Origin: Candidatus Micrarchaeota archaeon | GTDB taxonomy: Archaea; Micrarchaeota; Micrarchaeia; Burarchaeales; JBFMAP01 | Assembly (NCBI GenBank): GCA_964632135.1 | Contig: CAZWEI010000001.1 | Span: forward strand, 29,883 to 93,882 | DNA length: 64,000 nt | Direction of reading: 5' to 3' | Part shown: one piece after another, positions 1 through 64,000 of the stretch | Position numbering within the stretch: position 1 is the stretch's first letter | Layout of the letters: each line of letters opens with the position of its first letter | Translations under genes and position numbers: made by a program | The notes under the pieces: model-generated | Databases searched by the model: none | What the model was told of the DNA's origin: nothing | The model's input: the letters and a program-made list of their open reading frames with translations, nothing else

Positions 1-125
1 TCAAAGGCAGAGAGGCGCGCGAGCCCTCTCTTCCCGACGAGCCTTAGCATCGCGAGCGTGAACAAATAGATGGCAGCAACGCGCAATACTTGGGACATCG
101 CGCTCTCGCCCAGCAGAAGGGACAT
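1..125 (-). CDS. DUF421/YetF-like membrane protein, N-terminal fragment (gene runs off the left edge)
   Basis: Reverse-strand translation from the ATG at 125-123 gives MSLLLGESAMSQVLRVAAIYLFTLAMLRLVGKRGLARLSAF. The hydrophobic helix followed by LRLxGKRxLxxLSxFD is typical of DUF421 N-termini. Confidence 0.4.
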   Translation of the reverse strand, partial: MSLLLGESAMSQVLRVAAIYLFTLAMLRLVGKRGLARLSAF

Positions 126-197
126 GAGAAACTAACGCGATGAGTATTTATAAGTTTTTTTCTCTATTTTTGAGTGTGTATGTGAAGAGGTGTAAAA

Positions 198-1385
198 ATG
201 GGAAAATTGGATGAGACTCTCGGGGCCGAGCTTAACGGATTGCGCGAGAAGAACCTGCTCTGGAAGATTCACGTGCTCGGCGGCGCGTCTGTTCCGCGCG
301 CAAACATCGACGGAAAGGAAGTGCTCGTGATGTGCTCGAACAACTATCTCGGGCTTAGCAACCACCCGAAACTCAAGCGCGCTGCAATCGAGGCGACGAG
401 AAAATACGGCGCAGGCTCGGGTTCCGTGCGCGTGATTGCAGGCACGATGGACCTTCACGTGAAACTCGAGGAGACAATCGCGCGCTTCAAGCACACCGAA
501 GACGCGATCGCGTTTCAGACGGGATTTATGGCGAACCAAGGGAGCATCCCCCAACTTATTGGCGAGGGCGACCTCGTGATAAGCGACGAATTAAATCACG
601 GGAGCATAATAGACGGCGTCCGGCTCACGAAGGCTGAGAGGAAAATATACGCGCACAAGAACACGGAGGAGTTGGAGAAAATCCTGCAGGAGGCAAACGC
701 GAAAACATACAGGAGAAAAGTAATCGTAACCGACGGGGTTTTCAGCATGGACGGGGACATCGCGCCCCTACCGCGAATAGTCGAACTCGCCGAGAAATAC
801 GGCGCAATCACATATGTTGACGACGCGCACGGGGACGGGGTTCTCGGGGAGAACGGAAGGGGGATAGTGAACCATTTCAAACTCGAGGGGCGCGTGGATG
901 TCGAGATGGGCACATTCTCAAAGGCGTTCGGTGTTGTGGGGGGTTATGTGGCGGGAAGCAAAATTTTATGCGAATTTCTCAGAAATAAGGCGCGCTCGTT
1001 CCTTCTGACGGGTTCGCACCCGCCTGCGACCGCCGCTGCATGCATCGCCTCGCTCGAACTGCTCGAGCAGAAACCGCAGATTGTGAAAAAATTGTGGCGG
1101 AACACGAAATTCTTCAAGAAAAGGATGAAGCAGTTGGGGTTCGACATCGGGGTAAGCGAGACTCCGATAACGCCGGTGATGACAGGCGACAGCGCGCTCG
1201 CGAACAAGTTCAGCGAGGAGCTTTTCGCAGAAGGGGTTTTCGCGCTTCCAATCGTCTATCCGATGGTCGCGATGGGAAAGGCGCGCATACGCACGCAGTT
1301 GAACGCAGCCCATTCGCGCGATGACTTGGAGTTCGCGCTCGGCGTTTTCGAGAAGTGCGGGAAGAAACTGGGAGTCATTCAGTGA
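198..1385 (+). CDS. kbl: 2-amino-3-ketobutyrate CoA ligase / glycine C-acetyltransferase (alpha-oxoamine synthase family, PLP-dependent)
   Basis: 395-aa ORF collinear with E. coli Kbl: CSNNYLGL, ISDELNHGSIIDG, DGVFSMDGDIAPL, DDAHG..GENGRG, TFSKA (PLP-lysine), RIRTQLNAAHS. Confidence 0.85.
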   Translation: MGKLDETLGAELNGLREKNLLWKIHVLGGASVPRANIDGKEVLVMCSNNYLGLSNHPKLKRAAIEATRKYGAGSGSVRVIAGTMDLHVKLEETIARFKHTEDAIAFQTGFMANQGSIPQLIGEGDLVISDELNHGSIIDGVRLTKAERKIYAHKNTEELEKILQEANAKTYRRKVIVTDGVFSMDGDIAPLPRIVELAEKYGAITYVDDAHGDGVLGENGRGIVNHFKLEGRVDVEMGTFSKAFGVVGGYVAGSKILCEFLRNKARSFLLTGSHPPATAAACIASLELLEQKPQIVKKLWRNTKFFKKRMKQLGFDIGVSETPITPVMTGDSALANKFSEELFAEGVFALPIVYPMVAMGKARIRTQLNAAHSRDDLEFALGVFEKCGKKLGVIQ

Positions 1386-1389
1386 AATC

Positions 1390-2601
1390 ATGATAAGCGA
1401 GGAAGTGGAGGCGCGCGGGCACCTCATCGATTCGAAAATGCTCTCGAGAATTTTAGACGCGATACTGTACATGGGCGGGGACTTTTCAATAGAGAAGTTG
1501 GAGATCGGAAAGACGCACCGCGACAAGTCGTACGCGCGCATACTCGTTCTCGCCGATGGAAACAAACTTGCGGGCATCGTGAGCGCGATAAGGAAGATGG
1601 GCGCGACGCCGATGAGGAGCGAGAGCGTTCGGCTTGCGCGCGCGCCGCGCGATTCGGTCCTGCCTGATGGCTTCTACTCAACAACTAATTTGGAAACGTG
1701 GGTGAATTTGGGAAGTTGGGTGAAGGTTGAGGACCAACGCATGGACGCTGCAATAGTCGTGGAGGGAAGGCGCGCGAAATGCAGGAAGATGGGCGAGATC
1801 AGGAAAGGCGAGAAGGTTGTTATTGGCGACGAGGGCGTGCGAGTCGTCCCTCTCGAGCAGGAGGAAAGTGAGAGGGCGCGCAACGGAGACGTTTTTTCAT
1901 TTATGGTGAGCGGGGTGTCATCTGAAAGGGACACCTCCCTCCTCGTCAGGCAGATTGCGAGCGAATTGAAATGGCTGAAGAAAAAGCGCGGAAAGGTTTT
2001 TGTTGTTGTGGGGCCTGCAGTGGTGCACACAGGAGGCGAGGGCGCGCTCGCGAGCATAATAAGGAAAGACTACATCAACGGCGTGCTGAGCGGCAACGCG
2101 AGCGCGGTTCATGATTTGGAGAAGGCGATGTTCGGGACATCGCTCGGAGTGTGCGCGAGCACCGGGAAACTCAGCGAGGACGGAAGCAGCAGGCACATCC
2201 GCACAATCAATGAAATCAACAAATACGGTTCGATAAAGAGGGCGGTTGAGGCGCGTGCTGTGAAAAAAGGAATTTTTTATGAGTGCGTGAAAAACAAGAT
2301 TCCGTTCGTTCTCGCGGGCTCGATTCGCGACGACGGGCCTCTTCCAGAAGTAATAACAGATGTGATGAAAGCGCAGAAGGAATACTCGAAACTATTGAAA
2401 GGCGCTGACCTCGTGCTCCTTCTCTCGAGCACGCTCCACTCAGTCGCGGTCGGGAACATGCTTCCTGCGCGCGTGAAAACTATTTGCGTTGACATCAATC
2501 CTGCAACAGTGACGAAATTAATCGACAGGGGAAGCGCGCAGGCGCGCGGCGTGGTCACTGATGTCGGCTTATTTTTGAAGGAGTTGGACAGGGCGCTTTG
2601 A
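1390..2601 (+). CDS. LOR/SDH conserved-domain protein (TIGR00300-like; ornithine cyclodeaminase-like)
   Basis: Starts at the ATG of MISEEVEARGHLIDS, immediately after the kbl stop. About 400 aa with Rossmann-like segments, resembling the archaeal LOR/SDH single-domain family. Assignment is from memory of the family, not a search. Confidence 0.4.
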   Translation: MISEEVEARGHLIDSKMLSRILDAILYMGGDFSIEKLEIGKTHRDKSYARILVLADGNKLAGIVSAIRKMGATPMRSESVRLARAPRDSVLPDGFYSTTNLETWVNLGSWVKVEDQRMDAAIVVEGRRAKCRKMGEIRKGEKVVIGDEGVRVVPLEQEESERARNGDVFSFMVSGVSSERDTSLLVRQIASELKWLKKKRGKVFVVVGPAVVHTGGEGALASIIRKDYINGVLSGNASAVHDLEKAMFGTSLGVCASTGKLSEDGSSRHIRTINEINKYGSIKRAVEARAVKKGIFYECVKNKIPFVLAGSIRDDGPLPEVITDVMKAQKEYSKLLKGADLVLLLSSTLHSVAVGNMLPARVKTICVDINPATVTKLIDRGSAQARGVVTDVGLFLKELDRAL

Positions 2602-2616
2602 GATTGGGATGATTTT

Positions 2617-3210
2617 ATGGCAAAAAACGACGGCAAGATAGTGGTGAGCGCGCACTGCGACCTGATATGGGGGGCCGCGAGCGTGAAACTTCTCAGGAAG
2701 AAAAAGAGGAGGTATTACTGCGGCAACCTCGATAACGTTGTATGCGTGGCAGAGGTCCTCAGGTCAGTGATGCCGCGCGTGAAGGACAGACGGGTGAGGT
2801 TCTATTTCACGACCGGGGAGGAAACAACAATGAGCGGCGCGAGGACTGTGATGAAAAGGGAGGGGGGCGCGCTTTACATACCCATAGACATCACGAATGC
2901 GGCGAGAAAATCCGATGTGAATGTGGAGTGGATGCGCAACGTGGACAAAAAGGCGCTCAGGAAAGTTCTCAGGAGAATCCCGCGGCTGAAGGTGGGTTTC
3001 AAGACAGGGCACGTTGACGAGACGCACGTGTACGGCGCGAGGAACCCCACGTTCTCGCTTAATCTCCCTGTTGAGGGGCACATGCACGGAATTTCCTATG
3101 TCTCTTTCTGGAAGGCAAGGCGGTTCGGAAGGGCTGTCGCGGAGATATTGAGAAGAATAAGAAAAAATTACGACCACATCTGCGCGGTCAAAAAACGAAA
3201 ACCGCGCTAG
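2617..3210 (+). CDS. short M20/M28/M42-like metallohydrolase-motif protein (hypothetical)
   Basis: 197 aa with HCD, GNLDN and TGEE motifs in the order of the two-metal ligand set of M20/M42 peptidases. Much shorter than canonical members. Confidence 0.3.
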   Translation: MAKNDGKIVVSAHCDLIWGAASVKLLRKKKRRYYCGNLDNVVCVAEVLRSVMPRVKDRRVRFYFTTGEETTMSGARTVMKREGGALYIPIDITNAARKSDVNVEWMRNVDKKALRKVLRRIPRLKVGFKTGHVDETHVYGARNPTFSLNLPVEGHMHGISYVSFWKARRFGRAVAEILRRIRKNYDHICAVKKRKPR

Positions 3211-4748
3211 TAAAGATAGCCCCACGTGTGCAGCATGTCGCTGTCCCTGACCCAGCGCTCTGCTATGTCGGTGCGGTAGAACATGTTCGGGATGAGGATG
3301 TTGTCAACGCGCTTGTAAGCCTGCTTTCTCGCGTCGTCCACGGTGATTCCAGAGCCTGTCACGATGAGCGCGTAGCCCGACTGGCCTGCCAGCCGCCAAT
3401 CCCCCTCGACCATTTTCACGTCCGCTATGTGCACTCCGTCGTAAGCCGGCTTCTTGAAAATCACGGTCGCGTCCTCTGAATACCGCCTGAAAGCCGCAGG
3501 GTCTGTGAACGGGAACGGCGGAACTGCAACAACCACGCCCACTTGGAATCCCTTCTTCGTCTTAAGCTCTGGTGTTTGCCTGTCCGCCAAAGCATGCAGG
3601 AACTCGCCCCAACTACCCGTAACTCCCTCCATCTGTATGCTTATCGTGGGATAGCCGAAGCGCGAGGTGAACTCGAGCGGGTAGATTCCCTTTGCGTTTG
3701 CTATGCAATTGAGGTCTATGTATCCCACGTAGCCCGACTGGGCTAGCGCGAATTTCATTTTCATCAGCGTCTCGTTGAACAGCGTGTTCGGAGGCGACCA
3801 GAACATCATCGTCCCCATCTCGCCTGTGTTCGGGCCTATGTCCCCCGGAAACATCTTCTTGTACTCGAAATTCACGTTTATGGGATAAACGAAATCGCTC
3901 CCGTTGAAGAACGCGCCGACCGCGATCTCGACTCCCTGCGCGAACTTCTGCAACTGGAAGTTGTTCAGTTTCTTTGACCAGCTCTTCTTGTAATGCTCGA
4001 GTATGTTAAGCAGGTCGTCGCCGTCCTCCTCCTGCCCTATGAAAGAGAGTTCCTTCTCGTTCTGCGCCTTGCCGCTTGGCTTTATCACGTATCTGCCGGG
4101 GTTCTTCTTCACGAAGTCTATCGCCTCGTCGAAGTCGTTGAAATCCCAGTGCGGAAGCACGCTCACGCCCGCCTTCTTGAGTTCGTTCTGCCCGAACTCC
4201 CTGTCGTCCTCGAGTTGGTCGGTGTAAAGCGAGCCGCCCACGACTGCCTTTCCTTCTTTTCTCAAATCCTCCGCGACCTGCCCGAAGCCAATATCATCGA
4301 ACACAATCACATCAGCCCAGTCCTTAAGAGATTTCCAATCGTCGCACTTGTCCACGAATCCATCGGCAACGTCCTTCTCTGTTTTCGCGTTGATGTAGTA
4401 TTTCGCCTCGTTGCCCTCCTTCCTCACCTGCCACGCGAGGTCTCCGATGAGCCCATCAAAAGACACGAAAAGAAATTTTGTCGGCTTCTGCTTCTCCTCT
4501 TTCTCTTCTCTCTTCTCTTCCTTTCTCTCTTCCTTTTTTTCTTCTTTCTTCTCCTCTTTCCTCTCCTCTTTTCTTTCTTCCCTCTTTTCGTCCCTCTTTT
4601 CCTCTTTCCTTTCCTCTCTTTTTTCTTCCTCCCTTTTCTCTTTCTTTTCTTCCTTTGCTTCCCCGTTCGATTCCGAACCATTGCGTGAACCTTGTGTCAT
4701 AATTATGTTGAACATTCCGGCGGTTATAAACGTTTCTATAATTTCCAT
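3207..4748 (-). CDS. purD: phosphoribosylamine--glycine ligase-like ATP-grasp protein (PurD family, divergent) with an N-terminal E/K-rich low-complexity extension; start uncertain
   Basis: Matches PurD in the central and C-terminal regions (DIGPNTGEMG vs DTGPNTGGMG; IDLNCIANAKGIYPLEFTSRFGYP vs VIEFNCRFGDPETQ). The GGREHA motif is missing. The first ~95 codons are a KEE/REE repeat; an alternative GTG start at VSFDGLIG is possible. Confidence 0.6.
   Translation of the reverse strand: MEIIETFITAGMFNIIMTQGSRNGSESNGEAKEEKKEKREEEKREERKEEKRDEKREERKEERKEEKKEEKKEERKEEKREEKEEKQKPTKFLFVSFDGLIGDLAWQVRKEGNEAKYYINAKTEKDVADGFVDKCDDWKSLKDWADVIVFDDIGFGQVAEDLRKEGKAVVGGSLYTDQLEDDREFGQNELKKAGVSVLPHWDFNDFDEAIDFVKKNPGRYVIKPSGKAQNEKELSFIGQEEDGDDLLNILEHYKKSWSKKLNNFQLQKFAQGVEIAVGAFFNGSDFVYPINVNFEYKKMFPGDIGPNTGEMGTMMFWSPPNTLFNETLMKMKFALAQSGYVGYIDLNCIANAKGIYPLEFTSRFGYPTISIQMEGVTGSWGEFLHALADRQTPELKTKKGFQVGVVVAVPPFPFTDPAAFRRYSEDATVIFKKPAYDGVHIADVKMVEGDWRLAGQSGYALIVTGSGITVDDARKQAYKRVDNILIPNMFYRTDIAERWVRDSDMLHTWGYLY
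4470..4680. repeat. CT/GA-strand-biased low-complexity microsatellite-like tract
   Basis: (ctcttc/ctttct)n-like polypyrimidine run on the + strand, open in several frames. It encodes an EK-rich peptide on the minus strand. Confidence 0.7.
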
Positions 4749-4800
4749 AAATTCAATAAAAAAGAAAAAAGAGAATCACGCGTTTAAGCGCAATTAATTT

Positions 4801-6126
4801 TCACCGATTCTTGTCGTGGCGCGGCCTGCTTCTAAATTGAGTCCTGCTGGTACCGGCGCCGCGCGGTGAATAGCCCTGCCCTTGGCGCGGCGGATAACCC
4901 TGTCCCTGCCTGCGTGGGGGATAGTCGCGTCCATGCGGACCGTATGATTGCCGCGGTCTTTCCTGCCAATCCCCGGAGCCGCCCTCGCGACGCGAAGGAA
5001 TCGTAAGTTTTTCCTCCTCCACCGTGATTCCGCACTCGCGCTCAATCTGCCCCAGAAGCCCGAGCTCGTCGCTCGCGACTATGGAGAACGCGGTTCCCCC
5101 TTTCCCCATCCTTCCGGTCCTGCCGACCCTATGCGTATATATGAGCGGCTCTTCTGGAAGGTTGAAGTTTATCACGTGCGAAATGCCCGAAATGTCGAGC
5201 CCGCGCGCAGCGAGGTCCGTAGCAACAAGGACGTTTATCTCCCCTTTCCTGAACTTGTCCATGGCGACGTCCCTCTGCCTCTGGCTGAACCCTCCGTGGA
5301 GCGCCTCCACTTTCAGGCCGAACCGCATCAGGTCGTTCGCAAGCCTCTCGACAACGAACTTCGTCCTGCAGAAAATCAGGGTGTGCGTGGGCTTCCTCTG
5401 CGAAAGGTACGCGAACAGCGCGCGGTACCTATCGTGGAAATCAACCTGCGCGAATGAATGTTTTATGTGCTTTATCGTAAGTTCATCCTTGCTCACCGCA
5501 ACATAATGCGGATATGACTGGTATTCCTTTGAAAGCGCGAGAATCTCTGGCGGCATTGTGGCTGAGAAGAGAAGCGTCTGCCTCTGCTTCGGAACGTGCG
5601 AGAGTATCTGCCTCACGTCATCTATGAAACCCATATCAAGCATCCGGTCCGCCTCGTCGATGACGACGCACGAGACGTTACCGAGTTCGAGCGTGCCCCT
5701 TTGCAAATGGTCTAATATTCTTCCGGGCGTGCCGGCGACAATCTGCACCCCGCGCGAGAGCTTCTCTATTTGCACGTTGATGCTCGCACCTCCGTAAATT
5801 GGAAGCACGTGCCCGCGCATGTATTTCCCAATTCTCTTTATCTCGTCGCTTATCTGCACTGCGAGCTCCCGAGTAGGAGCGAGTATGAGCGCCTGCGTGT
5901 CCCTTGAGTTCGGGTCGATGGATTCTATGAGGTAGATGCCGAACACAGCGGTCTTTCCCGTCCCTGTCTGCGCCTGGCCTATCACGTCTTCCCCTTGGAA
6001 TACGATGGGCAGCGTCTCGCGCTGAATATCGGTCGGCTTGATTATTCCCATTTCCTTCAGCGCCTTCATAACCTCCGGCCTGAGGTTGAAGTTCGAAAAG
6101 TCATTCATTTCAGTCATATTTTTCAA
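4801..6126 (-). CDS. DEAD-box ATP-dependent RNA helicase with C-terminal RG/QGQGYPPR-repeat tail
   Basis: Motifs AQTGTGKT, PTRELA, DEAD (VIDEADRML), SAT, HRVGRTGR. C-terminal repeats GYPPRQGQGYSPRG. Confidence 0.85.
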   Translation of the reverse strand: MKNMTEMNDFSNFNLRPEVMKALKEMGIIKPTDIQRETLPIVFQGEDVIGQAQTGTGKTAVFGIYLIESIDPNSRDTQALILAPTRELAVQISDEIKRIGKYMRGHVLPIYGGASINVQIEKLSRGVQIVAGTPGRILDHLQRGTLELGNVSCVVIDEADRMLDMGFIDDVRQILSHVPKQRQTLLFSATMPPEILALSKEYQSYPHYVAVSKDELTIKHIKHSFAQVDFHDRYRALFAYLSQRKPTHTLIFCRTKFVVERLANDLMRFGLKVEALHGGFSQRQRDVAMDKFRKGEINVLVATDLAARGLDISGISHVINFNLPEEPLIYTHRVGRTGRMGKGGTAFSIVASDELGLLGQIERECGITVEEEKLTIPSRREGGSGDWQERPRQSYGPHGRDYPPRRQGQGYPPRQGQGYSPRGAGTSRTQFRSRPRHDKNR

Positions 6127-6244
6127 CTCCTTGGTTTTACTCCGCGAAGCAGCAGAAATAGAATCTGTCGTTCACGTGTGTCCAATAATCACACTTTAAT
6201 CCTTTTATTCCTTTCGCAAGTTAAAACTTGCGAAATTTTCGCAG

Positions 6245-6301
6245 CTTCCAATTCGCGCTCCGCGCGAATGGACCATTTGTCCTTTTGGACAAACTGGTCG
6301 C
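6245..6301. repeat. 57-bp near-identical copy (55/57) of an internal segment of the suhB/IMPase-like gene (second copy at 16062-16118)
   Basis: tccaattcgcgctccgcgcgaatggaccatttgtcctt(t/c)tggacaaa(c/t)tggtcgct occurs at both loci in the same orientation. Here it is intergenic. Confidence 0.8.
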
Positions 6302-6402
6302 TGCGAATCCTTTCTCCCTGCGTTTTTTGGAAAATTACCCCCTCGAACTCGTTTTTAAATCCGCGCGCATCCTTTTATTTTTTATTGAATCAGTAGAAAC
6401 CG

Positions 6403-6677
6403 TGACAACCAAAAAACACTTTTCAACAGAGGAGGCGAAGAGGATTGGCGAGGCGCTCGGGCTGGACTGGCGCGCGTTCGACGTGGAGCAGTTCAGGATG
6501 GGAATGGATGTGGAACTTGAGCACGGGACGCGCGACCCGCACACGAACGTGACCGACGACGACCCGCTGATTACAGGGAAAATCGCGCTCGCGCACCTGA
6601 ACGAGTTTCCGGATTACTACACGCGCCTAGAGAAGATGGAGGAGGAAGCCGAGAGATCCCACAGCAAGAAAAAATGA
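6403..6677 (+). CDS. small conserved protein with VELEH..D....I..HL.E.PDYY motif (DUF5661-like); start uncertain (GTG 6403 or ATG 6498)
   Basis: Peptide KHFSTEEAKRIGEALGLDWRAFDVEQFRMGMDVELEHGTRDPHTNVTDDDPLITGKIALAHLNEFPDYYTRLEKME is followed by an A-rich polypurine tract. Confidence 0.35.
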
Positions 6678-6743
6678 AAAAATAAGGAAGAAAATAAGAA
6701 AAATAAGAAAAAGAAAGAAGAAAGAAAACGAGTGGGTTCGGAA

Positions 6744-7421
6744 TTATACGTTGAACCTCTTTCTCGCCTTCTTCACGATGTCCTTCGCGTCATCCTGCCC
6801 GCCAAGACCGAACGCGAGCGCGAACGCCGCTGCGACTCCGAAGGTTATTCCCTGGAGCACGGTGTTGAACGACATCACCACTATCGCCATATTGAACCCG
6901 ACAGTGGAGAGCGCGACCGTCACTCCCATCAGCACTATTATCACTTTTGCAACAGTGCCGATGAACTTATAGTACGGGAACTCGCCCAAATCATAGATTT
7001 TCTCCTTCACCAGCTCGCCCACGAGCGCGGACAGCACAACCATTATGCCGGCGCCCACGAGAACAGGCAGGTAGAAGAGCACTGAGTTCACGAAGGTCGC
7101 AAGCGCGCCAAGGTACACGAGCGCGACCGCCATCTGCACGAACACGAGCAGCGTGTAGTATTTCGTGAGTTGCACGAGTATCTTGCCTATCTTCGCCTTC
7201 CCTAACGCGTCATCCATTCCGTGCTTCTTGAGCGTCTCCTCGAACTTGACCGCCTTAAGAAGCTTCTCAACTATCTTTGCCACGATGACCGCGACCGCCC
7301 AGCCCACGACGAAGACAACGAGCGCGGCTATGAGATTCGGTATGAACCCCACGGCCATATCCACGTTCTTCGCTATGCTGCTCTGGAGCACTGTCGCATA
7401 GTCGGTAGCACCAACTGTCAT
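6744..7421 (-). CDS. membrane protein with repeated conserved-TM-helix segments (TM_helix-like)
   Basis: 225 aa with repeated hydrophobic helices such as FIPNLIAALVVFVVGWAVAVIVAKIV. Confidence 0.45.
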   Translation of the reverse strand: MTVGATDYATVLQSSIAKNVDMAVGFIPNLIAALVVFVVGWAVAVIVAKIVEKLLKAVKFEETLKKHGMDDALGKAKIGKILVQLTKYYTLLVFVQMAVALVYLGALATFVNSVLFYLPVLVGAGIMVVLSALVGELVKEKIYDLGEFPYYKFIGTVAKVIIVLMGVTVALSTVGFNMAIVVMSFNTVLQGITFGVAAAFALAFGLGGQDDAKDIVKKARKRFNV

Positions 7422-7542
7422 GTTACCACCCCTCGAGGGATATTGGGTTTCCCCCTTTAAATACCTTGCGAATTACCGAACGCGTTCGAACGCGTTCGTG
7501 CGTTGGAATTCGTTATATATTTGTTCCCTGAGAAGTGAGTTC

Positions 7543-9084
7543 ATGGATCCCTCTCTCATCAAGGAGGGCGCGTTCGAGCCTCGCGCATACCAGACGCAAA
7601 TCGCGCAGAGCGCGCTATCGAAAGGAAACACGCTCGTGATACTGCCCACGGGACTGGGAAAAACAATCGTGGCGCTTGTCGTTATGGATGCGGTTCTCGC
7701 GCGCAGGCAGAAGGTGCTCTTTCTCGCGCCCACGAAGCCACTCGCAGAGCAACACAGGAAGAAAATACTCGCGTCGATGAAATTGAACGAGGAGGAAGTC
7801 GCGCTGCTCACAGGCGAGAAAACGGCGAAAGATAGGATTGGTGATTGGGGGAGCGCGCGCGTCGTTGTCGCTACTCCTCAAACCGTGAAGAACGACATCG
7901 GGCGGAGGCGCGCGAGTTTGGATAATTTTGGCTTGGCTGTTTTTGACGAGGCGCACCGAACAATTGGGAATTATGCATATACGTTTGTCGCGGATGAATG
8001 CGCGAAAAACAATGTGCTCGTGCTCGGACTCACTGCTTCCCCGGGCGGAAAAGAGGAGAAAATCCGCGAGATAACCGAGACGCTGAAAATCAAAAATATC
8101 GAGATACGCACCGAAACAGATGAGGATGTGGAGCCGTATGTGCAGCCGCTGGATGCGAAATGGATTGAGCTCGAGCTCCCTGCTGAATTTGTTGAGGTGA
8201 AGCGCGCGCTGGAGGAAATAATAATTGAAAAAACAAAGACGCTGACGGAGCTGGGCTACCTTTACGGGAATTTCAAAATCGCCTCGAAGCGCGCGCTGCT
8301 CGACGCGAAGAGGAAACTGGACGCGCAGAGGGGCAGAAACCCACGTTATTTTATTGGGATGACGACTTACGCGATGCTTTTCAATCTGGTGCACGCGCAC
8401 GAACTACTCGAGACGCAGGGGCCTGGCACTTTTCTCGAGTTTTTCAGGCGGATGGGGGAGCGCGTAACACAAAGTAAGGCGGTGAAAACAATCCTCGCGA
8501 ACAAGAGAATTCACGAGATACTCGCGGCCGCGGAGAAATTGAGCGAGCATCCGAAACTCGACAAGTTGCGCGCGCTCGTAGAGGAAAGAAAGGGGAAAAC
8601 GCTCATCGTTTTTGTGCAATACAGAGATCAGATAAAGCACGTTGTTGGGGAGTTGAACAAACTAGAGGGCGTGCGCGCGGTGCAGTTCGTTGGAAAGCGC
8701 GAGGGCGTCTCGCAGAAATTGCAGAAGGAGACGATCGAGAAATTCAGGAGAGGCGAGTTCAACGTTCTCGTTGCGAGTTCGATTGGCGAGGAGGGGCTTG
8801 ATATTCCCTCTGTCGACTGCGTGATTTTCTACGAGCCGATTGCGAGCGAAATCCGCTCGATTCAGAGAAGAGGCAGGGCAGGGCGCGCGAAGGCAGGCGA
8901 GGTTATTGTGCTCATCACGAAGGGGACGCGCGACGAGGCGTACTACTGGGTCGCGCAAAAGAAAGAAAAAAGGATGAGGAGAATCGTTAAGAGGATGCAG
9001 CTGGGTTTCGAGGGAAAGGGGAGAACGACGGAAAGAAAGAAAAAAGTGAGAGTTCAGAGTAAGATGACGGATTATTTCGGATAA
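7543..9084 (+). CDS. hef: Hef/FANCM-like ATP-dependent helicase (helicase module only, no ERCC4 nuclease domain)
   Basis: Start at MDPSLIKEGAFEPRAYQ. Motifs LPTGLGKT, DEAH (FDEAHR), TASPG, QRRGRAGR, with the Hef-type insert between the RecA-like lobes. It ends after the helicase core plus a basic tail. Confidence 0.75.
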   Translation: MDPSLIKEGAFEPRAYQTQIAQSALSKGNTLVILPTGLGKTIVALVVMDAVLARRQKVLFLAPTKPLAEQHRKKILASMKLNEEEVALLTGEKTAKDRIGDWGSARVVVATPQTVKNDIGRRRASLDNFGLAVFDEAHRTIGNYAYTFVADECAKNNVLVLGLTASPGGKEEKIREITETLKIKNIEIRTETDEDVEPYVQPLDAKWIELELPAEFVEVKRALEEIIIEKTKTLTELGYLYGNFKIASKRALLDAKRKLDAQRGRNPRYFIGMTTYAMLFNLVHAHELLETQGPGTFLEFFRRMGERVTQSKAVKTILANKRIHEILAAAEKLSEHPKLDKLRALVEERKGKTLIVFVQYRDQIKHVVGELNKLEGVRAVQFVGKREGVSQKLQKETIEKFRRGEFNVLVASSIGEEGLDIPSVDCVIFYEPIASEIRSIQRRGRAGRAKAGEVIVLITKGTRDEAYYWVAQKKEKRMRRIVKRMQLGFEGKGRTTERKKKVRVQSKMTDYFG

Positions 9085-9096
9085 TTGAGTGGTCGC

Positions 9097-9834
9097 ATGG
9101 ATTACGAGAAAATCGCGAATAAAATTTCCACGAGGCTGCGCGAGTACGCGAGAGGCGCGAAGCGGGAAGTTGGAGTTATTGGACTTAGCGGCGGCGTGGA
9201 TTCGGCATTAACCACAGCGCTTGCCGCGCGCGCGCTCGGGGCGAAAAACGTAATCGGAGTCATCATGCCGACGAAAATAACAAAAAAAAATGACATCGAG
9301 GATGCGCGTGCGCTCGGGCGTTCGCTTGGGATAAAAGTTGTCGAGATTGATATTGATGATATTGTCGCTCTGATGGAAAAAAAGTTATGTGCGATTCGTG
9401 TTTGCAAAATGAATGAGGTTGATGTTGGTAATCTGGCTGCGCGCGTTAGGATGGCGATTCTCTACAACATCGCTGCGCGCGAGAACGGCCTTGTTATAGG
9501 CACTGGCGACAAATCCGAAATCTCGATTGGGTATTTCACGAAATACGGGGACGGCGGCGTTGACATCCTTCCAATCGGCGGCCTTTACAAAACAGAAGTA
9601 AGGGAGATGGCGCGCGCACTAGGGATTCCCGAGAGAATAGCAAACAAACCGGCATCTCCTGGATTGTGGAGGAAGCAAACCGCGGAGAGGGAATTGGGCG
9701 CGTGCTACGAGGTTATAGATGAGGTTTTAAGGACGCGCGGCGGAAGGCACTGGGACAAGGGAAAGAAAATTCTTAGGCGCGTTCTGGAAACAGAGCACAA
9801 GAGAAGGATGCCTGAGATAATAAAAGTCGTATAA
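9097..9834 (+). CDS. nadE: NH3-dependent NAD+ synthetase
   Basis: PP-loop GLSGGVDS, then TGDKSE and YFTKYGDGG, as in NadE. Confidence 0.85.
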   Translation: MDYEKIANKISTRLREYARGAKREVGVIGLSGGVDSALTTALAARALGAKNVIGVIMPTKITKKNDIEDARALGRSLGIKVVEIDIDDIVALMEKKLCAIRVCKMNEVDVGNLAARVRMAILYNIAARENGLVIGTGDKSEISIGYFTKYGDGGVDILPIGGLYKTEVREMARALGIPERIANKPASPGLWRKQTAERELGACYEVIDEVLRTRGGRHWDKGKKILRRVLETEHKRRMPEIIKVV

Positions 9835-9835
9835 A

Positions 9836-10702
9836 TCAGAGGTCGCCTGGTTTCAAAAGACCGGCCCCGAGCATTTCCTTGTGGAACTTACCGAAGCCAG
9901 GGTCTATCCCACTAGCCTTATTTAGGAATTCGAGCGCGTTTTTTCTTACGCCCCCACGAATGCTTTTGAACAGGTTAGCCGAAGCGTTTCGGCCGAATTT
10001 TTCATCTATCGCCGTTTGTATTATCCCCAAATCCTTACGCCTGTACGCACACTCAAGCACTGGCTGCGACGAGTTGTTTTCCATCCAAAGAGCAGCTGCC
10101 ACAGACTCGGGGTAGGACAACGCGGATATTCCAACTGTGCGGAGAATCTTTGAGGAGAACAAATCGGTTATCCCCTCGTTCAACCATCCCGGGTTTATGT
10201 ACCCGGTGGAATGTATCAGGTCGTGCGTCACGGAGTAATGCATGCTGGTCTCGCTGGCAAGTTGCGTTACGGGGAGAAGCACAGCGCCAAGCAGGCCGTT
10301 GTTGGCGCCGCTGTAACCGCGCGGAACCCTCAAAGCAAATGTTTTTTCTGAAAGCACGAGTATCGGCGTGCGCAGCATCGACATCCTCTGATGCAAGTAA
10401 TTATGCAAAACTTTGGTTGCTTCCTGAATCGCAAAGCTCGCTGCGCGTTCTATCAAATCTATTTTTTCATCTTCTACGGCAAGTTTTCGTTCTATAAATA
10501 TCGCGGGCTCGTTTAGAATTTTGAAAAGACGGCGCAGAACGAATCCTTCAAGAATAATGTTTGGGTTTTTGGGTAATTCGATATCGTGCACGGCATACAC
10601 GACGTACTCGTCGATTTTTGACTGAAGGGGGTGGTTGCTGGAGAACGGAGGGCATGGTCCGCGCTGCAATCCGGCGGATGACGTCCTGCGCTTTAGCTCC
10701 AT
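9836..10702 (-). CDS. hypothetical protein
   Basis: 288-aa ORF tightly spaced with the downstream minus-strand genes. No recognisable motifs. Confidence 0.35.
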   Translation of the reverse strand: MELKRRTSSAGLQRGPCPPFSSNHPLQSKIDEYVVYAVHDIELPKNPNIILEGFVLRRLFKILNEPAIFIERKLAVEDEKIDLIERAASFAIQEATKVLHNYLHQRMSMLRTPILVLSEKTFALRVPRGYSGANNGLLGAVLLPVTQLASETSMHYSVTHDLIHSTGYINPGWLNEGITDLFSSKILRTVGISALSYPESVAAALWMENNSSQPVLECAYRRKDLGIIQTAIDEKFGRNASANLFKSIRGGVRKNALEFLNKASGIDPGFGKFHKEMLGAGLLKPGDL

Positions 10703-10757
10703 GACAAACAGTTTTGCATTTTAAAATTAATAACATTTTCTGCGCGCGGACAAAAAA

Positions 10758-12539
10758 TTAGCCCGCGCCGCCGCCCCCGCCACCGCCGCCTCCTCCGCCT
10801 CCACCACCAAAGCCGCCGCCGTGTCCCGAGGCTCCCATGGAGGTTGAGAAGGAACTGAAAGAAGAGTTGATGGAACTCAAACTGCTAAGAGCCGCAACGC
10901 CGCGCGCGGATGCGAACCACGCGGGGTGGTAATTTTTCTCATTTATTTGGAGTTTCATCGCCTCTATTACTTTGTCGGCGCACCCGAGCGCCGTCGCGTA
11001 GACGAGGTATTTGTCCCATATTATCACTGAAGATGGAGGGTATTGTTTTAGAAGAGTCAGGTCAGAGACGAAACGTTTGAACGCGCTCCACGTCTCGTAA
11101 TGCAGCGCGCCGTCCGGAGTTCTTTTCTGGAGGAATTTTTTTCCATAAACTATAATCACCGCGCATAGCAGTATCGAAACGAACAAACTCAAAATCGTAA
11201 GGACCAGAGCCGTCTCATCCGTGTCTATGATGTCCGCCAAGATGAATACAAACCCGAAGAGCGAGAGTACTAGGAGGGCTATTGACGCGAAGAACGCGTA
11301 ATTCGCAATCCTGGAAGCCTTCTCCTCATGGAATTTGTACTGCCTCGCATCCTTCGCGACCTTTTTCTGCCATGATTCAAACCACTTTGAAAAGGAAGTT
11401 CTGAAACTTGCGTCCTTTTTGAGCTCGCCTATCACCACCGAATCGGATGGAAATACCTCGAGGACTTCCCTCTCGTAATCATTCAATTTTTCATCCGGTG
11501 CCTTTAGTTTTGTTAGTTTCAGGTCCCTGTCCGAGCCGAACACGCCCAGGAATTTTCCCTTCCTTACCTCCTCAAGTTTGAGGTAGCGCCTCTGCGCGAG
11601 GTCTATTGTGGTCGCGATAAATGCGTTCATGTTCGGCTTCTTATTTTCAGCGTCCATGAGCGTGCTGAGAATCGCCGGGGAATAGCCGTAAGGGGGCTCG
11701 TGAAAATACGTCTGGTCAAATTGAACCTTTGGCTCCCTTCCGTAGAAGTGCCACAGAATTCCGATGACGAGGGCGAGAAGAAGCGGGATGAGAGGGGGGA
11801 GAAAGGGCGCGATGCCCGCGAGCGCCTCGTTCCTTTTTCTTGTTTCAAAATTCCTTTTTTCTTCTTCAATTATGTTTGCGAGACCATCGCCAGGCTTGTT
11901 TGCTGTGAATATGCTGTTTATTGCCTTGCTCGGAAAAACGACCCTCCCTTCTACAAACGTTCTCTGCGGGACGTTTAGGACTACGAAATCGACTCTTCCA
12001 TCAGAGATTGTGGTGAATCCGTTTTCAGGCCCGTGGCCCCACGCGAGTACATCCAATTTTTTTATTCCTGCGGGCAGGTAAACTACCGCGCGCACCACGT
12101 CGGCGCGCACTTCCCACTGGTCGCCGTGGAACTTCCAGTAGAAGTCAGCCACGTCGTCATAGCGGACTAGTTGGTTTTTCACAGTGTATTTTAGGGTGAA
12201 CGTTCGGCTCTCGTCTTGCGCGCTGAAGCGCCAGAGTATGCGCTGGCTATTGCCCTCCACGCTGATTTCCGGGGTTAGTTTTTTGCTTCCATCCAAAACC
12301 TGAATATCGGAAAGTGCTATCATTTGGCCTCCTGGACTCAGAAGGGAGACATCCTGGTACGCGAAAGTGAACGGGCCGGAAAATTTGAATGTGAGGTTTT
12401 CAACGACGTCGAAGGAGCCGTCAGAGTTAATCCAGACGCCGACATCGATATTTGAGAGGTAGTAGGACTTGGACAACGAAAGAGAACAGAAGGTAAGTAG
12501 CACAAACAGAACCGTGGATGTTCGCATAACAGACCTCAA
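10758..12539 (-). CDS. DUF2207-family membrane protein with C-terminal poly-Gly tail
   Basis: Signal peptide, a large N-terminal ectodomain, a TM segment, a cytoplasmic region, a second TM region, and a C-terminal GGGFGGGGGGGGGGGGGGAG run. This architecture is typical of DUF2207. Confidence 0.55.
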   Translation of the reverse strand: MRSVMRTSTVLFVLLTFCSLSLSKSYYLSNIDVGVWINSDGSFDVVENLTFKFSGPFTFAYQDVSLLSPGGQMIALSDIQVLDGSKKLTPEISVEGNSQRILWRFSAQDESRTFTLKYTVKNQLVRYDDVADFYWKFHGDQWEVRADVVRAVVYLPAGIKKLDVLAWGHGPENGFTTISDGRVDFVVLNVPQRTFVEGRVVFPSKAINSIFTANKPGDGLANIIEEEKRNFETRKRNEALAGIAPFLPPLIPLLLALVIGILWHFYGREPKVQFDQTYFHEPPYGYSPAILSTLMDAENKKPNMNAFIATTIDLAQRRYLKLEEVRKGKFLGVFGSDRDLKLTKLKAPDEKLNDYEREVLEVFPSDSVVIGELKKDASFRTSFSKWFESWQKKVAKDARQYKFHEEKASRIANYAFFASIALLVLSLFGFVFILADIIDTDETALVLTILSLFVSILLCAVIIVYGKKFLQKRTPDGALHYETWSAFKRFVSDLTLLKQYPPSSVIIWDKYLVYATALGCADKVIEAMKLQINEKNYHPAWFASARGVAALSSLSSINSSFSSFSTSMGASGHGGGFGGGGGGGGGGGGGGAG

Positions 12540-12542
12540 ACA

Positions 12543-13253
12543 TCATATGAGCAGCATGCTCAACTCCTTTACTTCCATCTCTCCCTCTAATGCTTCCTTC
12601 AGCGTCACGTAGCACATCGGGCACGGGGTCACGAGAACGTCTGCGCGCGTGTCTATTGCGTGGCGCGCGCGCTCCTTTGCCACCGCCTTCGTGAGCGCGG
12701 GGAAGTTCGCCCTCATTCCGCCGCCTCCGCCGCAGCAGAAGGACTTGCTTTTCGCGAGCCTCATTTCCTTCACCTCGCAGCCGAGCGCGCGCAATATTTC
12801 TCTGGGCTCGTCGAAAACGCCGTGCTGCCTCAGTTTGCACGGGTCGTGGTATGTTACCTTTAGGTTGAGGGGCTTGAACTTCGCGCCCTTCTTCATCGCA
12901 TTCCAGATGGTTTGAGTGGCGTGCTCCGCGGGAATGTCACACTTTATGAGTTTCGGGTATTCGTAAGCGAACATCCGGTAGCAGGCAGGGCAGTTGCAAA
13001 TTATTCGCGCGACGCCGCGCTCCTTGAAGAGTTTGTAATTCTTCTCCGCGAGTGCGCGGGCATCATCCGCGTATCCTGCCGTGATGACCGGGAGACCGCA
13101 GCAGACCTCGAGGTCCTTGAGTTTTATGAAATCGATTCGCAGTTTTCCGAATATCTTCTCGTAATTATCCATTACGTCGCGGAGCGCGAACTTCGTTAAG
13201 CAACCCGGGTAGTAGAGCGTGTTCCCGCCCATGAACTTATCGAGAAGCCCCAT
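12543..13253 (-). CDS. cysteine-rich CCG-domain protein (HdrB/GlpC/LutA-like Fe-S subunit)
   Basis: Two CCG-type cysteine clusters: CCGLPV...CNCPACY and CCGGGGG...TPCPMCY. Confidence 0.65.
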   Translation of the reverse strand: MGLLDKFMGGNTLYYPGCLTKFALRDVMDNYEKIFGKLRIDFIKLKDLEVCCGLPVITAGYADDARALAEKNYKLFKERGVARIICNCPACYRMFAYEYPKLIKCDIPAEHATQTIWNAMKKGAKFKPLNLKVTYHDPCKLRQHGVFDEPREILRALGCEVKEMRLAKSKSFCCGGGGGMRANFPALTKAVAKERARHAIDTRADVLVTPCPMCYVTLKEALEGEMEVKELSMLLI

Positions 13254-13272
13254 TCGATCACTGCAAACGCAC

Positions 13273-14382
13273 TTACCAGTTAATCACGTTGATTGTCTTC
13301 AGCATTATCATTCCGAGCGCAATCATAACTATTCCCATGAGAAGTTTCATATATTTTCTCCTCCCGAGCCTCCACTCCTCCATCTTCTCCGCGGTGTAGC
13401 CGAAATTGAAAAGGATGAGGATGATGAACAGCGGAAGGACGAAGACCAGGTTGTAGAGGAGAAGGTCGAGTATCGCGGTCTGCGTCGAGCCGAGCGCGAG
13501 CATGCTCAATATCGCGAAATAGACGCCTCCTGTGCACGGGAGTTCGACGAGCGAGACGAGGATGCCGAGCGCAATCGCAGCAGGCATTGAAGCGCGATAA
13601 ACATAACCCTCTATCATCGGCTTGTATTTCGCCGGAATCTCGAGCGAGAACCACTTTCCGTAAAAGAAGAAATCCTTTATGTTCACGAGCCCGGCGAGAA
13701 TTGCGAGAACAGCCATTACCACGTAAACGACCATCACGACCTCGAAACTCTTTATCGTGGTGAGTATGCCCACGCCAGCGAGGAAATAAGTCACATAGAC
13801 TGCTGCGATGTATGCAAGCCCTATGCGCAGCGTGCGCGCCTTCGCGCCGATTGCGGTGATGTACGCGAGGAGGAAAATCATCACCGCGAACGCGCACGGG
13901 TTTATGCTGTCCACGACTGCGGCGAGTATTATCAGATAGAGGGGCGGCTCGATGTCTGCCGGGGTTATTTTTATATCCGCATTTGAGAGCGGGTCCCCGC
14001 AGTCGCGCGAGAGGCACTTGCCAACCTCATCCTCCAAATTCTTCTGTATCGGTCCGTCGCCGAAAAGATATTTGTCGCCTATGAAAACCATCGGCGTGGT
14101 GCAGTTCGCGCGCGGAATCGAGTAGTATTTGCAAAGCGCCTGAAGGTAGATTTGGTTTTTCCCAATGTCAGTTTCGAGACGCGTGACGTTCAGCGAGGGG
14201 TATTTCGGGAGCAGGTAGTGGTTTATGTAGCCGTCGACGTTCAGGCAGTGGGTGCAAGTCTGTGTGTAGAAAAAATAAAGTTGAATTTTGCTCGTGTTTG
14301 AATCTGCGCGAGCGGATGGTGCAAGTGAGATAAGCGAGAGGATGGCGATTAGGGTGAGTGCGGCGTTTTTCATTTTTATCAT
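13273..14382 (-). CDS. secreted thioredoxin-fold domain fused to a CcdA/DsbD-type transmembrane domain (thiol:disulfide electron-transfer protein), paralog 1
   Basis: Signal peptide, then Trx-like CTHC, then multi-TM with SINPCAF and LPCTGG cysteines as in CcdA. The 5' end overlaps paralog 2 by about 4 nt. Confidence 0.6.
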   Translation of the reverse strand: MIKMKNAALTLIAILSLISLAPSARADSNTSKIQLYFFYTQTCTHCLNVDGYINHYLLPKYPSLNVTRLETDIGKNQIYLQALCKYYSIPRANCTTPMVFIGDKYLFGDGPIQKNLEDEVGKCLSRDCGDPLSNADIKITPADIEPPLYLIILAAVVDSINPCAFAVMIFLLAYITAIGAKARTLRIGLAYIAAVYVTYFLAGVGILTTIKSFEVVMVVYVVMAVLAILAGLVNIKDFFFYGKWFSLEIPAKYKPMIEGYVYRASMPAAIALGILVSLVELPCTGGVYFAILSMLALGSTQTAILDLLLYNLVFVLPLFIILILFNFGYTAEKMEEWRLGRRKYMKLLMGIVMIALGMIMLKTINVINW

Positions 14383-15491
14383 ATTTTTATTGCACCCATC
14401 TGCTCTAAAATTATCGCCCCCACGAGTATGAGGGTCACTCCTATGAACAGCCTGAACGCGCCCCTGTTCTCCTCCCTCCATTTGTCTATTTTTTCAGGAG
14501 GAACCCCGAGATAGACGACCGTCGCGAGGATGATGAGCGGGAACACGAGCCCGAGGTTGAACGCCACGAGAAGGGGGAGCGCGCCCATCCTCACCGCCGC
14601 GTCGCTTGAGGCGGCGTTGCCGAGAATGTAGAGGTAGATCCCGCCGACGCAGGGCGCCTTCACGAGCGAGAAGAGCGCTCCCAGGAGGAACGAGGCGAGG
14701 AAATTCGCGCGGTACGTGAGCGACTCGATTATTTTCTTCGCGCCTGCAGGGGTTTCTATGAGTTTGCTGTGCGGGTTGTTGTAATCTTTCAAATACCACG
14801 CGCCGATTAGGATTACAAATGCTGCGATTATGTAATTCAGAAGTTTCACATCAATGTAACTTGATGCGCTGAGAAGCCCATAGCCCACCACGAGGTAGGT
14901 TGCAAAAATCCCGAGCGCGAAAAATATCGTGGTCATTATCAGGCGAGCCTTGCTCTTCGAGACCGCGAGCGAGTATGAGACGAGGAACAGAAGGACCGCG
15001 AAAAGGCAGGGGTTGAAGCCGGCAACAATACCAGTGAGGAAAACGCTCACGGGATTGAGGGTGGTAAGCCCAAGCGCGCGCAATATCGCATCAAGCAGCG
15101 AGGGGCTTTTCTCTATTCCTATGTCAACGCGCGGGCATTCTGTTTTCGTGCAGTTTTCAAGGAGCGCGCGCAACTGCATTTCGGATATCTCGCCCACGAT
15201 GAATGTCCTTCCCCCGAGAATCACTGTGGGAACCGCGCCCTCCTCGGGAGAATAGCCGAATTTCCCGTAGTCGCGCGCCATCGTTTCCCTGTTCGCGGCG
15301 TTCTCCCAGACCTCGAATTTCTGGATGTTCAACTCGTAATCGCTGCTGACTTTTTCCAGAAGTTTTTCGAAGTTCAGGCAGTGCGGGCACGTGCTTCCGT
15401 AATAAACGGTGATATCAATCGGCTTCGCGCTCGCTAGCGGAGGGAGAGCAAGCAAAAGCATCAGGATGAAAATCGATTTCTCGTGTTTCAT
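14379..15491 (-). CDS. secreted thioredoxin-fold domain fused to a CcdA/DsbD-type transmembrane domain, paralog 2
   Basis: Signal peptide, then CPHC, then TM domain with FNPCLF and APCVGG. Same architecture as the neighbouring gene. Confidence 0.6.
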   Translation of the reverse strand: MKHEKSIFILMLLLALPPLASAKPIDITVYYGSTCPHCLNFEKLLEKVSSDYELNIQKFEVWENAANRETMARDYGKFGYSPEEGAVPTVILGGRTFIVGEISEMQLRALLENCTKTECPRVDIGIEKSPSLLDAILRALGLTTLNPVSVFLTGIVAGFNPCLFAVLLFLVSYSLAVSKSKARLIMTTIFFALGIFATYLVVGYGLLSASSYIDVKLLNYIIAAFVILIGAWYLKDYNNPHSKLIETPAGAKKIIESLTYRANFLASFLLGALFSLVKAPCVGGIYLYILGNAASSDAAVRMGALPLLVAFNLGLVFPLIILATVVYLGVPPEKIDKWREENRGAFRLFIGVTLILVGAIILEQMGAIKI

Positions 15492-15492
15492 G

Positions 15493-16335
15493 CTATTTCC
15501 CGTTTATCAGTGCCAGCGCTTTTTCGTGGATTTTCCTGTTCGCGCTCGCGACGAATGAAAGTTTTTCATTTATATCCAATGAGATTTTTAAATGCTTTCC
15601 GTCTCGTTCGGTGATTACCGCGCCTGCCTTCTGGGCGATGTGCATTCCGGGCACATGGACCGCAGGGAGGCTGCCGCGCACGTCAATGAACATTTGCGTA
15701 GCGCCGCTCGCGAGATAGCACAACCCCAAAACGTTCGCGCCTATCCTTCGTATATCTTTCACGCGCGAGAGGAGCGGAAGAAGGTCTGCGTAATTTCCTC
15801 TTTTGTTCTCATCCACCTCGACAATCAGACGCTCGAGCCTTGTTTCGCGCGAAGTTTGGATTTTCTTGTTGTTCTTGTAGGCAAACTTTTCATCCGCGTA
15901 AAACTCGTCTCCGTGGGAAAGGTCGCGCACATACGAAAAATAGATGTCATCGTAATCGCGCGAGCGCGAGAAGGAGAGCGCGATGCAGTAAAATGGAACG
16001 CCCAGCCCGAAGTTGTCAGAGCCGTCGAGCGGGTCGCAAACCACGATTCCCTCGCCCTTCTCCAATTCGCGCTCCGCGCGAATGGACCATTTGTCCTTCT
16101 GGACAAATTGGTCGCTCAATTCAACCTCGCCCTTTTCCTCTGTAACCAACACTCGCCCTATTCCCGCACGCTTTAGTTCTTCAATCGCCATATTTTCAAT
16201 CTCGACGTCCGCGCGTATGCTCCGCTGGCCTATCGCGTTCATCCCGAGCAGCTCGCGCGCATTTTTCTTTCTCGTTATTTCCACTGCGCGCGCCGAGAGC
16301 CGCCTGCAAACCCTCAGCAGCTTTCCCTTTTCCAT
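15493..16335 (-). CDS. suhB: inositol monophosphatase / archaeal fructose-1,6-bisphosphatase family protein
   Basis: LVTEEKGE, DPLDGSDNF, and a C-terminal IDVRG-type segment of the IMPase fold. Confidence 0.75.
   Translation of the reverse strand: MEKGKLLRVCRRLSARAVEITRKKNARELLGMNAIGQRSIRADVEIENMAIEELKRAGIGRVLVTEEKGEVELSDQFVQKDKWSIRAERELEKGEGIVVCDPLDGSDNFGLGVPFYCIALSFSRSRDYDDIYFSYVRDLSHGDEFYADEKFAYKNNKKIQTSRETRLERLIVEVDENKRGNYADLLPLLSRVKDIRRIGANVLGLCYLASGATQMFIDVRGSLPAVHVPGMHIAQKAGAVITERDGKHLKISLDINEKLSFVASANRKIHEKALALINGK
16062..16118. repeat. 57-bp segment of the suhB/IMPase-like gene; the parent copy of the 6245-6301 repeat
   Basis: On the minus strand it encodes SDQFVQKDKWSIRAERELE within the suhB/IMPase-like ORF. 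Confidence 0.8.
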
Positions 16336-16374
16336 GGGTTAAGTATAAAAAACAAATTATAAAAAGTGTTAGAT

Positions 16375-17415
16375 ATGGCTGGCGAGGTTTTCTTCTCAAA
16401 GGACAAGGGGAGGATAGCGGAGCTTGTTGAGCGCGTTCTCGATATTGACAGGGGCGACGTGGTCGCGGTGAAACTGCACATTGGCGAGCTCGGGAATAAG
16501 ACGCACGTTGGGCCAGAGGTCGCAAAAATTGTTGTTGAGAAGATTCGCGAGCACGGGGGCGAACCGTTTCTCACGGACACGCGCACCTGGTACAAGGGAA
16601 GCAGGAACAACGGCCGCTCGCACGTGCAGAACGCGCTCGCGCACGGGTTCGGGAAAGTTGGCGCGCCTTTCAAAGTAGCTGACGAGAGGGGCGGGTTGGA
16701 TTACGAGACGAGCGGCATTCTAAAAACTGTTGAATTGGGCGCGCTTTTTGAGAAAGCCAACTATTTGTTTGCAATCTCCCATGATAAGGGGCACATTCTC
16801 GCAGGGTTCGGGGGCGCGCTCAAGAATTTGGGGATGGGGTGCGCGACGCCAGCGTGCAAGCTCGCGCAGCATAGGACAGTGGGAATTGAGATTGATGAAA
16901 CGAAATGCACTGGATGCGGAAGGTGCGCGGAGGTTTGCGAGTACGCTGTTGTGCGCGAGGGAAAGCGCCGCGATGAAAATGAGAAGTGCTGGAGATGCCC
17001 GTCGTGCGGGGGGGAATGCCCGCAGAAAGCCGTAAGGCTCGTGAATCAAGAAAACCTGCAGCGCGCGCTTGCGTCAGTCTCGCTCGCGGTGAAGAATTTG
17101 TTCAAGGGAAACTGGGGCTTCCTTAGCGCGGGCATAAACATCACGCAGGAGTGCGACTGCGCTGTTGATTCAGGGAAAATAATTCACGAGGACGTGGGTT
17201 ATTTCTCCGCGCGCGACCCTGTTGCAATAGATGCCGCGTTTCTCGAGATGGTCGGAGCTGAAATTTTCGAGCGCGCAATTTTTTCGCAAAGCGAAAAAAT
17301 GCGCATTTTTCCCGAAGGGAAAAATTGCGCGAACAGGGTGAACCCAATCTGGCAGGTGAAGGAGGCCGAAAGTTTGGGGGTTGGGAGCGCGGAATATAAA
17401 CTCGTCTCGTTGTAG
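16375..17415 (+). CDS. DUF362-domain protein with ferredoxin-like 4Fe-4S cluster motifs
   Basis: CTGCGRCAEVCE and CWRCPSCGGECP motifs embedded in the DUF362 pattern. Confidence 0.55.
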   Translation: MAGEVFFSKDKGRIAELVERVLDIDRGDVVAVKLHIGELGNKTHVGPEVAKIVVEKIREHGGEPFLTDTRTWYKGSRNNGRSHVQNALAHGFGKVGAPFKVADERGGLDYETSGILKTVELGALFEKANYLFAISHDKGHILAGFGGALKNLGMGCATPACKLAQHRTVGIEIDETKCTGCGRCAEVCEYAVVREGKRRDENEKCWRCPSCGGECPQKAVRLVNQENLQRALASVSLAVKNLFKGNWGFLSAGINITQECDCAVDSGKIIHEDVGYFSARDPVAIDAAFLEMVGAEIFERAIFSQSEKMRIFPEGKNCANRVNPIWQVKEAESLGVGSAEYKLVSL

Positions 17416-17506
17416 AGGATAGTGTTAAATAATCTTTGCTGCATATAATAATACTTGTTCTATCTTGTATGTTTATCATGTGTTTATTCACGTAGGGGGT
17501 GAATTT

Positions 17507-18076
17507 ATGCCTGGATTTATGATATCCGATGGGACTAAGACACTTTTGCATAAATCTAAAGGAGGGACAGTCCCGTATCGCAGTGATCCGGAGGATTTTA
17601 AAAAAGCGAAACTGCTTATTAAGGGGCTATATCACGGGTCGTTTTCAACATTGGGGGGGGATAGTCGTACTAACATAGAAACAGCCAATAGACTTCTTAG
17701 TAATACAATACAAAGTAAATTTTCTGAACTTGTTGAGACCTGTGATTTAAAGGTGACGAACCACCTTATCCGAGCTTTGACTTTTGAAAGAGAAGACAAA
17801 CCTGAGGAGGTTATGGTCAGTTTGAAAGCCGCGCATGAGGCATACATGATGAAGAATAAGTTGCTCACTCTGGAAGTTGACTATATCGGAAAAATCAGAA
17901 AAGAGGGAACATTGCTAGCGCTCTCGATCGACGTAGCTTTTCTGATCAGAGAGGCAACAGACGCTTTAAAGGACGCTAAAATAGTGCAAAAGGAAATCTC
18001 GAGACTGGAAGCATTTATGAGTGGAAGAGGGGCAAATGTAAAACGCAAATTCACAACATTAAAGCTTGGCATATAG
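17507..18076 (+). CDS. hypothetical protein in an AT-rich (compositionally atypical) segment
   Basis: 190-aa ORF preceded by an AT-rich promoter-like region (gcatataataata). Composition is clearly lower-GC than its surroundings. Confidence 0.35.
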   Translation: MPGFMISDGTKTLLHKSKGGTVPYRSDPEDFKKAKLLIKGLYHGSFSTLGGDSRTNIETANRLLSNTIQSKFSELVETCDLKVTNHLIRALTFEREDKPEEVMVSLKAAHEAYMMKNKLLTLEVDYIGKIRKEGTLLALSIDVAFLIREATDALKDAKIVQKEISRLEAFMSGRGANVKRKFTTLKLGI

Positions 18077-18287
18077 TGAATAGTCGGTGGTTTCGACAAT
18101 AATTTTTGAAGCGCATCACTGGAAACTCACTCCTGCGCGCGCTATTTATTCTTTTAATTACTTTTTCTATCGGTCACACAATCACGCCTAAAGGCGTGAT
18201 GGCGTAGTGAGCCGAGTGAAATGTTTCATTTGCGCCTTTACCCGCGCACGAGCGCGGGCTTCGGGCGTGAATGTGTGAGGTGAGAAT

Positions 18288-18542
18288 ATGCCGAGAAAAA
18301 CTGAGACTGAAATCGAGACTGGATCCGAGGAGGCGCCTGAGCGCGCGGAAGAGGGAGAGAAGCCCAAGGGCGAGAGGCCCGCGTTCCGCGTTGTGCAGGC
18401 TGAGCGCGACGCGAACGGCGAGAGCAGGTACAGGAGCGTGGGCGGGATGTGGAGGCGCGTGAGCAAGAACGGGAAGGAGTTCTACTCGCTCGGAATCGGG
18501 AACCTCAGGCTGCTCGTGTTCCCGAATGAAGGCGCGGAGTAA
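18288..18542 (+). CDS. small acidic hypothetical protein
   Basis: 84-aa ORF preceded by three perfect hairpins. No recognisable family. Confidence 0.25.
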   Translation: MPRKTETEIETGSEEAPERAEEGEKPKGERPAFRVVQAERDANGESRYRSVGGMWRRVSKNGKEFYSLGIGNLRLLVFPNEGAE

Positions 18543-18723
18543 CCTCGGGGTTTTGTTACATACTTTTATAAACAACAATCTCGCCAATAAATCCCACAAA
18601 AAGAGGTGAGAGGAATGCGGGATGAATTGGAAGGAAAGTTGGGGAAGAACGGAAAAGGAAGCAGGCAGTTGGGTGTAGTTTCCGGAAGGCACAGGGACGC
18701 GCAGATGGTTTATAGGACTACTT

Positions 18724-18915
18724 TTGAAATGCGAACCTGGCGGTTTGGGTATTGCTGGTAGGCCGAAGGTCCTGAATTCTGAGCAAGAGTTACTGGCAAT
18801 CGAACTCTATTCTAAAGAAGGGCTGAGCGTACGCTCCATCGCAGACGAGCTGGGAGTCTCGCACATGACGGTCTGGAGGCTCATCAAGTATGTGCGCTCC
18901 GTGCGCAGCGATTAG
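18724..18915 (+). CDS. small resolvase/Hin-type helix-turn-helix protein (TTG start); possibly a remnant of a serine recombinase C-terminus
   Basis: GRPKVLNSEQELLAIELYSKEGLSVRSIADELGVSHMTVWRLIK matches the HTH_7 tail of resolvases/invertases (GRPxxL..EQ......G.S...IA..LGVS..T.YR). Confidence 0.4.
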   Translation: MKCEPGGLGIAGRPKVLNSEQELLAIELYSKEGLSVRSIADELGVSHMTVWRLIKYVRSVRSD

Positions 18916-19488
18916 GTGATGTCGATGGCCGACGCTGCGCAAGTAAACCTATATGTTATCAGACACGGCCGGACGTGGGCGAACGTGCATGGCGTTTTCC
19001 CCAACGCTGGCTCGAGACTCACGCGCGAGGGCCTGGAGCAGGCGTGGTTGGTCCGGGATAAATTCAGAAAGATGAACGTGCTCATTGACACGATAATAGT
19101 AACGCCTACGCTGAGGGCGTGGGAAACGGCAGAACCCACGGTGGCGGGACAGATGAAAAAACCCCGCATAATAGTCGTACCTGGGCTGGCTGAAAAGGAC
19201 CCGGGCAGGGCGGCCGGGATGAGGATTCCGAACGGGTTCGAAGAAATAGACCGCGCATGCGTGAAACGCGGGGGCGAGAGCTGGGAGCAGTTCATTGAGC
19301 GAGTTGTAGGGACAGCCGGTAGACTTTTGAGGGACATTAGGGAGGGGAAACTCGGCGCTAACGTCGCGATATTCTCCCACTCGCTCTCGAACAGAATCCT
19401 CCTCGGGGTGATTGAGGGAAGGCGCGCGTGGGACTGCCTGCGCGGTAAGGGGCAGGAGAACGGCGCGATAAGGACAATCGAACTTTAG
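18916..19488 (+). CDS. histidine phosphatase superfamily protein (phosphoglycerate mutase-like)
   Basis: N-terminal RHGRTWAN catalytic motif, later ETAE and an H..SHS..NRILL segment. Confidence 0.65.
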   Translation: MMSMADAAQVNLYVIRHGRTWANVHGVFPNAGSRLTREGLEQAWLVRDKFRKMNVLIDTIIVTPTLRAWETAEPTVAGQMKKPRIIVVPGLAEKDPGRAAGMRIPNGFEEIDRACVKRGGESWEQFIERVVGTAGRLLRDIREGKLGANVAIFSHSLSNRILLGVIEGRRAWDCLRGKGQENGAIRTIEL

Positions 19489-19639
19489 ACGCCGTCGTTC
19501 GCCGTCGATAACTATTTATACCCGGCGCGCGCGAATATACTCGGAGCGAGGGGCCGACAGCTATCTCTTGGAAACAGGGGAGGAAGTTCTGCCCATCACG
19601 AAAGCAGAGTGGTCTAAGGCCGTAAATGGGAACAGAAAC

Positions 19640-21050
19640 GAGACTGCCCGGTTCAGATGAGGATGAAGCGATGAGATGTGCCGGCGCAGGTGAAACGAAT
19701 CCCATTGAATGCGAGATGTGTGATGCAAGACCTCGAAGGTCGCTCAGTCAGATGCTGTTGAAAACAAAAGGCAGACTATGGCCCTCCGCTCCGTGAATTA
19801 CCACCCGATAAATCGCGTGGCTTCTTCTTTCCTTGACGAAACCATTGTTTCGTCTCCAGAAGCGTTACTTCCCGTCGTTCCAACGGTAGCCCTGTTGAGT
19901 ATGTTTATTGCTGCATTTAGATCTCTATCCACGCGAAGCCCGCAGGAACGACAATGGTATATTCTGTCTTGAAGCGCCTTGTCAATCACTGCGCCGCAGC
20001 GGCTGCACGTTCTCGTAGTATTTTTAGGATTCACGAAAAATACCCTGCAACCGGCTCCCTCCGCCTTGTATGCAAGCATATTCGCAAACATATTCCAGCC
20101 AACATCATTTATTGCCTTTCCATATCTTCGCGTTGCCATCTCTTGAGAAGCCAATCTCTCCGTTGCTATCAGAGAATAGGAATTGACTAGCGAAGTTGAA
20201 AGTTTGTGAAGAAAATCCCTTCGACAATTGGCAATCGTTTCATGTTGTCTCGCAACTCTATTCTTTGCTTTAGTCCTGTTCCTGCTTCCTTTCTTGCACC
20301 TTGAAAGATGCCTTTGCAGAAAAGCAAGACGCGCCTCATGCTTTTTGAAATGCCTTGGGTTTTCGATTATTTTTCCATCTGATAGCGTCGCAAATTTTAA
20401 CAAACCCAGATCTACACCTACCATTTCTCCATCGTTTTTTCTCGGTTGTTTCTCTGGTTCTTCAACGCAAAAAATTGCGAACCATTTTCCAGAAGCTTCT
20501 CTTTTCAAAGTCAACGTCTTAATCATGCCATTTATTTCCCTGTGCTTTCTGATGAATATTTTTCCAAAAGGAGTAACTTTCAGTTTTTTAGCAAGTGAAA
20601 AACCCGTTTGTGGATAAACGAGGCTTTTCATTCTATCAGAGGACTTGAAACGCGGGAAACCTGGCTTTAGCCAATTCTTTTTCATCTCAATTTTTTTCCA
20701 TAGAGTATCAAGAAGCCGGTCAACAAGTTCCTGCCCAACCTGAGAATAGAGTCCGCTATTTTTCACCATCTCTCTCAGTGTTCTTTTTGTGGGAAACTTT
20801 CCATAGTTTTTGTACATCTCTTTTGTAAAAGCAAGCATTTCATTCCATAATTCTTTTGATAGCCATAGATGAGTGTTCATCTGTTTCTCTTGACTTCTTG
20901 TGGGGTATATGCGAAATTTGTATGCCCTCATAGCTTCTTCTTCTCTTATTCCGTTTAAATATACGGAGAAGCTCAGTAATTTTCCAGTGATAAACGCACC
21001 ATAAAAGAGATGCCTTGCCTATCTATTAAAACGGGTGAGAATTGGCGTCT
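19640..21050 (-). mobile_element. IS200/IS605-family insertion element (TnpB only, IS1341-like); approximate ends
   Basis: tnpB ORF at 19798-20931, lower GC than flanks, a subterminal hairpin (gacctcgaaggtc) 3' of tnpB where an omega RNA would lie. No tnpA. Confidence 0.5.
19798..20931 (-). CDS. tnpB: IS605 OrfB/TnpB family RNA-guided endonuclease-like transposase accessory protein
   Basis: N-terminal MRAYKFRIYPTRSQE; a RuvC-like segment (VGVDLGL, ...E...); C-terminal zinc finger CSRCG...CRSCG and RDLNAAINI. Confidence 0.9.
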   Translation of the reverse strand: MRAYKFRIYPTRSQEKQMNTHLWLSKELWNEMLAFTKEMYKNYGKFPTKRTLREMVKNSGLYSQVGQELVDRLLDTLWKKIEMKKNWLKPGFPRFKSSDRMKSLVYPQTGFSLAKKLKVTPFGKIFIRKHREINGMIKTLTLKREASGKWFAIFCVEEPEKQPRKNDGEMVGVDLGLLKFATLSDGKIIENPRHFKKHEARLAFLQRHLSRCKKGSRNRTKAKNRVARQHETIANCRRDFLHKLSTSLVNSYSLIATERLASQEMATRRYGKAINDVGWNMFANMLAYKAEGAGCRVFFVNPKNTTRTCSRCGAVIDKALQDRIYHCRSCGLRVDRDLNAAINILNRATVGTTGSNASGDETMVSSRKEEATRFIGW

Positions 21051-21108
21051 ATCATATATCTAGTTCCTGTAACTTATTTTTAAATGTTATTCGCGAAAAT
21101 ACTTCTGT

Positions 21109-21274
21109 GCCAAGGTAACTCAGCCTGGTTAGAGTGCCAGAACTTTTCTTTGCAAAAAGAAAAGCGCGCGAAACTCATAAGCACAGCTTTGTGAGTAATG
21201 AGCCCTTGCGGCAATGATGTGCGAAGCAACCAGGTGAAATCTGGAAGTCGCGAGTTCAAATCTCGCCCTTGGCA
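21109..21274 (+). tRNA. intron-containing tRNA (about 92-nt intron in the anticodon arm); isotype unresolved (Lys-UUU-like or non-canonical)
   Basis: Acceptor GCCAAGG/CCTTGGC+A73; D arm ACTC-AGCCTGGTTA-GAGT; anticodon stem CCAGA ... TCTGG split by the intron (which contains a 9-bp hairpin cttttcttt/aaagaaaag); variable loop AAGTC; T arm GCGAG-TTCAAAT-CTCGC. No encoded CCA. Confidence 0.6.
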
Positions 21275-21285
21275 CTTTTATTTTT

Positions 21286-21804
21286 TCACTTGTACGCTTC
21301 AAGCAGCTGCACTGCTTCTTCATTTCCTGCAAGAGTTATCTGGAGTTTTTGAGCCAGTTCCTTTGCTTCGCCTGCGTCCAGAATCCGTTCGGTCACAGTC
21401 TCAGTCTTCCCATCGTAGTACATGTACGATAGCATCGGATTTGCGGGTATCCCTTTCTCATTCGTGATGAACTCCAAGGAGTTCGTAGTATTGGCAACCG
21501 CTTCCATTTCCTTTCCGCTAACCTGAATTACATTCAAGTTCATCTGGTCATTTGAATAATCAAGACCTGGCTGGTGGTCGGCAAATTTTGCAACATTGAA
21601 TCTCACTCCAATGCCAATTGACGGGATTATTTTCTTCTGCGGCCCGACCCAGGTTAATTTAATCTGGTCCTTGCTCAAGTCTCCCGCCTTGCTTAGGTCT
21701 TCCGCTGACGCAGTGGCGTTCACTCCAGTCTCTCCTGTCTGAGTGCACCCAATCAAAATCGCAAGCAAAAGCAAAACCGATGCAATCAGAATTTTTCCGT
21801 TCAT
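21286..21804 (-). CDS. secreted lipoprotein-like hypothetical protein
   Basis: Start at MNGKILIASVLLLLAILIGCTQ (lipobox-like LIGC). Confidence 0.4.
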   Translation of the reverse strand: MNGKILIASVLLLLAILIGCTQTGETGVNATASAEDLSKAGDLSKDQIKLTWVGPQKKIIPSIGIGVRFNVAKFADHQPGLDYSNDQMNLNVIQVSGKEMEAVANTTNSLEFITNEKGIPANPMLSYMYYDGKTETVTERILDAGEAKELAQKLQITLAGNEEAVQLLEAYK

Positions 21805-21817
21805 TCGTCTCACCAGG

Positions 21818-22963
21818 TCATTTTTTCGGCACTGCGAATCCGTGGTTCTTGCCCCAGTTGTCCACCGCATCCTTGAAAATCGGTGAGGGTGGCTTGTAAG
21901 ACCCGCCAACCCTGGATGCGCCTGCCCCGCCCTTTACCTGCGTAAACTCCCATGCAATGCATCCGTAATACGCCCCTGCGTCAGCGCCTTGCGCGCAGAA
22001 CGCGCACACCTCGAATTCATAGGATATTCTTGAAACGTTTTTGCCCCACTTTGCTTCAAGAGTAGTGAAGTCTCCTGGGAGGATTCTTGGGGCATCGTAC
22101 ATTGTTGCATTCAGGTTCCCAGCGTGCTTTCCCTGCTTCCCTACCTTGTCGCTTGCATCATCCCCGTTATAGTACGGGTCATTCTCTCCATTGATGTAAT
22201 CTATCACGCACTTCCCCCACACTCCTCCGTCCACCTCGTCCGCATCCTGGAATACCCATTTTGGGGAGGAGTCGCTCTGGTGCTCGAAATATTTATTAGT
22301 TCCATCCTGGAAATAAGCGCGAGAGCATACCACCTGCATGAAAACGATTTTTGTGCAGTTCTCTATGCAAACCGGAGCATAGGTCAGGTTGATTTCACTT
22401 CCCTGGCTAACTCCGGTCACGTTTGCGTACTCTGTTACTCTGGGTGGCACAACTGCTGGAGGCGGCGCCACCGGCGGCTGCACTGGCGGCGGCGCCACCA
22501 CGCCGCCATCGTCTTTTTTCTTTCCCTCCCATTCACAGCTTCCCCCCTCAATGGATTTGACGGTCTTCCCGGCATCGCTTTCAACTATCAATCCATTCCA
22601 TTCATACTCTACAAGCTTCCCGGTAACAGGGCAGGGGATTATTGCAACGGCAATCAGTTTATCCCCTTCAATGCGCCCGCTCACGGTCCCGCTGGCGGTT
22701 TCGGATTCCAGCTCCCCTTTCACCTCGTTCCCGGCCACGGTCAGCGTCATTGCACCTTCCGTGGCATAATCCAAGCCGGACAACTGGCATCTCCATCCGC
22801 CATCCCACTCGCCCTCGTTTCCAGAAGCATTTCCAGAGTTCGCAGTTTCTTCCTTCGCATACTGGGAGTCGTCGTAGTAAGTCTGGCCGCTGATGGCGAG
22901 TGCAAAAATGAAAAGAAGCGCTATAAATACGAGAAACAAGAAAGGCCTGGGCGTGGCATTCAT
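21818..22963 (-). CDS. secreted hypothetical protein with Pro-rich linker
   Basis: Signal peptide, a PPPVQPPVAPPPAVVPP linker, a Cys-containing C-terminal domain. Confidence 0.4.
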   Translation of the reverse strand: MNATPRPFLFLVFIALLFIFALAISGQTYYDDSQYAKEETANSGNASGNEGEWDGGWRCQLSGLDYATEGAMTLTVAGNEVKGELESETASGTVSGRIEGDKLIAVAIIPCPVTGKLVEYEWNGLIVESDAGKTVKSIEGGSCEWEGKKKDDGGVVAPPPVQPPVAPPPAVVPPRVTEYANVTGVSQGSEINLTYAPVCIENCTKIVFMQVVCSRAYFQDGTNKYFEHQSDSSPKWVFQDADEVDGGVWGKCVIDYINGENDPYYNGDDASDKVGKQGKHAGNLNATMYDAPRILPGDFTTLEAKWGKNVSRISYEFEVCAFCAQGADAGAYYGCIAWEFTQVKGGAGASRVGGSYKPPSPIFKDAVDNWGKNHGFAVPKK

Positions 22964-23054
22964 GCGATAGTGTTATTGGCCGTGATTTAAAAACGTTCGG
23001 TTGCATCTTTTCGCGCGCGAGATTCGACCCAGTTCACAGCCCCCAGCCCACAGC

Positions 23055-23064
23055 CCGGCCCACA
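23055..23064. repeat. 10-bp target-site duplication CCGGCCCACA (left copy)
   Basis: Identical 10-mer at 29618-29627, each directly abutting a terminal inverted repeat. Confidence 0.6.
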
Positions 23065-23079
23065 AGCTTTGCACACAAA

Positions 23080-24372
23080 TCAAACACTTTCCACAACGCC
23101 GTCCCGATTTATGTGCAGCCTCGGGAATAAATGTGCGAACTCCTTGAAATCAGCAGCTATGCCGAGCTCGTGTATCTCGTGGATGAGGACGACCACGTTG
23201 TGGCATAGCACCTTCGCAAGCGCCTCGTTCACCTGCCCGGCCTCGTTCTTGAGCATCAGCCTGCCGTTGAACTTCCTCTTCAGCATGCTGAACGTCGTCT
23301 CGACGTTGGAGCGCTGGTGGTAGTGGCTGTAGAAGCGCTCCTGGTTGAGCTTGAAGTAATAGAACATTTTCGCCCATGCCTTGGAGCCCAGCTTGTTCGG
23401 CGCTGCGTTCTCCTTGAAGGGGATGTAGGGGGTAGCCCCGAAATCCCACGCCAGCTGCATGTTCGCCCTCGAAGAATACCCCATGTCGGCGCAAACTTCC
23501 CTTATCTTGAAATTTTTTGCGGTCTCCTTGACGAGAACAGGGAATTGGGGGCAATCGTTCCTGCTGCCGTCCGTAACAACCACATGCGTTACGATGTTGG
23601 TTTTGGTCCCGCAGATCAGGTGGACCTTCAGCCAGTCCTTGACCCTCTTGTCGCCGTTGAACCTGTAGTCGAGCCAGCGGGAATAGAAGGCGCTTGAAAG
23701 GCCGCTTGCGTCGACTGCGAACGTGCTCTCGAAATCCCGCAGGGGCAGCGCCGAAATCTGTATCAGGGCGGTCAGGACGGGCGTCAGCTCCTCCTTGTTG
23801 AGATAGCCCAGCAGCGTGTTGAAGTGGGGCACGCGGCTTAGGTAGCCCCTTCCCTTGGCAATCTCCAAGTCGGAGTTGAGGCGCCGGGACGAAAGCATCT
23901 CGTAGGTCTTGCAGACCGAGGCGAAGACCATCTCCCGCAGCGGCATCGGAGGCCTGCCCGCCCCCTTGTTCGGCACTTCCGGGATGAGCTCCGCGAGCTG
24001 GCTGAGCAGGTCGAGGAACATGAGCTTCTCCTGCGTCTGCGCCTCGTTGTAGGCAGGCCAGTTCTGCTTCGGCTGCGGGACGGGGACGGGCCTGCCGGTC
24101 TCAATTGTGGCCTGCGCAAAGCTCTCCGGCTCGCCGCTTTCAACCTTCCTGTTCAGGAGGAAGGCACGGCAGGCCTTGATGTGCCCGCAGTCCTCGCGGC
24201 TATTCAAGAAAGCAGCGCAGTTGCAGATCCAGCAGTTCGGCGTCTTCACTATGACGGCCTCCCCGGCGGGTTCATTGATAGAGAAGATATAGTGCCCCCT
24301 GTGGGCGCGGAGCAGCACTACCCCCGAAGAGCCGCGATATTTGCAGGGCGTTTGGTCAGTCGTGTTATACAC
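23080..24372 (-). CDS. IS4/IS5-superfamily DDE transposase with N-terminal SWIM-type zinc finger
   Basis: CWICNCAAF...CGHIKAC (CxCxnCxH); DDE segments FAVDASG and CADMGYSS; C-terminal Y-x2-R-x3-E-x6-K signature (YHQRSNVETTFSMLKRKF). Confidence 0.8.
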   Translation of the reverse strand: MYNTTDQTPCKYRGSSGVVLLRAHRGHYIFSINEPAGEAVIVKTPNCWICNCAAFLNSREDCGHIKACRAFLLNRKVESGEPESFAQATIETGRPVPVPQPKQNWPAYNEAQTQEKLMFLDLLSQLAELIPEVPNKGAGRPPMPLREMVFASVCKTYEMLSSRRLNSDLEIAKGRGYLSRVPHFNTLLGYLNKEELTPVLTALIQISALPLRDFESTFAVDASGLSSAFYSRWLDYRFNGDKRVKDWLKVHLICGTKTNIVTHVVVTDGSRNDCPQFPVLVKETAKNFKIREVCADMGYSSRANMQLAWDFGATPYIPFKENAAPNKLGSKAWAKMFYYFKLNQERFYSHYHQRSNVETTFSMLKRKFNGRLMLKNEAGQVNEALAKVLCHNVVVLIHEIHELGIAADFKEFAHLFPRLHINRDGVVESV

Positions 24373-24445
24373 CTTTTAGTATATTACTAATAGGTATATG
24401 TGAACCTACATGTTTATATACCTTTTGGTAACATATCAATAGTAT

Positions 24446-24604
24446 ATGCCTAAGGTCAAACTTGAAGGTTACGGGTGCGAACGATGTGGACACGAGTGGC
24501 TTCCAAGGAAGACTTCGGAGAGAGAACCAAGGGTGTGTCCGAAGTGCAAATCACCGTATTGGGATAGACCCCGCCGTAAGGAGGCAAAAAAGAAAAATCC
24601 GTAA
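24446..24604 (+). CDS. 52-aa C4 zinc-ribbon protein (below the ORF-track length cutoff)
   Basis: ATG at 24446; encodes MPKVKLEGYGCERCGHEWLPRKTSEREPRVCPKCKSPYWDRPRRKEAKKKNP, with a CxxC pair at each end and a basic tail. It overlaps the out-of-frame listed ORF 24462-24644. Confidence 0.4.
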   Translation: MPKVKLEGYGCERCGHEWLPRKTSEREPRVCPKCKSPYWDRPRRKEAKKKNP

Positions 24605-24738
24605 TGCTCCGACCTGTCGCGTGTTTGGACACTCCTGCTCATGACTCGTTCATTGTGCGGGGTGTCCTTACCGCTTCACACCCTCTTCGTTAAATCCTAT
24701 ACACGCCAACAGTTTATCGTGATTACGGATTTTTCGCG

Positions 24739-25056
24739 TTATTTTTTCACTGCTCCCTTTTCGAGAATATCGAAAAATTTGTCGCCTAACTTTTTGATTT
24801 GTTCCCAATCCCCCTTGTCTTTGATATTAAGCCGATTAACCTGCGTTATTGGGTCTTTTTCGTCGTTAGGTATAACCTTCAAAACACCCAGATCCCGTTT
24901 TACGCTACCCTTTATCTTGCCTTTCGCTATGCGTATTTTGCGTTCATGAGAATTATCGTCTTCTATGATGCCTACTACTACCGCCCACATCCCGCCGAGA
25001 GGAATTATCTCCCACTGAACCCAATGCGAACCGAATTGGTTTTCTTTTGCCACCAT
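24739..25056 (-). CDS. hypothetical protein (transposon cargo)
   Basis: 105-aa ORF inside the transposon. No recognisable motifs. Confidence 0.25.
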   Translation of the reverse strand: MVAKENQFGSHWVQWEIIPLGGMWAVVVGIIEDDNSHERKIRIAKGKIKGSVKRDLGVLKVIPNDEKDPITQVNRLNIKDKGDWEQIKKLGDKFFDILEKGAVKK

Positions 25057-25331
25057 CTCTATCCCCCCTATCCCTCTCTCTATTACATATATATTCCGTT
25101 GAGCGACCCATTTGTTATTTAAACCTCTCCGCCCTAATTATCTCGAAGCGACCCCCGCGATTCGAACGCGGATTTGGATGGTGCCGTTGGCGAGGCTTTA
25201 CATATCCATCCCGTCTTTCCGCTTAGACGAGGGGCGCGCTCTGATGCCATACAGTAGGCATCTGGAGTATTTAAATGTTTCGGAAGCCCCGAAGCGTATA
25301 CGAACGCGCCGAAAGAAATGAGGTGATTGAA

Positions 25332-25763
25332 ATGATGCTGATTCCATCGTTGCCGTCGCACTTGAAGCCAGAGGTAATCGCCCTACTTACGGCAAGTAGG
25401 CAAAAAATATTGATTGAATTGCTACAAGAAGAACAAACGCTTAGCAGGTTAGCCGAACGCGTTTCCATCAACATCCAACCGTCCTCCCTTTTTGAGTCGC
25501 TTGATATCCTTGAAAAGAACGGTCTTGTTAAAAAAGACAAGAACAAAGTATATTCGATAACGAAAGATGGCATGTTGGTAGGACTTATTCTTTTGAAACC
25601 CAACGGTATAAAAGAGAATAAGATTAGAGAACTACTCGATAAGGTTCTAAGGGACGAATTCTGTGTTTTGGATGAGGAGGAGAGGAGAGATTTAATAGAC
25701 AATTTCAGGCAACTTGGGGAACATATAACCGAAACGAAAAAAGAAGCGTGCGAAGAGACTTGA
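25332..25763 (+). CDS. winged-helix transcriptional regulator-like protein (possible controller of the RM cargo)
   Basis: ASRQKILIELLQEEQTLSRLAERVSI...LEKNGLVKK is an ArsR/MarR-like wHTH. Located directly upstream of the methyltransferase. Confidence 0.4.
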   Translation: MMLIPSLPSHLKPEVIALLTASRQKILIELLQEEQTLSRLAERVSINIQPSSLFESLDILEKNGLVKKDKNKVYSITKDGMLVGLILLKPNGIKENKIRELLDKVLRDEFCVLDEEERRDLIDNFRQLGEHITETKKEACEET

Positions 25764-25890
25764 TAGACCCAATCAACCAATAGGCGACGAACAGTCAAAA
25801 CCGCCAAAATCCACCGAAGGCGCGCCAGCACCACCGGCCAAGGCATGATTTAAATTAGTTAGTGGTTTACTCTTAATTTGCCTCGGGGAT

Positions 25891-26880
25891 TTGCTTATGA
25901 TCATGCATACCGTTATCGAGCTGTTCGCAGGCGCAGGAGGATTGGCCTTGGGCTTAGAGCGGGCAGGTTTGAAGACAAAACTCCTTATAGAGATAGACAA
26001 GGATTGCGTGGCTACACTCAGAAAAAACAGGCCAGGGTGGAATGCGCAGCAGACGGACATAAAAGAATTCGACTTCACCGGCATGACTGCGGACGTGGTC
26101 TCCGGCGGCTTCCCGTGCCAGGCCTTCAGCTATGCCGGCAAAAAGCTCGGCTTCAACGATGTCCGCGGGACGCTGTTCTTCGAGTTCGCACGCTGCATCA
26201 AGGAAGTCAGGCCGAAGGTTTTCCTCGCAGAAAACGTGGCCGGGCTCCCGAGCCATGACCATGGGCGCACGTTGAAGACAATGCTCAGCATCCTTGAGAA
26301 CGAGGTCGATCACTACGATGTGCAATGTAAAGTCCTCAATGCATGGGATTACGGCGTAGCACAGAAGAGGAAGAGGATATTCATTATAGGGACAGAACCA
26401 GGCTGCTCATTCAGTTATCCGCAAAAACAGGAGCCAAGGCTTGTGCTTAGGGACGCGCTTCGGAATGTCCCTTCCTCCCCAGGGGCAGCCTTTTCTCCGC
26501 GAAGGAAGGAAATACTCGGCCATGTCCCACCAGGGGGCTCTTGGGTTAACCTCCCCATCGAACTTCAGAAGGAATACATGGGTGCAAGCTTCACATCCGG
26601 TGGAGGGCGGAGGGGGATGGCACGGAGGATCTCCTGGGATGAGCCTTCCTTGACCTTAACGTGCTCACCGACGCAAAAGCAGACTGACAGGATACACCCG
26701 GAGGAGACGCGGCCTTTCACGGTTAGGGAGTACGCAAGGATACAGAGTTTCCCAGACGACTGGGAGTTTTGCGGGTCGGTTGTTTCACAATATAGGCAGA
26801 TAGGCAATGCGGTGCCGGTAAACCTCGCCGAGGCAGTAGGCCGGAGCATCATAAATGCGCTTGAGGAGCTTTGCTCTTAA
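25891..26880 (+). CDS. dcm: DNA (cytosine-5)-methyltransferase
   Basis: Motif I FAGAGG, motif IV GGFPCQAFS, motif VI ENV, motif VIII QKRKR, motif X GNAVP. Confidence 0.9.
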   Translation: MLMIMHTVIELFAGAGGLALGLERAGLKTKLLIEIDKDCVATLRKNRPGWNAQQTDIKEFDFTGMTADVVSGGFPCQAFSYAGKKLGFNDVRGTLFFEFARCIKEVRPKVFLAENVAGLPSHDHGRTLKTMLSILENEVDHYDVQCKVLNAWDYGVAQKRKRIFIIGTEPGCSFSYPQKQEPRLVLRDALRNVPSSPGAAFSPRRKEILGHVPPGGSWVNLPIELQKEYMGASFTSGGGRRGMARRISWDEPSLTLTCSPTQKQTDRIHPEETRPFTVREYARIQSFPDDWEFCGSVVSQYRQIGNAVPVNLAEAVGRSIINALEELCS

Positions 26881-26893
26881 AATCCATCTGCTC

Positions 26894-28345
26894 CTAAACT
26901 ACTGCTTGATGGGGTTTAAGCCTCCATGCAGCTTTACTTCCACCCTTCTCTGGAACTCTTTCAATAATCCCTCTATTTGAAAGAGCAATAAAACAGCGCT
27001 TAACCTGATTTTCTGAACCTATCCCTGTGATTTCTCTTGCTGTTTTGTTATTAATTTCGTGATTGTGTTTTAAGAATTCCAAGATTTGTTCTTCGGGAGT
27101 AGCGAGTGTTTGGTGAGGTAGAATTACAATTACTCGATTATCCTTAACAATTATCGTTGGTTCTTTAAGTCTCACAGCTCTCATTTTTTGAAAGGCAGTA
27201 TTTAGTCCTTCTCCAATATCCTTGTTAGGTGGTTCTGGATACTTGTTAAGAAGCCTAACTATTTTTGGATTTCTTGAGAAACGCTCTTGTAAAATATTGT
27301 CTTTAGTAATATGTCCTGGCAAACCACCCGGGCTATGGACTTCGATGCGATTATTAAAAATAAATACTAACACGTCATCCGAAATATTATAGTCCCTGTG
27401 GATTATAGCATTAACGAGGATTTCTTTAATGGCTTCGGGGGGATATTTGGCTTTTTCTAATCCAGCCGCACCCATGATTGGAACTGATTCGACCATTTGC
27501 TGGATTATACCTATACTTTGTTCTATTTGGTCATATAAATTTGCTTCCACTGTTTCTTGTCTTTCCAGATGTTCTCGGGTTGGCTCTGCATCAGATGTCT
27601 TATACCGAGTTATTTTTACTGCACATTTTTTAGGTAATGCGGCGGATGGAACTTCGTCATACAACAAGATTGAGCCATACGTTGGTTTTTCTGAACCCGA
27701 CTCACCACTGATTAATCTCTGCTTTTTTAGAAAAGTTTCTGGTCCGGTTCTGGGAGAATACTCTTGTAAGAATCGATTCAAAGGTTTAGCGGAATATAAC
27801 CCTTCCAGGTTATAACTTTCAACGGATTGATTTTCATAGGATGTGGCGCCCTTTGATAAACTGAGATTAAGAATGGCATCGCCAGTAATCTCAAGACATT
27901 GCGCCCCTTTTCTAACATACACCTTATTGTCAGAAGTATAATGAACCTTTGGGCTTTTTTGTATTGTTACTTTGAGGACTTTTCCTAATTCAGGATGTAC
28001 ATTAACGGGATAATATTCAAAATAAAGACTATCAAGTGACGGTCTAATATCGATTAGATTTTGAATCGATGCGTTGGCTTCCTCTTGTTCTTTGAATCCG
28101 TCCCATCTACCAAAAATCCCTGGTGGGGCGGTTGTGTCGCGTTTGTCAATTATTCCTATAAAAATTTCTCCACCATCTGCATTAGCAAAAGCAACGGCTT
28201 TTTTCTGTAATGTCCTTCCATCACCTTGTTTTCTTGTCGCATCAAAGAAGTGGCTTTCCTCCTGATTAAGAAAAGTAATGGCTTCACTTTCGTTTATGGT
28301 GATTTCTTCAAACATAACATAACCCGTTTGAACCTGCTCCCACAA
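26894..28345 (-). CDS. AlbA_2 (Schlafen-like divergent AAA) plus HATPase_c_4 domain protein; putative ATP-binding regulator or defence-associated protein
   Basis: C-terminal EILVNAIIHRDYNISDDVLVFIFNNRIEVHSPGGLP is the hallmark of HATPase_c_4. The N-terminal region fits AlbA_2-type proteins. Confidence 0.55.
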   Translation of the reverse strand: MWEQVQTGYVMFEEITINESEAITFLNQEESHFFDATRKQGDGRTLQKKAVAFANADGGEIFIGIIDKRDTTAPPGIFGRWDGFKEQEEANASIQNLIDIRPSLDSLYFEYYPVNVHPELGKVLKVTIQKSPKVHYTSDNKVYVRKGAQCLEITGDAILNLSLSKGATSYENQSVESYNLEGLYSAKPLNRFLQEYSPRTGPETFLKKQRLISGESGSEKPTYGSILLYDEVPSAALPKKCAVKITRYKTSDAEPTREHLERQETVEANLYDQIEQSIGIIQQMVESVPIMGAAGLEKAKYPPEAIKEILVNAIIHRDYNISDDVLVFIFNNRIEVHSPGGLPGHITKDNILQERFSRNPKIVRLLNKYPEPPNKDIGEGLNTAFQKMRAVRLKEPTIIVKDNRVIVILPHQTLATPEEQILEFLKHNHEINNKTAREITGIGSENQVKRCFIALSNRGIIERVPEKGGSKAAWRLKPHQAVV

Positions 28346-28388
28346 GTTAGTCTGGTGTAAATCGATTACTTAATCGATTGTCTTGTGT

Positions 28389-28841
28389 TTAAGTCCTTTC
28401 TTTATTAAATCGACTACACTCTTTTATCCTTTCCGTGTACGCGCCCAAAGCCCTCTTAACACGCTGTAGCGCGTAGCCTGGCCTTTTAATGACCTGGGTT
28501 TCCAGTATCCTGACGACCTTCCAGCCAATCCTGCGCAGTTCCCGGTTAACCCCTTTGTCCCTTGCCATATTCCTTAGCAGCTTTTTTCTCCAAAACGCGT
28601 TGGCTGGTTTTATTCCCCTCTTACGCCAATTGTACCCATGCCAAAATTCACCGTCTATAAAAACTGCAACTTTCTTCTTGCTGAACACCATGTCCGGTGT
28701 CCCTGGCAGCTTGCTGTAGGTCGAGAAATTGATTTTTGCCTTTTTTAGCAGCTTGCGGAATGTAAGTTCTGGCTTAGTGTTTTTGGAACGTATCCTCGAC
28801 ATTATGCGGCTCCTGGTTTTCTTATCGAATACGTCTGCCAT
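28389..28841 (-). CDS. vsr: very short patch repair endonuclease
   Basis: TKPELTFRKLL, FIDGEFWHGY (FVDGCFWHGH-type), WRKKL. Vsr is the classic Dcm partner. Confidence 0.85.
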   Translation of the reverse strand: MADVFDKKTRSRIMSRIRSKNTKPELTFRKLLKKAKINFSTYSKLPGTPDMVFSKKKVAVFIDGEFWHGYNWRKRGIKPANAFWRKKLLRNMARDKGVNRELRRIGWKVVRILETQVIKRPGYALQRVKRALGAYTERIKECSRFNKERT

Positions 28842-28856
28842 CGCGCTGCACCCCGT

Positions 28857-29582
28857 TTAATGGAGGGATGCGTTAAAGAATTCTACCAGCTTGGCTCTGT
28901 CCGAATCGGTAATGCTAACCTCTGTGCCAAGGATATCGCCTATGGCTTTCGGAAGCGCGTTCCAAACGGACTCCAATGCCGTCGGATCCCCCGTAACCAA
29001 CTCGTAAACCTTTTTCCCGAAGATCCTCCTTATCCGCTCATCCGAACGGCGCCTATAAAGCCAAACACGTTCTCCTGATGAGCCATCCCTCTCAAGGATA
29101 TACGCCCAGTACGCCTTAGCTCTTGGGTATCTCTCTACGGCTGCCTCTAATTTATCCCTGACCTTCTCAAGCGAGCCAGAATTTACGGTGTTGAATTTAT
29201 TCTTGAGTTCCATAAACACCGTGTTGTCCTCCTTCCTCAAATCCACCCCGGTTTCGTCGCCCGTCCCAAGGTTGACCCAACCATCAACCCCGCCAAGAAG
29301 TTTCTGGTGGAATTCGCCTATCGTATTGTTCAAGGTCTTATCGTTTTGCCGTATAACCTCGCCTCTGATCCACCTATCCACTGTACTGCCACTGTTTATT
29401 ATATCAAAAACCATCTTGAATGGGTCGATGGTATTGCGCCGCAGCTCTACCAAGTCAATCTCATTGTCCGAAGTTGGGTAAGCTCCGCATACATGGCGTG
29501 CGCAAGCCAGGAAATGGGCGTCAGAAACAAACCCAACATAATGGTTAGTGGTCGGCATATCCGAATTTATGTGCAACCGCAT
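28857..29582 (-). CDS. putative type II restriction endonuclease (PD-(D/E)xK-like GVD...FMELK motif); hypothetical
   Basis: 241 aa with GVDLRKEDNTVFMELKNK (D-x12-ExK). Convergent with dcm inside the transposon. The first six residues (MRLHIN) are encoded by a copy of the transposase 3'-end sequence. Confidence 0.3.
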   Translation of the reverse strand: MRLHINSDMPTTNHYVGFVSDAHFLACARHVCGAYPTSDNEIDLVELRRNTIDPFKMVFDIINSGSTVDRWIRGEVIRQNDKTLNNTIGEFHQKLLGGVDGWVNLGTGDETGVDLRKEDNTVFMELKNKFNTVNSGSLEKVRDKLEAAVERYPRAKAYWAYILERDGSSGERVWLYRRRSDERIRRIFGKKVYELVTGDPTALESVWNALPKAIGDILGTEVSITDSDRAKLVEFFNASLH

Positions 29583-29601
29583 TAATAAATGTGCAGCGCC
29601 G

Positions 29602-29617
29602 GTTTTATGTGCAAAGC
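29602..29617. repeat. right terminal inverted repeat of the transposon (...TTATGTGCAAAGC)
   Basis: Reverse complement matches the left terminus at 23065-23080. Confidence 0.55.
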
Positions 29618-29627
29618 CCGGCCCACA
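29618..29627. repeat. 10-bp target-site duplication CCGGCCCACA (right copy)
   Basis: See the left copy at 23055-23064. Confidence 0.6.
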
Positions 29628-29628
29628 G

Positions 29629-29644
29629 AAATATATTTAAATTT
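29629..29644 (+). promoter_or_regulatory. archaeal TATA-box/BRE-like element of the thermosome gene (aaatatatttaaattt)
   Basis: AT-rich TTTAWATA-like box about 120 nt upstream of the thermosome ATG in otherwise GC-rich sequence. It lies 2 bp from the transposon target duplication. Confidence 0.35.
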
Positions 29645-29764
29645 GTAGTCATGTATATCTAGTGAAAATGTCAGCCCACGGGGGCGCATTTTGAAAATTG
29701 TTGTTAGTTAGAATAGACGTTCTGTTAAATTGGAAATGAAAACTGGAAACTTGGAGGTGTTGGA

Positions 29765-31420
29765 ATGGCACAGGGAGGAAATTTTGGAGGGCAGCAGGTA
29801 CTGGTGCTGCCAGAGGGTTCGAATCGTCTTCTTGGAAGGGACGCGCAGCGCACTAATATTGCGGTGGCGTTTGCGGTCGCGAACGCGATCCGCACCACGC
29901 TCGGGCCGAGGGGGATGGATAAGATGCTCGTGAGCGAGCTTGGCGACATCGTCATCACGAACGACGGCGCGACCATAATGGAGGAGATGAACGTGGAGCA
30001 TCCTGCCGCGAAAATCATGGTGGAGATAGCGAAGACGCAGGATAAGGAAGTTGGCGACGGCACTACTACCGCGGTGATGCTTGCAGGCGAACTCCTGAAG
30101 CGTGCAGGCGACTTGCTGGATCAGGACATACACGCGAGCACGATAATAAACGGGTACAAGAACGCGGCGCAGAAGTGCGCGGAGTATCTTGAAAGCATAA
30201 GCTACCCCGTCAGGCTCGAGGACACCGAGACGCTCGAGAAAATCGCGTCGATATCAATGGGCTCAAAGACGGTAGGAGTCGGCGGCTCAAAGGACAAGCT
30301 CGGGAAACTCGTCGTGAAGGCGATAAAGCAGGTCGCCGAGAAGAGGGACGGGAAGTATGTCGTTGACGGCGATTTCATAAAAGTCGAGAAAAAGGAGGGC
30401 GGGAAGATTGAGGACACTGAATTGATAAACGGCGTGCTGGTTGATAAGGAAATAGTTCACCCCGGGATGCCGAAGAAAGTGGAGAACGCGAAGATCGCGC
30501 TCGTGGACTCCGCACTCGAAATCGAGAAAACGGAAACTGATGCAAAAATTGAGATAACGTCGCCCCAGCAGATGAGCGAATTCCTCGCGCAGGAGGAAAA
30601 AATGCTGAAGGAGATGGTCGAGAAAGTAGCGGCGAGCGGGGCGAACGTCGTGTTCTGCCAGAAGGGAATCGACGACGTGGCGCAGCACTTCCTCGCGAAG
30701 AAGGGAATCGTGGCCGTGAGGCGCGTGAAGAAGAGCGACATGGAGAAGCTCGCGCGCGCAACAGGCGGAAAAATCGCAACGAGTTTGGACGATTTGAGCA
30801 AGGAGGATTTGGGATTCGCGGGCGTCGTCGAGGAGAAGAAAATCTCCGGAGAGCAGATGGTGTTCGTGGAGAAGTGCAAGGACCCGAAGAGCGTGACGAT
30901 ATTCGTGAGGGCGGGAACAGAGCACGTTGTGAGCGAGGGCGAGCGCGCGATAAAGGACGGGATAGGCGCGGTCAGCAGCGCCGTCGAGGAGGGGAAATAC
31001 GTCACAGGAGGCGGAAGCACCGAGATGGAGCTCGCGACGCTGCTGAGGAAATACGCGACTGAGATTGGCGGGAGGGAGCAGCTCGCGATTCAGGCGTTCG
31101 CTGACGCGCTCGAGACGGTTCCGAGGACGCTCGCGGAGAGCGCGGGAATGGACGCCATTGACACTCTCGTGCAGCTGAGGATGAAGCACAAGAAGGCGGA
31201 CGGAAGAAGCGCAGGCGTGAACGTGTACACCGCGAAAATCGACGACATGAAGTTCCTCGGGGTCATCGAGCCCGTGATGGTGAAGAAGCAGGCCATTTCG
31301 AGCGCGAGCGAGGCAGCGGAGATGCTCCTTCGCATCGACGACATGATAAGCGCGAGGGCGAGGGCGCCGTCCATGCCGCCAGGCGGGGGGATGGGTGGAA
31401 TGGGCGGGGAGATGGAATAA
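29765..31420 (+). CDS. ths: thermosome subunit (group II chaperonin)
   Basis: Typical N-terminal GRDAQRTNI, then GPRGMDKML and [11 protein letters not shown]-binding GDGTTT, and a C-terminal GGMGGM tail. Confidence 0.9.
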
Positions 31421-31466
31421 ACCTCTGCCCCATTGCTTTTTATTTTTATATTTTCTATTTCTTCCC

Positions 31467-32351
31467 ATGGCAATCGTTGCCGCGCTGTGCGACATCTGCG
31501 GAAAAGTCGCCGTGGTTTCAACCTGCAGGCTGTGCGGCGCGCGCGCCTGCCCCAAATGCTCGAGCGGGGGAGCGTGCGCGAGATGCAGAGGGGGACGGGA
31601 AGGCAGTGGTGGGAGAATGGGTGGAAAGAAACTGTTCGCATTTATTCTCGCATTTGTTGCGCTGTTTAATTTCGCGAGCGCAGCTTCGTTTGTCCTTTAT
31701 ACCGGAGGCGACGCGAGCATAGGAAACTACACCATCAGACTGCTGAACGTGAGCGTGCTTGGAAAAAACGTCTCGTTTGTCTCTGTTTCGATAGTCGATG
31801 GCGGGCGGAAGAGTTTCGAGGACATAATGACTGGCTCGGGTTATGTCTGGGCTCTTGATGAGGATAACGAGGCGGTCCTCGGAGTGGAGTCTGTTGACGA
31901 GCAGGGAATGGGATGGGCGCGGCTCAACCTCAGCGCAAGACCGCGCAGCGAGAACCTCACGGAATCGAACTCGACAAAGGCGCGCGCATCACGGGCGATA
32001 ATAGGCGCTTATTTTTACATAATGGAACTCAGGGCGAACGGCTCGTTCGACACGTCATCCGCAGAGAACAAGTTGTACGAGGCGCAGAACGCCTACAGGG
32101 AGAAAAATTACGAGAGCGCGCTTGCCCTCGCAGGAGAAGCCGACGGGATTGCGCGCGGGCTGAACCAAACGATAAACGTAACGGCGCCCGCGAACGAGAC
32201 TGGCCAGATATATGTCGAAACCATCCCTGAGGTCAAGGAGCCCGAGAGGCCGAACACCGCGCTCGTGATCGGGATTATCGTCGTCGCGTGCATCGTCGCG
32301 TTCGCGATAACTTATTTCAAAATACTGAAGAAGTGGCAGAAGAGGTACTGA
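31467..32351 (+). CDS. membrane protein with N-terminal C4 zinc ribbon, glycosylated ectodomain and C-terminal TM anchor (hypothetical)
   Basis: CDICGK...CRLCG...CPKC...CARC, then a hydrophobic segment, an ectodomain rich in N-x-S/T sequons, a C-terminal TM and a KKWQKRY tail. Confidence 0.35.
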   Translation: MAIVAALCDICGKVAVVSTCRLCGARACPKCSSGGACARCRGGREGSGGRMGGKKLFAFILAFVALFNFASAASFVLYTGGDASIGNYTIRLLNVSVLGKNVSFVSVSIVDGGRKSFEDIMTGSGYVWALDEDNEAVLGVESVDEQGMGWARLNLSARPRSENLTESNSTKARASRAIIGAYFYIMELRANGSFDTSSAENKLYEAQNAYREKNYESALALAGEADGIARGLNQTINVTAPANETGQIYVETIPEVKEPERPNTALVIGIIVVACIVAFAITYFKILKKWQKRY

Positions 32352-32459
32352 ACGCCCGCTTATGGCTGGCTTCCTGAAGTGGAAAGCAGCATAGAGCTCG
32401 TGAAGGGATTCGACAAGTCGAGTTATGAGAGGTATATAATGTAGCACGCAGAAGCGGCG

Positions 32460-34619
32460 CTAGCACAAACGTTTTGCTATCTCGCGCGCGGCTTCCTTGC
32501 TCAGATTCCTGTTCGCGTTCCCGCACATGGGGTCGAGCACGCACGAGGGGCACCCGCTCTTGCAGTCGCACTTCTCCAATCTCTCGCGCGCCATCCCCAA
32601 TATTTTCTCGAACTTCTCGTAAATTATGCGCGCGAGCCCCGCGCCTCCTGGCACGCCGTCGTAAATGTACATTCTTCCCGATGGGTAGCTTATTCCCCCA
32701 ACCTCCGCCGGGTCCGCGCCAGTGAGCGCTGGGAGCATCGCGATTGAAACATGTTCGAGCGCGTGGAGCCCGTCGCCAAAATTGTCAACTAAACTCACTA
32801 CGCGCGCAGGAAAATCAAAAAAAATCGCATGCGTGTCGAAGGAGTGGAGGTAGGGCTCATCGAAAATTTTTCTCGAAACCTGCGTGTCGCGTAAATAATC
32901 GCGCTTTACATACCCATAAATTTCATCAGTGATGTGAACGCTCGCAAGGCTTAAGTTTCCTGAGAGTGAGGCGCGCTCGTTGAAAACGTCAATAACTTCT
33001 GCCGTTTTTTCCCTGAGCGCGATCGTATATTCAGTAGTTGCGCGCGGCAGTTTCAGAACGCGCGCGGTCTTGTTTTCAACATCGAGCGATTCCGAAACGT
33101 ACTGCTCGCCTCCGTGGAGGTAGAGCGCGCCTGGGAACAGCTCGCACATCGCCATCGACTCCTCGCGCTCGCCCAGAAATTTACCGCTCTCCGCATCGAA
33201 AATTTTAACCGGCTCCGCGCTCCCTCGAACGCCTGCGCTTCGCAAAACCTGAAGCCCTTTTCTCGTTGGGATGAAAACACCCGAGAAATCTCGCAGGAGC
33301 CCCTCGCGCAAAAGAAACTCCAGCACCGCGCGCGCGCCTTCCATCTCGCCCACCTCGTCGGCGTCAAGCGGGCGGTCGCGCGCCATCGCGAGAATCTGCA
33401 GCCGAAGCACATATTCATTCGAGGGGTTCGCATAGCAGTTCTCGGGCTCGCCTTTCAGGTATTCGTTCATGTTTTCGGCGTAATACTGATCGAGCGGGTT
33501 CTCGCGCGCAACGAATACGGCGCTAGCCTCCTGCCCCTTCCTGCCCGCCCTGCCGATTCTCTGCCGGACGCGCGTGAGCGTTCCCGGAAATCCCGCAAGA
33601 ACCACCGCGTCAACAGAGCCGATGTCCATCCCCAGTTCGAGCGCGGAGGTAGTCGCAAGCGCGCGCACGTCCCCTTTCTTGAACTCGTGCTCGAGCCTCC
33701 TTCGCGCCTCGCCCTCGAGCCCGCTCCTGTAAACTTTCAGCGGAACTCCCTCTTCTTTTGCCATCATACCGAGCCGCTCTACAACGGAATGGCTGTTCCC
33801 GAAAACAAGCACCTTCTCCTTATCGAGAAGAAGCGCGCGAGCGAGCTTCAGGCTCGTCGTCGTGTAGCTCTCGCCTCTCGTAAGTGAATTCACGATGTAA
33901 TGATGCGTTTTTGATTTGGGCGCCCATCTCGCATCCACAATGGAGAATTTTCTCTCGAAAAGTTGCTCTGCAAATGCGAGCGCGTTTCCAACGGTCGCAG
34001 AGCAGCAGATGAATTGAACCTCCGGGTTCTTGTTTTTCAGGAGTATGCGGTGGAGCCTCCGCGAAATATTTGAAAGGTGCGCGCCCAGCACTCCTGAGTA
34101 GATGTGAATTTCATCAACCACTACGTATTTCAATTTGGAAAAAAACCAATCAAAAAGGCGCGCGTTCATGAGCATGAAGTGGAGCATGTCGACGTTTGAG
34201 ATGAGAATTTGCGGCTTATCCGCGCGTATTTGCGCGCGGGCGTGCTGCGGCGTGTCGCCGTCATAAACGTCTGCGCGCGCGCCGAGGAGCGCGAACTCGC
34301 GGAACCGCTCAAGTTGGTCGCGCGAGAGCGCCTTAGTAGGATAAAGGAGAAGACTGTTCTTTCCCTCGAGTGCCGCCTCGATAACCGGCACGAGGTAAAT
34401 TTCAGTTTTGCCGCTCGCGGTGGGCGCGCTCACCACCACGTTCTCGCCCGCGCGTATCCTCCCAATCCCCTCTGCCTGGTGCTTGTAGAAATTAACGACG
34501 CCGCGCGCCTCGAGCGCGCGCCGAACGTCGGCATTTATCTCAACCTCTCCAAAGACGGCTTTCTGCTCGCGCTCGAGAAACTCCGAATCTGCGGAAATTT
34601 TTTCCTTCATCCCAGCCAT
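32460..34619 (-). CDS. DEAD/DEAH-box helicase with C-terminal DUF1998 zinc-binding domain (MrfA/Hrq1-like)
   Basis: SAPTASGKT; DEIH (VVDEIH); SAT; QRIGRAGRKG; C-terminal CDCKSGCPSCVLDPMCGN cluster characteristic of DUF1998. Confidence 0.7.
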   Translation of the reverse strand: MAGMKEKISADSEFLEREQKAVFGEVEINADVRRALEARGVVNFYKHQAEGIGRIRAGENVVVSAPTASGKTEIYLVPVIEAALEGKNSLLLYPTKALSRDQLERFREFALLGARADVYDGDTPQHARAQIRADKPQILISNVDMLHFMLMNARLFDWFFSKLKYVVVDEIHIYSGVLGAHLSNISRRLHRILLKNKNPEVQFICCSATVGNALAFAEQLFERKFSIVDARWAPKSKTHHYIVNSLTRGESYTTTSLKLARALLLDKEKVLVFGNSHSVVERLGMMAKEEGVPLKVYRSGLEGEARRRLEHEFKKGDVRALATTSALELGMDIGSVDAVVLAGFPGTLTRVRQRIGRAGRKGQEASAVFVARENPLDQYYAENMNEYLKGEPENCYANPSNEYVLRLQILAMARDRPLDADEVGEMEGARAVLEFLLREGLLRDFSGVFIPTRKGLQVLRSAGVRGSAEPVKIFDAESGKFLGEREESMAMCELFPGALYLHGGEQYVSESLDVENKTARVLKLPRATTEYTIALREKTAEVIDVFNERASLSGNLSLASVHITDEIYGYVKRDYLRDTQVSRKIFDEPYLHSFDTHAIFFDFPARVVSLVDNFGDGLHALEHVSIAMLPALTGADPAEVGGISYPSGRMYIYDGVPGGAGLARIIYEKFEKILGMARERLEKCDCKSGCPSCVLDPMCGNANRNLSKEAAREIAKRLC

Positions 34620-34673
34620 AGGGGTATATAAACCAGTTTAGTAATAAATTATTACTTATTCTGGGGAATTCGC

Positions 34674-35492
34674 ATGATGACGTTTAAGCCTAACATGCGG
34701 TGGCTGAAGGATAGCGACAGCTGTGGGCAGACGGGCCCGGGCGGTGGTGGTTTTAAGAAAGGGAGCGCACCCAGCGGGGTCATGGAGTTTATAAATGAAC
34801 AGAAGTTGCAAAAACTCTCCGAAAACCTCTGGATTGGGGTTAGAACAGCGAAGGGGTGGGGGTTGGAAAAAGCGACGGCAGAGGACGTAAGGGGCCTGCT
34901 ATCGCTCATGGTCGGGATGTGCCCAAGCGAAACATTCGAAAGGGCGTTTAAGCTTGTTTGGGGCATTAAGAAAAGAGCGAGTGAAATGGATGGGGCGGCT
35001 GAGTTCAAGATAAACGACAAACGCGACAAGATAACCTTTTACATTTTCAAGAACGTCCAGCTGGATGCAGGTATGATAGTGTACAAGGCGATGATTGCAA
35101 ACGGCGGGCTGCGGCCTGACCCTGTGTGGTTTAACAGTGGTTCTGAGCCGTTTTATGGATTAATATTTGGGGATGCGCAATACGCGCCTTCGCGCGCGAA
35201 TCTCATCATTGTCGACAAGAGGGGGAAACCTATTAACGATAAAAAGTCGATGATGCTGCAGAGGACGTTTTCAAAATTTTTCGATAAGAAGGTCGCCGAG
35301 GACTTCATCGCGAAAATCGTGGAGATTGCCGAGACCGAGGGACTTAGACTCAAGCATACGTACCTGCACTACGAGGGGGTTGTAACAGGCATTCTGTTCG
35401 CAGATGCACATGGAAAAAGTGGCAGCGTATGCGTGTCAACAGAAAGAATTCAGGGGACCGGCGTTTTCAAAACGCTTCATTTTCGCGGTTGA
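34674..35492 (+). CDS. hypothetical protein
   Basis: 272-aa ORF. No recognisable motifs. Confidence 0.3.
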   Translation: MMTFKPNMRWLKDSDSCGQTGPGGGGFKKGSAPSGVMEFINEQKLQKLSENLWIGVRTAKGWGLEKATAEDVRGLLSLMVGMCPSETFERAFKLVWGIKKRASEMDGAAEFKINDKRDKITFYIFKNVQLDAGMIVYKAMIANGGLRPDPVWFNSGSEPFYGLIFGDAQYAPSRANLIIVDKRGKPINDKKSMMLQRTFSKFFDKKVAEDFIAKIVEIAETEGLRLKHTYLHYEGVVTGILFADAHGKSGSVCVSTERIQGTGVFKTLHFRG

Positions 35493-35587
35493 AAAAAGCA
35501 GTATATACTCATTTCCGAGTAAATAAGTTTAAAAGAGTATGAAGAGAAATAGGCGCGAGAAGAATAGGGTTGGGAAGGGGTGGAAGA

Positions 35588-36370
35588 ATGGCGCTTAAAA
35601 CGTATCAGATAATGGCCATCGCGCTCCTTGCCGCGCTGGGCGCGGTATTCCAGTTGACTCACGATGTTCTGGGAATCTCGCGCGCAATCACGGGCTTCAT
35701 GTACGTCGACCTTGTTGCAGTTCCCGTGCTGCTCGCGTTCTTCGTTCTCGGGTTCGAGTCCTCGCTTTACGTCGCGGTCCTAATCGCGCTTCTTATCACG
35801 CTTCTCACAGGGGACTGGATAGGCGCGAGCATGAAGTTCGCTGCCACGCTTCCGATGGTTCTCGTGCCAGGGCTCATGGTCGTGCTCATGGGCAGGAAAT
35901 ACCACATCTTTGACGTCGTACTCGTCGTTGTGGGCAGCATCGCGCTCGCGATAGTGGCGCTCATCCTCGCGGGAACTGTCGGCTCGTCGCCGCTTATCAC
36001 CGGCATTGTCAAGGACAAGCTGGTCTTGGGCCTGCTTCCGATACTGGTTCTCGCGGGCTGGTCCGTGCTCCTCGCGTACCTCTGGGGCAAGGCAGGCGGG
36101 GCGAACATGACCCTTCTCGCGCGCTCCGACGTGATGATCCTCACGCTTCTGCTCGCGCTTTTCGTTCGCGGTATTGCTGCCGTGGTGAGCAACTACTACT
36201 ACGCGATCCCGATTTTCTTTGGGATGAGCACTGAGGCCGCGATGGACGCGTTCCCGTGGTACATAATTTTCGGCTGGAACGCCGTCCAGGGGCTCGTTGA
36301 GATGCTCATTGCCTGGGTCATCGCGTTCAGGTTCAGGTTCGTGGAGAGATACGGGCAGATTGGATACTAG
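35588..36370 (+). CDS. ECF-transporter substrate-specific (S) component-like integral membrane protein
   Basis: About 6 TM helices, located immediately upstream of EcfA/EcfT homologs. Confidence 0.45.
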   Translation: MALKTYQIMAIALLAALGAVFQLTHDVLGISRAITGFMYVDLVAVPVLLAFFVLGFESSLYVAVLIALLITLLTGDWIGASMKFAATLPMVLVPGLMVVLMGRKYHIFDVVLVVVGSIALAIVALILAGTVGSSPLITGIVKDKLVLGLLPILVLAGWSVLLAYLWGKAGGANMTLLARSDVMILTLLLALFVRGIAAVVSNYYYAIPIFFGMSTEAAMDAFPWYIIFGWNAVQGLVEMLIAWVIAFRFRFVERYGQIGY

Positions 36371-36380
36371 AGGTTGTCGC

Positions 36381-37130
36381 ATGATAGAGATTTCTGGGCT
36401 TTCATTTTCCTATCGCGAGGAGCGCGTTCTTGATGGCATAGATTTGAAAATACGCGGGGGCGAGTTCTTGGGGATTATTGGACCCGTGGGCTCAGGGAAG
36501 ACGACGTTCCTCCTCACGCTGAACGGGATAATACCGCACATGATAAAGGGGAAATTCGGGGGAGGCGTGAAAATTTTCGGGAAGGACACGCACGAATCAA
36601 AAGTCCCAACCCTTGCGCGCGACGTGGGGATTGTTTTTCAGGACCCGGATTCGCAGATATTTTCATTGAAAGTAGCGGACGAGGTCGCGTTCGGGCTGGA
36701 GAACATAGGCGTGCCTCGGGAGGAGATTGATGCGCGCGTGAAGGAGGCGCTTCGTGCTGTCGGGTTGGAGGGGCGCATCAACGACGATCCAAACAACCTT
36801 TCAGGAGGACAGAAGCAGAAACTCGCGCTTGCGTGCGTCCTCGCGATGGACCAAAAAATTTTCGCGCTCGACGAGCCTGTCTCGAACATGGACCACGGGG
36901 GCGCTGTTGAAATTTACGAAATTTTAAGGCGCGCGAACGAGAACGGAAAAACAATAATCGTCGTTGAGCACGATTCTGAACTTCTTCTCGAATACGCGAA
37001 CAGGATAATCGTTTTGGACAAGGGAAGGATTGCGCTGGACGGGAAGGCGGTGCGCGTCCTCTCGAGCAGGAAAATTTCGGAACTGGGTTTGAAAGTACCT
37101 TGTGAATTGAAAAAGAAAACGAAAAAATGA
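36381..37130 (+). CDS. ecfA: energy-coupling factor transporter ATPase (CbiO/EcfA)
   Basis: Walker A GPVGSGKTT, ABC signature LSGGQKQK, Walker B FALDEP, H-loop. Confidence 0.8.
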   Translation: MIEISGLSFSYREERVLDGIDLKIRGGEFLGIIGPVGSGKTTFLLTLNGIIPHMIKGKFGGGVKIFGKDTHESKVPTLARDVGIVFQDPDSQIFSLKVADEVAFGLENIGVPREEIDARVKEALRAVGLEGRINDDPNNLSGGQKQKLALACVLAMDQKIFALDEPVSNMDHGGAVEIYEILRRANENGKTIIVVEHDSELLLEYANRIIVLDKGRIALDGKAVRVLSSRKISELGLKVPCELKKKTKK

Positions 37131-37139
37131 GATGACAAA

Positions 37140-37748
37140 ATGCTCGCGTACAAGGGCAATTCAACACTCATCCACTCGGTTGATGCGCGCGTCAAAATAG
37201 TTTTGCTGTTATTTCTTGTTGGCGCACTGCTTGCCTTTCCTAGGGCAGAGGTCGCGATTTCGGTTTTTGTTTTTGTGGTTTTATTGTATTTCGTCTCGAG
37301 AATTTCTTTGTTCGAGATGTTCGGCGAGCTGAAATTTTTCTGGATGATAATTCTTCTTCCAATAGTAATTCACGCGTTTTTTACGAAAGAGGGAATTTTG
37401 TATGGTTTCGCGCGCAGTATTGTTCTTTTCGATTTGAGCGCGCTCACGTTTCTCTTAATCTACACGACCGAACTGAAAAAAATCCTGCGCGCGCTAGTCT
37501 TTTTCAAACTCCCTAGGACGCTCGCGTTCGCGCTCACCACCTCAATACGCTTCATTTCTGTTTTGCAGAGGGAGTTGGAGAGGATAAAAATCGCGCAGGC
37601 GTCGCGCGGGCACGAGTTCAAGAATGTTTTCTCATCAATCCCATTATTTGTCCCTCTTTTCCACAGCGTTTTCAGGCGCGCGCTGGAACTCTCGATGTCA
37701 CTTGAGGCGCGCGCGTTCGACCCCGAGGACATAAAAATTAGTGAATAA
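37140..37748 (+). CDS. ecfT: energy-coupling factor transporter transmembrane (T) component (CbiQ/EcfT)
   Basis: Polytopic membrane protein with a C-terminal ARxxRGxE-like coupling-helix region (QASRGHEF). Confidence 0.65.
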   Translation: MLAYKGNSTLIHSVDARVKIVLLLFLVGALLAFPRAEVAISVFVFVVLLYFVSRISLFEMFGELKFFWMIILLPIVIHAFFTKEGILYGFARSIVLFDLSALTFLLIYTTELKKILRALVFFKLPRTLAFALTTSIRFISVLQRELERIKIAQASRGHEFKNVFSSIPLFVPLFHSVFRRALELSMSLEARAFDPEDIKISE

Positions 37749-38138
37749 TCAACGGATAATGTCCTCTAATTTCCGGTCTATTCCAAGCGCGCGCTTCTTC
37801 GTTACCGTGAAAGTTTTATCCTGCTCCTCGAGTTCGGAAAGATACATGAACTTCCAGCCTATCCTTGAAATCCGCCACGCGATGAATGTGGTTATACCGG
37901 TGTTCTCCTCCCATTTTTTGAGCGCGAGAAACTTTTCCTTCTCGATGCCGATGCTTCCGGTGTCCCATGCCTTGCACTCGAACGCGTACTGCACCCCTTT
38001 CTTGAAAACCAGAAGGTCAGGCGAAAGAGAGGAAACCCCGCTGCCAGCCGCGCGAATCACTGAAAACCCGCGCTCGGAAAAAGTGTTTATCAGTTCGCGC
38101 TCCCCGCGCGCGCCCTTCGCGTAGCGGCCGAATGTCAT
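37749..38138 (-). CDS. hjc: Holliday junction resolvase Hjc
   Basis: Start at MTFGRYAKGARGERELINTFSERGFSVIRAAGSG...PDLLVFKKGVQYAFECKA, the Hjc PD-(D/E)xK pattern. Confidence 0.8.
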   Translation of the reverse strand: MTFGRYAKGARGERELINTFSERGFSVIRAAGSGVSSLSPDLLVFKKGVQYAFECKAWDTGSIGIEKEKFLALKKWEENTGITTFIAWRISRIGWKFMYLSELEEQDKTFTVTKKRALGIDRKLEDIIR

Positions 38139-38189
38139 GAGTGTGTTTTGGCGTGGGGGTTTAAATATTTGAAGTGAGTAAGAATAGAT

Positions 38190-38945
38190 ATGAAAGCTGA
38201 CACGAGACTGGCGAGCCATGAACAGGCGCGAAGTAGAATAACGCAAAGCCCGAAAGTTGAACTAGCCAATCTGGAAGAAGTTCTGAAAAGCAAAGTGCCG
38301 GCCATCAAACTGTTCAAGCGCGACAAGGGGCCGGACGAGGAGAGTATGATAATTAAGGAGGTAGGACTCGTCATCTCCGAGCACTGGAATCCGAGCGAGT
38401 CAAATGAAAAGAACTTGAAGGCGCTGGAAGGTTTTTTCAAAGAACTCAATAATGCGCTGATTAAGGCCGAGAGCGAGGATGCCTCGCCGGAAAAACTGAA
38501 GGCGCTGGTTCACATTGTCTATGACCGCGTTTCGTTTAGGGAGAAAAAGGATATTATTACGGTAAGCGAAAACGAGGTTCTCGAGGCTGCCGAGCAGATA
38601 ACTGAAATGCATGCACGAGTGGTAAAAAAGATTGACGCGGTAATACCGATAAGGGCTTTGTACGATGTAATAAAAGTGATGGAGGAGATAAGGGAGCGGG
38701 ATCTGTATAAAAACCGTACGACGCAGGAAGTCGAGGACTTGACCGTAATCGCGGAAAAAATAGGAAAAGACGTAAAACGGGAAATGAACGCGATTGGTTA
38801 CGAGCTGCGGATTGACAACGTGAGGGAATTTTTGGCGCACGGGAACCCGGGCTGGAAAACGAGGAAGAAGCTCGAAGACGCGGTGGAGCTGGCGAAGCAG
38901 GACGGATGGGTTTTGGGCGAGTGCAAAAAATTTTTAGGAAAATGA
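38190..38945 (+). CDS. hypothetical protein
   Basis: 251-aa charged, helical ORF. No recognisable motifs. Confidence 0.3.
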   Translation: MKADTRLASHEQARSRITQSPKVELANLEEVLKSKVPAIKLFKRDKGPDEESMIIKEVGLVISEHWNPSESNEKNLKALEGFFKELNNALIKAESEDASPEKLKALVHIVYDRVSFREKKDIITVSENEVLEAAEQITEMHARVVKKIDAVIPIRALYDVIKVMEEIRERDLYKNRTTQEVEDLTVIAEKIGKDVKREMNAIGYELRIDNVREFLAHGNPGWKTRKKLEDAVELAKQDGWVLGECKKFLGK

Positions 38946-39051
38946 GACTGCGCTGGCTGGTCTATGTAACTGTTTCGGGATATTCGTCTTCTGCCGTATG
39001 CGAGTCTGGCGCGCGCGAACGTTTATAAAATTAGCCGTGCATAAGGAAGTC

Positions 39052-39594
39052 ATGAGGACAGACGTTAGAGTAGGAGACTGCATGACGCGCGGCGTCGTCA
39101 CTGTGAAGGTCGGCGCCAGCGTGATGGAGATAGCCAAAACGCTCAAGAAGAACGAGGTAGGCTCGGTGATAGTTACTCACGACGGGAAGATGAAGGGAGT
39201 GATAACCGAGAGGGACATCGCTTACAAGATAGTCGCGGAGGGGAAGGACCCGAGGAAAACGACGGCGAAGGACGTGATGAGTTCGCCGGTTACCACGATA
39301 AGCGCTGATAAGAACATCGAGGAGGCGGCAGTGCTGCTGAAGAGGAAGGACATAAAGCGGCTGCCTGTTGTTGATGGAAAAGGTAAGCTCGTGGGAATCG
39401 TCACAGAGGGCGACCTGCTCGCGGTATACCCCGGCCTGCTGGAGGTTCTTCAGGAGGACGCAGACATTCACAGGTTTCACCCGACAGAGGTTTTCACAGG
39501 GGTTTGCGAGCGTTGCGGCAATTACTCTGATACGCTTCGTAGGAGTGTTGGAAAACTCACGTGCGAGGAATGCTGCGAGGAGGAAGAGGTATAG
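39052..39594 (+). CDS. CBS-pair domain protein with C-terminal zinc ribbon
   Basis: Two CBS motifs (VMT..VVTV...SV.E; VMSSPVTTIS) and a C-terminal CERCGN...CEEC cluster. Confidence 0.55.
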   Translation: MRTDVRVGDCMTRGVVTVKVGASVMEIAKTLKKNEVGSVIVTHDGKMKGVITERDIAYKIVAEGKDPRKTTAKDVMSSPVTTISADKNIEEAAVLLKRKDIKRLPVVDGKGKLVGIVTEGDLLAVYPGLLEVLQEDADIHRFHPTEVFTGVCERCGNYSDTLRRSVGKLTCEECCEEEEV

Positions 39595-39754
39595 TTTATA
39601 TACCCGCGCGGAGTAATATTACCGCTGTGCAAGGATGGCTTGGGGAGATAAGCGAATCCGTGAACTGGAGTCAACATTGCACAGCACATCGAGAATTTCA
39701 GGCACGCGGACGAAGTTTCGGTTTCCTGCTCGTTCTGCTGTCTTCATTGAGAGA

Positions 39755-40003
39755 ATGAAAATCGAAGTGACCACGATACCGAACTCCAGAGAATTCGGAG
39801 TCGAGCGAAGGGACGGAAGGTTTGTTGTTCGAGTGAAAGAAAAGGCGGAAAGGGGAAGGGCGAACATCGAGCTCGTGAAGAAAATGCGCGAGATGCTCGG
39901 GTGCGGCGTGCGAATCGCGCGCGGCGCAGGCTCGCGGAAAAAATTGCTTGAAGTTGATGTTGATGAGGAAACGTTCCTTGCTCGAACAGGAATTGAAAAA
40001 TAA
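39755..40003 (+). CDS. DUF167/YggU-family small protein
   Basis: MKIEVTTIPNSREFGVERRDGRFVVRVKEKAERGRANIELVKKMREMLGCGVRIARGAGSRKK fits the DUF167 pattern. Confidence 0.45.
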   Translation: MKIEVTTIPNSREFGVERRDGRFVVRVKEKAERGRANIELVKKMREMLGCGVRIARGAGSRKKLLEVDVDEETFLARTGIEK

Positions 40004-40379
40004 ACTGAAGATTCTGAAGAGGACGCTCCGCGAGATTGAGGAGAGCCGCGCGGTTGTGCTCGTGGAGGGAAAAAAAGACAGGGAAGCGCTTGAAAGAATT
40101 GGGGTGAAGAACAGGATTGTGCTCGTGGGAATGGGGGCGCGCTCAGCATGCGAGAGGCTCTCTGGCTTTGATGAGGCGGTAATACTCGCCGACTTCGACG
40201 AGAGGGGCGAGGAGATCGCGCGAGAAATTGAGGAGACGCTCGGGGCGTGCAACATCCGTCCAAACACCGAGTACGGGAGAAGGCTCCGCTACGTCTTGGG
40301 CGTGCGGAACTTCGAGGAGATTGAAGGCAAACTCGAGGAGTTTGAGAAGAAATGCAAGGAGAATGGAATTGATTTGTGA
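39948..40379 (+). CDS. small Toprim-domain protein (start uncertain; overlaps the preceding ORF)
   Basis: VVLVEGKKDREALERIG...VILADFDERGEEIA is the E...DxD pattern of Toprim. Confidence 0.45.
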   Translation: MKLMLMRKRSLLEQELKNKLKILKRTLREIEESRAVVLVEGKKDREALERIGVKNRIVLVGMGARSACERLSGFDEAVILADFDERGEEIAREIEETLGACNIRPNTEYGRRLRYVLGVRNFEEIEGKLEEFEKKCKENGIDL

Positions 40380-40445
40380 AAGTTGCGGAAGGAAATTGAA
40401 AAAATTGAATGTTGTAAAATGAATTGAAAACCAAAGGTGAGAAAA

Positions 40446-41753
40446 ATGGCCAAGACATACGTTGACACTGTGAAATACGTCGTATACGCGAATATTGAGA
40501 TTGGAGGGATGGTTGAAAAGCCTGACGTGGTGGGCGCTGTTTTCGGGCAGACCGAGGGCCTGCTCGGGGACGAGCTCGACCTGCGCGAACTTCAGAAAAA
40601 CGGAAGGATCGGGAGGATAGAGGTTGATATACAGGTGAGGAGCGGGAAGAGCGTCGGGAAAATCATGCTCCCGTCGAGCCTGGATATGGTCGAGACCAGC
40701 ATACTTGCGGCAGCGCTCGAGACGGTCGACCGGGTCGGACCGTGCGACGCGAAAATACATGTTGAGAAGATAGAGGACACGCGGAACGTGAAGAGAAAGG
40801 CGGTCGTGGACAGGGCGAAGAGCCTGCTGAAGACCCTTCTCGCGAACGAGATACCGGAAAGCAGGGAGATATCCGAGATGGTGCGGCAGGAAGTGAAGAT
40901 TGCGGAGATAAACGAGTACGGGCCAGAGAAACTGCCGTGCGGGCCGAACATAGCCACATACGAGTCGATAGTAATAGTCGAAGGGCGCGCGGACGTGCTG
41001 AACCTCCTGAAGAACGACATAAACAACGTGATAGCGGTCGGAGGCGCGAACGTGCCGAGAACTATCGCTGCGCTCTGCAGGGAGAAGGAGGTCACGCTGT
41101 TTCTCGACGGGGACAGGGGCGGGGACATAATACTCCGCGAACTTACGAACGTCGCGGACGTGGATTATGTCGCGCGCGCGCCGTACGGAAAGGAGGTCGA
41201 GGAGCTCACGCGCAAGGAGTTAATCAAGTGCATGAGGAGCAGGGTTCCTATAGAGCAGGTTGATGGCGTTACAAAAAGGCAGAGGGAGCCTAACGAGCGC
41301 GGGGAGCGGCCGGAGCGTTCAGAGCGCGCGGAACGAGGGGAGCGGTTCGAGCGGCACGAGCGCGTCGAGACGATAGCGGATATTGCTAAGGAGCCTGCGC
41401 AGTCAAGACAAGCCGTGCAAGCACAATTGCAACCACCTGAGCCTCAGCAGCCACTGGCGAGCGAGCCGCCGGCAGCGCTCATGAACAGCCTGAATGAATT
41501 GGAGAACACGCTGCGCGCGCGGCTGTACGACGAGCAATTGAATTTGAAGAGCGAGATTCCCGTGCGCGACCTCATAAGAAACCTGGGCGAAGGCGAGGGC
41601 GGAATCCACGCCATCGTCCTGGATGGGATAATCACGCAGAGGCTCGTTGATTTGAGCGAGAGCAAAAACGTGAAGATGCTCGTCGGGGTAAAATTGGGGA
41701 ATGTTTTCAGAAAATCGGAAAAGGTGGCAGTCGCGATTAAGAACGCCGCGTAG
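40446..41753 (+). CDS. dnaG: archaeal DNA primase DnaG (Toprim-type)
   Basis: N-terminal AKTYVDTVKYVVYANIEIGGMVEKPDVVGAVFGQTEGLL, Toprim IVEGRADV...LDGDRGG, and an acidic/repetitive linker. Confidence 0.85.
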   Translation: MAKTYVDTVKYVVYANIEIGGMVEKPDVVGAVFGQTEGLLGDELDLRELQKNGRIGRIEVDIQVRSGKSVGKIMLPSSLDMVETSILAAALETVDRVGPCDAKIHVEKIEDTRNVKRKAVVDRAKSLLKTLLANEIPESREISEMVRQEVKIAEINEYGPEKLPCGPNIATYESIVIVEGRADVLNLLKNDINNVIAVGGANVPRTIAALCREKEVTLFLDGDRGGDIILRELTNVADVDYVARAPYGKEVEELTRKELIKCMRSRVPIEQVDGVTKRQREPNERGERPERSERAERGERFERHERVETIADIAKEPAQSRQAVQAQLQPPEPQQPLASEPPAALMNSLNELENTLRARLYDEQLNLKSEIPVRDLIRNLGEGEGGIHAIVLDGIITQRLVDLSESKNVKMLVGVKLGNVFRKSEKVAVAIKNAA

Positions 41754-41775
41754 CGAAACTAGCATCACGGCGTCG

Positions 41776-41997
41776 TCAGAAGTCGAGGTCAGGCTCGCCC
41801 TCCTCTTCTGCTTTTTTTATGTCTTCCTCTCGCGATATGTGGTACGCTAGAATCACTGTTACAACGGCAACGATGAAAGAGAACAGACCAACAGTAAACG
41901 CATCCTCATTTATCTGAGAGTAGAAATGAAAGAACACCGCGGCGGCAAGAACGCCCATGATCAGCGAAACTGCAAACCTGAGTTTTTTCACGCGCAT
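41776..41997 (-). CDS. small two-TM membrane protein (hypothetical)
   Basis: 73 aa with two hydrophobic helices and an acidic tail. Confidence 0.25.
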   Translation of the reverse strand: MRVKKLRFAVSLIMGVLAAAVFFHFYSQINEDAFTVGLFSFIVAVVTVILAYHISREEDIKKAEEEGEPDLDF

Positions 41998-42024
41998 TTG
42001 AACACCGATTTGAACATGCGAAAC

Positions 42025-42180
42025 TGAAAGTGGGCTCGCCCGGGAATCCGGAACAGCAATTGATGGTTTTCTATCGAACCGGGAGTTTTCACCGTGTAAG
42101 GGTGACGTCTTACCACTGCCGGCCTGCCGACAATCTGGCGCGAGGCAGCAGGCCTTCGACTACGAGCCCGGTGAATTGTT
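42025..42180 (+). ncRNA. candidate structured ncRNA in a 227-nt gap (possibly SRP RNA domain IV-like); strand and identity uncertain
   Basis: Closing helix gggctcg/cgagccc; internal hairpins tcacc-gtgtaag-ggtga and ggcctgcc...ggcag(c)aggcc; a GCGA tetraloop and an AGCAG stretch. The gap is unusually long for a terminator plus promoter. Confidence 0.2.
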
Positions 42181-42224
42181 ATGTTTGGTGGGATTTAAAT
42201 TAAATGCTATGGGGCTGTGACGCG

Positions 42225-43676
42225 TCACGCTACCTCGCTCTCGTCTGATTTCCTGCGCTTTGCCCCGTAGTCGCTCATTCCCGCGCGCCACCACGAGTCG
42301 TACCTCTCGCTCACCTGCTCCTCTATGCTCCTTCCGCGCTTGAGCGCCGCGCGCACGTGCTTCTCGTCTATCAACTCGCTGCCATCCGTGACCGCGAGGT
42401 CGCCTGCCAACTTTATTATCCCGCTGAGGTCCCGCAGGCGCAGCGTGAGGCCGACGACGTCGTCTATGGATTTTGCGCGCGCCCTCGCCTCGTCAAGAAG
42501 CACGGCAACTGCCTTCGAGTTTGCGTGTGGAATCCTTCCATCTTTCCTTATCTCCTGCGCGATGAACTGCACGAGTTTTTTCCTGTTCTCATCAGTGTCG
42601 GGCATCGTGGTGCCCAGCAGCACCTCGTATCCGTTGCCCAGTATGCGCGAGCGCAGGGGTGGGAGGAGATGATCCATGTCATTCGTGTTGAGCGCGCCTA
42701 TGAGTATGAAGTCGCACGGCACGTTGTCAACGCGTATTGATGCGCCTGTGCTCGATGCGTTGCGCCCGGCAATCGGGAATTTCTTCTCCTGCATGGCTGT
42801 CAGAAGATATCTCTGCAAATATCCAAGCGTCGCTATCTCATCAATAAATAAAACGCCCTCGTGCGCCTCGTGAATCGCGCCCGGCACCACGCGCAAGTAA
42901 GCGGCCATTCCAATCTCCGGATGACCGCCGTATGGATCGTGCTTCACATCGCCGACAAGTTCGGTCTCGCTCGCGCCCGTCGCCTGAATGAACGTGTTTC
43001 GCTGAAGAGGAAGAATTATTTTGCGCGGGCGCTTTGATTCTATTTCTTCAATTTTCCGCAAAGATGACTGGTCATAGATGCGAATCTTTCCCTCCTCGTC
43101 GCGCTCGTAAAGAACGACCTCCTCGCGCCCGTCCGGGAATGCGCGCGTCGTGTGAACGCGGTCCTCCCTCACCTCGCCCATGAACCCGAAAATCAAATCG
43201 TCAAATGGGGACAACTCGCGGCGGTATTTATCCGCCCCGCACTTTGGGCAGACCGGCGTGTTGAAGTTGCTGAGGTTCCCGCACCTTTTGCACCTGAACC
43301 CGAGCCTCTCGGCGACGAACGACGGAACCTCGGAAGCGGAAAGCATCTTGCCCTCGAATTCCTTCGGCTTCCTATCCTTCACTATTTTCTCGCGGTCGCG
43401 CACCTCAATCACTGGCCGCTCTGGGTTTTCCGGATTGTGGAGAACGGAGACCTCCTGCGTCGGCTGCGGGAGTATGAATGCAATCGCCTGCGCGAGCATG
43501 CTCTTCCCTGTGCCCGGAGGGCCGACGAGAAGGAGATGACGGCGCTGCCTCGCGACCACGCGCGCTATCTTAACTACCTCGTCCTGCCCGATTATCATTT
43601 CTAGAGGATTTTTAGGCAGAATGATTTCCCGCGTGCTCTCGAAATCGAGGAAGCCGGCGCGCGCGTCTGGTTCCAT
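42225..43676 (-). CDS. LonB-type AAA+ ATPase without the protease domain; a zinc ribbon replaces the LonB membrane anchor
   Basis: QDEVVKIARVVARQRRHLLLVGPPGTGKSMLAQAIAFILP closely matches the archaeal LonB N-terminus. A CKRCGN...CPKCG insert sits between Walker A and B. Sensor-2-like RLRDLSGIIKLAGDLA...KHV is present. The protein ends there, with no Ser-Lys protease domain. Confidence 0.65.
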   Translation of the reverse strand: MEPDARAGFLDFESTREIILPKNPLEMIIGQDEVVKIARVVARQRRHLLLVGPPGTGKSMLAQAIAFILPQPTQEVSVLHNPENPERPVIEVRDREKIVKDRKPKEFEGKMLSASEVPSFVAERLGFRCKRCGNLSNFNTPVCPKCGADKYRRELSPFDDLIFGFMGEVREDRVHTTRAFPDGREEVVLYERDEEGKIRIYDQSSLRKIEEIESKRPRKIILPLQRNTFIQATGASETELVGDVKHDPYGGHPEIGMAAYLRVVPGAIHEAHEGVLFIDEIATLGYLQRYLLTAMQEKKFPIAGRNASSTGASIRVDNVPCDFILIGALNTNDMDHLLPPLRSRILGNGYEVLLGTTMPDTDENRKKLVQFIAQEIRKDGRIPHANSKAVAVLLDEARARAKSIDDVVGLTLRLRDLSGIIKLAGDLAVTDGSELIDEKHVRAALKRGRSIEEQVSERYDSWWRAGMSDYGAKRRKSDESEVA

Positions 43677-43722
43677 GTGAATAGTTCAGCACAAAAATTT
43701 TATATATTTTTGGAAATGCTCG

Positions 43723-46143
43723 CTACTGTAATAAAAGGCATTTTCCCTCACCTAAGTTACAATCTGAGTAGCAGCAGTCCCAATCATCGCTACAATCTCC
43801 TCCATCGGGAACACACGCAACACCACCACATATACCGCTAGTGCATGATACGCCAGGGCAACAGTCGCTATCCTGAGTGCACTCTTCGCCGTTAATTCGA
43901 CATGACTTACATTTGTAACCTGTAGTATCGCAATAGCCCGCATATTGGACGTCCTGAATGTCGTCGTAGGATCCGCAGCATTGGTACACCCCTATTTCAC
44001 CAAACAATATGCGCTCTTGCTCCAGGGTAAAAGAGGATGCGGCGCCGCGCTGGTCCTTAGGCGTAAACAGCATAACTCCTGTGCCTGGACCTTTGGATAG
44101 CCCAACTTGACAATTGGAGCCTGTAGCAACACAATACGCGCATGTGTTGTTGGTACCGTAACAAAACGCTCCATCCTCGTGATAGCAACACTCATCACTG
44201 GTTGCACACATTCTGCCTAATGCCGTGCATTCCGGGCAGATATTGGCTGCGTCACACGTAACGGCGGGGTTGCAGCAGTCCCTGTATTTTTCACCGGTTC
44301 CACTGTCAACACCACAACCCCAATAACCCGTAAGAGTGCAGTTCTGGCACGTTCCTTCGTAGCAAGCCGCGTCGTATCCATAGCCCATCGTATTTTCATT
44401 ATAACCGCAGCAGTCCTCGTTTTGCGTGCAGCTCTCGGTCAAGGCGCTGCATAATGGCGGAATGTAGCGGCACGTGCAGTCCGTCGCGTTTACCGCCCAG
44501 TTTATGGGACATGTTACGCCGGAGCAGTCGCACTGGCAGTTACTGTCGTTGCGCTTTCCGCCCGCTGTTTCGTTGCAGGAGTTCTGGCAGTCGCATGAGC
44601 AGTCGGTAGTGAGGTGTATGGGTTGGTTGTTGCACATCGTTTCTGAAATCTGCTGCTGTCTTGCGGGGTCGCCGCAGTTGCACGCGCAGTCCATGTTGTA
44701 CGTGCCTCCGTGGCAGTCGTTTGAGCAGTGGCAGACGCAGTACTCGTCAAGAGCCCCGCCAAACGCGCACGTCGCATTCGTGCAGTCGCAGGTGCAGTCA
44801 GGATAAGGCGCCTGCTGCTCGCCGTTGCAGCTCCAGTAACAAGACGAGGACGAGTATGAACAACCCCATCCCTCCTTGCAGCAAAGCCCGTTTGGATTGC
44901 AGTAAAAGCCAGTGCAGCATGTTTCGTTGTCGCTTTCGTTGTAAGGACCTACTTTGCAATTTGACGGGTGGTGCGTGCATATGGATTTGGGGAATTTGAA
45001 TTCGCATCGTTCGGTCGTGGAGTTGCAGGTATAGCCTGGGCAGCACGGGGCAGAGGAATTGCAGGGCAATGGATTTGCGCAATGAACGCAAGTCCCATGG
45101 GAATCAGTGCAGCAGTTTTGAGTACTGTTCCAAACCGAACCGTACGGACAGCAACTAGACGTAGGGCAGGTTGCTGGATATGCTACGGGATCGCATGTTC
45201 TTTCCGCCGGGCATGCAAAAACGCACACCCCGGCGCTGTTGGTACAGCATTTCTGGGTCGCATTCCAAACAGCGCCGGCTGGACAGCAGCCCGAGGAGGG
45301 GCAGGTTATCGGATAGAGCATATGGCTGCACATTCTTTTTGCAGGGCATGACGGAGTTGTTGCGCATTCCCCGGTGCCGTCTAAGCAGCAGGGTTCAGGG
45401 GAGGAACCGCTGGCACCCCAACTGGTGCCGGACGGACAGCAGCCTGAGGATGGGCACGTCGCGGGATTAGCCGCTGGATTACACGTTCTTTCTATTGGGC
45501 AGAAAGAAACGCAAACTCCGGCGCTGTTTGTGCAGCAGTTTTGCGTTGTGTTCCAAATTGTGCCGACAGGGCAGCAATCCGTCGCGGGGCATGTTGCGGG
45601 GTGAGCGGAATGGCTGCACTCTCTCGCTGTCGGGCATATGAATAGGCACGTTCCGAAGTTGTCAAGGCAGCAATTTTGTGTATTATTCCAAACCGTAAAT
45701 TTTGGACAACAGCCGGAGGATGGACAAGTTTCAGGGTATGCCGACGGATTGCACCGCATGTCAGGCAGACAAAGAGATGAAATGCATTTCATTTGATGGC
45801 AAACAGAATCAGGACAGCATGCGTATGGATCTCCTTGAGGCACGCCAACTTTGCATTTGGGCGGATTTGAACAAGAGATGTAGGCGCATATTCCGTATTT
45901 GTCAGTGCAGCAGTTCTGAACAGTGTCCCAAACCGTGTTTGTAGGGCAGCATCCTGATGGAGGACACACCGCGGGGTATGCCGATGGGTCGCATTGCCGA
46001 GCAGTTGGACAAGTTGGCTTGACCGGAACAACCCCGCTTGTTTTGCATAGGAGCGCGATTAGGAGAAGCAGGATCATGCCTCCTACAAGAACCCCGAGTT
46101 TCTCTTGCGGTGAAGAGCCGGGACGGGCAGGCATTGGTTCCAT
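43723..46143 (-). CDS. 806-aa secreted or anchored Cys-rich tandem-repeat glycoprotein
   Basis: N-terminal signal/anchor; at least six ~45-aa repeats of the form C..A.P..CP.SGCCP.G..WN.TQNCCT.S.G.CV (visible also as ~135-bp DNA repeats); about 110 Cys in total; many N-x-S/T sequons. Confidence 0.55.
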   Translation of the reverse strand: MEPMPARPGSSPQEKLGVLVGGMILLLLIALLCKTSGVVPVKPTCPTARQCDPSAYPAVCPPSGCCPTNTVWDTVQNCCTDKYGICAYISCSNPPKCKVGVPQGDPYACCPDSVCHQMKCISSLCLPDMRCNPSAYPETCPSSGCCPKFTVWNNTQNCCLDNFGTCLFICPTARECSHSAHPATCPATDCCPVGTIWNTTQNCCTNSAGVCVSFCPIERTCNPAANPATCPSSGCCPSGTSWGASGSSPEPCCLDGTGECATTPSCPAKRMCSHMLYPITCPSSGCCPAGAVWNATQKCCTNSAGVCVFACPAERTCDPVAYPATCPTSSCCPYGSVWNSTQNCCTDSHGTCVHCANPLPCNSSAPCCPGYTCNSTTERCEFKFPKSICTHHPSNCKVGPYNESDNETCCTGFYCNPNGLCCKEGWGCSYSSSSCYWSCNGEQQAPYPDCTCDCTNATCAFGGALDEYCVCHCSNDCHGGTYNMDCACNCGDPARQQQISETMCNNQPIHLTTDCSCDCQNSCNETAGGKRNDSNCQCDCSGVTCPINWAVNATDCTCRYIPPLCSALTESCTQNEDCCGYNENTMGYGYDAACYEGTCQNCTLTGYWGCGVDSGTGEKYRDCCNPAVTCDAANICPECTALGRMCATSDECCYHEDGAFCYGTNNTCAYCVATGSNCQVGLSKGPGTGVMLFTPKDQRGAASSFTLEQERILFGEIGVYQCCGSYDDIQDVQYAGYCDTTGYKCKSCRINGEECTQDSDCCPGVSCTSGICGGVACVPDGGDCSDDWDCCYSDCNLGEGKCLLLQ
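45100..46020. repeat. tandem ~135-bp coding repeats (Cys-rich module array)
   Basis: Repeated DNA segments such as ...gcaaactccggcgctgtttgtgcagcagttttgcgttgtgttccaaa... and ...gcacaccccggcgctgttggtacagcatttctgggtcgcattccaaa.... Confidence 0.6.
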
Positions 46144-46187
46144 ACGGTTTACAACCCCGAGTGTTTATCTTTTTATTTGTTTATAAA

Positions 46188-49100
46188 CTATTCGGCGCGG
46201 CATTTGTACTCATCGTACAACTGCATTATGCGCGAGGGATCGCACATCGTGCTGTTCGTCTCGTTTGCAGCGCACATCGTCATCGTCAATCCTTGCGAGC
46301 GGTAGTAATAGTCCGCGCATCCCTTGAACCATTCCTCGAATCCCTCCTTGCGCGCGTAAGCAGGCGGACCGGTGGTCAAACCGTAATTACCCGTGAGCGG
46401 CTGGCACGTGCCGTCCATCAGGCAGTATTGCGCGATTCCGGAAATCCCGGCGCCTGTGAGTTGGTATGTTTCTTTTTCGTACATTTCCGCGAACGCAGCG
46501 CCGACGCCTTTTCCGGCGCACGCGCCGACGCCCACGCCTTCCAGATTATAGGAGAGAATAACTGTCGGCTTTGTGTAATTGTACACCACGAACCTCGAAA
46601 GATTTTTAATCTCGTCCCACGCCCTGCTCGCGTTGCACACGCATTCTCCTCCTGTCTCCTCGCATATTGAACTCGTGTTCGCGAAAACGATGAAACCCAC
46701 CATGTCGGTGCTGTTGCGCGCGAGCCGCATTATGTTTTGTATATCAGCCTCTGTCGCGCCTGGAAGCCTGACCGCGAAAGTGGTCGTGCAGTTCGCGCAC
46801 TCTTTCGTGATGTTTTTCAATTGGTCCGCGATGCAGTTTTGATTTGAAAGGGGGATGGAGATGTCCTGCGTGAGAAGCGTGGGCCACGAGGGGCCGAACG
46901 GGTTGTATTTTTTGTAGTAGAACTTGTCCCAGAAAGGAGTCATGTACTCTGGATTGTTGTCAAGATAACTGTTCAGTTTTTGCGCGAGAGGAACAACGTC
47001 CGCCCCTGAGCAGGCGCCAGGGGCAAGAGTGATGAGGAGCGAGAGGCCGGTCGAGACGTCTGTTATTGTTATATCTACGGACGGCATCGTAATGCACTGC
47101 GTCTCGTTCGGCGCGAGGGAAATTAACGCAGGTAGCGGGGGCGGATTTGGCGCGAGCGAAAGTTGGTGGTTCCTGTTGTCCAGATTGTAGAAGCATATCC
47201 GCGTCCCTTCTTTCGCGCTCATATTCATCGAAGGCTCGAAGAGTTGGTCGATTATCGGGACCACGATGTCGTACGTGTAACTGACTATCCCCTCGCGGTT
47301 GTTGCTCACGCAGTCGATGAGCGTGTGCCTTCCCACATCTGGCGACCAGCAGTACGGGCTCGTCTGGTTTATGGTCGGGAGCAGGCTCGCGTTGTAGCCC
47401 CCTCCTGGACGCTCCTGGATGAGAAGGAGCCTGTACCCCCCTGCGTATGCGCCGCTCGCATTCCAGCAGACCGTGCTGCCCGGCGAAGTTGTCACGACCT
47501 CCTGCGAGAAGTTCATCTCAGCGAGGGAAACCTCTCTCGTGCCGCCGACAATCGGCATAGTCACATCAACGGTCATGCAGCCCATCTGGCTGCTGTCAAA
47601 GGTTGAAGGACAACTCACCTCAGGGACGTACAGCGTCATTCTTGTCGGCGGGGTTACGTCGCATATTCTTAAACTATAATCGCCTCCTCCGACATCCTCG
47701 AGTTGTATTTTCACTGCCGAGCGCGCGGGAACAACTACGTTTGGCGGCGAGACAGGAACGACCCACGCGTACTGGCCGGCAGGAAGGCCGGTGAAGCAAA
47801 CGCTATCATCCTCGTGCACGGATAGAGTGCTCCACGGGGACGGGCTGGTCAGATCCGGATCGTTCATATCTATGTCCGCGCCATAGTAGAATGTTTCCGT
47901 GGAGGAGCGTTTGCAGGTGGAAATACTTACGTGCGTGGCGAAGGTGAGCGCGATCGGGAAGGTCATGTTCGCGCCCGCAGCAAGGTGGTATTCCACGCCA
48001 TTGAGCGAGAACCATCTCGCATACGCGCCGCCGTTGTTGATAATTTTTGGAATCACCCTGCTGTAGCGCACCCCTTTATCAAGCATCGAATAGGAGCACC
48101 AGCAGAGATTCCACACGTTCTGGTCAGTGCAGTTGTCATAAACCCAGTCGCCGCAAAAGTCATCTATGCATTTGTCAAACGGCTGCTGCAGGGTGAGGTT
48201 GATCGCCGAGGTATCGGTGAACTCGCTTGAGTTCAGAACGTTCATATTGAATTTCTTGTGATCGCCAAAAATATCGCGGTAATAGACTTCATACGAGCCG
48301 ACCGGGAAGTTGAAGCACTGGCCGTTGCTGAATCTGAAGCCATTGAAGAAATTGTAATCTATCGAAAGGACTCTGTCCTTGTACCCGCGGTTTTTGAAGT
48401 AGAGCTCGTTATTGTTTGTCGTGAGCGTTGAGGGAGTGAACGGGGCGAATGTGAGGCTTATGATCGCGCTCAGGTTTTGGACATCTACAGTATATCTGCG
48501 CGCGGACACGTCGTCTTCGAGCACGTACGAGCCAGCAGAGATGTTTGAGACGTTGCGCGTTCCGCCTGGCGGGAGGGTTAGCGACCCTAGCCACGAGCCG
48601 CTCTGCGCGAGAGTGTGGCTCAAGCGGTCGATGTTCCTCCAGGAGACGTTGCTTCCCGCGGGCACGCCGTAATATTCATCGAGCAGCAGGCCGGAAATAT
48701 CAACGCGCATGGTCTCATCCGCGCCCCCGCTGTTGAAAACGAGCGCGGTCAGGACATCCTGATTCAGGAGGTCTTTCAGGTTCATCAGCGTGACAGTCCC
48801 TATGTCCCCGAAAACATCCTGGACCGCGAGCCCGAGGCTCAAATTCGATTCGGTCGCAGGGCCGATGAAATAAACGTCCTGCGAGAACGCCTTCGACTCC
48901 TGGATGATGAGCGTGCTCGTCGCGTTCGCGGTCGCATTGTCTGTTGCATTTATTGGATATTCGTACTCGTAGTAGAACTGCCTCACGCCTACTGTGGAGG
49001 GTACTGAAGACTCGAGGTCCCAGAAAATTCGCTGGTTCGGACTTACGGTCTGCCCGGTCCAAAAGTCCATTGGAACGTCCACTGTTCTGGTGCGCGCGAA

Positions 49101-51854
49101 CAACGTGTGATTGACATTATCCGCGTTTTCCCAATAAACCGTTTCATTGTTGTATACGTAAATCAGATTCGGATAGGTTCCTGCCGAGGTCATGAAAAAC
49201 TTCTTCTCCTGCGAACTCGTGATGATGAGCGTGTGGTTCTGGGTGATGTTCTCGGAACGCACGACATAATCGTAGTAGTAATGAATCCCCGCTGCGACCG
49301 AAGTGCAAATCACGCGCTCTGGCAGCACTATGCCGATTGACGTGATGTTGTGCTCGACATCATCCGAGTTTATGAGGCAGATGCTGCCGCCCGGAGGAAC
49401 GCTCACGTAATTCGGCGACGGACCGAGCATCGTGAGGTTTATGTTCGTAGGAAGCGTGGGGCTTACCGTTATAGTCGCGTTTGTTCGCGTGACATTGTCC
49501 CGAACACCATAAATTTGCAGGGACTCGTTGATGAGTGTAAAGCAGACCCTGCTCTTCGCGAGAACATCGAAAACAGCAGGAAGAGGCGGCAGGAAATTTG
49601 AAGTGAGGCGCCTGTCAAGCCTGCCCGGGTTTATGAAGCACAGTGTTGTATTTGAAACAAGCGCGAGATTGGAAGGCTTGAACGCAGGGTCCTGCAACCT
49701 GACCGTATATTCGGACGTTTTGCCCGTGACGTAGACGGTCACGAACGGCGGGGTGGAGATCGTTATGTTTAAGTAATAGCCCCTGGTTCCGCCGCCGGCG
49801 CAGGATACCGTCGCGTTTATGTCGATTATGTTGTACGCCCCGCGCTGATAGTTTGGAAGCTGGAATCCGCCCATCCAATTCTGTGAGCCGCAGACACAAA
49901 TGTTGTCATCCATCTGCGGACCGGCGGGCTGGCGGTTGATTAGCGTGTTCCCGCAATCGCTTATCAAGAACCCGCTCACGAGCACGCTCATCGCTTCAGG
50001 GGGGACGTATAAATTCAGCCTGTAGGACGCTGTCCCGCTCACGTCAGTTTCGTATTGCTGGAAAGAGAGCGCGGTGCTGTTCGTGCCCGCTGCATTGATG
50101 TCGTAGAAAATGTATGTTCCAGGCGTCCTGTCCTCATATGCACCGGAATACTGGTTGAGGAAAGACGCGCGCGACTGCCAGCAGCACGAGGAGCTGTTGG
50201 ACACTGAATGGATTTCTTTCGGCACAAGCATCTCGCCTTCAAGTTTGTACACGTGCAGGGTGTGCGATTTGCTCGCGTCGGTGTTGTTGAAGCAGACGTC
50301 GTCTCCCCATATTATTCCGACCTCCTCTGGGTTCGGGCCGCCTGCCGCAAGCTCGACCTTGTTGTTGATGCTCTTAACGAATATTGAGCCGTATGTGTCC
50401 GTGTTTATGTCGCGGAAAGCGTGTGGTCCTAGTTTTTTCATCGCGCCAGGCGGAAGTGTCAGGGTTCCGCCTGCGAGTACTGTTTGGGTTATGTCAGGCG
50501 TGGGCTCGGTGTCGTCTCCGAACCATAGTTCTATAATGTGGGCCTCCTCTGCGTTGTTTCGTATCGAGATGTTCTGCCCCTCTGAAACGACAAGGTCTGC
50601 GGGCATGAACGAGTCAGCATCGAGGTAGATGAAGCCTTCTGAACTTATCGCGAGCGTCGATTCGAGTCCTGTTTTTGCGTCAGTAACCGTGTATTCTTCG
50701 GCAGGCGGCGGGGAGAAGGTGTGGTTTAGCGTGAAGTTCGATGAGCACGTGAGCGCGCTCACGTTGAGATTTTCCTTCGGGCGCGGTCCTGAGAACGCGA
50801 GGGTGTGAACCGGTATCGTCGAGTTCGCGACGTTGTCCCAGCAGATGAGCGAGCCGTCCGTTATCGTTATTTCATCAGGCTCGAAAAGCGGGTCGCCGAC
50901 AGTCATCTCCGAAACTTTTTCAAGTTTCGGCTTGCAGTATTCCCTCGCGCTGAGGAAATCGTTGAAACTCGGGCCCTGGCCGAGCATGAAGTACTGGAGT
51001 TCCTTGAAAGGGTCGCGCGTAATCGCGTACAACTCGTTCGCCCCGCATGGAATTTCTGTGAGGAGAAGACCGCCCTGCAGAGTCGCCTCGTAGTGCACTG
51101 CGCACGAGCCCCAGAACGTGCGCGTCCCAGCCCGGTCGTTGCATTCGTACGCGACCTGCGCAGAATAACCGGACAGACATTCCGCGGTGCACCCGCTGGT
51201 CGTAACCGAGGTGGGGGGCAGTACGACCATGCAGCCGTAGCCGACGCACGGGGGCTTGTAAATTCTGTATGTATACGAAACTCCAAGATGCGTAACTGTC
51301 ACATCCTCATATTCGCACGTGCAACCGTTCGGGCTCTGGTCGGGTACAAGAGGACAGCAGTAATAATGCGCGCAGTGGGAGGAGTGGTGGGCCCAACTGC
51401 AGCAAAGGAAGCAGCCTCCGCACGCGCAGCCGTGAACCTCCCAGCCCAAGAAATCCATCGTGCCGATGCCCCCGCAGTTGCAGCAGTCGTCGCACGTCAT
51501 CCTCGTCCATTTTCCGGCATCGTTGCAGGAGTCATACGCGAAACAAGCATACATCGGCGCGCCCGTTGTCCTTATGTCCTTGCAGCTGTCGCCCCATTTC
51601 GTGTTGAACTCGCGCGGATCGAGCCCCTGCCCCTTGCTGGTGTATCCTCCGCTGCATTCCCAGCGCGTGTAGAGGGGCCTCTTCGCCCTCACCTGGCACA
51701 TGCACGTGGCGTTCTCGCACGAGGAGGTCGCCTCGATTCTGACCTCAATCGTGCTCGGCACGCTTGTGCGCGGCGTCATGTAAAGGCATCCGAACAAGAA
51801 TAGGAACACAAACGCGAGGCTGAAAAAAACCAATGGTGAGATTTCCCTTTTCAT
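46188..51854 (-). CDS. 1888-aa giant secreted surface (glyco)protein with lipobox-like signal peptide
   Basis: N-terminal FLFLFGC signal; a Cys-rich N-terminal ~250 aa; a long region with dozens of N-x-S/T sequons; no C-terminal TM anchor. The + frame is unbroken for 5.6 kb. Confidence 0.6.
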   Translation of the reverse strand: MKREISPLVFFSLAFVFLFLFGCLYMTPRTSVPSTIEVRIEATSSCENATCMCQVRAKRPLYTRWECSGGYTSKGQGLDPREFNTKWGDSCKDIRTTGAPMYACFAYDSCNDAGKWTRMTCDDCCNCGGIGTMDFLGWEVHGCACGGCFLCCSWAHHSSHCAHYYCCPLVPDQSPNGCTCEYEDVTVTHLGVSYTYRIYKPPCVGYGCMVVLPPTSVTTSGCTAECLSGYSAQVAYECNDRAGTRTFWGSCAVHYEATLQGGLLLTEIPCGANELYAITRDPFKELQYFMLGQGPSFNDFLSAREYCKPKLEKVSEMTVGDPLFEPDEITITDGSLICWDNVANSTIPVHTLAFSGPRPKENLNVSALTCSSNFTLNHTFSPPPAEEYTVTDAKTGLESTLAISSEGFIYLDADSFMPADLVVSEGQNISIRNNAEEAHIIELWFGDDTEPTPDITQTVLAGGTLTLPPGAMKKLGPHAFRDINTDTYGSIFVKSINNKVELAAGGPNPEEVGIIWGDDVCFNNTDASKSHTLHVYKLEGEMLVPKEIHSVSNSSSCCWQSRASFLNQYSGAYEDRTPGTYIFYDINAAGTNSTALSFQQYETDVSGTASYRLNLYVPPEAMSVLVSGFLISDCGNTLINRQPAGPQMDDNICVCGSQNWMGGFQLPNYQRGAYNIIDINATVSCAGGGTRGYYLNITISTPPFVTVYVTGKTSEYTVRLQDPAFKPSNLALVSNTTLCFINPGRLDRRLTSNFLPPLPAVFDVLAKSRVCFTLINESLQIYGVRDNVTRTNATITVSPTLPTNINLTMLGPSPNYVSVPPGGSICLINSDDVEHNITSIGIVLPERVICTSVAAGIHYYYDYVVRSENITQNHTLIITSSQEKKFFMTSAGTYPNLIYVYNNETVYWENADNVNHTLFARTRTVDVPMDFWTGQTVSPNQRIFWDLESSVPSTVGVRQFYYEYEYPINATDNATANATSTLIIQESKAFSQDVYFIGPATESNLSLGLAVQDVFGDIGTVTLMNLKDLLNQDVLTALVFNSGGADETMRVDISGLLLDEYYGVPAGSNVSWRNIDRLSHTLAQSGSWLGSLTLPPGGTRNVSNISAGSYVLEDDVSARRYTVDVQNLSAIISLTFAPFTPSTLTTNNNELYFKNRGYKDRVLSIDYNFFNGFRFSNGQCFNFPVGSYEVYYRDIFGDHKKFNMNVLNSSEFTDTSAINLTLQQPFDKCIDDFCGDWVYDNCTDQNVWNLCWCSYSMLDKGVRYSRVIPKIINNGGAYARWFSLNGVEYHLAAGANMTFPIALTFATHVSISTCKRSSTETFYYGADIDMNDPDLTSPSPWSTLSVHEDDSVCFTGLPAGQYAWVVPVSPPNVVVPARSAVKIQLEDVGGGDYSLRICDVTPPTRMTLYVPEVSCPSTFDSSQMGCMTVDVTMPIVGGTREVSLAEMNFSQEVVTTSPGSTVCWNASGAYAGGYRLLLIQERPGGGYNASLLPTINQTSPYCWSPDVGRHTLIDCVSNNREGIVSYTYDIVVPIIDQLFEPSMNMSAKEGTRICFYNLDNRNHQLSLAPNPPPLPALISLAPNETQCITMPSVDITITDVSTGLSLLITLAPGACSGADVVPLAQKLNSYLDNNPEYMTPFWDKFYYKKYNPFGPSWPTLLTQDISIPLSNQNCIADQLKNITKECANCTTTFAVRLPGATEADIQNIMRLARNSTDMVGFIVFANTSSICEETGGECVCNASRAWDEIKNLSRFVVYNYTKPTVILSYNLEGVGVGACAGKGVGAAFAEMYEKETYQLTGAGISGIAQYCLMDGTCQPLTGNYGLTTGPPAYARKEGFEEWFKGCADYYYRSQGLTMTMCAANETNSTMCDPSRIMQLYDEYKCRAE

Positions 51855-51863
51855 TTTTTCACT

Positions 51864-52601
51864 TCATTTGTTATTGAAACTCAGCAACTCCATGCTCCCG
51901 CCGCCGCCCTCGGCGGTGGAAACTATTTTTACTGGCACTGGGACTCCGTCGGCAATCCAGACTGTGCTCGCCTCCTCTGGAAGCGAATACACGCTCGTGT
52001 TGAAAACGCCGGCGGGAACGCGCACCTCCTCGTGCCTGAGCAGTTTCGCGCCCGCGAGGTTTTCCTTGCACATCACGCCGGGTATGCCGGATACGTCGGC
52101 GCAATCAGCCTCTGTGGTGAAAGGCTGGCCCCCTGCGAAGCTCATCGAGATTTCAAGCTTTTTGCACTTGAGCGTGTTTTTCTCGAGCCACATCAGACTA
52201 TTCATGCTCGCGCTCTGCCCCTGAACCGAAGCGTTCGTTGAAATCTCGACCTTGTACGTGTCGGTCCCGTCCACGAGTTCGGTTCCTATATAATTGTACG
52301 ATGTGCGCGCCTCCTGCGTGCCTCCATATTGGCTGTCCGCCGAAACCTTGTAGGCATACGAGAACTCGGGGGTCATGTTGAACAGCGGGGTGCAGTTCAT
52401 GGGCTCGGCGCGCGGCTTTTGAGTTCCGTTCTCCGAGAGGTTTCCCACGGAGAAAACTGAAAAATTCTCACCTGCACTCGGCATCGGAGGCGGCGTATAC
52501 GAGAGCGATGAGATGAGAACCAGTATCACCCCCAGAATTATTATCGCGAGAACCGTCATCTGCGCAACAACGCTCATGTTTCTCTGAACCAGTTTTTTCA
52601 C
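51864..52601 (-). CDS. N-terminally anchored hypothetical protein (operon member)
   Basis: MKKLVQRNMSVVAQMTVLAIIILGVILVLI anchor, then an extracellular domain with sequons and a C-terminal GGGGS. Confidence 0.4.
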   Translation of the reverse strand: MKKLVQRNMSVVAQMTVLAIIILGVILVLISSLSYTPPPMPSAGENFSVFSVGNLSENGTQKPRAEPMNCTPLFNMTPEFSYAYKVSADSQYGGTQEARTSYNYIGTELVDGTDTYKVEISTNASVQGQSASMNSLMWLEKNTLKCKKLEISMSFAGGQPFTTEADCADVSGIPGVMCKENLAGAKLLRHEEVRVPAGVFNTSVYSLPEEASTVWIADGVPVPVKIVSTAEGGGGSMELLSFNNK

Positions 52602-52615
52602 ATCAACACCTTCGC

Positions 52616-53641
52616 TTACAATATTTTAAATAAACTCCTGCCCATCTCGGAAACGTCCGCGCCAAGGACAGGCGCGATCGCGCGCACGAACGCGAACGTG
52701 ACCACGAGCACGACAATGGGGTAGAAGAACGCGTAGACTATCATGCTCACCGTCTGGCCCCCGAGGCCGGACGAGCCCATCGCCGCCTCTGCCTGCGCGA
52801 CCTTTATCAGCGTCGCGAACGCGGCTGGGTCGTTCGCGCATATGTTCGTGCTCATCGTTATCTGCGGGGCCTGGCATCCGGATGGCGGGGAGCCGGAACT
52901 CATCAGAATCACTACGAACATGAGCGGATATACGATGTAAAGGCCGATGGCGAGCGCGATCATGAGCGCGCCTGCGCCGCGCGTGTACGGGAATATTCGA
53001 AGTATGATTCCTATCGGCAGATAAACCGTGAACATCGCGGTCTCAACCCACTGGAGGAGGTTGTACTGGAAGTAGAGCGCGAGCGCGAGCCACGTGAGGC
53101 TGTTCGCCTTGTAGTGCGCCTCCACGATCATGCTGTACAGCGGATACGAGAACCATTTGAAAGGAATCGGAATCCGGAGTATGAACGGCGAGACGATGAT
53201 GTCGCTCGCGAGAAGCCGCTCTATCCCCGGCTTGTACGTCTCCTTGTATTTCGACTCGACGCACTTGAGCATCGCGCGCAAATATACATAACTCGCGTCG
53301 AACGGGCTCACCTTCGCGAGCCCCGCCATGCCCGGCACGACTATGCTGCCTGCGAAAATCTCCGTCTGATTTTGGATGAGGCCGACGCCGTAGGATTCGC
53401 CTGAAACTATTGTGAAAAGAAGGACCACGAGAATAATTGAAGCAAGCACCTGCGCTAGTTCGCTCTTCACCCATCTCCTGAGGTCCGGAAGCTCGAAAAA
53501 TTTCGAGAGCATGTACGCGAGCGCGACTATGAAAATCTGTATCATTATCGCGAGGAGCGCGATCGCAATCCAGCTCGCGTCGCCCAGGACGGTTTTTCCA
53601 AGGTCAGCCGCAGTCGTGTTCCACATAACATCATCTTTCAA
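52616..53641 (-). CDS. polytopic membrane protein, paralog family (NE[LIF]YQ / LPIG-LR-FP-TR / C-terminal LGxDVxI motifs), member 1
   Basis: VKSELAQV; YLPIGIILRIFPYTRGAGALMIALAIGLYIVYPL; C-terminal PVLGADVSEMGRSLFKIL. Confidence 0.55.
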   Translation of the reverse strand: MKDDVMWNTTAADLGKTVLGDASWIAIALLAIMIQIFIVALAYMLSKFFELPDLRRWVKSELAQVLASIILVVLLFTIVSGESYGVGLIQNQTEIFAGSIVVPGMAGLAKVSPFDASYVYLRAMLKCVESKYKETYKPGIERLLASDIIVSPFILRIPIPFKWFSYPLYSMIVEAHYKANSLTWLALALYFQYNLLQWVETAMFTVYLPIGIILRIFPYTRGAGALMIALAIGLYIVYPLMFVVILMSSGSPPSGCQAPQITMSTNICANDPAAFATLIKVAQAEAAMGSSGLGGQTVSMIVYAFFYPIVVLVVTFAFVRAIAPVLGADVSEMGRSLFKIL

Positions 53642-53665
53642 TCATATCCGATCATTGTCTTTATA

Positions 53666-54652
53666 TCACACCATCCTCGTCAGCGTCGTGATGTCGACCT
53701 CCTCGCCAAGCGCGCGGGAGAGGTCGCGCACGACCGCTATTATTATTATACTATTTATGGCAGGAAGCAGGAACGCCGCGAAAATCACCGTCGCGATTTG
53801 CGATATCGCCCTGCTCAGGAAGAAATCGGCGATCAGCGATTCGATCGTGAAAACGGCGACCATTATGTTTCCTGTGACCGCGGAGACCGCGATTGATGGA
53901 ATGCTTGACTTCAGCGCCTCAAGGACGTCCCTCCAGACGGACACGCTCTCTACGCTCGTGGGCTGCCCGAGCACGACGAAATTCAGCATGAGCATGAACG
54001 GATACGCGACGAACAGGCCGATCGCGATTGCCATGAGCGCGCCGCCGAACTTCCGCGTGATTGGGAACGAGCGGCACACCACGCCGATTGGAAGGAGGAT
54101 GCTGAGCATCCCCACGTTTATTATTTTCAGCACGACAATCTGCGCGATGGTCACGAGAAGGCATATCGCCACCGCATTCACGAGGAAATTCAGTATGGTC
54201 ATTAGCGCGCTGAGCCCTGCGAAAGGCGACATTATCACCGTGACGAATGTGATTGGGAGTCCGCCGGTAAACGAGGAGAGCATCATAACTATGTTCGACA
54301 TCCCGAGAACTCCTCCGAGAACGACCGCGGTCTTGTCCCTGAGCCAGAGCAGAAAGAACTCCGCGACGTCAAACATGTTCCCGCCAACGTTCAGCCCGAA
54401 ATCGGAGAAGTTGAGCGAGCACAGCGTCGTGACGAGGAGTATGATGGACGCGAGGAAGAGCGCGGTTATGAAAACCTGGTAGAGTTCATTCTTTGCGCGC
54501 GCAACAAGCCAGGGGTTTCCCATGTACGTGCCTATCATGTAGAGCAGGGAGATTACGAAATAGGACGTGAGGATGCCTATCAAACTCAGCCCCTGCCAGC
54601 TGCCAAGCCAGTCACTGGGCGACACGCACGCGTTCGGCATTGCCATTTTCAC
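53666..54652 (-). CDS. polytopic membrane protein, same paralog family, member 2
   Basis: AKNELYQV; LLPIGVVCRSFPITRKFGGALMAIAIGLFVAYPF; C-terminal RALGEEVDITTLTRMV. Confidence 0.55.
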   Translation of the reverse strand: MKMAMPNACVSPSDWLGSWQGLSLIGILTSYFVISLLYMIGTYMGNPWLVARAKNELYQVFITALFLASIILLVTTLCSLNFSDFGLNVGGNMFDVAEFFLLWLRDKTAVVLGGVLGMSNIVMMLSSFTGGLPITFVTVIMSPFAGLSALMTILNFLVNAVAICLLVTIAQIVVLKIINVGMLSILLPIGVVCRSFPITRKFGGALMAIAIGLFVAYPFMLMLNFVVLGQPTSVESVSVWRDVLEALKSSIPSIAVSAVTGNIMVAVFTIESLIADFFLSRAISQIATVIFAAFLLPAINSIIIIAVVRDLSRALGEEVDITTLTRMV

Positions 54653-54694
54653 ACCATTCCAATCAATTCAATCAAATTCAATCGAAATCAATCA

Positions 54695-55780
54695 TCAGAT
54701 TATTTTCACGAGCGAGGTGAAATCGATCTCCGCGCCCAGGAGGGACGCGAGGGACCTCGTGAACATTATCGTGGCGATGAGGCACATAAGCGGCAGCAGC
54801 ACCGCAGCGACGACGGACATGTAGAGCATCGGCCCGAAATCCCCCTCGTAAGTCATTTCCTTCACGAACTCCGAGGGCGCGCTCCCTCCCCTGTTGAACA
54901 TGTCGTCGATTATGTCGCGCGCGTTCCCCGCCATCGCGAGCGTGAGGCTGCCACTGCATTTGTAGGTGTTGCAGTGGTCGCGGACTATCTGCTCGGACGC
55001 GAGATACGTGAGCGGAAGAACGATGTAGAAACCAATCGAAATCGCGATGAACGCGCCGCCTGCCATCCTCGTGAACGGGAACGCGCGCAGCGCAATCCCC
55101 ACAGGAAGGAAGAACGCGAACATGTAATCGCGCGCGAACTCGAGGAGCATCTCCTGCGCGCGCAACTGTATTATCGAAAGCGAGAGGATGGAGAGCGCGT
55201 AACCGAACATGTCCATGACGGGCCTGAACGCCGCGCCGGGCACAATATCAAACGTGAGCGCCTGCTTTATGTCGAACATCAGCGTCATCGAGGCGATTGC
55301 ACCCGCGAGTATGTCGAAGTGAATCATCGTCTTCACGTAGCCTGTTATCTGCTCCCGGAGGGCGCGCGCATATGCGACGGCGTGGTTCTGGAGCGCGTTC
55401 CAGTCGCCCGCGCACGAGAACGAGGAGTATGTGTAAGTGCCGGTGCCATTCAAGAAATTTGTGCTGCAGAACGCGGGGAACAGCATGGTGTTCAGGTACC
55501 AGTCCGCGGAGATGAGCATCCCGAGCATGAACGCCGTCGCCGCTAGTTGGTAGAACTCGTTGCGCGCGAACGAGATGAGGTTGTTCGAATTCACTCCGGT
55601 GCCCACCGCGTATATGAGCGCCATCACCGTGAGCATGGTGAGCAGGACTATGAGCGTCACTGTCTGCCATCTCTGGCACCAGACGGACGTGCAGTCCGCA
55701 CGAACAAGCGTTGAGAGCAGCACTAACGCGACGAAGGCGAGCAGAATTTTTCTTGCGTTCTTCATTGCCGGTTTTTTCAT
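54695..55780 (-). CDS. polytopic membrane protein, same paralog family, member 3 (Cys-containing N-terminal extension)
   Basis: ARNEFYQL; FLPVGIALRAFPFTRMAGGAFIAISIGFYIVLPL; C-terminal SLLGAEIDFTSLVKII. Confidence 0.55.
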   Translation of the reverse strand: MKKPAMKNARKILLAFVALVLLSTLVRADCTSVWCQRWQTVTLIVLLTMLTVMALIYAVGTGVNSNNLISFARNEFYQLAATAFMLGMLISADWYLNTMLFPAFCSTNFLNGTGTYTYSSFSCAGDWNALQNHAVAYARALREQITGYVKTMIHFDILAGAIASMTLMFDIKQALTFDIVPGAAFRPVMDMFGYALSILSLSIIQLRAQEMLLEFARDYMFAFFLPVGIALRAFPFTRMAGGAFIAISIGFYIVLPLTYLASEQIVRDHCNTYKCSGSLTLAMAGNARDIIDDMFNRGGSAPSEFVKEMTYEGDFGPMLYMSVVAAVLLPLMCLIATIMFTRSLASLLGAEIDFTSLVKII

Positions 55781-55788
55781 TTCTACAC

Positions 55789-57135
55789 CTACAGCAATCT
55801 CGTGAGCCCTGCTATCTCGACATCCCCGCCGAGCGCAGGCGAGAGCGCCTTTATGAACGCGAGCGTTATGAAAATGTTCAGAAGCGGGAGCGCGACAGCA
55901 GGTATCATCAGCATCGCCGTCGTGTCGAGAACGCCAATTGAGGACATTCCTGTGATTGGATCAATTGCGGGCATCCCTGTTACGGGATCGTACTGCGTGA
56001 AAAGCACCTTTGCAAAATCGCTCGACGACGGGGTTAGGTCGTGCGTGAAAAGGATGAGGTCCTTTGGCTGCGGGGTTCCGTGCGGAATAAGGTCTGTGTT
56101 GAGTTTTGGAAGAACAGGGATGACATCGACAGTGTACCAGCCGAGAACGTACAGCAGCGGGAAAATGGAGTAGAGACCGAGCGCTATCGCGAGCATCAGC
56201 CCGCCGAGTTTGCGCGTGAACCACAGCGTCCTCAGAATCAAGCCAGCCACGAGAAATATCGGGAAAACGCCGTTTTGTATGTAGAGCAGAACCTGCTCCT
56301 GGAACTTCACGCTCAGCATCGCCTTTGCCATGAAGTCCGCGGCTGTCCCGAGTTGCTCGTATAGTACGCCATAGCCCGCGAACGGCGCGATGTCGAACTT
56401 CAGCGAGAAAGGCAGGCCGAGTATGTTTATGTAAAACCCGAAATGCATCGTCTCGACGAACACGAGCTCCGCGTACATCTTCACGGTCGCGCGCGCCTGC
56501 TGTGCTATCTGCTCGTACGTGCGGCCGAGGAATGCGCGCGCGAGGTAGAAGTGGCAGGGATATGTGCAGGTTATCGTGCCGCCCTGGACCGCCTCCCATC
56601 TCCCTGCGCCCTTTCCCGCGCCCGCGCCGGTCTCGCGATAGCGATAGGTGTATGCCGTCGCATTTGGTATTATCACCCACGTCCCTGTTGCATTGGACGC
56701 GCTCCAGCCCGTCTGGCTCCCGAGTATTTTCGCGCCGAACTCCTGCGAAACCGATTCGAGAAGCGGGACGAACACGACGAACGCGCCGAAAAGTATCGCG
56801 GACACGAACGCCTGGTAAATCTCGTTCTTGATGAGCGTTTCCAAATCCCGCAACTGGAACGCGCGCGCGACCATCCACGCGGATATGAGCGCGAAGACCG
56901 CGATGATTATCACGAGCCCGCCGGCGGACTGCCACGTCCCGCCCCATCTCTGCCAAAGGCTCATCGGCGTGGGCCTGCACACGCACCCGCCGGTTGTTGG
57001 TATGCATTCGCCGGAGCAACAGGTGCAGGGCGCGATGGTGCATAACTCGCCTGTTCTCGTGCATCCAGGAGTCGTGCATCCGAACATCAGCAACAGGAGG
57101 ATTGCAAGCGAGACAATCGCCAGCGTTACTCTCAT
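55789..57135 (-). CDS. polytopic membrane protein, same paralog family, member 4 (lipobox-like signal plus Cys-rich N-terminal ectodomain)
   Basis: LLLMFGCTTPGCTRTGELCTIAPCTCCSGEC...; IKNEIYQA; FLVAGLILRTLWFTRKLGGLMLAIALGLYSIFPL; C-terminal PALGGDVEIAGLTRLL. Confidence 0.55.
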   Translation of the reverse strand: MRVTLAIVSLAILLLLMFGCTTPGCTRTGELCTIAPCTCCSGECIPTTGGCVCRPTPMSLWQRWGGTWQSAGGLVIIIAVFALISAWMVARAFQLRDLETLIKNEIYQAFVSAILFGAFVVFVPLLESVSQEFGAKILGSQTGWSASNATGTWVIIPNATAYTYRYRETGAGAGKGAGRWEAVQGGTITCTYPCHFYLARAFLGRTYEQIAQQARATVKMYAELVFVETMHFGFYINILGLPFSLKFDIAPFAGYGVLYEQLGTAADFMAKAMLSVKFQEQVLLYIQNGVFPIFLVAGLILRTLWFTRKLGGLMLAIALGLYSIFPLLYVLGWYTVDVIPVLPKLNTDLIPHGTPQPKDLILFTHDLTPSSSDFAKVLFTQYDPVTGMPAIDPITGMSSIGVLDTTAMLMIPAVALPLLNIFITLAFIKALSPALGGDVEIAGLTRLL

Positions 57136-57141
57136 TCAAGC

Positions 57142-58050
57142 TCACTCCATCAGTTGATAATCATACGTGAATACTGTCACGAGCACACGAATAAACGTGA
57201 TTGTGATTATGAGGTTGAGCGCGGGAAGAAAGACGGCCTGCGGGAGCATCATCCCGATCGTCTGGAACGTGTTGCACACTGTCCCGTGCCCCATCTCCGA
57301 GAAGACGTCGGAGAGCCCGCTCCTCCCGGAACTGCACCACTCCGTGAAACTCCTGTCCAGGCTCACCTCCTCCATCACCTTCATATCGAAAACGTACGTG
57401 AGCGGGAAGACGATGAAAAACCCTATTGCTATCGCCATAAGGTACGCGCCTGCCTCGCGCATGAACGGGACTGTCCTCAAAATGAAGCCTATCGGCAATA
57501 GGAATATGAAGAACGTGTCCTTCACGAACGAGAGGAAAAGTTTCTGGAAAAGAAGGCTCGCCGAAATGGGCGTTACGAGAAACGCGAGGGTCTCGAAAAG
57601 GTAACTCGCCGTGCCGTAGCCTGCGAGTGGAGAGAAGCAGAACAGACCCGTGCAGCTCGGAATCGCAATGCTGAACGCGGCCTTTCTCTGCGCGCTCAGG
57701 CTCATGTCAAACAGGGACTGGACAGCAGGCACCATCTTGCCCCATATCAACCCGTGGAGGTATTTGTCAGAGACCTTGAAGGGGTCTGCGCCTGCCACTC
57801 CCTGTGAAATATCGCATGAGAGCAACGCGAACGAGATGACGCCGCCTATAAGTATGCACGCGACTATCGTCTGGTAGAGTTCGCCCTTCGCCCAGAACTC
57901 CCAATCGGTGCGGCGCGTGAACTGGGAAATCATGTACACGAGCGCGACCAGGAAGAACGAGATGAGAAGGGCTAGCGCCATGAACGGAACCCAGTTCCAA
58001 TAGTCCGACTGGAATGTGCAGTAGTACGTTAGCGCAGCCATTTGGGACAC
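57142..58050 (-). CDS. polytopic membrane protein, same paralog family, member 5 (lacks the shared C-terminal motif)
   Basis: AKGELYQT; LLPIGFILRTVPFMREAGAYLMAIAIGFFIVFPL; ends ...VFTYDYQLME, six nt before the next gene. Confidence 0.5.
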   Translation of the reverse strand: MSQMAALTYYCTFQSDYWNWVPFMALALLISFFLVALVYMISQFTRRTDWEFWAKGELYQTIVACILIGGVISFALLSCDISQGVAGADPFKVSDKYLHGLIWGKMVPAVQSLFDMSLSAQRKAAFSIAIPSCTGLFCFSPLAGYGTASYLFETLAFLVTPISASLLFQKLFLSFVKDTFFIFLLPIGFILRTVPFMREAGAYLMAIAIGFFIVFPLTYVFDMKVMEEVSLDRSFTEWCSSGRSGLSDVFSEMGHGTVCNTFQTIGMMLPQAVFLPALNLIITITFIRVLVTVFTYDYQLME

Positions 58051-58071
58051 CTGTGCACACAGCTCATAATT

Positions 58072-59826
58072 TCATATGAACTCCGCAAGACCGGTTATTC
58101 TCGCCTCTCCTCCGAGAGCTGTTGAGAGCGAGCGCATCGCCGTTACAACTATTATCAAATCAAGTATTGGGAAGACGAACGCTGCGATGATGGGCTGCAT
58201 CATCCAGGGCACGGCGTCGGCGTAATAATCAAAACCGCTTCCAGCCACTTCGCCAACTCCCGGATAGAAAACGCTCGCGATCATGACAAGAACGAAAGCG
58301 ATGATTTGGATGAACGCCCACACCATGCTCCATATCCACATTATTATTGCAAAAAAGAAACACCAGGGGAACTTCCACCACTTGTCGCAGTAGTGCGAGA
58401 ACCTCGGGCCCTGGAACGCGTCGGTTATGCTCCCCATGTCGAGCATTTTCAGCGGGAGAGCGCCCCAGTATTCTTCCCGCGGTATCGGGGTAACCGAGCT
58501 GTATATCTCGTTGTTCATGACAAGGGTGAGCGGATAAACTACGTACGCGCCTATTGCGACCGCCATCAGCGTCGCGCCCAATTTCCTCGTGAGCGTGAAC
58601 GAGCGCAGGACGACGCCTATTGGCAGGAATATTTTGAACATCGTCTCTGAGATGAATTGGAGTAGGACGAACTGTCCTATCATCGAGAAGAGCGCGAGCG
58701 AAATGAGGTTCGCGCCCGTGTTTATTATATTGGAAATTATCGAAAGTCCGTAGAATGGCGAGAACGAAAAGGAGAACCCCAGGAAAATTGGGAACAGGCC
58801 TATCACCGGGGGCGGTACTGCCCCGGCGCCCCCTTCTGAAGGAGGCTTGGGGCACTGCTTCCCGATGCACGTGCCAAAGCCCGCGCCTCCTCCGAGATAC
58901 TGAATCAGACCTATCCCGAACTCCGCCTTCACTGTTTTTCCAAATGCGGCGAGGAGGTCGCCTGACACGCGGTTCGTGTAGCCCTGCGCTATGCTCATGT
59001 AGTCCTCGCCGCTGACAGTCCCAAAGTCTTGGATGACGGTGTTGGACAAAAAGACGAGGAATATTATGCTGCCCACGAACCACACGGAAACGGAAACCTC
59101 CACGAATTCCCTTCTCGCGTAAGCGTGGAGTTCAGGGGAATGGAGGAATGAGGCGACCATTATCAGCAGCGCGACTAGCATGTAGCCGATTATTAGCGCG
59201 ACGAGCGTTATCGGAACCCATGTGTTCCACGCGTCAACCGTGAGCGTGCTGCCGAGAATCGAGGACGAGAAATTCGTGCACGCGTTGTTAAAGCAGTACT
59301 GGCCGCCTGAGCATGGGCAGTCCTCGCAGCAGAAGGAGGTGTTTTCAAAATATGGCGAGCCGGAATCGCAGGTCCCGTTGTAGTTGCAGCATGGGGTGAC
59401 GAGGCGCGTGGCGCACGCTCCCCAGTGGCAGTATTTTTCTCTGCAGATTTCAGTCGCAGGGCCTATGCAGCCCGGCGCAGGCGCGCCGTTGATTCCGACA
59501 TACTCGCATTTGGAGGTCACCGCTTCCAAAGGGGCGTACACCACGTCGTCACTCGCGTTGTATAGAACGCACGTTTTGTAGCCGCATATAAAGAGCTCGT
59601 AGCACTGGCATTGGGTATCATTGTATATGCAAAAAGGCGTGTCGTCCCTGACGCACTTATACGTATCCGGATCGCAGCGCTCGAGCGTGCACGGCTCCTT
59701 GTCGTGGTCGCATTGGGTTAGGTTTGCTGAGAACGGGTCGCAGGACTCCCCGAGCGCGTGAGCGGGCTTGGCGAACAAAAACAATATCACAAATAGTAAC
59801 ACGATTGTCTTTGGCAAGGAGTTCAT
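58072..59826 (-). CDS. polytopic membrane protein, same paralog family, member 6 (signal peptide plus ~200-aa Cys-rich N-terminal ectodomain)
   Basis: More than 30 Cys in the first 200 aa; ARREFVEV; FLPIGVVLRSFTLTRKLGATLMAVAIGAYVVYPL; C-terminal TALGGEARITGLAEFI. Confidence 0.55.
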   Translation of the reverse strand: MNSLPKTIVLLFVILFLFAKPAHALGESCDPFSANLTQCDHDKEPCTLERCDPDTYKCVRDDTPFCIYNDTQCQCYELFICGYKTCVLYNASDDVVYAPLEAVTSKCEYVGINGAPAPGCIGPATEICREKYCHWGACATRLVTPCCNYNGTCDSGSPYFENTSFCCEDCPCSGGQYCFNNACTNFSSSILGSTLTVDAWNTWVPITLVALIIGYMLVALLIMVASFLHSPELHAYARREFVEVSVSVWFVGSIIFLVFLSNTVIQDFGTVSGEDYMSIAQGYTNRVSGDLLAAFGKTVKAEFGIGLIQYLGGGAGFGTCIGKQCPKPPSEGGAGAVPPPVIGLFPIFLGFSFSFSPFYGLSIISNIINTGANLISLALFSMIGQFVLLQFISETMFKIFLPIGVVLRSFTLTRKLGATLMAVAIGAYVVYPLTLVMNNEIYSSVTPIPREEYWGALPLKMLDMGSITDAFQGPRFSHYCDKWWKFPWCFFFAIIMWIWSMVWAFIQIIAFVLVMIASVFYPGVGEVAGSGFDYYADAVPWMMQPIIAAFVFPILDLIIVVTAMRSLSTALGGEARITGLAEFI

Positions 59827-59946
59827 TATTCGCGCACCAATAGTATTTCGTAGAAGGGTTTTAATCCTTTGCTGAGTTGTACTCCGCGCAACGTCTCGCG
59901 CACGCGCTTAGGATAAATATATAAACTTCGGAGAGGATACACAATC

Positions 59947-62900
59947 ATGCGGGCGTTAGCGTTCGTTTTTGCCTGTTCGCTGTTTCTGTTTCTGTTAGCG
60001 AACCCTGCGCTCGGGCAGACGTGCGCTGTTGGGAAACTGCCCACCTACATAGAAGTTACAACCGTTTCAAACGAGAACGTTGGCACGCTGGAGGCAAAGG
60101 CGACCCTTTATTACGTTGATGATTTCAGGAAGACGACCGGCGTGCTTCCTTACCAGGACGTCTATTTTCAAAAATGCCCGTCAGGCTGCCCGCCGGGCAG
60201 CAAAATATGCGACCTGGGCTGCTGCGACAACGCAGGCGGACGTTACTGCGGCCCCTCCACACTGAGGTTCTGCCTTCCTTCGGAATGGATGTGCGACAGG
60301 GGCTGTTGTTTTGCAGATGCAAGCACAATAAAGGGCAGGACCGACAGCAACGGGGAGGCGTTCGCGGTTTTTCCAAAGGACAACATATCCGTGGTCGCGA
60401 TGTACAAGGGGGGCGACAGGTATTTCCCGAGCAACAGCAGCGGCACGTACGGCTCGAGCCCGCTCGGGAACATCACGCTGGGCGCGTGCTTCCCGCTGTT
60501 CCTCCTTCTCGGCCTCCTTCTCGTGGCGATGGGCGCCGCGGGATACAACCCCCTCGGTATGTTTGATTTCTCCGCGGTCCGCGTCCCGCGCGCGCGAATC
60601 CGTCCGCTCATCAGCTTCCAGATGAGCTCGCGCGCGATAACCGCATCACTGGCTCTGGGCGCGAAAAGGAACTTGGAAAAGGCGAGTGTCGACCTGCAGA
60701 TGCTGAAGGACTTGAAGGCCAAGCTCGGCAATGAAACCGACCCAGGCAAGAAAAAGGAATTGCAGAATAAAATCGATGGCCTAGAGAGCAAATACGGTAA
60801 ACAGGACGCAAAAAAAATCGCAGACTCTGAAAAAAAACTCAAGGACGTCGCGCGCGAGTTGCAGGAGGAGAAGAAAAAGGGGAAGAACGCCGACCCGGGA
60901 AAAATCGCAAGTTTGAAAAAAGAGTTGGACGATGAAAAGCGCAGTTTGCATCTGGAAAAAGGCAAGACTGGGCGCAGCGTTGAGGAAACCATCGAACATC
61001 TGAAGAAACAGGTTAGGTTCTTTGAGAACCTTACGAGTCCGCAGCCAGTTAAAATGGGCAAAGTAGTGGACGTTATAACCGGCGCGCCTGTCGCAGGAAT
61101 GGCTATAAGAGCGATAGGAAAAGCGCTCAAAGGGAAGAAACACGAAGAGAAAAAAACTGAAGAAGGCGGAGAAACTCAAGAGAAGATGGTCCAACGGGTC
61201 AAGACAGTCAAGGATGTAACAGTGCTCGGGAAAGCCTCTGGCACAGTTTGGAAGGGAGCGAAATTCGTCGCTAAGATGACCCTCTGGTCGTTCAAGGCCC
61301 CTTTTGCAGGGATAAAGAAATTCGGCGAGTGGTGGGACGAGTTTGCAAAGAGCAAGGCAGGCCGGGGCATCTTTAGTTTCTTGGGAATCGTAACTTTCGG
61401 CATGGCTGGAAGGAAGGATTACGGCACGAACATAAGCATTGGTCCTGTCACGTTCTACGCAGGGAGCCCAGGATACATAGAAACGGTGTATGGCTGGATG
61501 GATGCGCGGGCATTACTGATGCAGCAAAACAAGAAGGTCGTGAAACAGATAGGCGATGCTCTTGAGATTGACGGGGACGTGGTTTGGGTGACGATTGCAA
61601 GCGGGTATTTTAGCATTGGCGGCGCCGGGGCAAGAAGAGATGACGTTCTGAGAGAGGAACACAGGATTCACAAGGACAAAGATGGCAATGTCGTGGAAAA
61701 ACTGGTTTCCAGCAAGGCGACGGAAGGCAGCGGCGAGAACGTGAAGGACGTGGTGCTTTACAAGGACATGCGCAAGGACAAGGACAATAATGTTTATGTG
61801 AATGGCGTTTACGTTAGGGAGGCCGACGGCACGATTTCTGAGGTGGAGTTGAATGAGAAGGGAGAGCCGATACTCGATAGCGAGGGGAAATTCAAGAGGG
61901 TCGGCAAGCCGCTGGTGATTTATGAAACCGGAAAGAAGCACGGGCTGGTTCTGCTCGAGCCGACTGGCGTGATAGAAGCCTATCAGGGGAAGGAAGGCAA
62001 CACGTCATTTGCGCGCGCGCTTATACGCAAAGTCGTTGGAGTGCTGGGTTTCGCGGACGCAGTGGCCGGCGCATTTGTCCCGTTGCGGTACGGGATGATG
62101 AGCCGCAGAATCTATGATACATCAACAGGAACGGCGGAGATAGGAGTTGCAGAGCCAGAGGACAAAATTGTTTTCATGGCGCTGGATGCAATTGAGAGGA
62201 GCAGAACTGCTGCCGAGAGATACAAGGAAGATGTGATGGATCTCGCCAAGCATAGCAGCATGCAAGACGAGATAAGAAGGATACTTGATGACAAAACGCT
62301 CGCGCCGAATGAAAAATTTGAAGCGCTCAGCACGCTGCTGAAACGGGCCTATGAAAAGAAAGCGCCTCCTGAGGACAGAGGAAAAACCATACTGAGAAAA
62401 ATATTTACTGGCGAAGGCAGCAAGCAGGAGGATGAGGAGGAGGACGTTAAAATACTCACAAAGATACTGACGCGATACAGGTGGATGATGGAAGCCGAAT
62501 CCAGCGCGAGTATGGGCCAGGACCACCTTGAGATGATAAACGCGATGAGCGTGAGGCGCGCGAGGCTTCAGAAGGGCGATAGGGAGATAGATGAAGCAAA
62601 GGAAAAGCTTGCTGACGCGAGCAAGTCATTTGGGTTATCCGTGCCGGAAGCGTGGGAAGTCCTCTACGACAACCTAGGCGAGCACAGAAAAAAAATAACC
62701 GAGAAAAGCGAGGCGCTGAAGAAGGACGCGACTGCGAAGGAGAGCAAGAAACTCGACGAAAAGACAAAAGAAATAATGCAGAAATTAGATGAGTATGTGA
62801 ACACTGTTCGCAGGAACTACGCTGACAACGAGTTCCAGGCCGGCGTTGCTCTTGGACTTATCTATGTGACTTCAAAACGCATAGATGAGATCGACAAGAA

Positions 62901-64000
62901 GATCAAAAAAGAAGATGATGAGGACAATAAAAACGCGCTTAGGAATGAGAGGGAGCAATGGGATAACCTGCAGGATTTTGTTTATGAGTTCAAGCCTAGC
63001 GGAGAGCGGACCGCGAGCATCTCCGCGCTGTTGAAGTCAGTTGTTGAGGGAAAAGACGGCAGGGATAAGCTCACGGCCAAAAGGGATGATCTCACGGCTG
63101 AAGTGGAGAAGTACAAAAAGGAGGTTTACTCGGTCGAGGATGCGTATTACGGTGTGGCTAGGGTGGACGCCATCAGGACTGCAAAAGAAGGGGGGATTGA
63201 AAAAATTGATGAGTTAAGAGAAACATCCGCGAAGACCGGAAATGAAAACGAATCGAAGTTGTTGAGGACGTTGGAGATTGACGGGCTGAGGAAAAAGGCG
63301 GTTGATACTGGAAATCTGAAAGAAAACGAACTGAAGTTATTGACGAAATTGGGGATCGAGGAACTTGACGAACGCAGGAGAGCGGCAAGAGACGCGGGAA
63401 CGCCAAGTGAACTCGTTTTATTGACTGAGTCGGAGATTTCTGATCTTAGGGGGTTAGCTGTGAGTAAGGAAAGATTGGAAGAGGACAAGCTTAAACTTTT
63501 GACTGAGTCGGAAGGGAGGCTGGAAAAGGAGTTGCTAAACCCTCGACTACCGGAGTCCGTGCCTCGTAGGGACGTGGAAGAATACGTTCTTCTTTCCGAG
63601 AATAAGATGGGGGAAGCCTGCAACACGTTTAAAGAAACATTCGGAATTGAACCGACGCCCGAAAACGTAAATGCAATGTACGAAGAACTCGCCAACCAGC
63701 CCAGCATGGAGCAGATTCTTGCAATGCGCGCGTATCCGCAGATTAAGGGGGCCATGGATGAGACGCGTTCTATGCTAACCGAGGGTCTTGACAAAGCGGG
63801 ATATTTCGACGAATTCAAGAAAAACCCGGGGCTACTTTCAGAAAATGACGGCTATAGATATGAGGAGAGTAAAGACAAGTACAAAGAAGAAGAAGCGGAA
63901 AACCAGCACTTCGACGGTATCTTCAACCCGGAGGAGCCTGGCGCGCTGTTCTACAATGCAATCGAGTTGCTTGAGCAGGAGGAGATGGATCCTGAGAAGA
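59947..64000 (+). CDS. giant membrane-anchored coiled-coil protein (more than 1350 aa, 3' end beyond the window): signal peptide, Cys-rich ectodomain, single TM, long repetitive charged coiled-coil region
   Basis: The + frame is open from the ATG at 59947 to the window end (4054 nt). MRALAFVFACSLFLFLLANPALG signal; about 160-aa Cys-rich region; TM LGACFPLFLLLGLLLVAMGAAGY; then K/E-rich heptad-like sequence with internal repeats (ENESKLLRTLEIDGL / ENELKLLTKLGIEEL / ELVLLTESEISDL / KLKLLTESEGRLEKEL). Not in the ORF track because no stop occurs in the window. Confidence 0.55.
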   Translation, partial: MRALAFVFACSLFLFLLANPALGQTCAVGKLPTYIEVTTVSNENVGTLEAKATLYYVDDFRKTTGVLPYQDVYFQKCPSGCPPGSKICDLGCCDNAGGRYCGPSTLRFCLPSEWMCDRGCCFADASTIKGRTDSNGEAFAVFPKDNISVVAMYKGGDRYFPSNSSGTYGSSPLGNITLGACFPLFLLLGLLLVAMGAAGYNPLGMFDFSAVRVPRARIRPLISFQMSSRAITASLALGAKRNLEKASVDLQMLKDLKAKLGNETDPGKKKELQNKIDGLESKYGKQDAKKIADSEKKLKDVARELQEEKKKGKNADPGKIASLKKELDDEKRSLHLEKGKTGRSVEETIEHLKKQVRFFENLTSPQPVKMGKVVDVITGAPVAGMAIRAIGKALKGKKHEEKKTEEGGETQEKMVQRVKTVKDVTVLGKASGTVWKGAKFVAKMTLWSFKAPFAGIKKFGEWWDEFAKSKAGRGIFSFLGIVTFGMAGRKDYGTNISIGPVTFYAGSPGYIETVYGWMDARALLMQQNKKVVKQIGDALEIDGDVVWVTIASGYFSIGGAGARRDDVLREEHRIHKDKDGNVVEKLVSSKATEGSGENVKDVVLYKDMRKDKDNNVYVNGVYVREADGTISEVELNEKGEPILDSEGKFKRVGKPLVIYETGKKHGLVLLEPTGVIEAYQGKEGNTSFARALIRKVVGVLGFADAVAGAFVPLRYGMMSRRIYDTSTGTAEIGVAEPEDKIVFMALDAIERSRTAAERYKEDVMDLAKHSSMQDEIRRILDDKTLAPNEKFEALSTLLKRAYEKKAPPEDRGKTILRKIFTGEGSKQEDEEEDVKILTKILTRYRWMMEAESSASMGQDHLEMINAMSVRRARLQKGDREIDEAKEKLADASKSFGLSVPEAWEVLYDNLGEHRKKITEKSEALKKDATAKESKKLDEKTKEIMQKLDEYVNTVRRNYADNEFQAGVALGLIYVTSKRIDEIDKKIKKEDDEDNKNALRNEREQWDNLQDFVYEFKPSGERTASISALLKSVVEGKDGRDKLTAKRDDLTAEVEKYKKEVYSVEDAYYGVARVDAIRTAKEGGIEKIDELRETSAKTGNENESKLLRTLEIDGLRKKAVDTGNLKENELKLLTKLGIEELDERRRAARDAGTPSELVLLTESEISDLRGLAVSKERLEEDKLKLLTESEGRLEKELLNPRLPESVPRRDVEEYVLLSENKMGEACNTFKETFGIEPTPENVNAMYEELANQPSMEQILAMRAYPQIKGAMDETRSMLTEGLDKAGYFDEFKKNPGLLSENDGYRYEESKDKYKEEEAENQHFDGIFNPEEPGALFYNAIELLEQEEMDPEK

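What the first reader, a model, noticed from the sequence alone, without database searches (positions are those of the whole stretch)
12543..15491. Tandem signal-peptide / thioredoxin / CcdA fusion proteins next to an HdrB-like CCG protein: a dedicated extracytoplasmic thiol-disulfide pathway
Two adjacent paralogs each fuse an exported CxxC thioredoxin fold (CTHC, CPHC) to a CcdA/DsbD-type membrane electron conduit with its two signature cysteines. A cytoplasmic two-CCG-domain protein (heterodisulfide-reductase-B-like) is encoded immediately downstream in the same tightly packed minus-strand gene string, together with a DUF2207 membrane protein and the suhB/IMPase-like gene. Given the extraordinary cysteine content of the surface proteins encoded at 43.7-60 kb, this could be the disulfide isomerisation or oxidation support system for them.
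Basis: inference. Interest (0 to 1): 0.55.

Follow-up and report, generated by a model that had tools for sequence, protein, structure and literature searches.

The report
Membrane thiol relay paired with iron-sulfur protein
A small archaeon encodes two exported thioredoxin/membrane-relay fusion proteins next to a heterodisulfide-reductase-like iron-sulfur protein. One of these pairings recurs across many tiny-celled archaea and bacteria together with lactate-dehydrogenase-like genes, which points to an undescribed way of powering disulfide chemistry outside the cell.

Summary
A tightly packed minus-strand string in a Micrarchaeota contig encodes an IMPase-like protein, Trx-CcdA "A", Trx-CcdA "B", a stand-alone two-CCG protein and a DUF2207 protein.

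A and B are old paralogs (29% identity) from two distinct subfamilies. Both have a signal peptide, a CxxC Trx/Grx fold predicted to face outward, six TM helices, and Pro-Cys motifs in TM1 and TM4.

The new result is comparative. The B→CCG gene pair is conserved: 23 of 61 informative B-anchored metagenome loci, and 12 of about 17 loci of the CCG ortholog clade. It spans Micr-, Pace-, Woese-, Aenigmat- and Parvarchaeota, Patescibacteria and one Chloroflexi.

The pair almost always sits with either a LutB/LldF-like protein or a GlcD-like flavoprotein plus small ferredoxin. These are split forms of NAD-independent lactate dehydrogenases. Every such partner ends in a vicinal Cys-Cys (…LYCC).

DUF2207, IMPase and DUF362-Fer4 are not conserved partners. 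The window itself has no dehydrogenase partner in 64 kb.

Best reading (about 0.5): the CCG protein is the cytoplasmic redox partner of the B relay, probably feeding electrons outward. I found no description of it in the searchable literature.

The parts
14379..15491 (-). Trx-CcdA fusion A (370 aa). Signal peptide nt 15426-15491. CPHC nt 15378-15389. TM1 Cys162 nt 15006-15008. TM4 Cys281 nt 14649-14651.
   Evidence: Weak Thioredoxin_3/Glutaredoxin Pfam hits. Its identical database copy P0001 carries a precomputed PF13386 hit, and homologs carry PF02683/PF13386. 118 of 120 homologs keep NPCL[LF] and 115 of 120 keep APCVG. dN/dS 0.11 against L007.
13273..14382 (-). Trx-CcdA fusion B (369 aa from the likely start; the ORF extends to 14481). 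Signal peptide nt 14305-14382. CTHC nt 14245-14256. TM1 Cys163 nt 13894-13896. TM4 Cys283 nt 13534-13536. Highly conserved TM3-TM4 loop, predicted cytoplasmic, nt 13594-13683.
   Evidence: Distinct DPANN-wide family whose TM domain hits PF11139 in 25 of 27 members. Invariant C43, C46, P162-C163, P282-C283, K236, D237, F239, Y241, I249, P250. AF2 pLDDT 87.6. dN/dS 0.15.
12543..13253 (-). Stand-alone two-CCG iron-sulfur protein (236 aa; HdrB / LutA-LldE-like). CCG1 Cys18..Cys91 nt 12981-13202. CCG2 Cys139..Cys214 nt 12612-12839.
   Evidence: PF02754 x2, E 1.3e-33. All ten motif Cys are invariant. The family profile hits the CCG part of mycobacterial EtfD (9ojn, 2e-37) and HdrB (1e-19). No signal peptide and no TM segment.
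10758..12539 (-). DUF2207 membrane protein (593 aa), last gene of the string. Probably not part of the redox module.
   Evidence: PF09972, PF20990; the only other occurrence is L004 (Micrarchaeota), 3.6 kb from an A-type gene. Absent from all other B-CCG loci.
15493..16335 (-). IMPase/FBPase-like gene, first gene of the string. Co-located only in this lineage.
   Evidence: The neighbourhood is shared only with the 89%-identical MAG fragment L007.
16366..17415 (+). Divergently encoded DUF362 protein with an inserted 2x[4Fe-4S] ferredoxin motif. A candidate electron carrier by position only.
   Evidence: hhalign against LutB-like proteins matches only the ferredoxin motif. Not a recurrent neighbour.
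43723..46143 (-). 806-aa membrane-anchored protein with 129 Cys (16%). Possible client of an extracytoplasmic thiol-disulfide system.
   Evidence: Cys count. No Pfam family. The link to the operon is inference only.
46188..51854 (-). 1888-aa protein with 73 Cys. Possible client.
58072..59826 (-). 584-aa signal-peptide protein with 28 Cys. Possible client.

Best explanation
The core of the finding is a conserved two-gene unit.

What the parts are (shown):
- B is an exported Trx/Grx-fold domain fused to a six-helix CcdA/DsbD-like two-cysteine membrane relay.
- Directly downstream is a cytoplasmic HdrB/LutA-like protein with two CCG domains. By homology these carry two non-cubane [4Fe-4S] sites.

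How it most likely works (inferred):
- The CCG protein is the cytoplasmic redox partner of the B relay. It takes the role that thioredoxin plays for classical CcdA/DsbD.
- In related organisms the CCG protein is wired to one of two interchangeable NAD-independent lactate (2-hydroxyacid) dehydrogenase modules. One is LutB/LldF-like. The other is a GlcD-like flavoprotein plus a small ferredoxin.
- Those partners end in a C-terminal Cys-Cys tail, which may act as a swinging thiol/disulfide arm between the CCG clusters and the membrane cysteines.
- Electrons would then run: 2-hydroxyacid, then Fe-S/FAD, then CCG, then (CC tail), then the TM Cys pair, then the outward-facing CxxC domain, then extracytoplasmic disulfides.
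- This would keep an outer reductase/isomerase charged without NADPH. In cells that probably lack quinones (not tested here) it would also give the dehydrogenase an electron acceptor.

The window's version is a lineage-specific variant:
- A second, differently related Trx-CcdA (A) is inserted upstream and translationally coupled to B.
- No dehydrogenase or CC-tail partner lies within 64 kb. Its electron source is either encoded elsewhere or different.

Gene content, topology and conserved linkage are shown. Physical coupling, direction of flow and substrate are inferred.
For: Anatomy:
- Signal peptides, CxxC, six TM helices, Pro-Cys in TM1 and TM4.
- The positive-inside pattern places the Trx domain outside (residue count on the sequence with helix boundaries).
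- The CCG protein keeps both complete Cys motifs and matches HdrB.

Linkage anchored on CCG:
- 12 of about 17 loci of the ortholog clade have a Trx-CcdA gene within 2 kb on the same strand.
- None of about 67 loci with more distant CCG proteins does.

Linkage anchored on B:
- CCG lies directly downstream in 23 of 61 informative metagenome loci, with a median gap of about 25 nt.
- The same holds in the two nearest non-trivial relatives, L174 (Micrarchaeia) and L175 (Parvarchaeota).
- Unbiased clustering of neighbours over 97 loci ranks CCG first (33 loci), then the Fd/LutB-like cluster (24) and GlcD-like (17).

Clustering is selected, not inherited synteny:
- Gene order is shuffled between lineages while the genes stay together (L008, L021, L023, L175), and flanking genes differ.

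The dehydrogenase slot:
- Two non-homologous lactate-dehydrogenase-type modules occupy the same position.
- Their domain sets equal LldEF and a split Dld-II as described in PMC4481167.

The C-terminal tail:
- A C-terminal [YFT]CC is present in 26 of 26 LutB-like or ferredoxin partners of the DPANN/CPR/Chloroflexi CCG clade. In 25 of these a Trx-CcdA gene is seen in the same locus.
- It is absent in 9 of 9 homologs next to more distant stand-alone CCG proteins without CcdA.

Other:
- The loop of B predicted to face the cytoplasm is nearly invariant.
- Purifying selection on A and B.
- Consensus CxxC of the B family is CPHC. That is the DsbA-type dipeptide, which in known enzymes gives a high redox potential. 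A high-potential domain could be reduced by lactate (E0' about -190 mV). This last step is my own knowledge and inference.
Against: - The window has no LutB-like, GlcD-like or CC-tail ferredoxin gene in 64 kb.
- About 60% of informative B-family loci lack an adjacent CCG gene.
- CCG orthologs in another Micrarchaeota lineage and in Falkowbacteria are not next to CcdA.
- No CcdA-CCG fusion protein was seen among the best 150 representatives.
- The best solved-structure match of the CCG profile is EtfD, where the CCG part serves quinone-linked electron transfer, not disulfide reduction.
- L104 carries ordinary Trx and TrxR genes just upstream of the module, so conventional donors coexist with it.
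- To my knowledge, reduction of a membrane-embedded disulfide by a CCG protein has not been demonstrated.
- Direction of flow is argued from thermodynamics and from the known bias of iLDH-type enzymes, not measured.
Confidence: 0.5

Rival explanations
1. Metabolic enzyme plus independent envelope reductase. The CCG protein is simply the LldE/LutA-like (or Dld-II C-terminal-like) subunit of an NAD-independent lactate or glycolate dehydrogenase whose other subunits are encoded elsewhere in this genome. A and B are ordinary CcdA-type relays fed by cytoplasmic thioredoxin. The adjacency reflects co-regulation, or use of the membrane protein as an anchor, without electron exchange through the Cys pair.
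For: - The CCG ortholog sits beside LutB-like or GlcD-like+Fd genes in relatives.
- CCG-LutB-like pairs exist without CcdA in methanogens and Falkowbacteria.
- Trx and TrxR are present next to one module.
- A-type relatives have no CCG neighbour.
Against: - It does not explain why CCG is the top-ranked neighbour of the B family across phyla and across gene-order rearrangements.
- It does not explain why the CC tail is present in 26 of 26 partners in the CCG clade that carries the CcdA gene and absent from 9 of 9 homologs in loci without it.
- Anchoring would not need the conserved Cys pair or the fused CxxC domain.
Confidence: 0.22
2. Oxidative direction. The outward CPHC/CTHC domains act as DsbA-like oxidants that form disulfides in the Cys-rich surface proteins. 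Electrons return inward through the TM Cys pair to the CCG protein, which would oxidise thiols as TfrB does in thiol:fumarate reductase. They are then dumped on a cytoplasmic acceptor such as pyruvate or glyoxylate through the LutB-like or GlcD-like enzyme. This would be a DsbB/VKOR substitute in quinone-less cells.
For: - The CPHC consensus is the DsbA active-site dipeptide (own knowledge).
- No VKOR or DsbB was found among the window ORFs scanned.
- Extremely Cys-rich exported proteins are present in the window.
- The best NCBIfam hit of the CCG protein is TfrB.
Against: - Flavin/Fe-S lactate dehydrogenases of these types are known as lactate oxidisers (own knowledge; PMC4481167).
- Pyruvate/lactate (-190 mV) is a poor sink for a DsbA-like couple (about -120 mV).
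- The CxxC dipeptide varies widely within both families (CTKC, CSHC, CSKC, CLAC).
- CcdA/DsbD relatives are known only as outward electron conduits (own knowledge).
Confidence: 0.15
3. No functional relationship in this window. The five genes are merely packed together in a small genome, and the CCG gene's position is a remnant of a decayed module that lost its dehydrogenase genes.
For: - The dehydrogenase and CC-tail partner are absent locally.
- DUF2207 and IMPase are lineage-specific neighbours.
- Mobile elements lie nearby.
Against: - All catalytic Cys are retained in B and in the CCG protein.
- dN/dS is 0.11-0.15 for A and B against the related MAG.
- The CCG protein is 91% identical to its homolog P0121.
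- The 19-nt B-CCG gap matches the conserved operonic pair seen elsewhere.
Confidence: 0.08

Closest known systems
CcdA / DsbD-beta with a periplasmic thioredoxin-fold partner (DsbD, CcdA-ResA/CcmG, ScsB-ScsC, SoxV-SoxW)
   Same: A polytopic membrane protein with one essential Cys in TM1 and one in TM4, each next to Pro, passes reducing equivalents to an extracytoplasmic CxxC thioredoxin-fold domain. The N-terminus lies outside.
   Different: - The known electron donor is cytoplasmic thioredoxin/NADPH. Here the conserved neighbour is a CCG iron-sulfur protein plus lactate-dehydrogenase-like modules.
- The B-type TM domain is so divergent that a family profile does not reach the solved CcdA sequences. 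Pfam files it under SfLAP (PF11139), not DsbD_TM.
- The Trx domain is fused N-terminally.
HdrB / HdrD and DsrK (CCG-domain disulfide reductases; DsrK acts on the Cys-bearing C-terminal arm of DsrC)
   Same: - Two CCG domains with complete CX(n)CCX(n)CXXC motifs. The profile matches HdrB at 1e-19.
- DsrK-DsrC is a precedent for a CCG protein working on a protein-borne Cys pair on a flexible C-terminal arm at the membrane surface (own knowledge).
   Different: - No HdrA/HdrC or DsrM partner here.
- The substrate is unknown.
- The Cys-Cys tail sits on the ferredoxin or LutB-like subunit, not on a DsrC-like protein.
- The window copy has no tail-bearing partner nearby.
NAD-independent lactate dehydrogenases LutABC/LldEFG and Dld-II (GlcD-GlcF type)
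   Same: Domain sets are identical. LldE/LutA is two CCG domains. LldF/LutB is LUD plus Fer4_8. Dld-II is FAD_binding_4, FAD-oxidase_C, Fer4_8 and two CCG domains (PMC4481167).
   Different: - No LutC/LldG-like gene was seen in the modules.
- Dld-II is split into three genes.
- A Trx-CcdA gene is part of the cluster.
- Partners carry a C-terminal CC.
- The organisms are DPANN/CPR, which probably lack the quinone usually assumed as acceptor (not tested here).
- In the window only the CCG subunit is present.
Thiol:fumarate reductase TfrAB
   Same: The best NCBIfam hit of the CCG protein is the C-terminal half of TfrB (2.1e-38, far below cut-off). It is a precedent for CCG domains coupling a thiol/disulfide couple to an organic-acid redox couple.
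   Different: TfrB carries extra Fe-S domains and pairs with a fumarate-reducing flavoprotein. The curated cut-off is not met (132 versus 385 bits).
Mycobacterial EtfD (PDB 9ojn)
   Same: It is the best solved-structure sequence match of the CCG family profile (E 2e-37, residues 494-723).
   Different: EtfD is a 1042-residue membrane protein that links ETF to the respiratory chain. It has no Trx or CcdA component.

Membership tests
CcdA/DsbD superfamily of transmembrane thiol-disulfide relays | Six TM helices (3+3) in the core | tested here: met
   Hydropathy gives six TM segments after the Trx domain in both A and B. The AF2 model of B has helices 148-178, 181-212, 216-240, 266-295, 300-326 and 331-367 (pLDDT 87.6). 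The 3+3 internal repeat was not examined.
CcdA/DsbD superfamily of transmembrane thiol-disulfide relays | One conserved Cys in TM1 and one in TM4, each adjacent to Pro | tested here: met
   A has NPC162 and APC281. B has NPC163 and LPC283. These are invariant in alignment A2 and present in 115-119 of 120 homologs of each family.
CcdA/DsbD superfamily of transmembrane thiol-disulfide relays | Match to curated family profiles (PF02683, PF13386, NF001419) above cut-off | tested here: inconclusive
   - Window proteins have no Pfam TM-domain hit at E<0.01.
- NCBIfam DsbD scores 24.8 and 19.5 bits against a cut-off of 330.
- A's identical database copy P0001 has a precomputed PF13386 hit, and A homologs carry PF02683/PF13386.
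- B homologs hit PF11139 SfLAP in 25 of 27 and PF02683 in 4 of 27.
- The PDB profile search and Foldseek reach only Trx/Grx folds, not CcdA.
CcdA/DsbD superfamily of transmembrane thiol-disulfide relays | N-terminus and partner Trx-fold domain on the extracytoplasmic side | tested here: met
   Sec-type signal peptides with AxA-like sites are present in both proteins. K+R in B is 14 on predicted inner loops versus 2 on outer loops (residue count on the sequence with helix boundaries). This is a prediction only.
CcdA/DsbD superfamily of transmembrane thiol-disulfide relays | Reduced by cytoplasmic thioredoxin | not testable with these tools
   No Trx or TrxR gene was found among the window ORFs scanned. 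The conserved neighbour is a CCG protein instead.
Thioredoxin/glutaredoxin fold | Beta-alpha-beta-alpha-beta-beta-alpha fold with CxxC at the N-terminus of helix 1, and a cis-Pro loop | tested here: met
   - AF2 elements E33-39, H44-60, E64-70, H74-86, E98-101, E104-107 and H109-126.
- Foldseek hits Trx/Grx structures with target TM-score 0.55-0.66.
- Invariant P97 in the 'GVP' loop.
- Pfam Trx/Grx hits are below cut-off for A and present in 16 of 27 B-family members.
HdrB-type CCG proteins (PF02754) | Two CCG domains, each with CX31-39CCX35-36CXXC | tested here: met
   PF02754 x2 at 115 bits against a cut-off of 20.6. Motif Cys are C18, C51, C52, C88, C91 and C139, C173, C174, C211, C214, all invariant. 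The profile hits HdrB structures at 1e-19.
HdrB-type CCG proteins (PF02754) | Works with HdrC/HdrA on the CoM-S-S-CoB heterodisulfide | tested here: not met
   No HdrA or HdrC gene is in the window. NCBIfam HdrB models score 30-43 bits against cut-offs of 345-450. It is therefore not an HdrB ortholog.
LutABC / LldEFG L-lactate dehydrogenase | CCG subunit encoded with LutB (LUD+Fer4_8) and LutC (LUD) | tested here: not met
   - The window has no LutB-like ORF in 64 kb.
- Twelve related B-CCG loci have a LutB-like gene.
- No separate LUD-only ORF appeared among the hits in those searches.
Dld-II / GlcDEF-type D-lactate or glycolate dehydrogenase | FAD_binding_4 plus FAD-oxidase_C flavoprotein with a Fer4_8 plus two-CCG iron-sulfur part | tested here: not met
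   The window has no GlcD-like or Fer4_8 ferredoxin ORF. Sixteen or more related loci have them as separate genes next to B-CCG, including the nearest Micrarchaeia relative L174.

The most novel reading that the evidence does not exclude
DPANN archaea and CPR bacteria possess an undescribed NADPH-independent envelope redox system.

- A lactate (2-hydroxyacid) dehydrogenase of the LldEF or split Dld-II type would hand electrons to the cysteine pair of a divergent CcdA-like membrane protein, instead of to quinone.
- The hand-over would run through its HdrB-like CCG subunit and a swinging C-terminal Cys-Cys tail.
- The membrane protein would then reduce its own fused outward-facing CxxC domain.
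- This would identify a physiological disulfide acceptor for the CCG subunit of this enzyme class. It would amount to a 'disulfide-respiring' or isomerase-charging pathway in cells that probably lack quinones.
- The window carries a trimmed version (A+B+CCG) that may serve its 16%-cysteine surface protein.
Probability: 0.33. Interest if true: 0.8.

Novelty: new variant of a known kind. Interest (0 to 1): 0.62.

Why it matters
- CcdA/DsbD relays are known to draw electrons from thioredoxin. A conserved pairing with an HdrB-like Fe-S protein and lactate-dehydrogenase modules would be a new input route for envelope disulfide chemistry.
- It would give a concrete, testable candidate for the natural acceptor of the CCG subunits of LutABC/Dld-II-type enzymes, which to my knowledge has not been firmly established.
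- It would also bear on how tiny symbiotic archaea and bacteria with very Cys-rich surface proteins manage extracellular disulfides.
- For this window specifically, it turns an anonymous '(Fe-S)-binding protein' and two 'cytochrome c biogenesis proteins', in a lineage not expected to make c-type cytochromes (not checked here), into a defined and experimentally approachable module.

Tried and rejected
- Nearest A-type orthologs (about 45% identity, L001-L006) and a methanogen A-type gene (L172) were inspected for CCG neighbours. None was found, so A is not the CCG-linked partner.
- DUF2207, IMPase and DUF362-Fer4 were tested as recurrent neighbours across 170+ loci. They are not.
- DUF362-Fer4 was tested as a LutB substitute by hhalign. 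Only the ferredoxin motif matches.
- A search for CcdA-CCG 'Rosetta-stone' fusions among the best 150 of 1.84 billion representatives found none.
- A search of the window for LutB-like, GlcD-like, Fer4_8 ferredoxin or any ORF ending in CC/YC found nothing plausible.
- Literature searches for a CcdA/CCG/LutAB/DPANN connection found no description.
- No tRNA genes were found in the window.
- Complex prediction of B with CCG was not attempted.

Full report
**What is in the window.**
The window is archaeal. The protein encoded at 14379-15491 is identical to a database protein on a 138-kb NCBI contig. Its 89%-identical relative is annotated Candidatus Micrarchaeota.

On the minus strand, five ORFs follow each other with gaps of -4 to 19 nt:
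- an IMPase/FBPase-like gene (15493-16335);
- Trx-CcdA fusion A (14379-15491);
- Trx-CcdA fusion B (ORF 13273-14481; likely start 14382, where its ATG overlaps the stop of A as ATGA);
- a 236-aa protein made of two CCG domains (12543-13253);
- a DUF2207 membrane protein (10758-12539).

A DUF362 protein with an inserted ferredoxin motif (16366-17415) is encoded divergently. Pfam and NCBIfam confirm CCG x2 (E 1.3e-33), DUF2207, Inositol_P and DUF362+Fer4.

**The two fusion proteins.**
- Both start with a Sec-type signal peptide.
- Both carry a CxxC (A: CPHC; B: CTHC) in a Trx/Grx-like domain.
- Both continue into six hydrophobic helices, with Asn-Pro-Cys in the first and Pro-Cys in the fourth.

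An AlphaFold2 model of B built on 27 homologs is confident (pLDDT 87.6, pTM 0.75). It shows a thioredoxin fold (residues 33-126) followed by six long helices and one short loop helix. Foldseek matches the N-terminal domain to thioredoxins and glutaredoxins with target TM-score about 0.6.

Lys+Arg residues number 14 on the loops predicted to face the cytoplasm and 2 on the others (counted by hand on the sequence, using the helix boundaries). Together with the signal peptides, this places the Trx domains outside the cell.

Curated-profile support for 'CcdA' is weak. There is no Pfam TM hit for the window proteins, and the NCBIfam DsbD hits are far below cut-off. Family profiles and Foldseek do not reach the solved CcdA entries. 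I therefore call these CcdA/DsbD-like on the basis of architecture and the conserved Pro-Cys pairs, not as proven family members.

A and B are only 29% identical and belong to different subfamilies:
- A-type proteins have NPCL[LF]/APCVG motifs and hit PF02683/PF13386. Relatives occur in Methanothrix, ANME-2 and other Micrarchaeota.
- B-type proteins have NPCAF/LPCTG motifs and mostly hit PF11139. They are spread through DPANN archaea.

Both are under purifying selection against the related MAG fragment, with dN/dS 0.11 and 0.15.

**The CCG protein.**
Both CCG domains keep all five motif cysteines, and these are invariant in 25 homologs. The ~240-aa stand-alone form is 50-58% identical across Micr-, Aenigmat-, Pace- and Woesearchaeota, 'Ainarchaeum', Thermoplasmata and Falkowbacteria.

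A family profile matches the CCG part of mycobacterial EtfD (9ojn, 2e-37) and HdrB (about 1e-19). NCBIfam hits (TfrB, LdhH, GlpC, HdrB) are all far below cut-off. It is an HdrB-like fold, not an HdrB ortholog.

**Is the adjacency meaningful?**
I anchored on each gene in turn.

Anchored on CCG (genome scan, 80 loci):
- The ortholog clade has a Trx-CcdA gene within 2 kb on the same strand in 12 of about 17 distinct loci.
- None of about 67 loci with more distant CCG proteins has one. Most of those are 400-aa ferredoxin+CCG forms.

Anchored on B (metagenome scan, 80 loci):
- CCG lies directly downstream on the same strand in 23 of 61 loci with enough sequence. The median gap is about 25 nt.
- The two closest non-trivial relatives of B (52% identity) also show the pair.

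Unbiased clustering of all neighbours within 4 kb over 97 loci ranks CCG first (33 loci). Next come a ferredoxin/LutB-like cluster (24), a GlcD-like cluster (17) and a small DUF7343 wHTH membrane protein (10).

Flanking genes differ between lineages. Gene order within the cluster is shuffled (for example L008, L021, L023, L175), which argues for selection on clustering rather than inherited synteny.

A-type relatives show no such neighbour. DUF2207, IMPase and DUF362-Fer4 are not recurrent neighbours.

**What travels with the pair.**
Two alternative partners fill the same slot.
- A ~425-aa LUD_dom+Fer4_8 protein (LutB/LldF-like) is found in 12 loci.
- A ~380-aa FAD_binding_4+FAD-oxidase_C protein (GlcD-like) plus a ~120-135-aa Fer4_8 ferredoxin is found in 16 or more loci.

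Together with the CCG protein, these reproduce the domain sets of the two NAD-independent lactate dehydrogenase types described for Shewanella and Desulfovibrio: LldEFG (minus LldG) and a Dld-II split into three genes (PMC4481167).

For the family, that is met. But the complex is clustered with the Trx-CcdA gene, so the two readings merge.

One locus (L104) also has Trx and TrxR just upstream. Another (L175) has NifS and NifU upstream.

**An unexpected correlate.**
Every LutB-like protein (13 of 13) and every small ferredoxin (13 of 13, including L174 and L175) in the loci of this CCG clade ends in GNP[FY]G-x8-12-[YFT]CC-COOH. In 25 of these 26 loci a Trx-CcdA gene is seen. The exception is the short Falkowbacteria contig L016.

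Nine of nine homologous proteins next to more distant stand-alone CCG genes in methanogens and other lineages without CcdA lack this tail.

Some Micrarchaeota CCG proteins that are not CcdA-adjacent carry their own C-terminal '...KLAKYC' extension.

By analogy with the DsrC arm used by DsrK, the C-terminal CC of MerA and the GCUG tail of mammalian TrxR (own knowledge), I propose the tail is a mobile thiol/disulfide arm. This is inference.

**How it most likely works.**
Shown: gene content, predicted topology and conserved linkage.

Inferred:
- The CCG protein is the cytoplasmic redox partner of the B relay.
- Electrons come from a 2-hydroxyacid through Fe-S/FAD to CCG.
- They then pass, perhaps by way of the CC tail, to Cys163/Cys283 and to the outward CxxC.

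I favour outward flow for three reasons:
- Both interchangeable partner modules are lactate-oxidising enzyme types.
- CcdA/DsbD relatives are outward conduits.
- The predominant CPHC dipeptide of the B family is the DsbA-type dipeptide, which in known enzymes gives a high redox potential that lactate (about -190 mV) could reduce.

The last two points are my own knowledge. The nearly invariant loop of B predicted to face the cytoplasm (K236, D237, F239, Y241, I249, P250) is a plausible docking site.

The oxidative alternative cannot be excluded. In that reading the system is a DsbB/VKOR substitute that dumps electrons on pyruvate or glyoxylate, as TfrB does with fumarate.

**The window's own version.**
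This version is atypical. No LutB-like, GlcD-like, Fer4_8 ferredoxin or CC-ending ORF exists in the 64 kb. An extra A-type fusion is translationally coupled upstream of B. The nearest Micrarchaeia relative of B (L174) has the full B-CCG-GlcD-Fd set.

Either the partner is encoded elsewhere in this genome or the lineage uses another donor. DUF362-Fer4 is a positional candidate only, since hhalign matches nothing but the ferredoxin motif.

The Cys-rich proteins exist (16% Cys in an 806-aa protein) and have no Pfam family. Their connection to the operon is untested.

**Comparison with what is known, and novelty.**
The system works like a DsbD/CcdA pathway on the outside and like an HdrB/DsrK- or LldE-type Fe-S module on the inside. 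It fails the curated thresholds or partner requirements for HdrB, LutABC and Dld-II membership in this window.

Six full-text literature searches found no description of a CcdA-CCG or CcdA-lactate dehydrogenase link. Subscription literature is not covered.

I rate it a new variant of a known kind, of moderate to high interest. The coupling itself remains an inference from conserved gene neighbourhood.

Noticed in passing
L008, L009, L012-L014, L016, L021-L023, L050, L093-L163, L174, L175 (related loci; not in the window): All LutB-like proteins and small Fer4_8 ferredoxins in the loci of this CCG clade end in a vicinal Cys-Cys (...GNPFG-x8-12-LYCC-COOH; 26 of 26). A Trx-CcdA gene is seen in 25 of these loci. 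Homologs in nine loci without CcdA lack the tail (0 of 9).
   Followed up: partly
window 14379-14382: The stop codon of fusion A and the likely start codon of fusion B overlap as ATGA, which suggests translational coupling. The longer ORF call for B (start 14481) would overlap A by 103 nt.
   Followed up: yes
window 43723-46143 (-): An 806-aa membrane-anchored protein with 129 cysteines (16%) and no Pfam family. Neighbouring ORFs at 46188-51854 (73 Cys) and 58072-59826 (28 Cys) are also Cys-rich orphans.
   Followed up: partly
window ~19800-29600: A low-GC stretch (0.44-0.48 against about 0.53) carries a TnpB/OrfB_IS605 gene (19798-20931), a DDE transposase (23080-24372), a C-5 cytosine methylase (25891-26880), a Schlafen/AlbA_2 protein (26894-28345), Vsr (28389-28841) and an Eco47II-type restriction endonuclease (28857-29582). 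It is probably a mobile or defence island.
   Followed up: partly
alignment A1: P0182, P0228, P0240 (Micrarchaeota CCG proteins; L010): These CCG proteins are not next to a CcdA gene. They carry a C-terminal extension ending ...LPKNSKLAKYC, reminiscent of the ...KLYCC tail of the ferredoxin and LutB-like partners. The window's CCG protein has no such tail.
   Followed up: no
L104:6091-7328: A conventional thioredoxin and thioredoxin reductase pair lies immediately upstream of the DUF7343-B-CCG-GlcD-Fd module in this metagenome locus.
   Followed up: no
L015:2898-7680 and L016:201-3669 (Falkowbacteria / Patescibacteria): Here the CCG gene follows a ~497-aa ORF, and in L015 also 311- and 412-aa ORFs. 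From their sequences these look like AMP phosphorylase, ribose-1,5-bisphosphate isomerase and form-III RuBisCO (not checked with any profile). In L016 the CCG gene is followed by a LutB-like gene with the CC tail. No CcdA gene is seen nearby.
   Followed up: no
L008, L009, L012, L014, L021, L104, L106, L107, L161: A small membrane-anchored winged-helix protein (DUF7343, about 155 aa) recurs directly upstream of the B-type gene. It is a possible dedicated regulator. It is absent from the window.
   Followed up: partly
window 14100-14130 and 14000-14015 (B residues 84-94 and 123-128); A residues 114-119: Both Trx domains carry extra cysteines beyond the CxxC (A: CTKTEC; B: C84, C94 and CLSRDC). 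These are only partly conserved in the families. They may be structural disulfides or a second redox site.
   Followed up: no

What the first reader, a model, noticed from the sequence alone, without database searches (positions are those of the whole stretch)
42225..64000. Candidate novel cell-envelope system: ten-gene operon of six paralogous polytopic membrane proteins, two giant Cys-rich glycoproteins and a protease-less LonB-type ATPase, plus a divergent giant coiled-coil membrane protein
From 59826 down to 42225, ten minus-strand genes are separated by only 6-46 nt: six paralogs, a 245-aa anchored protein, a 1888-aa protein, an 806-aa protein, and a LonB-like AAA+ ATPase. An operon-like arrangement is strongly implied. 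The six consecutive paralogs share NE[LIF]YQ and LPIGxxLRxFPxTRxxGGxLMAIAIGxYxVxPL, and five of the six share a C-terminal amphipathic LG[GA][DE]V[DE]I..LTR[LI][LI]. Three of them carry extra Cys-rich extracellular N-terminal domains, echoing the Cys-rich modules of the co-encoded giant secreted proteins. I cannot assign the paralog family to any transporter, secretion or assembly family I know. I considered T2SS-F/FlaJ, VirB6/TrbL, Wzy, SecY, FtsX and archaeosortase from memory and none fits. The adjacent giant proteins are signal-peptide bearing, heavily sequon-decorated and extremely Cys-rich; the 1888-aa protein has no C-terminal TM anchor. A cytoplasmic AAA+ engine closes the operon. A divergently transcribed gene of more than 1350 aa encodes a single-pass protein with a Cys-rich ectodomain and a very long cytoplasmic (or surface) coiled coil. 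Together this looks like dedicated machinery for exporting, anchoring, or assembling giant surface structures (adhesion, cell-cell contact, or an unusual S-layer-like array), not a known system.
Basis: partly seen in the sequence, partly recalled or inferred. Interest (0 to 1): 0.9.

Follow-up and report, generated by a model that had tools for sequence, protein, structure and literature searches.

The report
Six-gene VirB6-like membrane array, DPANN archaeon
A tiny symbiotic archaeon (Micrarchaeota) carries six ancient copies of an uncharacterised membrane protein that elsewhere sits in the channel position of conjugation-type (type IV secretion-like) machines; here the copies are coupled to giant cysteine-rich surface proteins, which makes this a strong candidate for the unknown apparatus these cells use to dock onto their hosts.

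Summary
Ten tightly packed minus-strand genes and a divergent gene of more than 1350 aa are present as described.

The six paralogs (PAR) belong to a large, unannotated DPANN family of about 3000 clusters at 50% identity. Every sufficiently long related locus holds exactly six PAR genes in the same orthologous order, which argues for a six-subunit hetero-oligomer.

- **Type C relatives.** The same six-pack is flanked by VirB2/TrbC-like pilins and a CedB/VirB4-like ATPase.
- **Minimal relatives.** Single-copy PARs lie in pilin–PAR–ATPase triads. PAR therefore occupies the CedA/VirB6 position of an archaeal T4SS-like module.
- **Supporting signals.** These are weak CedA/CedE profile hits, pilin-PAR fusions, and a pilin-like N-terminal hairpin.
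- **Negative tests.** A high-confidence AlphaFold model (pLDDT 92) matches no PDB fold, and Pfam TrbL does not hit.

The window holds a "type A" variant with no pilin or ATPase. Instead it has a conserved 245-aa anchored protein, a conserved giant cupredoxin-repeat glycoprotein, a lineage-specific 806-aa Cys-repeat protein and a conserved divergent tail-bearing membrane protein.

The LonB-like ATPase is a ubiquitous housekeeping neighbour, not a co-conserved engine.

Verdict: an undescribed variant of a known kind. Its function (host-contact platform) is inferred.

The parts
58072..59826 (-). PAR position 1 (584 aa). Signal peptide, about 190-aa Cys-rich (28 Cys) ectodomain, then the polytopic PAR core.
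   Evidence: Its best hits in other arrays are at position 1.
57142..58050 (-). PAR position 2 (302 aa). The only paralog lacking the C-terminal LGxxV/I..L motif, in this array and in the related arrays read (L002, L003, L060).
55789..57135 (-). PAR position 3 (448 aa). Lipobox-like signal (MFGC), a short Cys-rich N-terminal domain and a large extracytoplasmic insert.
54695..55780 (-). PAR position 4 (361 aa). The member with a weak match to the CedA model: NF041796, E 8.5e-5, residues 176-257 vs profile positions 101-183.
53666..54652 (-). PAR position 5 (328 aa; database aa). The minimal member. AlphaFold2 model with pLDDT 91.9 and pTM 0.85: all-helical with very long helices (up to about 50 residues) and one beta-hairpin.
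52616..53641 (-). PAR position 6 (341 aa from TTG; database aa).
51864..52601 (-). g245: an N-terminally anchored, sequon-rich 245-aa protein. It is the conserved partner immediately after type A arrays and evolves fast.
   Evidence: Homologues follow arrays in L002, L004, L026, L035 and L080. Only 2 database hits.
46188..51854 (-). g1888: a giant secreted, possibly lipid-anchored glycoprotein. It has a conserved Cys-rich N-terminal domain, at least 6 degenerate cupredoxin-like repeats (motif V-x-F-x-N-x-D-x3-H-x-L) and a conserved C-terminal domain of about 330 aa.
   Evidence: weak plastocyanin/cupredoxin hits; motifs, sequons; N- and C-terminal domains shared with L002, L004, L026, L052, L073.
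43723..46143 (-). g806: a signal-anchored protein with 16% Cys and about six tandem Cys-rich modules of about 45 aa, followed by further Cys-rich regions. It was seen only in this window, so it is a lineage-specific addition.
   Evidence: (no homologue in any fetched locus).
42225..43676 (-). Protease-less LonB-type AAA+ ATPase with a Zn-ribbon insertion. It is co-directional and 46 nt downstream of g806, but probably a housekeeping neighbour rather than part of the system.
59827..59946 (.). 120-bp divergent intergenic region with A/T-rich TATA-like elements (TTTAATCC, ATAAATATATAAAC). It presumably holds both promoters (inferred).
   Evidence: Sequence printed.
59947..64000 (+). Divergent gene (more than 1351 aa, truncated by the window end). 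It has a signal peptide, a small ectodomain, one TM and a long charged, coiled cytoplasmic tail. Only the ectodomain end, the TM and the juxtamembrane segment are conserved. There is no Walker A motif.
   Evidence: Homologues lie divergent to arrays in L002, L005, L014, L037, L040 and L055, and convergent downstream in L015.

Best explanation
The window comes from a Micrarchaeota (DPANN) chromosome and carries a 'type A six-pack'.

Shown:
- The six paralogs (PAR) are members of a large DPANN-restricted polytopic membrane family.
- Arrays of exactly six PAR genes, in a fixed orthologous order, recur across Micrarchaeota and Iainarchaeota.
- In other loci the same six-pack, or a single pre-duplication-like PAR, lies between VirB2/TrbC-like pilin genes and a CedB/VirB4-like ATPase. 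That is the CedA/TedA/VirB6 slot of a conjugation-type (T4SS-like) machine.
- Type A arrays instead keep a g245-like anchored protein, a g1888-like giant protein and a divergent tail-bearing membrane protein.

Inferred:
- The six PARs assemble one of each into a pseudo-hexameric channel or platform in the membrane. Five subunits carry the C-terminal LGxxV motif and position 2 lacks it.
- In the type A variant this T4SS-derived platform no longer builds a pilus.
- It anchors, extrudes or organises giant Cys-rich, N-glycosylated surface proteins (g1888, and here also g806) through the adaptor g245.
- The long cytoplasmic tail of the divergent protein tethers the complex inside the cell.
- The result is a host-contact organelle for a cell that depends on cell-cell contact.
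- Energy, if needed, comes from an ATPase encoded elsewhere.
- The adjacent LonB-like ATPase is a housekeeping neighbour.
For: Family size and taxonomy:
- The exhaustive profile search found 3027 clusters at E<=1e-3. Named hits are Micrarchaeota, Anstonellaceae, Aenigmarchaeota and Iainarchaeum.

The array:
- Exactly six consecutive PAR genes occur in every locus with enough contig.
- In 14 complete arrays the best hit in another locus is at the same position in 968 of 1092 comparisons. Type C arrays keep the same order.

T4SS context:
- L025, L049, L059 and L060 have two pilin genes, six PAR genes and a CedB/VirB4-like ATPase. L044 and L079 show the array plus the ATPase.
- L077 and L084/85 have pilin, a single PAR and the ATPase. 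L061, L090 and L091 have a single PAR plus the ATPase.
- The pilins hit TrbC/VirB2 PF04956 (4e-5) and T4SS_pilin PF18895 (1e-5).
- The ATPases' best NCBIfam hits are CedB (6e-19) and CedD (8.5e-19), then VirB4 families.
- Single PARs match the PAR HMM at 1e-32 to 1e-55 and are equidistant from all six positions.

Direct PAR links:
- The only recurrent curated-family hits among 123 members are CedA (5 members) and CedE (2 members). The two CedA matches inspected cover the same conserved hairpin.
- The position-2 PARs of L063 and L064 carry two N-terminal pilin modules (phmmer 6e-9).
- hhalign of the pilin profile against the PAR profile gives probability 78% and E 1.9e-5 on TM1-loop-TM2. This mirrors the CedA N-terminus ~ CedA1 relation reported in PMC9905601.

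Type A co-conservation:
- One 76.9-kb contig holds two tandem type A modules (L035 and L026).

LonB-like ATPase not co-conserved:
-.

Biological fit:
- Micrarchaeota have few transporters and rely on cell contact (PMC8975820).
Against: - No curated model reaches threshold. The CedA/CedE hits are about 20 bits against cut-offs above 300, and most orthologues of p361 do not hit.
- Pfam TrbL/VirB6 never hits.
- The window itself has no pilin, VirB4 or T2SSE gene. A T4SS-like mode of action for type A is therefore an extrapolation from relatives.
- The stoichiometry, the role of the giant proteins and the host-contact function are untested.
- The giant proteins that follow arrays are not all homologous; the g1888 family and the c6 family give only weak hhalign scores.
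Confidence: 0.55

Rival explanations
1. The type A six-pack is still a nucleic-acid conduit. It would be a Ced-like DNA (or nucleotide-scavenging) import or exchange channel that uses pilin and CedB-like ATPase genes encoded elsewhere. The giant Cys-rich proteins would serve only as species-specific docking adhesins, as Ups pili do for Ced.
For: The ATPases next to related arrays are closest to the DNA-import ATPases CedB and CedD. The core PAR motifs are nearly invariant across the 123-member alignment A5. Genomes hold several arrays (L002+L003, L010+L017, L022+L024). [quoted passage not shown]
Against: No pilin or ATPase lies within 10 kb of any type A array examined. Type A has its own conserved partner set (g245, giant protein, tail-bearing protein), which argues for a changed function. 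The substrate cannot be read from the sequence.
Confidence: 0.17
2. PAR arrays are platform proteins of a type IV filament (Tad, archaeal pilus or archaellum-like) system, analogous to TadB/C, PilC or FlaJ and driven by a CpaF/FlaI-type ATPase.
For: In L003 and L012 a T2SSE ATPase directly follows a type B array. Its closest solved relatives are archaeal GspE, CpaF and FlaI.
Against: The adjacency is seen in only two closely related hot-spring MAGs out of 11 type B loci. No PAR member hits T2SSF or FlaJ models. The pilins found next to arrays are VirB2/TrbC-type two-helix pilins, not class III signal-peptide pilins. T2SSE also includes VirB11, so this neighbour is compatible with a T4SS.
Confidence: 0.07
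3. One reading: a self-contained ten-gene export and assembly system unrelated to known machineries and powered by the protease-less LonB-type ATPase.
For: All ten genes are co-directional with gaps of 6-46 nt. The ATPase lacks both the protease domain and the membrane anchor, so it could have been recruited as an unfoldase.
Against: The ATPase is ubiquitous, far more conserved than the array genes, and elsewhere lies beside Toprim/CBS genes without arrays. The same Toprim/CBS genes flank it in the window. Other type A loci lack it. The PAR family has T4SS-type partners elsewhere.
Confidence: 0.06
4. PAR arrays are a core envelope or transport complex unrelated to secretion, for example lipid or metabolite uptake, S-layer anchoring or a division-associated membrane complex. 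The T4SS-like neighbours would then be a secondary association.
For: Type B arrays sit in conserved housekeeping synteny: LeuRS upstream, and FtsZ pairs, Trm56 or TFIIE downstream. No secretion partner is present. The fold is not matched by any solved secretion component.
Against: Recurrent pilin-PAR-ATPase triads and pilin-PAR fusions are hard to explain otherwise. The Micrarchaeota S-layer protein is a different, Cys-poor PF05123 protein.
Confidence: 0.12

Closest known systems
Ced / Ted systems of Crenarchaeota (CedA1/TedC pilin, CedA/TedA VirB6-like channel, CedB/TedB VirB4-like ATPase; PMC9905601, PMC11868833)
   Same: Relatives of the window's paralogs lie in the same three-part gene arrangement, pilin - polytopic protein - CedB-like ATPase. 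Some have a split CedB N-terminal domain. PAR gives weak CedA/CedE profile hits. Its N-terminal hairpin resembles the cognate pilin, as reported for CedA and CedA1. A CedA + CedE hetero-oligomer has been proposed in Saccharolobus.
   Different: There are six fixed paralogs instead of one or two. The family is restricted to DPANN and matches no curated model at threshold. The window's type A locus has no pilin or ATPase; it is coupled to giant Cys-rich glycoproteins and a tail-bearing membrane protein.
Bacterial VirB6/TrbL (e.g. TrwI of R388; stalk complex 8RT9) and the five tandem VirB6 paralogs RvhB6a-e of Rickettsia (PMC2653234)
   Same: It is a polytopic inner-membrane component placed between a VirB2 pilin and a VirB4 ATPase. 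As in Rickettsia, VirB6-like genes have proliferated in a host-dependent lineage with a reduced genome, and they carry large, divergent extra domains (PAR members of 1100-1680 aa).
   Different: There is no Pfam TrbL/VirB6 match. The high-confidence model gives no significant structural match to TrwI. R388 VirB6 is a homopentamer (my own knowledge of that structure; not checked here), whereas here six distinct subunits are implied. There are no VirB3/5/7-10 homologues.
Nanohaloarchaeal 'SPEARE' giant proteins with VirB4/TraG-like ATPase domains (PMC10266531)
   Same: It is a DPANN setting that combines giant surface proteins, a TM segment, a cytoplasmic coiled-coil region and T4SS-type parts, and it has been proposed to act on the host.
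   Different: Here the giant proteins carry no ATPase domain and no Ig repeats recognised by Pfam. The T4SS-type part is the VirB6-like array rather than VirB4. No sequence relationship was found.
Archaeal LonB protease (TIGR00764; PDB 3K1J/4ZPX)
   Same: The AAA+ module of the 483-aa protein aligns with Thermococcus LonB at E 2e-86 and with TIGR00764 at 2e-108.
   Different: There is no protease domain: the alignment stops at about position 402 of the 608-position model. The score of 363 bits is below the 517-bit cut-off. A Zn-ribbon insertion replaces the membrane anchor. It is not co-conserved with the array.

Membership tests
Ced/Ted-type archaeal T4SS-like module | A polytopic CedA/TedA-like protein encoded with a VirB2-like two-helix pilin (CedA1/TedC) | tested here: met
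   Met for the family, not for the window. Pilin genes (PF04956 4e-5, PF18895 1e-5) lie directly upstream of PAR genes in L025, L049, L059, L060, L077 and L084/85. Pilin-PAR fusions occur in L063 and L064. The window has no pilin gene.
Ced/Ted-type archaeal T4SS-like module | A VirB4/CedB-type ATPase in the same locus | tested here: met
   Met for the family: CedB 6e-19, CedD 8.5e-19 and VirB4 families for ATPases 2-3 kb downstream of arrays or of single PARs in L025, L044, L049, L059, L060, L061, L077, L079, L084/85, L090 and L091. Not met in the window or in any type A locus.
Ced/Ted-type archaeal T4SS-like module | Sequence homology of the polytopic protein to CedA/TedA | tested here: inconclusive
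   CedA NF041796 is hit by 5 of 123 members (best 3.9e-5) and CedE by 2 of 123 (1.2e-5). These are the only recurrent families, but the scores are far below cut-off. No CedA or TedA sequences were available for a profile-profile test.
Ced/Ted-type archaeal T4SS-like module | The N-terminal hairpin of the channel protein is homologous to the cognate pilin (reported for CedA/CedA1 and VirB6/VirB2) | tested here: inconclusive
   hhalign of the pilin profile against the PAR profile gives probability 77.7% and E 1.9e-5 over 45 columns on TM1-loop-TM2. One type A PAR hits the pilin by phmmer at 7e-4. This is suggestive, but TM hairpins can match spuriously.
Bacterial VirB6/TrbL (PF04610) | Match to the TrbL/VirB6 domain model | tested here: not met
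   No PF04610 hit for the six window paralogs or for any of 123 family members at E<=0.1.
Bacterial VirB6/TrbL (PF04610) | Fold similarity to solved VirB6 (TrwI, 8RT9/7O3V) | tested here: not met
Bacterial VirB6/TrbL (PF04610) | The conserved essential Trp in the TMS-cytoplasmic region | not testable with these tools
   This needs a reliable alignment to VirB6, and none could be made. PAR has its own near-invariant residues: W19, E56, Q171, L175, G190, R194, R200, G203, P218, P297 and G316.
T2SS-F / PilC / TadB-C / FlaJ platform proteins | T2SSF domain and partnership with a T2SSE ATPase and type IV prepilins | tested here: not met
   No T2SSF or FlaJ hit. A T2SSE ATPase follows the array only in L003 and L012. 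The neighbouring pilins are VirB2-type.
Archaeal LonB protease | AAA+ module plus a membrane-anchor insertion plus a C-terminal Ser-Lys protease domain | tested here: not met
   Only the AAA+ module and lid are present. TIGR00764 scores 363 bits against a 517-bit cut-off, and the profile is matched only to about position 402 of 608. The insertion carries a CxxC...CxxC Zn ribbon, and no TM segment is predicted.
Micrarchaeota S-layer protein (SLP_Mh, PF05123) | S_layer_N domain, about 100 kDa, almost no sulfur-containing residues | tested here: not met
   g1888 and g806 have no PF05123 hit and contain 3.9% and 16% Cys.
arCOG01314-associated putative archaeal secretion system (Makarova 2015) | arCOG01314 anchored flavodoxin-like protein, MoxR ATPase, vWA protein and PF07760 membrane proteins | tested here: not met
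   None of these domains is found in the ten genes.

The most novel reading that the evidence does not exclude
The six-subunit PAR complex is the membrane core of the long-sought DPANN-host contact and feeding organelle. It would be a T4SS-derived conduit that has radiated into three specialised machines: type C builds a conjugative-type pilus, type B is a core channel, and type A is a docking device tipped by giant Cys-rich adhesins. Through it Micrarchaeota would attach to Thermoplasmatales-type hosts and exchange DNA, lipids or metabolites.
Probability: 0.25. Interest if true: 0.9.

Novelty: new variant of a known kind. Interest (0 to 1): 0.72.

Why it matters
DPANN archaea are a large part of archaeal diversity. 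They live by attaching to other cells, yet the molecular apparatus of attachment and exchange is unknown. Micrarchaeota in particular encode few transporters and are thought to depend on direct cell contact (PMC8975820).

This work identifies a conserved, multi-copy, six-subunit membrane module with demonstrable genomic ties to conjugation-type machinery. In the variant found here it is tied to giant surface glycoproteins. That gives concrete gene targets for cryo-ET, proteomics and structure prediction in the existing co-cultures (Ca. Micrarchaeum harzensis, ARM-1).

It also extends the reach of T4SS/Ced-like systems to DPANN, parallel to the T4SS recently described in the analogous ultra-small bacteria (Patescibacteria).

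Finally, it offers a striking case of a homo-oligomeric channel protein apparently replaced by six fixed paralogs, comparable to the five RvhB6 paralogs of Rickettsia.

None of the seven literature searches run returned a paper describing this family or these arrays.

Tried and rejected
- **Curated family scans.** Pfam and NCBIfam scans of the ten proteins gave no family for the paralogs, g245, g806 or g1888.
- **PDB sequence search.** A PAR profile search returned only noise, such as rhodopsins at E>0.03.
- **Foldseek.** The AlphaFold database libraries were unavailable.
- **Plasmid search.** tblastn of a single-copy PAR against PLSDB plasmids found nothing.
- **g245.** Only two homologues exist in 5.8 billion proteins, so no useful alignment for structure prediction could be made.
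- **Cys-rich domains.** No homology was detected between the Cys-rich domains of PAR N-termini, g806, g1888 and the divergent protein.
- **Giant proteins.** hhalign between the g1888 family and the other array-following secreted proteins (the c6 family, L015, L021) reached at most 65% probability over short stretches, which is not convincing.
- **S-layer reading.** Rejected for g1888.
- **arCOG01314 secretion system.** Rejected.
- **LonB-like ATPase as the system's engine.** Rejected for lack of co-conservation.
- **Window flanks.** Exact look-ups of window proteins to extend the contig beyond the window failed because they were not on record.
- **Taxonomy of metagenomic loci.** The type C and minimal modules could not be assigned to a taxon because the sources give no names.
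- **RNA genes.** No RNA genes or tRNAs were found in the window.

Full report
**1. Observation**

The ORF list and translations confirm ten co-directional minus-strand genes between 42225 and 59826. Gaps between them are 6-46 nt. A divergent plus-strand ORF starts at ATG 59947 and runs off the window: 1351 aa, with a signal peptide, a small ectodomain, one TM and a long charged tail.

- **Paralogy.** The six consecutive paralogs (PAR; 302-584 aa) are significantly similar in all 15 pairs, at BLASTP E 1e-13 to 1e-29.
- **Shared motifs.** They share the LPxGxxLRxFxxTRxxGG core, and five of the six share the C-terminal LGxxV/I motif.
- **Giant proteins.** g806 has 129 Cys (16%) and g1888 has 73.
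- **Sequons.** These exceed shuffled expectation two- to three-fold in g1888, g806 and g245.
- **Cys-rich domains.** Those of different proteins are not detectably homologous to one another.
- **Possible anchor.** g1888 and its relatives carry a lipobox-like motif (LFGC, LSSC, IAGC) after the signal peptide, so an N-terminal lipid anchor is possible. This is read directly from the sequences.

**2. Organism and setting**

Homologues carry the names Candidatus Micrarchaeota, Micrarchaeia, Anstonellaceae, Burarchaeum, Aenigmarchaeota and Iainarchaeum. The window is therefore a DPANN (Micrarchaeota) chromosome segment.

The neighbouring genes are housekeeping: thermosome, helicases, an ECF transporter, CBS and Toprim primase. 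No tRNA or Rfam RNA was found.

**3. The paralog family**

No Pfam or NCBIfam model reaches threshold. An exhaustive profile search of 1.84 billion representatives nevertheless finds 3027 clusters at E<=1e-3 and 2425 at E<=1e-10. Some are 1100-1680 aa long with large inserted domains.

In 22 species-representative genomes and 67 metagenome loci, every locus with enough sequence holds exactly six consecutive PAR genes.

Across 14 complete arrays, the best hit of each gene in any other locus lies at the same array position in 968 of 1092 comparisons. The six genes are thus six ancient orthologous groups kept in a fixed order. That is the signature of an obligate complex with six distinct subunits.

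Position 2 lacks the C-terminal motif in this window and in the related arrays read (L002, L003, L060), which suggests a 5 + 1 arrangement. This last point is inference.

**4. Three locus types**

- **Type A.** Found in the window, L002, L004, L005, L014, L015, L026, L035, L037, L040, L055 and L080. The complete layout, as in the window and L002, is a divergent tail-bearing membrane protein, six PAR genes, a g245-like anchored protein and a g1888-like giant protein. Most loci are cut by contig ends and show only the upstream or the downstream partners. The N- and C-terminal domains of g1888 are conserved in L002, L004, L026, L052 and L073. One 76.9-kb contig has two type A modules in tandem, with giants of 3234 and more than 2968 aa.
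- **Type B.** Found in L003, L008-L010, L012, L020, L022, L043, L046, L047 and L054. The layout is LeuRS (divergent) followed by six PAR genes, with housekeeping genes downstream. Only in L003 and L012 is there a GspE/CpaF/FlaI-like ATPase.
- **Type C.** Found in L025, L044, L049, L059, L060 and L079. The layout read in full in L060 is two small two-helix proteins, six PAR genes, two 2-TM proteins of about 275 aa, and an ATPase of about 514 aa (about 1050 aa in L049 and L079).

Single genomes or MAGs hold more than one array: L002 (type A) + L003 (type B), L010 (type B) + L017, and L022 (type B) + L024. L017 and L024 are arrays followed by a c6-family secreted protein.

**5. Link to conjugation-type machinery**

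- **Pilins.** The small proteins of type C hit TrbC/VirB2 (PF04956, 4e-5) and T4SS_pilin (PF18895, 1e-5) over nearly the full models.
- **ATPases.** They hit HerA/AAA_10/TraG P-loop in Pfam. In NCBIfam their best hits are CedB (6e-19) and CedD (8.5e-19), followed by VirB4, TraC and TrbE families.
- **Minimal modules.** In L077 and L084/85 the order is pilin, a single PAR, then a CedB-like ATPase. L061, L090 and L091 show the PAR and ATPase only. L085 also has a 2-TM protein matching the CedB N-terminal region.
- **Single PARs.** They are solid family members (1e-32 to 1e-55) and are equidistant from all six array positions, as expected for a pre-duplication state.

This is the gene triad that defines the crenarchaeal Ced and Ted systems: a VirB2-like pilin, a VirB6-like channel and a VirB4-like ATPase (PMC9905601; PMC11868833).

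Direct evidence for PAR itself is weaker but consistent:

- CedA (5 members) and its paralog CedE (2 members) are the only curated families hit by more than one of the 123 members, and the two CedA matches inspected cover the same conserved hairpin.
- L063 and L064 encode a position-2 PAR fused to two pilin modules.
- A pilin profile aligns to PAR TM1-loop-TM2 with 78% probability and E 1.9e-5. This echoes the reported CedA N-terminus ~ CedA1 relationship.

**6. Negative structural and sequence tests**

A first AlphaFold2 model of p328 (pLDDT 74) gave R388 TrwI/VirB6 (8rt9_F) as the hit with the highest probability and TM-score, but at E 0.6.

With a 123-sequence alignment the model became confident: pLDDT 91.9, pTM 0.85, all-helical with helices up to about 50 residues and one beta-hairpin. 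Foldseek then found nothing below E 0.1, and VirB6 was not in the top 50.

I therefore do not file PAR as a member of the bacterial VirB6/TrbL family. The claim is that it occupies the CedA/VirB6 position and is probably a very distant CedA-like homologue.

**7. The ATPase and other accessory genes**

The 483-aa protein is a LonB-type AAA+ module (E 2e-86 to Thermococcus LonB). It has no protease domain, and a Zn-ribbon insertion sits where LonB has its membrane anchor.

It is ubiquitous and 56-71% identical across Micrarchaeota and Iainarchaeota. In L028 and L029 it lies next to Toprim/CBS genes with no array nearby, and L027 also has no array nearby. The same Toprim and CBS genes flank it in the window. 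No other type A locus contains it.

Its adjacency here is best explained by synteny, not by function.

g806 was found in no other locus fetched, so it is a lineage-specific addition.

In the divergent protein only the end of the ectodomain, the TM and the juxtamembrane part are conserved. It has no Walker A motif and no Pfam domain.

**8. Mechanism (inferred)**

An ancestral pilin-PAR-ATPase module underwent a six-fold tandem duplication of the channel gene. The whole six-pack was then duplicated en bloc and diverged into types A, B and C.

In type A the pilin and ATPase partners were replaced by g245, a giant cupredoxin-repeat glycoprotein and a membrane protein with a long cytoplasmic tail.

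The most economical reading is a T4SS-derived membrane platform that holds or extrudes giant adhesin-like proteins at the surface of a cell whose life depends on contact with a host.

Alternatives are listed as rivals: a Ced-like DNA-import function with partners supplied in trans, a type IV filament platform, and an unrelated core envelope complex.

**9. Novelty**

None of the seven literature searches returned a paper describing the family, the six-gene arrays or a Ced/T4SS-like module in Micrarchaeota or Iainarchaeota.

The nearest published ideas are:

- the VirB4-like domains of nanohaloarchaeal SPEARE proteins;
- the Ced/Ted systems;
- the five tandem RvhB6 paralogs of Rickettsia.

I rate this a new variant of a known kind. 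It is of high interest because it supplies a concrete, testable candidate for DPANN-host interaction machinery.

Noticed in passing
window 42225-43676 (-): A protease-less LonB-type AAA+ ATPase with a CxxC...CxxC Zn-ribbon insertion in place of the LonB membrane anchor. It is ubiquitous and 56-71% identical across Micrarchaeota and Iainarchaeota, usually lies next to Toprim/CBS genes, and sources often annotate it as 'Lon protease' although it has no protease domain.
   Followed up: partly
window 19798-20931 (-), inside the low-GC patch at 20-22 kb (GC 0.44): A TnpB/IS605 OrfB-type gene (OrfB_IS605, Cas12f1-like TNB and HTH_OrfB_IS605 domains). It is probably a mobile element insertion.
   Followed up: no
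window 24000-30000 (GC 0.46-0.48), e.g. 26894-28345 (-): A second low-GC stretch. It holds a Schlafen AlbA_2 + HATPase_c_4 protein and may be a defence or mobile island.
   Followed up: no
L063:5791-7341 and L064:4035-5585: A position-2 PAR protein (516 aa) with two tandem VirB2-like pilin modules fused to its N-terminus (phmmer 6e-9 to the Iainarchaeal pilin). L057 shows a similar fusion, cut by the contig end.
   Followed up: partly
L035 and L026 (one JGI contig, Ga0315289_10000313, 76.9 kb): Two complete type A modules in tandem, each made of six PAR genes, a g245-like gene and a giant protein. The giants are 3234 aa and more than 2968 aa and give faint cupredoxin hits.
   Followed up: partly
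L003:12461-13774 and L012:12379-13689: A GspE/CpaF/FlaI-like T2SSE ATPase directly follows the type B array and is followed by two FtsZ genes. L020 also has an FtsZ pair right after its array. The meaning of the array-FtsZ synteny is unknown.
   Followed up: partly
L060:11915-13584 and L085:10651-11373: Proteins of about 240-280 aa with two N-terminal TM helices lie between the PAR genes and the CedB-like ATPase. The L085 protein matches the N-terminal region of CedB (1.4e-4), which suggests a split VirB4/CedB.
   Followed up: partly
proteins P0079-P0153: PAR family members of 1100-1680 aa in which the PAR core is split into two matched stretches by a very large inserted (presumably extracellular) domain. 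P0124 shows faint Big_3_3/Big_13 hits.
   Followed up: no
L002:3641-4858: A 405-aa secreted protein with 27 Cys in regularly spaced alpha-helical-looking repeats sits between the divergent tail-bearing gene and the array. It is absent from the window and has no Pfam hit.
   Followed up: no
window 10758-12539 (-): A DUF2207 membrane protein (N- and C-terminal domains, E 1e-28 and 1e-52). It is followed by ORFs at 13273-14481 and 14379-15491 that have no Pfam hit.
   Followed up: no
L028:5760-6038 (Ca. Gugararchaeum): A lone small two-helix protein weakly similar to the VirB2-like pilins (phmmer 6e-4). It lies near Hjc/CBS genes with no PAR array within 10 kb.
   Followed up: no

What the first reader, a model, noticed from the sequence alone, without database searches (positions are those of the whole stretch)
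42225..43676. LonB-type AAA+ ATPase that has lost both the protease domain and the membrane anchor (a zinc ribbon sits in the anchor position)
The N-terminal region and Walker A context are near-identical to archaeal LonB (RQRRHLLLVGPPGTGKSMLAQA..LP). In LonB a two-helix membrane anchor is inserted between Walker A and B. Here that position holds CKRCGN-x10-CPKCG. The protein stops after the sensor-2 helix, with no Ser-Lys protease domain. Sitting at the end of the giant-protein / membrane-paralog operon, it may serve as the unfoldase or motor of that system rather than as a quality-control protease.
Basis: partly seen in the sequence, partly recalled or inferred. Interest (0 to 1): 0.6.

Follow-up and report, generated by a model that had tools for sequence, protein, structure and literature searches.

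The report
Protease-less zinc-ribbon LonB paralog
This gene encodes a soluble relative of the archaeal membrane protease LonB that keeps the ATP-driven unfolding motor, carries a zinc-ribbon domain where the membrane anchor should be and has no protease; it belongs to an old, widespread and apparently unstudied archaeal family that is normally co-transcribed with DnaG and normally ends in a proteasome-docking-type tail, so it may be an overlooked partner of the proteasome.

Summary
ORF 42225-43676 (-) encodes a 483-aa LonB-type AAA+ ATPase with every catalytic and pore-loop residue intact. A roughly 130-aa domain containing CxxC-x10-CxxC replaces LonB's two-helix membrane anchor. No Lon protease domain exists in any frame of the window.

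It is not a decayed LonB. It belongs to a separate, strongly conserved paralog clade (50/50 bootstraps) found in Micrarchaeota, Thermoplasmata (including T. acidophilum Q9HLX6, "Putative lon protease homolog"), Methanobacteria, Methanomassiliicoccales, Altiarchaeota and Asgard archaea. Canonical LonB coexists with it in these lineages.

Two family features emerged. dnaG lies directly upstream on the same strand in 35 of 37 informative non-Micrarchaeota loci. The flexible C-terminus ends in an HbYX-type motif (penultimate Tyr/Phe) in 27 of 27 non-Micrarchaeota members, against 1 of 28 canonical LonBs.

The window's Micrarchaeota clade departs on both counts: its tail is [KS]-E-[VI]-x, and dnaG is adjacent but convergent.

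The gene has its own BRE/TATA promoter and that adjacency is not conserved.

Best reading: a soluble unfoldase that hands substrates to a partner in trans, probably the 20S proteasome in most lineages. I found no paper describing this.

The parts
42225..43676 (-). Complete ORF, 483 aa: soluble LonB-type AAA+ ATPase of the zinc-ribbon, protease-less paralog family
43699..43711 (-). Archaeal BRE/TATA-like promoter element AAAAATATATAAA, with the TATA centred about 26 nt upstream of the ATG, predicting a leaderless, independently initiated transcript
   Evidence: Sequence read directly. The 13-mer occurs 3 times in the window against 0.07 expected. Promoter function is inferred, not shown.
43500..43523 (-). 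Walker A, GPPGTGKS (residues 52-59)
   Evidence: Invariant G52, P54, G55, G57, K58, S59
42999..43400 (-). Insert domain (residues 93-226) that occupies the position of LonB's membrane-anchor insert; compact alpha/beta domain with no TM segment
   Evidence: Two-block alignment to LonB. Insert-only AF2 model pLDDT 85.8. No significant PDB fold match, best E 0.09. 0 TM segments against 2 in canonical LonB.
43239..43292 (-). Zinc ribbon CKRCG-x10-CPKCG (residues 129-146)
   Evidence: Four Cys invariant in 62/62 and 42/42 family members across phyla. The only other Cys is C321. Metal binding is inferred.
42924..42950 (-). Pore-loop-1 segment GDVKHDPYGG (residues 243-251) with aromatic Y249
   Evidence: D243, H246, D247, P248 invariant in both classes. 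Y249 is Y in 41/42 and F in 1/42 of the ribbon class; F/L/Y in canonical LonB.
42837..42854 (-). Walker B, VLFIDE (residues 275-280)
   Evidence: D279 and E280 invariant
42645..42689 (-). Sensor-1 N330 through the arginine finger R342/R344 (PPLRSRI)
   Evidence: N330 42/42, R344 42/42
42336..42521 (-). AAA+ LID subdomain (residues 386-447) with sensor-2 R413/R415
   Evidence: Weak Pfam LonB_AAA-LID hit at 386-447. R413 and R415 42/42. Aligned to LonB up to residue 459.
42228..42335 (-). Post-LID helix with the conserved YDSWW[KR]AG motif, plus a disordered C-terminal tail ending S-E-V-A; it replaces the protease domain
   Evidence: pLDDT below 50 for residues 471-483. The residue two before the C-terminus is E/D in 111/120 and the penultimate residue is V/I in 99/120 close homologs. 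Orthologs outside Micrarchaeota end in [G/S/M]-[Y/F]-x in 27/27.
40437..41753 (+). dnaG (archaeal Toprim DnaG), the family's ancestral operon partner; here adjacent but convergent
   Evidence: NCBIfam NF003108 equivalog, 514 bits against a 300-bit cutoff. dnaG lies directly upstream on the same strand in 38 of 51 informative family loci.

Best explanation
The gene encodes an active, soluble, ring-forming AAA+ protein unfoldase of the LonB lineage. It belongs to an old archaeal paralog family that databases hold under placeholder names (T. acidophilum Q9HLX6 and T. volcanium P58275, "Putative lon protease homolog"; Picrophilus Q6L1E9, "Protease La homolog type 2").

Proposed mechanism:
- Six subunits form a LonB-like ring.
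- The zinc-ribbon insert domains sit where LonB's membrane anchors sit, on the substrate-entry face, and act as the substrate or adaptor receptor, comparable to the zinc-binding domain of ClpX.
- ATP hydrolysis drives the conserved DPY pore loops to pull a polypeptide through the pore.
- Because there is no built-in peptidase, the flexible C-terminal tail on the exit face docks the ring onto a separate partner.

In most lineages the tail ends in an HbYX-type motif, so the partner is most probably the 20S proteasome. That would make this family a third kind of archaeal proteasomal ATPase, alongside the classical AAA ATPases PAN, Cdc48 and AMA.

The family is ancestrally co-transcribed with dnaG, the primase-like protein that is also an exosome subunit. 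Its clients or regulation are therefore probably tied to DnaG.

In the window's Micrarchaeota clade the tail has been rewritten to [KS]-E-[VI]-x and the dnaG operon is mostly broken. Here the docking mode or the partner may have changed.

Shown: family membership, intact motifs, absence of TM segments and protease, tail conservation, dnaG linkage. Inferred: hexamer formation, zinc binding, orientation of the insert and tail, and any interaction with 20S or DnaG.
For: LonB-type module:
- E 2e-86 to 3k1j/4zpx; TM 0.87 to the LonB ATPase chain.
- All ATPase and translocation residues invariant in 42/42: K58, Y249 (one F), D279/E280, N330, R344, R413/R415.

Separate ancient clade:
- 55% identity within the class, 38% between classes, bipartition 50/50.
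- Both classes occur in the same phyla and in the same organism. T. acidophilum has LonB Ta1081, as cited in PMC4864567, and Q9HLX6.

Tail:
- Disordered in the AF2 model yet conserved.
- Penultimate Y/F in 27/27 non-Micrarchaeota members; 26/27 meet the published HbYX definition of a small or hydrophobic residue followed by Y/F (Forouzan 2012, PMC3493965).
- Canonical LonB: 1/28. Neighbouring proteins as background: 6.9%. Fisher p = 8e-15.
- T. acidophilum, T. volcanium, Picrophilus and Aciduliprofundum end in RSYE, RSYE, GIYN and DGYQ.
- The Micrarchaeota tail [ED][VIT]x occurs in 11-13 of 15 against a 1.2% background.

dnaG operon:
- Directly upstream on the same strand in 38/51 informative loci: Methanobacteria 5/5, Methanomassiliicoccales 9/9, Thermoplasmata 17/17, Altiarchaeota 1/1, Asgard 3/4.
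- Stop/start overlaps of -4 and -19 nt are common.
- Control: dnaG lies near canonical LonB in 1/28 loci.

No solved structure and no dedicated NCBIfam model exist for the family.
Against: - The window's own protein ends S-E-V-A, which is not HbYX, so proteasome docking is least secure exactly here.
- No binding or activity data exist for any member.
- No proteasome gene is a conserved neighbour.
- The proteasome model does not explain the dnaG operon by itself.
- A penultimate aromatic could serve another partner.
- The orientation of the insert and tail relative to the ring is inferred from LonB homology, not computed for a hexamer.
- Subscription literature (for example Iyer et al. 2004 on AAA+ classification, and the T. 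acidophilum genome and proteome papers) could not be searched, so prior mention cannot be excluded.
Confidence: 0.45

Rival explanations
1. Stand-alone unfoldase, chaperone or remodeller with no peptidase partner. The ring unfolds or disassembles clients such as DnaG or exosome assemblies, or aggregates, and releases them. The conserved tail binds an adaptor or regulates the ring itself.
For: The window's clade lacks the Tyr/Phe needed for canonical gate opening. No peptidase gene is a conserved neighbour. The dnaG operon points to a specific client and not to bulk proteolysis.
Against: Replacing a built-in protease by a flexible tail with a free C-terminus and a penultimate aromatic, in 27/27 members across five lineages, is the signature of docking onto a peptidase ring (definition in PMC3493965). 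All archaea are reported to have 20S proteasomes and HbYX ATPases.
Confidence: 0.25
2. Nucleic-acid-directed motor that works with DnaG. This would be a hexameric ATPase plus Toprim primase pair analogous to bacterial DnaB-DnaG, or an exosome-associated RNA/RNP translocase. The zinc ribbon would supply in trans the zinc-binding domain that archaeal DnaG lacks compared with bacterial DnaG.
For: The dnaG operon is conserved across phyla, often with overlapping stop/start codons. Zinc ribbons are common nucleic-acid binders, and the ribbon is flanked by conserved basic residues (FRCRRCG, ADKY[KR]). The class has a specific basic residue R305 in the second pore-loop region. RuvB, a DNA translocase, belongs to the same AAA+ clade (my own knowledge).
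Against: The pore-loop-1 motif GDV[RK]HDPY is the LonB polypeptide-gripping loop, kept almost unchanged. Class-specific changes near it are acidic (S236, E237, E239, E270, E273), which would disfavour nucleic acid. Structural similarity to RuvB, MCM and ComM is 25 or more orders of magnitude weaker than to LonB. The HbYX-type tail has no role in this model.
Confidence: 0.2
3. One reading: the ATPase is the cytoplasmic motor or unfoldase of the adjacent operon of a giant protein, a Cys-rich protein and membrane paralogs (43723-59826).
For: The ATPase lies on the same strand, 46 nt downstream of the 806-aa Cys-rich gene. In L001 an unannotated 1281-aa protein also lies directly upstream of the ATPase.
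Against: None of the operon proteins has a homolog next to the ATPase in 84 other loci, apart from weak hits about 9 kb away in L020. No such family appears among the conserved neighbours. The gene has its own BRE/TATA element. On the other side, synteny with other Micrarchaeota (ABC ATPase, CbiQ, Hjc, CBS, DnaG) shows the ATPase belongs to the housekeeping block, and the surface-protein operon is the local newcomer. The family exists in many lineages that lack such operons.
Confidence: 0.05
4. Artefact: a canonical LonB truncated by a frameshift, by assembly error or by recent pseudogenisation.
For: None beyond the short length.
Against: More than 120 clusters at 56-71% identity share the same 450-500-aa architecture. 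49 GTDB species loci are complete, with conserved stop positions and tails. No protease remnant exists in any frame. All catalytic residues are under strict conservation.
Confidence: 0.01

Closest known systems
Archaeal LonB protease (T. onnurineus 3K1J/4ZPX; T. acidophilum Ta1081; TIGR00764; MEROPS S16.005)
   Same: Same AAA+ clade and fold (E 2e-86, TM 0.87). Same Walker A and B, DPx-aromatic pore loop, sensor-1, Arg finger, sensor-2 and LID. An insertion sits at the same point between Walker A and Walker B.
   Different: No transmembrane hairpin; a zinc-ribbon alpha/beta domain is there instead. No S16 Ser-Lys protease domain; a helix and a flexible conserved tail are there instead. Separate clade (38% against 55% identity, bootstrap 50/50). 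Class-specific charge reversals: ASETEL and HEAHEG in place of AHAGAL and HRAHKG. Different genomic context (dnaG operon).
Swiss-Prot "Putative lon protease homolog" entries (T. acidophilum Q9HLX6 / CAC11246.1; T. volcanium P58275) and Picrophilus Q6L1E9 "Protease La homolog type 2"
   Same: The same family as the window's protein: about 50% identity over the full length, ribbon, no TM, no protease, 490-495 aa.
   Different: These orthologs keep the dnaG operon (19-nt overlap in T. acidophilum) and end in an HbYX-type tail (RSYE, GIYN). The window's protein has convergent dnaG and an S-E-V-A tail. They are named as proteases although they have no protease domain. I found no functional study.
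Archaeal proteasomal AAA ATPases PAN, Cdc48/VAT and AMA (Forouzan et al. 2012, PMC3493965)
   Same: Proposed to work alike: a hexameric unfoldase without its own peptidase, an N-side substrate-recognition domain, and a flexible C-terminal HbYX tail that docks into 20S alpha-ring pockets.
   Different: Those are classical AAA proteins; this is an HCLR-clade (Lon) AAA+. Their census excluded non-classical AAA+ proteins and counted only one proteasomal ATPase in Thermoplasmata. The window's own tail is not HbYX. No interaction has been shown.
ClpX (bacterial unfoldase of ClpXP)
   Same: An analogy only: an HCLR-clade unfoldase lacking a protease, carrying a Cys4 zinc-binding domain for substrate and adaptor recognition, that docks on a separate peptidase.
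   Different: In ClpX the zinc domain is N-terminal, not inserted between Walker A and Walker B. Docking uses IGF loops onto ClpP, not a C-terminal tail. The two are not orthologous.
LonC (Meiothermus taiwanensis MtaLonC, 4FW9)
   Same: A soluble Lon relative in which the inter-Walker insert is a soluble domain and not a membrane anchor. It is the second-best structural match (E 1e-12).
   Different: LonC took the opposite route: it kept the protease and lost ATPase activity. Its insert is a helical coiled coil without a zinc ribbon.

Membership tests
Archaeal LonB protease (TIGR00764 / MEROPS S16.005) | LonB-type AAA+ module (alpha/beta plus LID) with the LonB pore loop | tested here: met
   phmmer E 2e-86 to 3k1j/4zpx; Foldseek TM 0.87; motif table
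Archaeal LonB protease (TIGR00764 / MEROPS S16.005) | Two-helix membrane anchor inserted between Walker A and Walker B | tested here: not met
   0 hydrophobic segments in the insert, against 2 in canonical LonB loci; a zinc ribbon is there instead
Archaeal LonB protease (TIGR00764 / MEROPS S16.005) | C-terminal S16 protease domain with a Ser-Lys dyad | tested here: not met
   No Lon_C hit. The profile is matched only to position 402 of 608. tblastn of protease domains against the window gives only noise.
Archaeal LonB protease (TIGR00764 / MEROPS S16.005) | Score above the curated NCBIfam cutoff (516.6 bits) | tested here: not met
   363.4 bits. The Methanothermobacter and Thermoplasma orthologs are also below the cutoff.
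Zinc-ribbon protease-less LonB paralog family (Q9HLX6 / P58275 type) | CxxC-x10-12-CxxC ribbon in the inter-Walker insert, no TM, no protease, 450-520 aa | tested here: met
Zinc-ribbon protease-less LonB paralog family (Q9HLX6 / P58275 type) | Placement in the ribbon clade and not the canonical LonB clade | tested here: met
   NJ bipartition 50/50 bootstraps; 49-67% identity over residues 10-477 to members from other phyla
Zinc-ribbon protease-less LonB paralog family (Q9HLX6 / P58275 type) | dnaG directly upstream on the same strand (typical of the family, not strictly defining) | tested here: not met
   In the window dnaG (40437-41753, +) is the neighbouring conserved gene but is convergent, 471 nt away. 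Only 3 of 14 Micrarchaeota loci keep the operon.
Zinc-ribbon protease-less LonB paralog family (Q9HLX6 / P58275 type) | C-terminal [small/hydrophobic]-[Y/F]-x tail (typical of the family) | tested here: not met
   The window ends S-E-V-A. Its clade has [KS]-E-[VI]-x.
Proteasomal ATPases (functional class: PAN / Cdc48 / AMA) | C-terminal HbYX motif as defined by Forouzan 2012 | tested here: not met
   Not met by the window's protein. Met by 26 of 27 orthologs outside Micrarchaeota (definition).
Proteasomal ATPases (functional class: PAN / Cdc48 / AMA) | Physical binding to the 20S proteasome and gate opening | not testable with these tools
   Needs biochemistry or complex modelling. The supplement listing the Ta20S pulldown hits is not held.
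   The Pfam Mg_chelatase hit covers only residues 25-75 around Walker A. ComM and BchI score E 1e-8 to 1e-7 with TM 0.3 or less, against LonB at 1e-36.
Defence-system Lon-like ATPases (BREX BrxL and similar) | Match to a PADLOC model over the protein | tested here: not met
   Only short generic AAA+ motif matches (RtcR, IetA); no BrxL

The most novel reading that the evidence does not exclude
The zinc-ribbon LonB paralogs are a previously unrecognised, non-classical class of archaeal proteasome-activating unfoldases. They are LonB motors that gave up their own protease and membrane anchor to feed the 20S proteasome through an HbYX tail. They are hard-wired by an operon to DnaG, giving a second genomic link between RNA/DNA-processing machinery (exosome/primase) and regulated proteolysis. 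T. acidophilum, long thought to have Cdc48 as its only proteasomal ATPase, would then have a second one. The Micrarchaeota, including this window, would have re-coded the docking tail to E-[VI]-x, implying either a co-evolved alpha-ring pocket or a switch to a new partner.
Probability: 0.3. Interest if true: 0.85.

Novelty: new variant of a known kind. Interest (0 to 1): 0.68.

Why it matters
Lon proteases are defined in the literature as single chains that carry both an ATPase and a protease (PMC9569914). This is a conserved lineage that breaks that rule while keeping the motor in perfect condition, at 50-55% identity between phyla as distant as Micrarchaeota, Methanobacteria and Asgard archaea.

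If the HbYX-type tail does what it does in PAN, Cdc48 and AMA, the archaeal proteasome has an overlooked regulator from a different AAA+ clade. That includes Thermoplasma acidophilum, the reference organism for 20S biochemistry, so the idea is directly testable with existing reagents.

The near-universal dnaG operon also gives a concrete handle on the long-unclear cellular role of archaeal DnaG.

For DPANN biology, the rewritten tail and the broken operon in Micrarchaeota mark a lineage-specific change in a core proteostasis component.

Tried and rejected
- Frameshift or decayed protease downstream: rejected. tblastn with four Lon protease domains finds nothing, and the space is filled by a tRNA gene.
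- Different AAA+ clade (ComM, Mg-chelatase, RuvB, MCM, sigma-54 activators): rejected. These are motif-level Pfam hits only, and the structural matches are far weaker.
- The 575-aa Lon_C protein near the ATPase in L002/L003 as a split-off protease half: rejected. It has a signal peptide and a C-terminal TM anchor, so it is a surface protease. It is absent from the window and is not a conserved neighbour.
- Motor of the neighbouring surface-protein operon: rejected on conservation and promoter evidence.
- Defence-system component: no PADLOC membership.
- The M. smithii "Lon-like protease" (PMC4864567): a different family, 77 kDa with a degenerate protease domain.
- Pattern search with the insert-only alignment failed because it was too divergent.
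- Looking for PAN, Cdc48 or 20S genes in the Micrarchaeota DNA I held, to compare tails and pockets: none present.
- Ten literature searches found no paper linking a LonB-like ATPase to HbYX or to dnaG. The supplements of Forouzan 2012 and ProEnd are not held.
Full report
**1. What is there**

The minus strand carries an ATG-to-TGA ORF at 42225..43676 encoding 483 aa.

Its closest solved relative is the membrane protease LonB of Thermococcus onnurineus (3k1j/4zpx, E 2e-86). The alignment falls into two blocks: query 10-92 with Lon 25-108, and query 227-459 with Lon 194-411+.

The NCBIfam LonB equivalog model matches only to position about 402 of 608 and scores 363 bits against a cutoff of 516.6. 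Pfam finds no Lon_C domain.

An AlphaFold model built on 62 homologs is confident (pLDDT 86.5, pTM 0.77). It superposes on the LonB ATPase chain with TM 0.87 (E 1e-33 to 1e-36). LonC follows at 1e-12. ComM, MCM, RuvB and BchI score 1e-8 or worse.

**2. The insert and the missing domains**

Residues 93-226 replace LonB residues 109-193, the membrane-anchor insert.
- The segment has no hydrophobic stretch. Canonical LonBs analysed the same way show two TM helices there.
- It contains C129-x2-C132-x10-C143-x2-C146. The four Cys are invariant in 62 close homologs, in distant members from Aciduliprofundum, Thorarchaeota and Korarchaeota, and in 42 of 42 members from GTDB species genomes. The protein has only one other Cys.
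- The whole insert, not only the ribbon, is a conserved folded domain. An insert-only model reaches pLDDT 85.8 and has no significant structural neighbour in the PDB, best E 0.09.

After the LID the chain continues with one conserved helix (YDSWW[KR]AG) and a disordered 13-residue tail.

No Lon protease domain exists in any frame of the 64-kb window. tblastn with three canonical and one surface-type domain gives a best E of 0.39.

The 228 bp downstream are occupied by a tRNA-Val(UAC) gene interrupted by two introns. A 73-aa two-TM ORF and convergent dnaG follow.

**3. It is a family, not an accident**

More than 120 clusters at 90% identity match at 56-71% identity. All are 450-530 aa, almost all come from Micrarchaeota, and they are named "AAA family ATPase", "ATP-binding protein" or "Archaeal Lon protease".

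A scan of one genome per GTDB species returned 80 loci that fall into two clean classes:

| Class | Loci | Features | Lineages |
|---|---|---|---|
| 1 | 49 | Ribbon, no TM, no protease, 450-520 aa | Micrarchaeota, Methanobacteriaceae/Methanothermobacter, Methanomassiliicoccales, Thermoplasmata, Altiarchaeota, Asgard (Jord-, Thor-, Promethearchaeota) |
| 2 | 28 | Two TM helices, protease domain (blastp 1e-57 to 1e-99), 630-700 aa | Eight Micrarchaeota loci, plus Methanobacteria, Thermoplasmata and Altiarchaeota among others |

On 411 shared columns, identity is 55% within Class 1, 57% within Class 2 and 38% between them. The two classes form a bipartition in 50 of 50 NJ bootstraps.

The family includes cultivated organisms:
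- T. acidophilum CAC11246.1 / Q9HLX6 and T. volcanium P58275, both Swiss-Prot "Putative lon protease homolog"
- Picrophilus Q6L1E9, "Protease La homolog type 2"
- Aciduliprofundum boonei WP_008084136.1

T. acidophilum also has the canonical LonB Ta1081, as cited in PMC4864567. So the two paralogs coexist in one cell. "Lost the protease and the anchor" is therefore true as comparative anatomy, but the event is ancient.

**4. The motor is intact**

The following are invariant in 42 of 42 Class 1 sequences:
- Walker A K58
- the pore-loop segment D243/H246/D247/P248 with aromatic Y249 (one F)
- Walker B D279/E280
- sensor-1 N330
- R342/R344
- sensor-2 R413/R415

Class 1 also has its own signatures next to the pore loop. 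It reads ASETEL and HEAHEG where LonB has AHAGAL and HRAHKG, and it has R305-N306 where LonB has Q-S.

Retention of the LonB polypeptide-gripping loop argues that the substrate is still protein.

**5. A conserved C-terminal tail**

In the 120 close homologs the antepenultimate residue is E/D in 111, the penultimate residue is V/I in 99, and the last residue is small.

Outside Micrarchaeota the tail is different and striking:
- Methanobacteria: ...DRSYM
- Methanomassiliicoccales: ...D[SQN]MF[HNS]
- Thermoplasmata: ...GGYG, ...RSY[EQ], ...GYR
- Altiarchaeota: ...KSYG
- Asgard: ...DYFF, ...DYYL, ...RYG
- T. acidophilum and T. volcanium: ...RSYE

The counts:

| Group | Penultimate Tyr/Phe |
|---|---|
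| Class 1, non-Micrarchaeota | 27/27 (26/27 meet the HbYX definition) |
| Canonical LonB | 1/28 |
| 669 neighbouring proteins (background) | 6.9% |

Fisher p = 8e-15. The HbYX definition used is that of Forouzan et al.: a small or hydrophobic residue followed by Tyr/Phe (PMC3493965).

Micrarchaeota have Y in 1 of 15 and V/I/T in 13 of 15. The [ED][VIT]x background is 1.2%.

HbYX tails are how PAN, Cdc48 and AMA dock into the alpha-ring pockets of the 20S proteasome and open its gate. That study analysed classical AAA proteins only, never mentions Lon, and counts a single proteasomal ATPase in Thermoplasmata. The ProEnd HbYX database paper does not mention Lon either.

**6. The conserved neighbour is dnaG, not the giant-protein operon**

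I clustered all neighbours within 10 kb of 52 Class 1 loci. Exactly one family was shared across lineages. It is archaeal DnaG, and the window's copy at 40437-41753 scores 514 bits on the NCBIfam equivalog.

A tblastn recount shows dnaG directly upstream on the same strand in 38 of 51 informative loci:

| Lineage | dnaG operon |
|---|---|
| Methanobacteria | 5/5 |
| Methanomassiliicoccales | 9/9 |
| Thermoplasmata | 17/17 |
| Altiarchaeota | 1/1 |
| Asgard | 3/4 |
| Micrarchaeota | 3/14 |

- Gaps run from -28 to about 120 nt, with frequent 4- or 19-nt overlaps. T. acidophilum has a 19-nt overlap.
- As a control, dnaG lies near canonical LonB in 1 of 28 loci, about 9 kb away and on the opposite strand.
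- In the window dnaG is still the next conserved gene, but it is convergent, 471 nt away. The block on that side (ABC ATPase, CbiQ, Hjc, CBS, small Toprim protein, DnaG) is syntenic with other Micrarchaeota. The ATPase therefore seems to have been inverted locally.

The upstream minus-strand cluster (43723-59826) consists of membrane or secreted proteins without Pfam matches: six mutual paralogs, a 245-aa protein, a 1888-aa protein and an 806-aa protein with 16% Cys. None has a homolog beside the ATPase elsewhere, apart from weak hits about 9 kb away in L020.

The 46-nt spacer before the ATPase contains AAAAATATATAAA, centred about 26 nt before the ATG. This 13-mer occurs three times in the window against 0.07 expected. 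The other two copies lie upstream of the thermosome gene and at the head of the operon.

**7. How it most likely works**

*Shown:* a LonB-clade AAA+ module with all catalytic and translocation residues; a soluble zinc-ribbon domain in the anchor position; no peptidase; a conserved flexible tail; a dnaG operon in most lineages.

*Inferred from LonB and AAA+ knowledge:*
- a hexameric ring
- the insert domains on the substrate-entry face, where LonB's anchors emerge, acting as substrate or adaptor receptors (compare the ClpX zinc-binding domain)
- the tail on the exit face, where LonB's protease sits

The simplest mechanism is an unfoldase that delivers substrates to a peptidase in trans. For the Tyr/Phe-tailed majority, the 20S proteasome is the obvious candidate.

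The dnaG operon suggests that DnaG, or complexes containing it, is a client, cofactor or co-regulated partner. DnaG is reported as an exosome subunit (PMC2643942).

For the window's clade the E-[VI]-x tail and the eroded operon leave the partner open.

I put 0.45 on this composite explanation, about 0.85 on "active soluble LonB-type unfoldase", and about 0.3 on proteasome docking being true for the family.

Rivals, with confidence:
- a partner-less remodeller (0.25)
- a DnaG-coupled nucleic-acid motor (0.2)
- the operon-motor idea (0.05)
- artefact (0.01)

**8. Novelty and limits**

Databases already hold the family under placeholder names, some wrongly calling it a protease or peptidase. There is no dedicated NCBIfam model and no solved structure.

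Ten full-text searches found no paper that describes a protease-less LonB paralog, its dnaG operon or its HbYX-type tail.
- The Lon classification literature states that all Lons contain both domains (PMC9569914).
- A Cuniculiplasma proteome lists two expressed Lon-annotated proteins without comment (PMC7285479).

Subscription papers could not be searched, so an earlier mention, for example in AAA+ classification work, cannot be excluded.

No interaction was or could be tested here.

Noticed in passing
window 42031..42169 (-): A tRNA-Val(UAC) gene interrupted by two non-canonical introns, about 32 nt in the D region and about 27-28 nt in the T loop. ARAGORN and Rfam miss it as it stands. ARAGORN calls tRNA-Val(tac) in 7,491 in-silico double-deletion variants. 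This fits the multi-intron tRNAs and broad-specificity splicing endonucleases reported for ARMAN/Micrarchaeota (from memory). L004 carries a 395-aa tRNA_int_endo gene.
   Followed up: partly
window 43723..59826 (-), TATA-like element at 59913..59925: An operon of membrane or secreted proteins with no Pfam, PADLOC or other matches: six mutually paralogous polytopic proteins (584, 302, 448, 361, 328 and 341 aa), a 245-aa single-TM protein, a 1888-aa giant protein with an N-terminal anchor, and an 806-aa protein that is 16% Cys with repeated CP...CCP modules. It is not conserved next to the ATPase in other genomes.
   Followed up: partly
L002 / L003 13705..15432: A 575-aa protein with a signal peptide, a Lon_C (S16) protease domain keeping the DGPSGG serine motif, a helical region and a C-terminal TM anchor. 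This is a surface-exposed Lon-like protease, 2.3 kb from the ribbon ATPase in one Micrarchaeota lineage. It is absent from the window.
   Followed up: partly
proteins P0128 and P0135 (metagenomic, 442-443 aa): Degenerate paralogs of the ribbon ATPase. They keep the ribbon and the insert, but Walker B DE has become SD or PD, the DPY pore loop is lost and there is no C-terminal tail. The N-terminal half of P0128 is nearly identical to that of P0109. They may be inactive partner subunits.
   Followed up: no
L070 (Thermococcaceae canonical LonB): This is the only canonical LonB among 28 whose C-terminus ends in an HbYX-like L-Y-T.
   Followed up: no
L036 (Candidatus Jordarchaeum) about 12689..14029: A Cdc48-type double-AAA gene lies about 6 kb downstream of the ribbon ATPase. 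This is one of the few non-Micrarchaeota loci without the dnaG operon.
   Followed up: no
window about 20000..30000: A low-GC stretch (0.44-0.48 against about 0.54) with a DDE transposase (23080..24372) and a Schlafen AlbA_2 / HATPase_c_4 protein (26894..28345) that matches pAgo-associated PADLOC models. It is possibly an integrated island.
   Followed up: no
window 32460..34619 (-) and 39948..40379 (+): A 719-aa DEAD/DEAH helicase with a C-terminal MrfA zinc-binding domain, and a 143-aa stand-alone Toprim protein (PRK04017-like) immediately upstream of dnaG. The small Toprim gene also precedes dnaG in L002.
   Followed up: no
L085 (T. acidophilum AL139299.1) 4673..6019 and 6001..7482: In the reference T. 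acidophilum genome dnaG and the ribbon ATPase overlap by 19 nt, with hisS directly downstream. The ATPase is annotated as "conserved hypothetical protein", "Putative lon protease homolog" or "Lon protease family protein" although it has no protease domain.
   Followed up: yes
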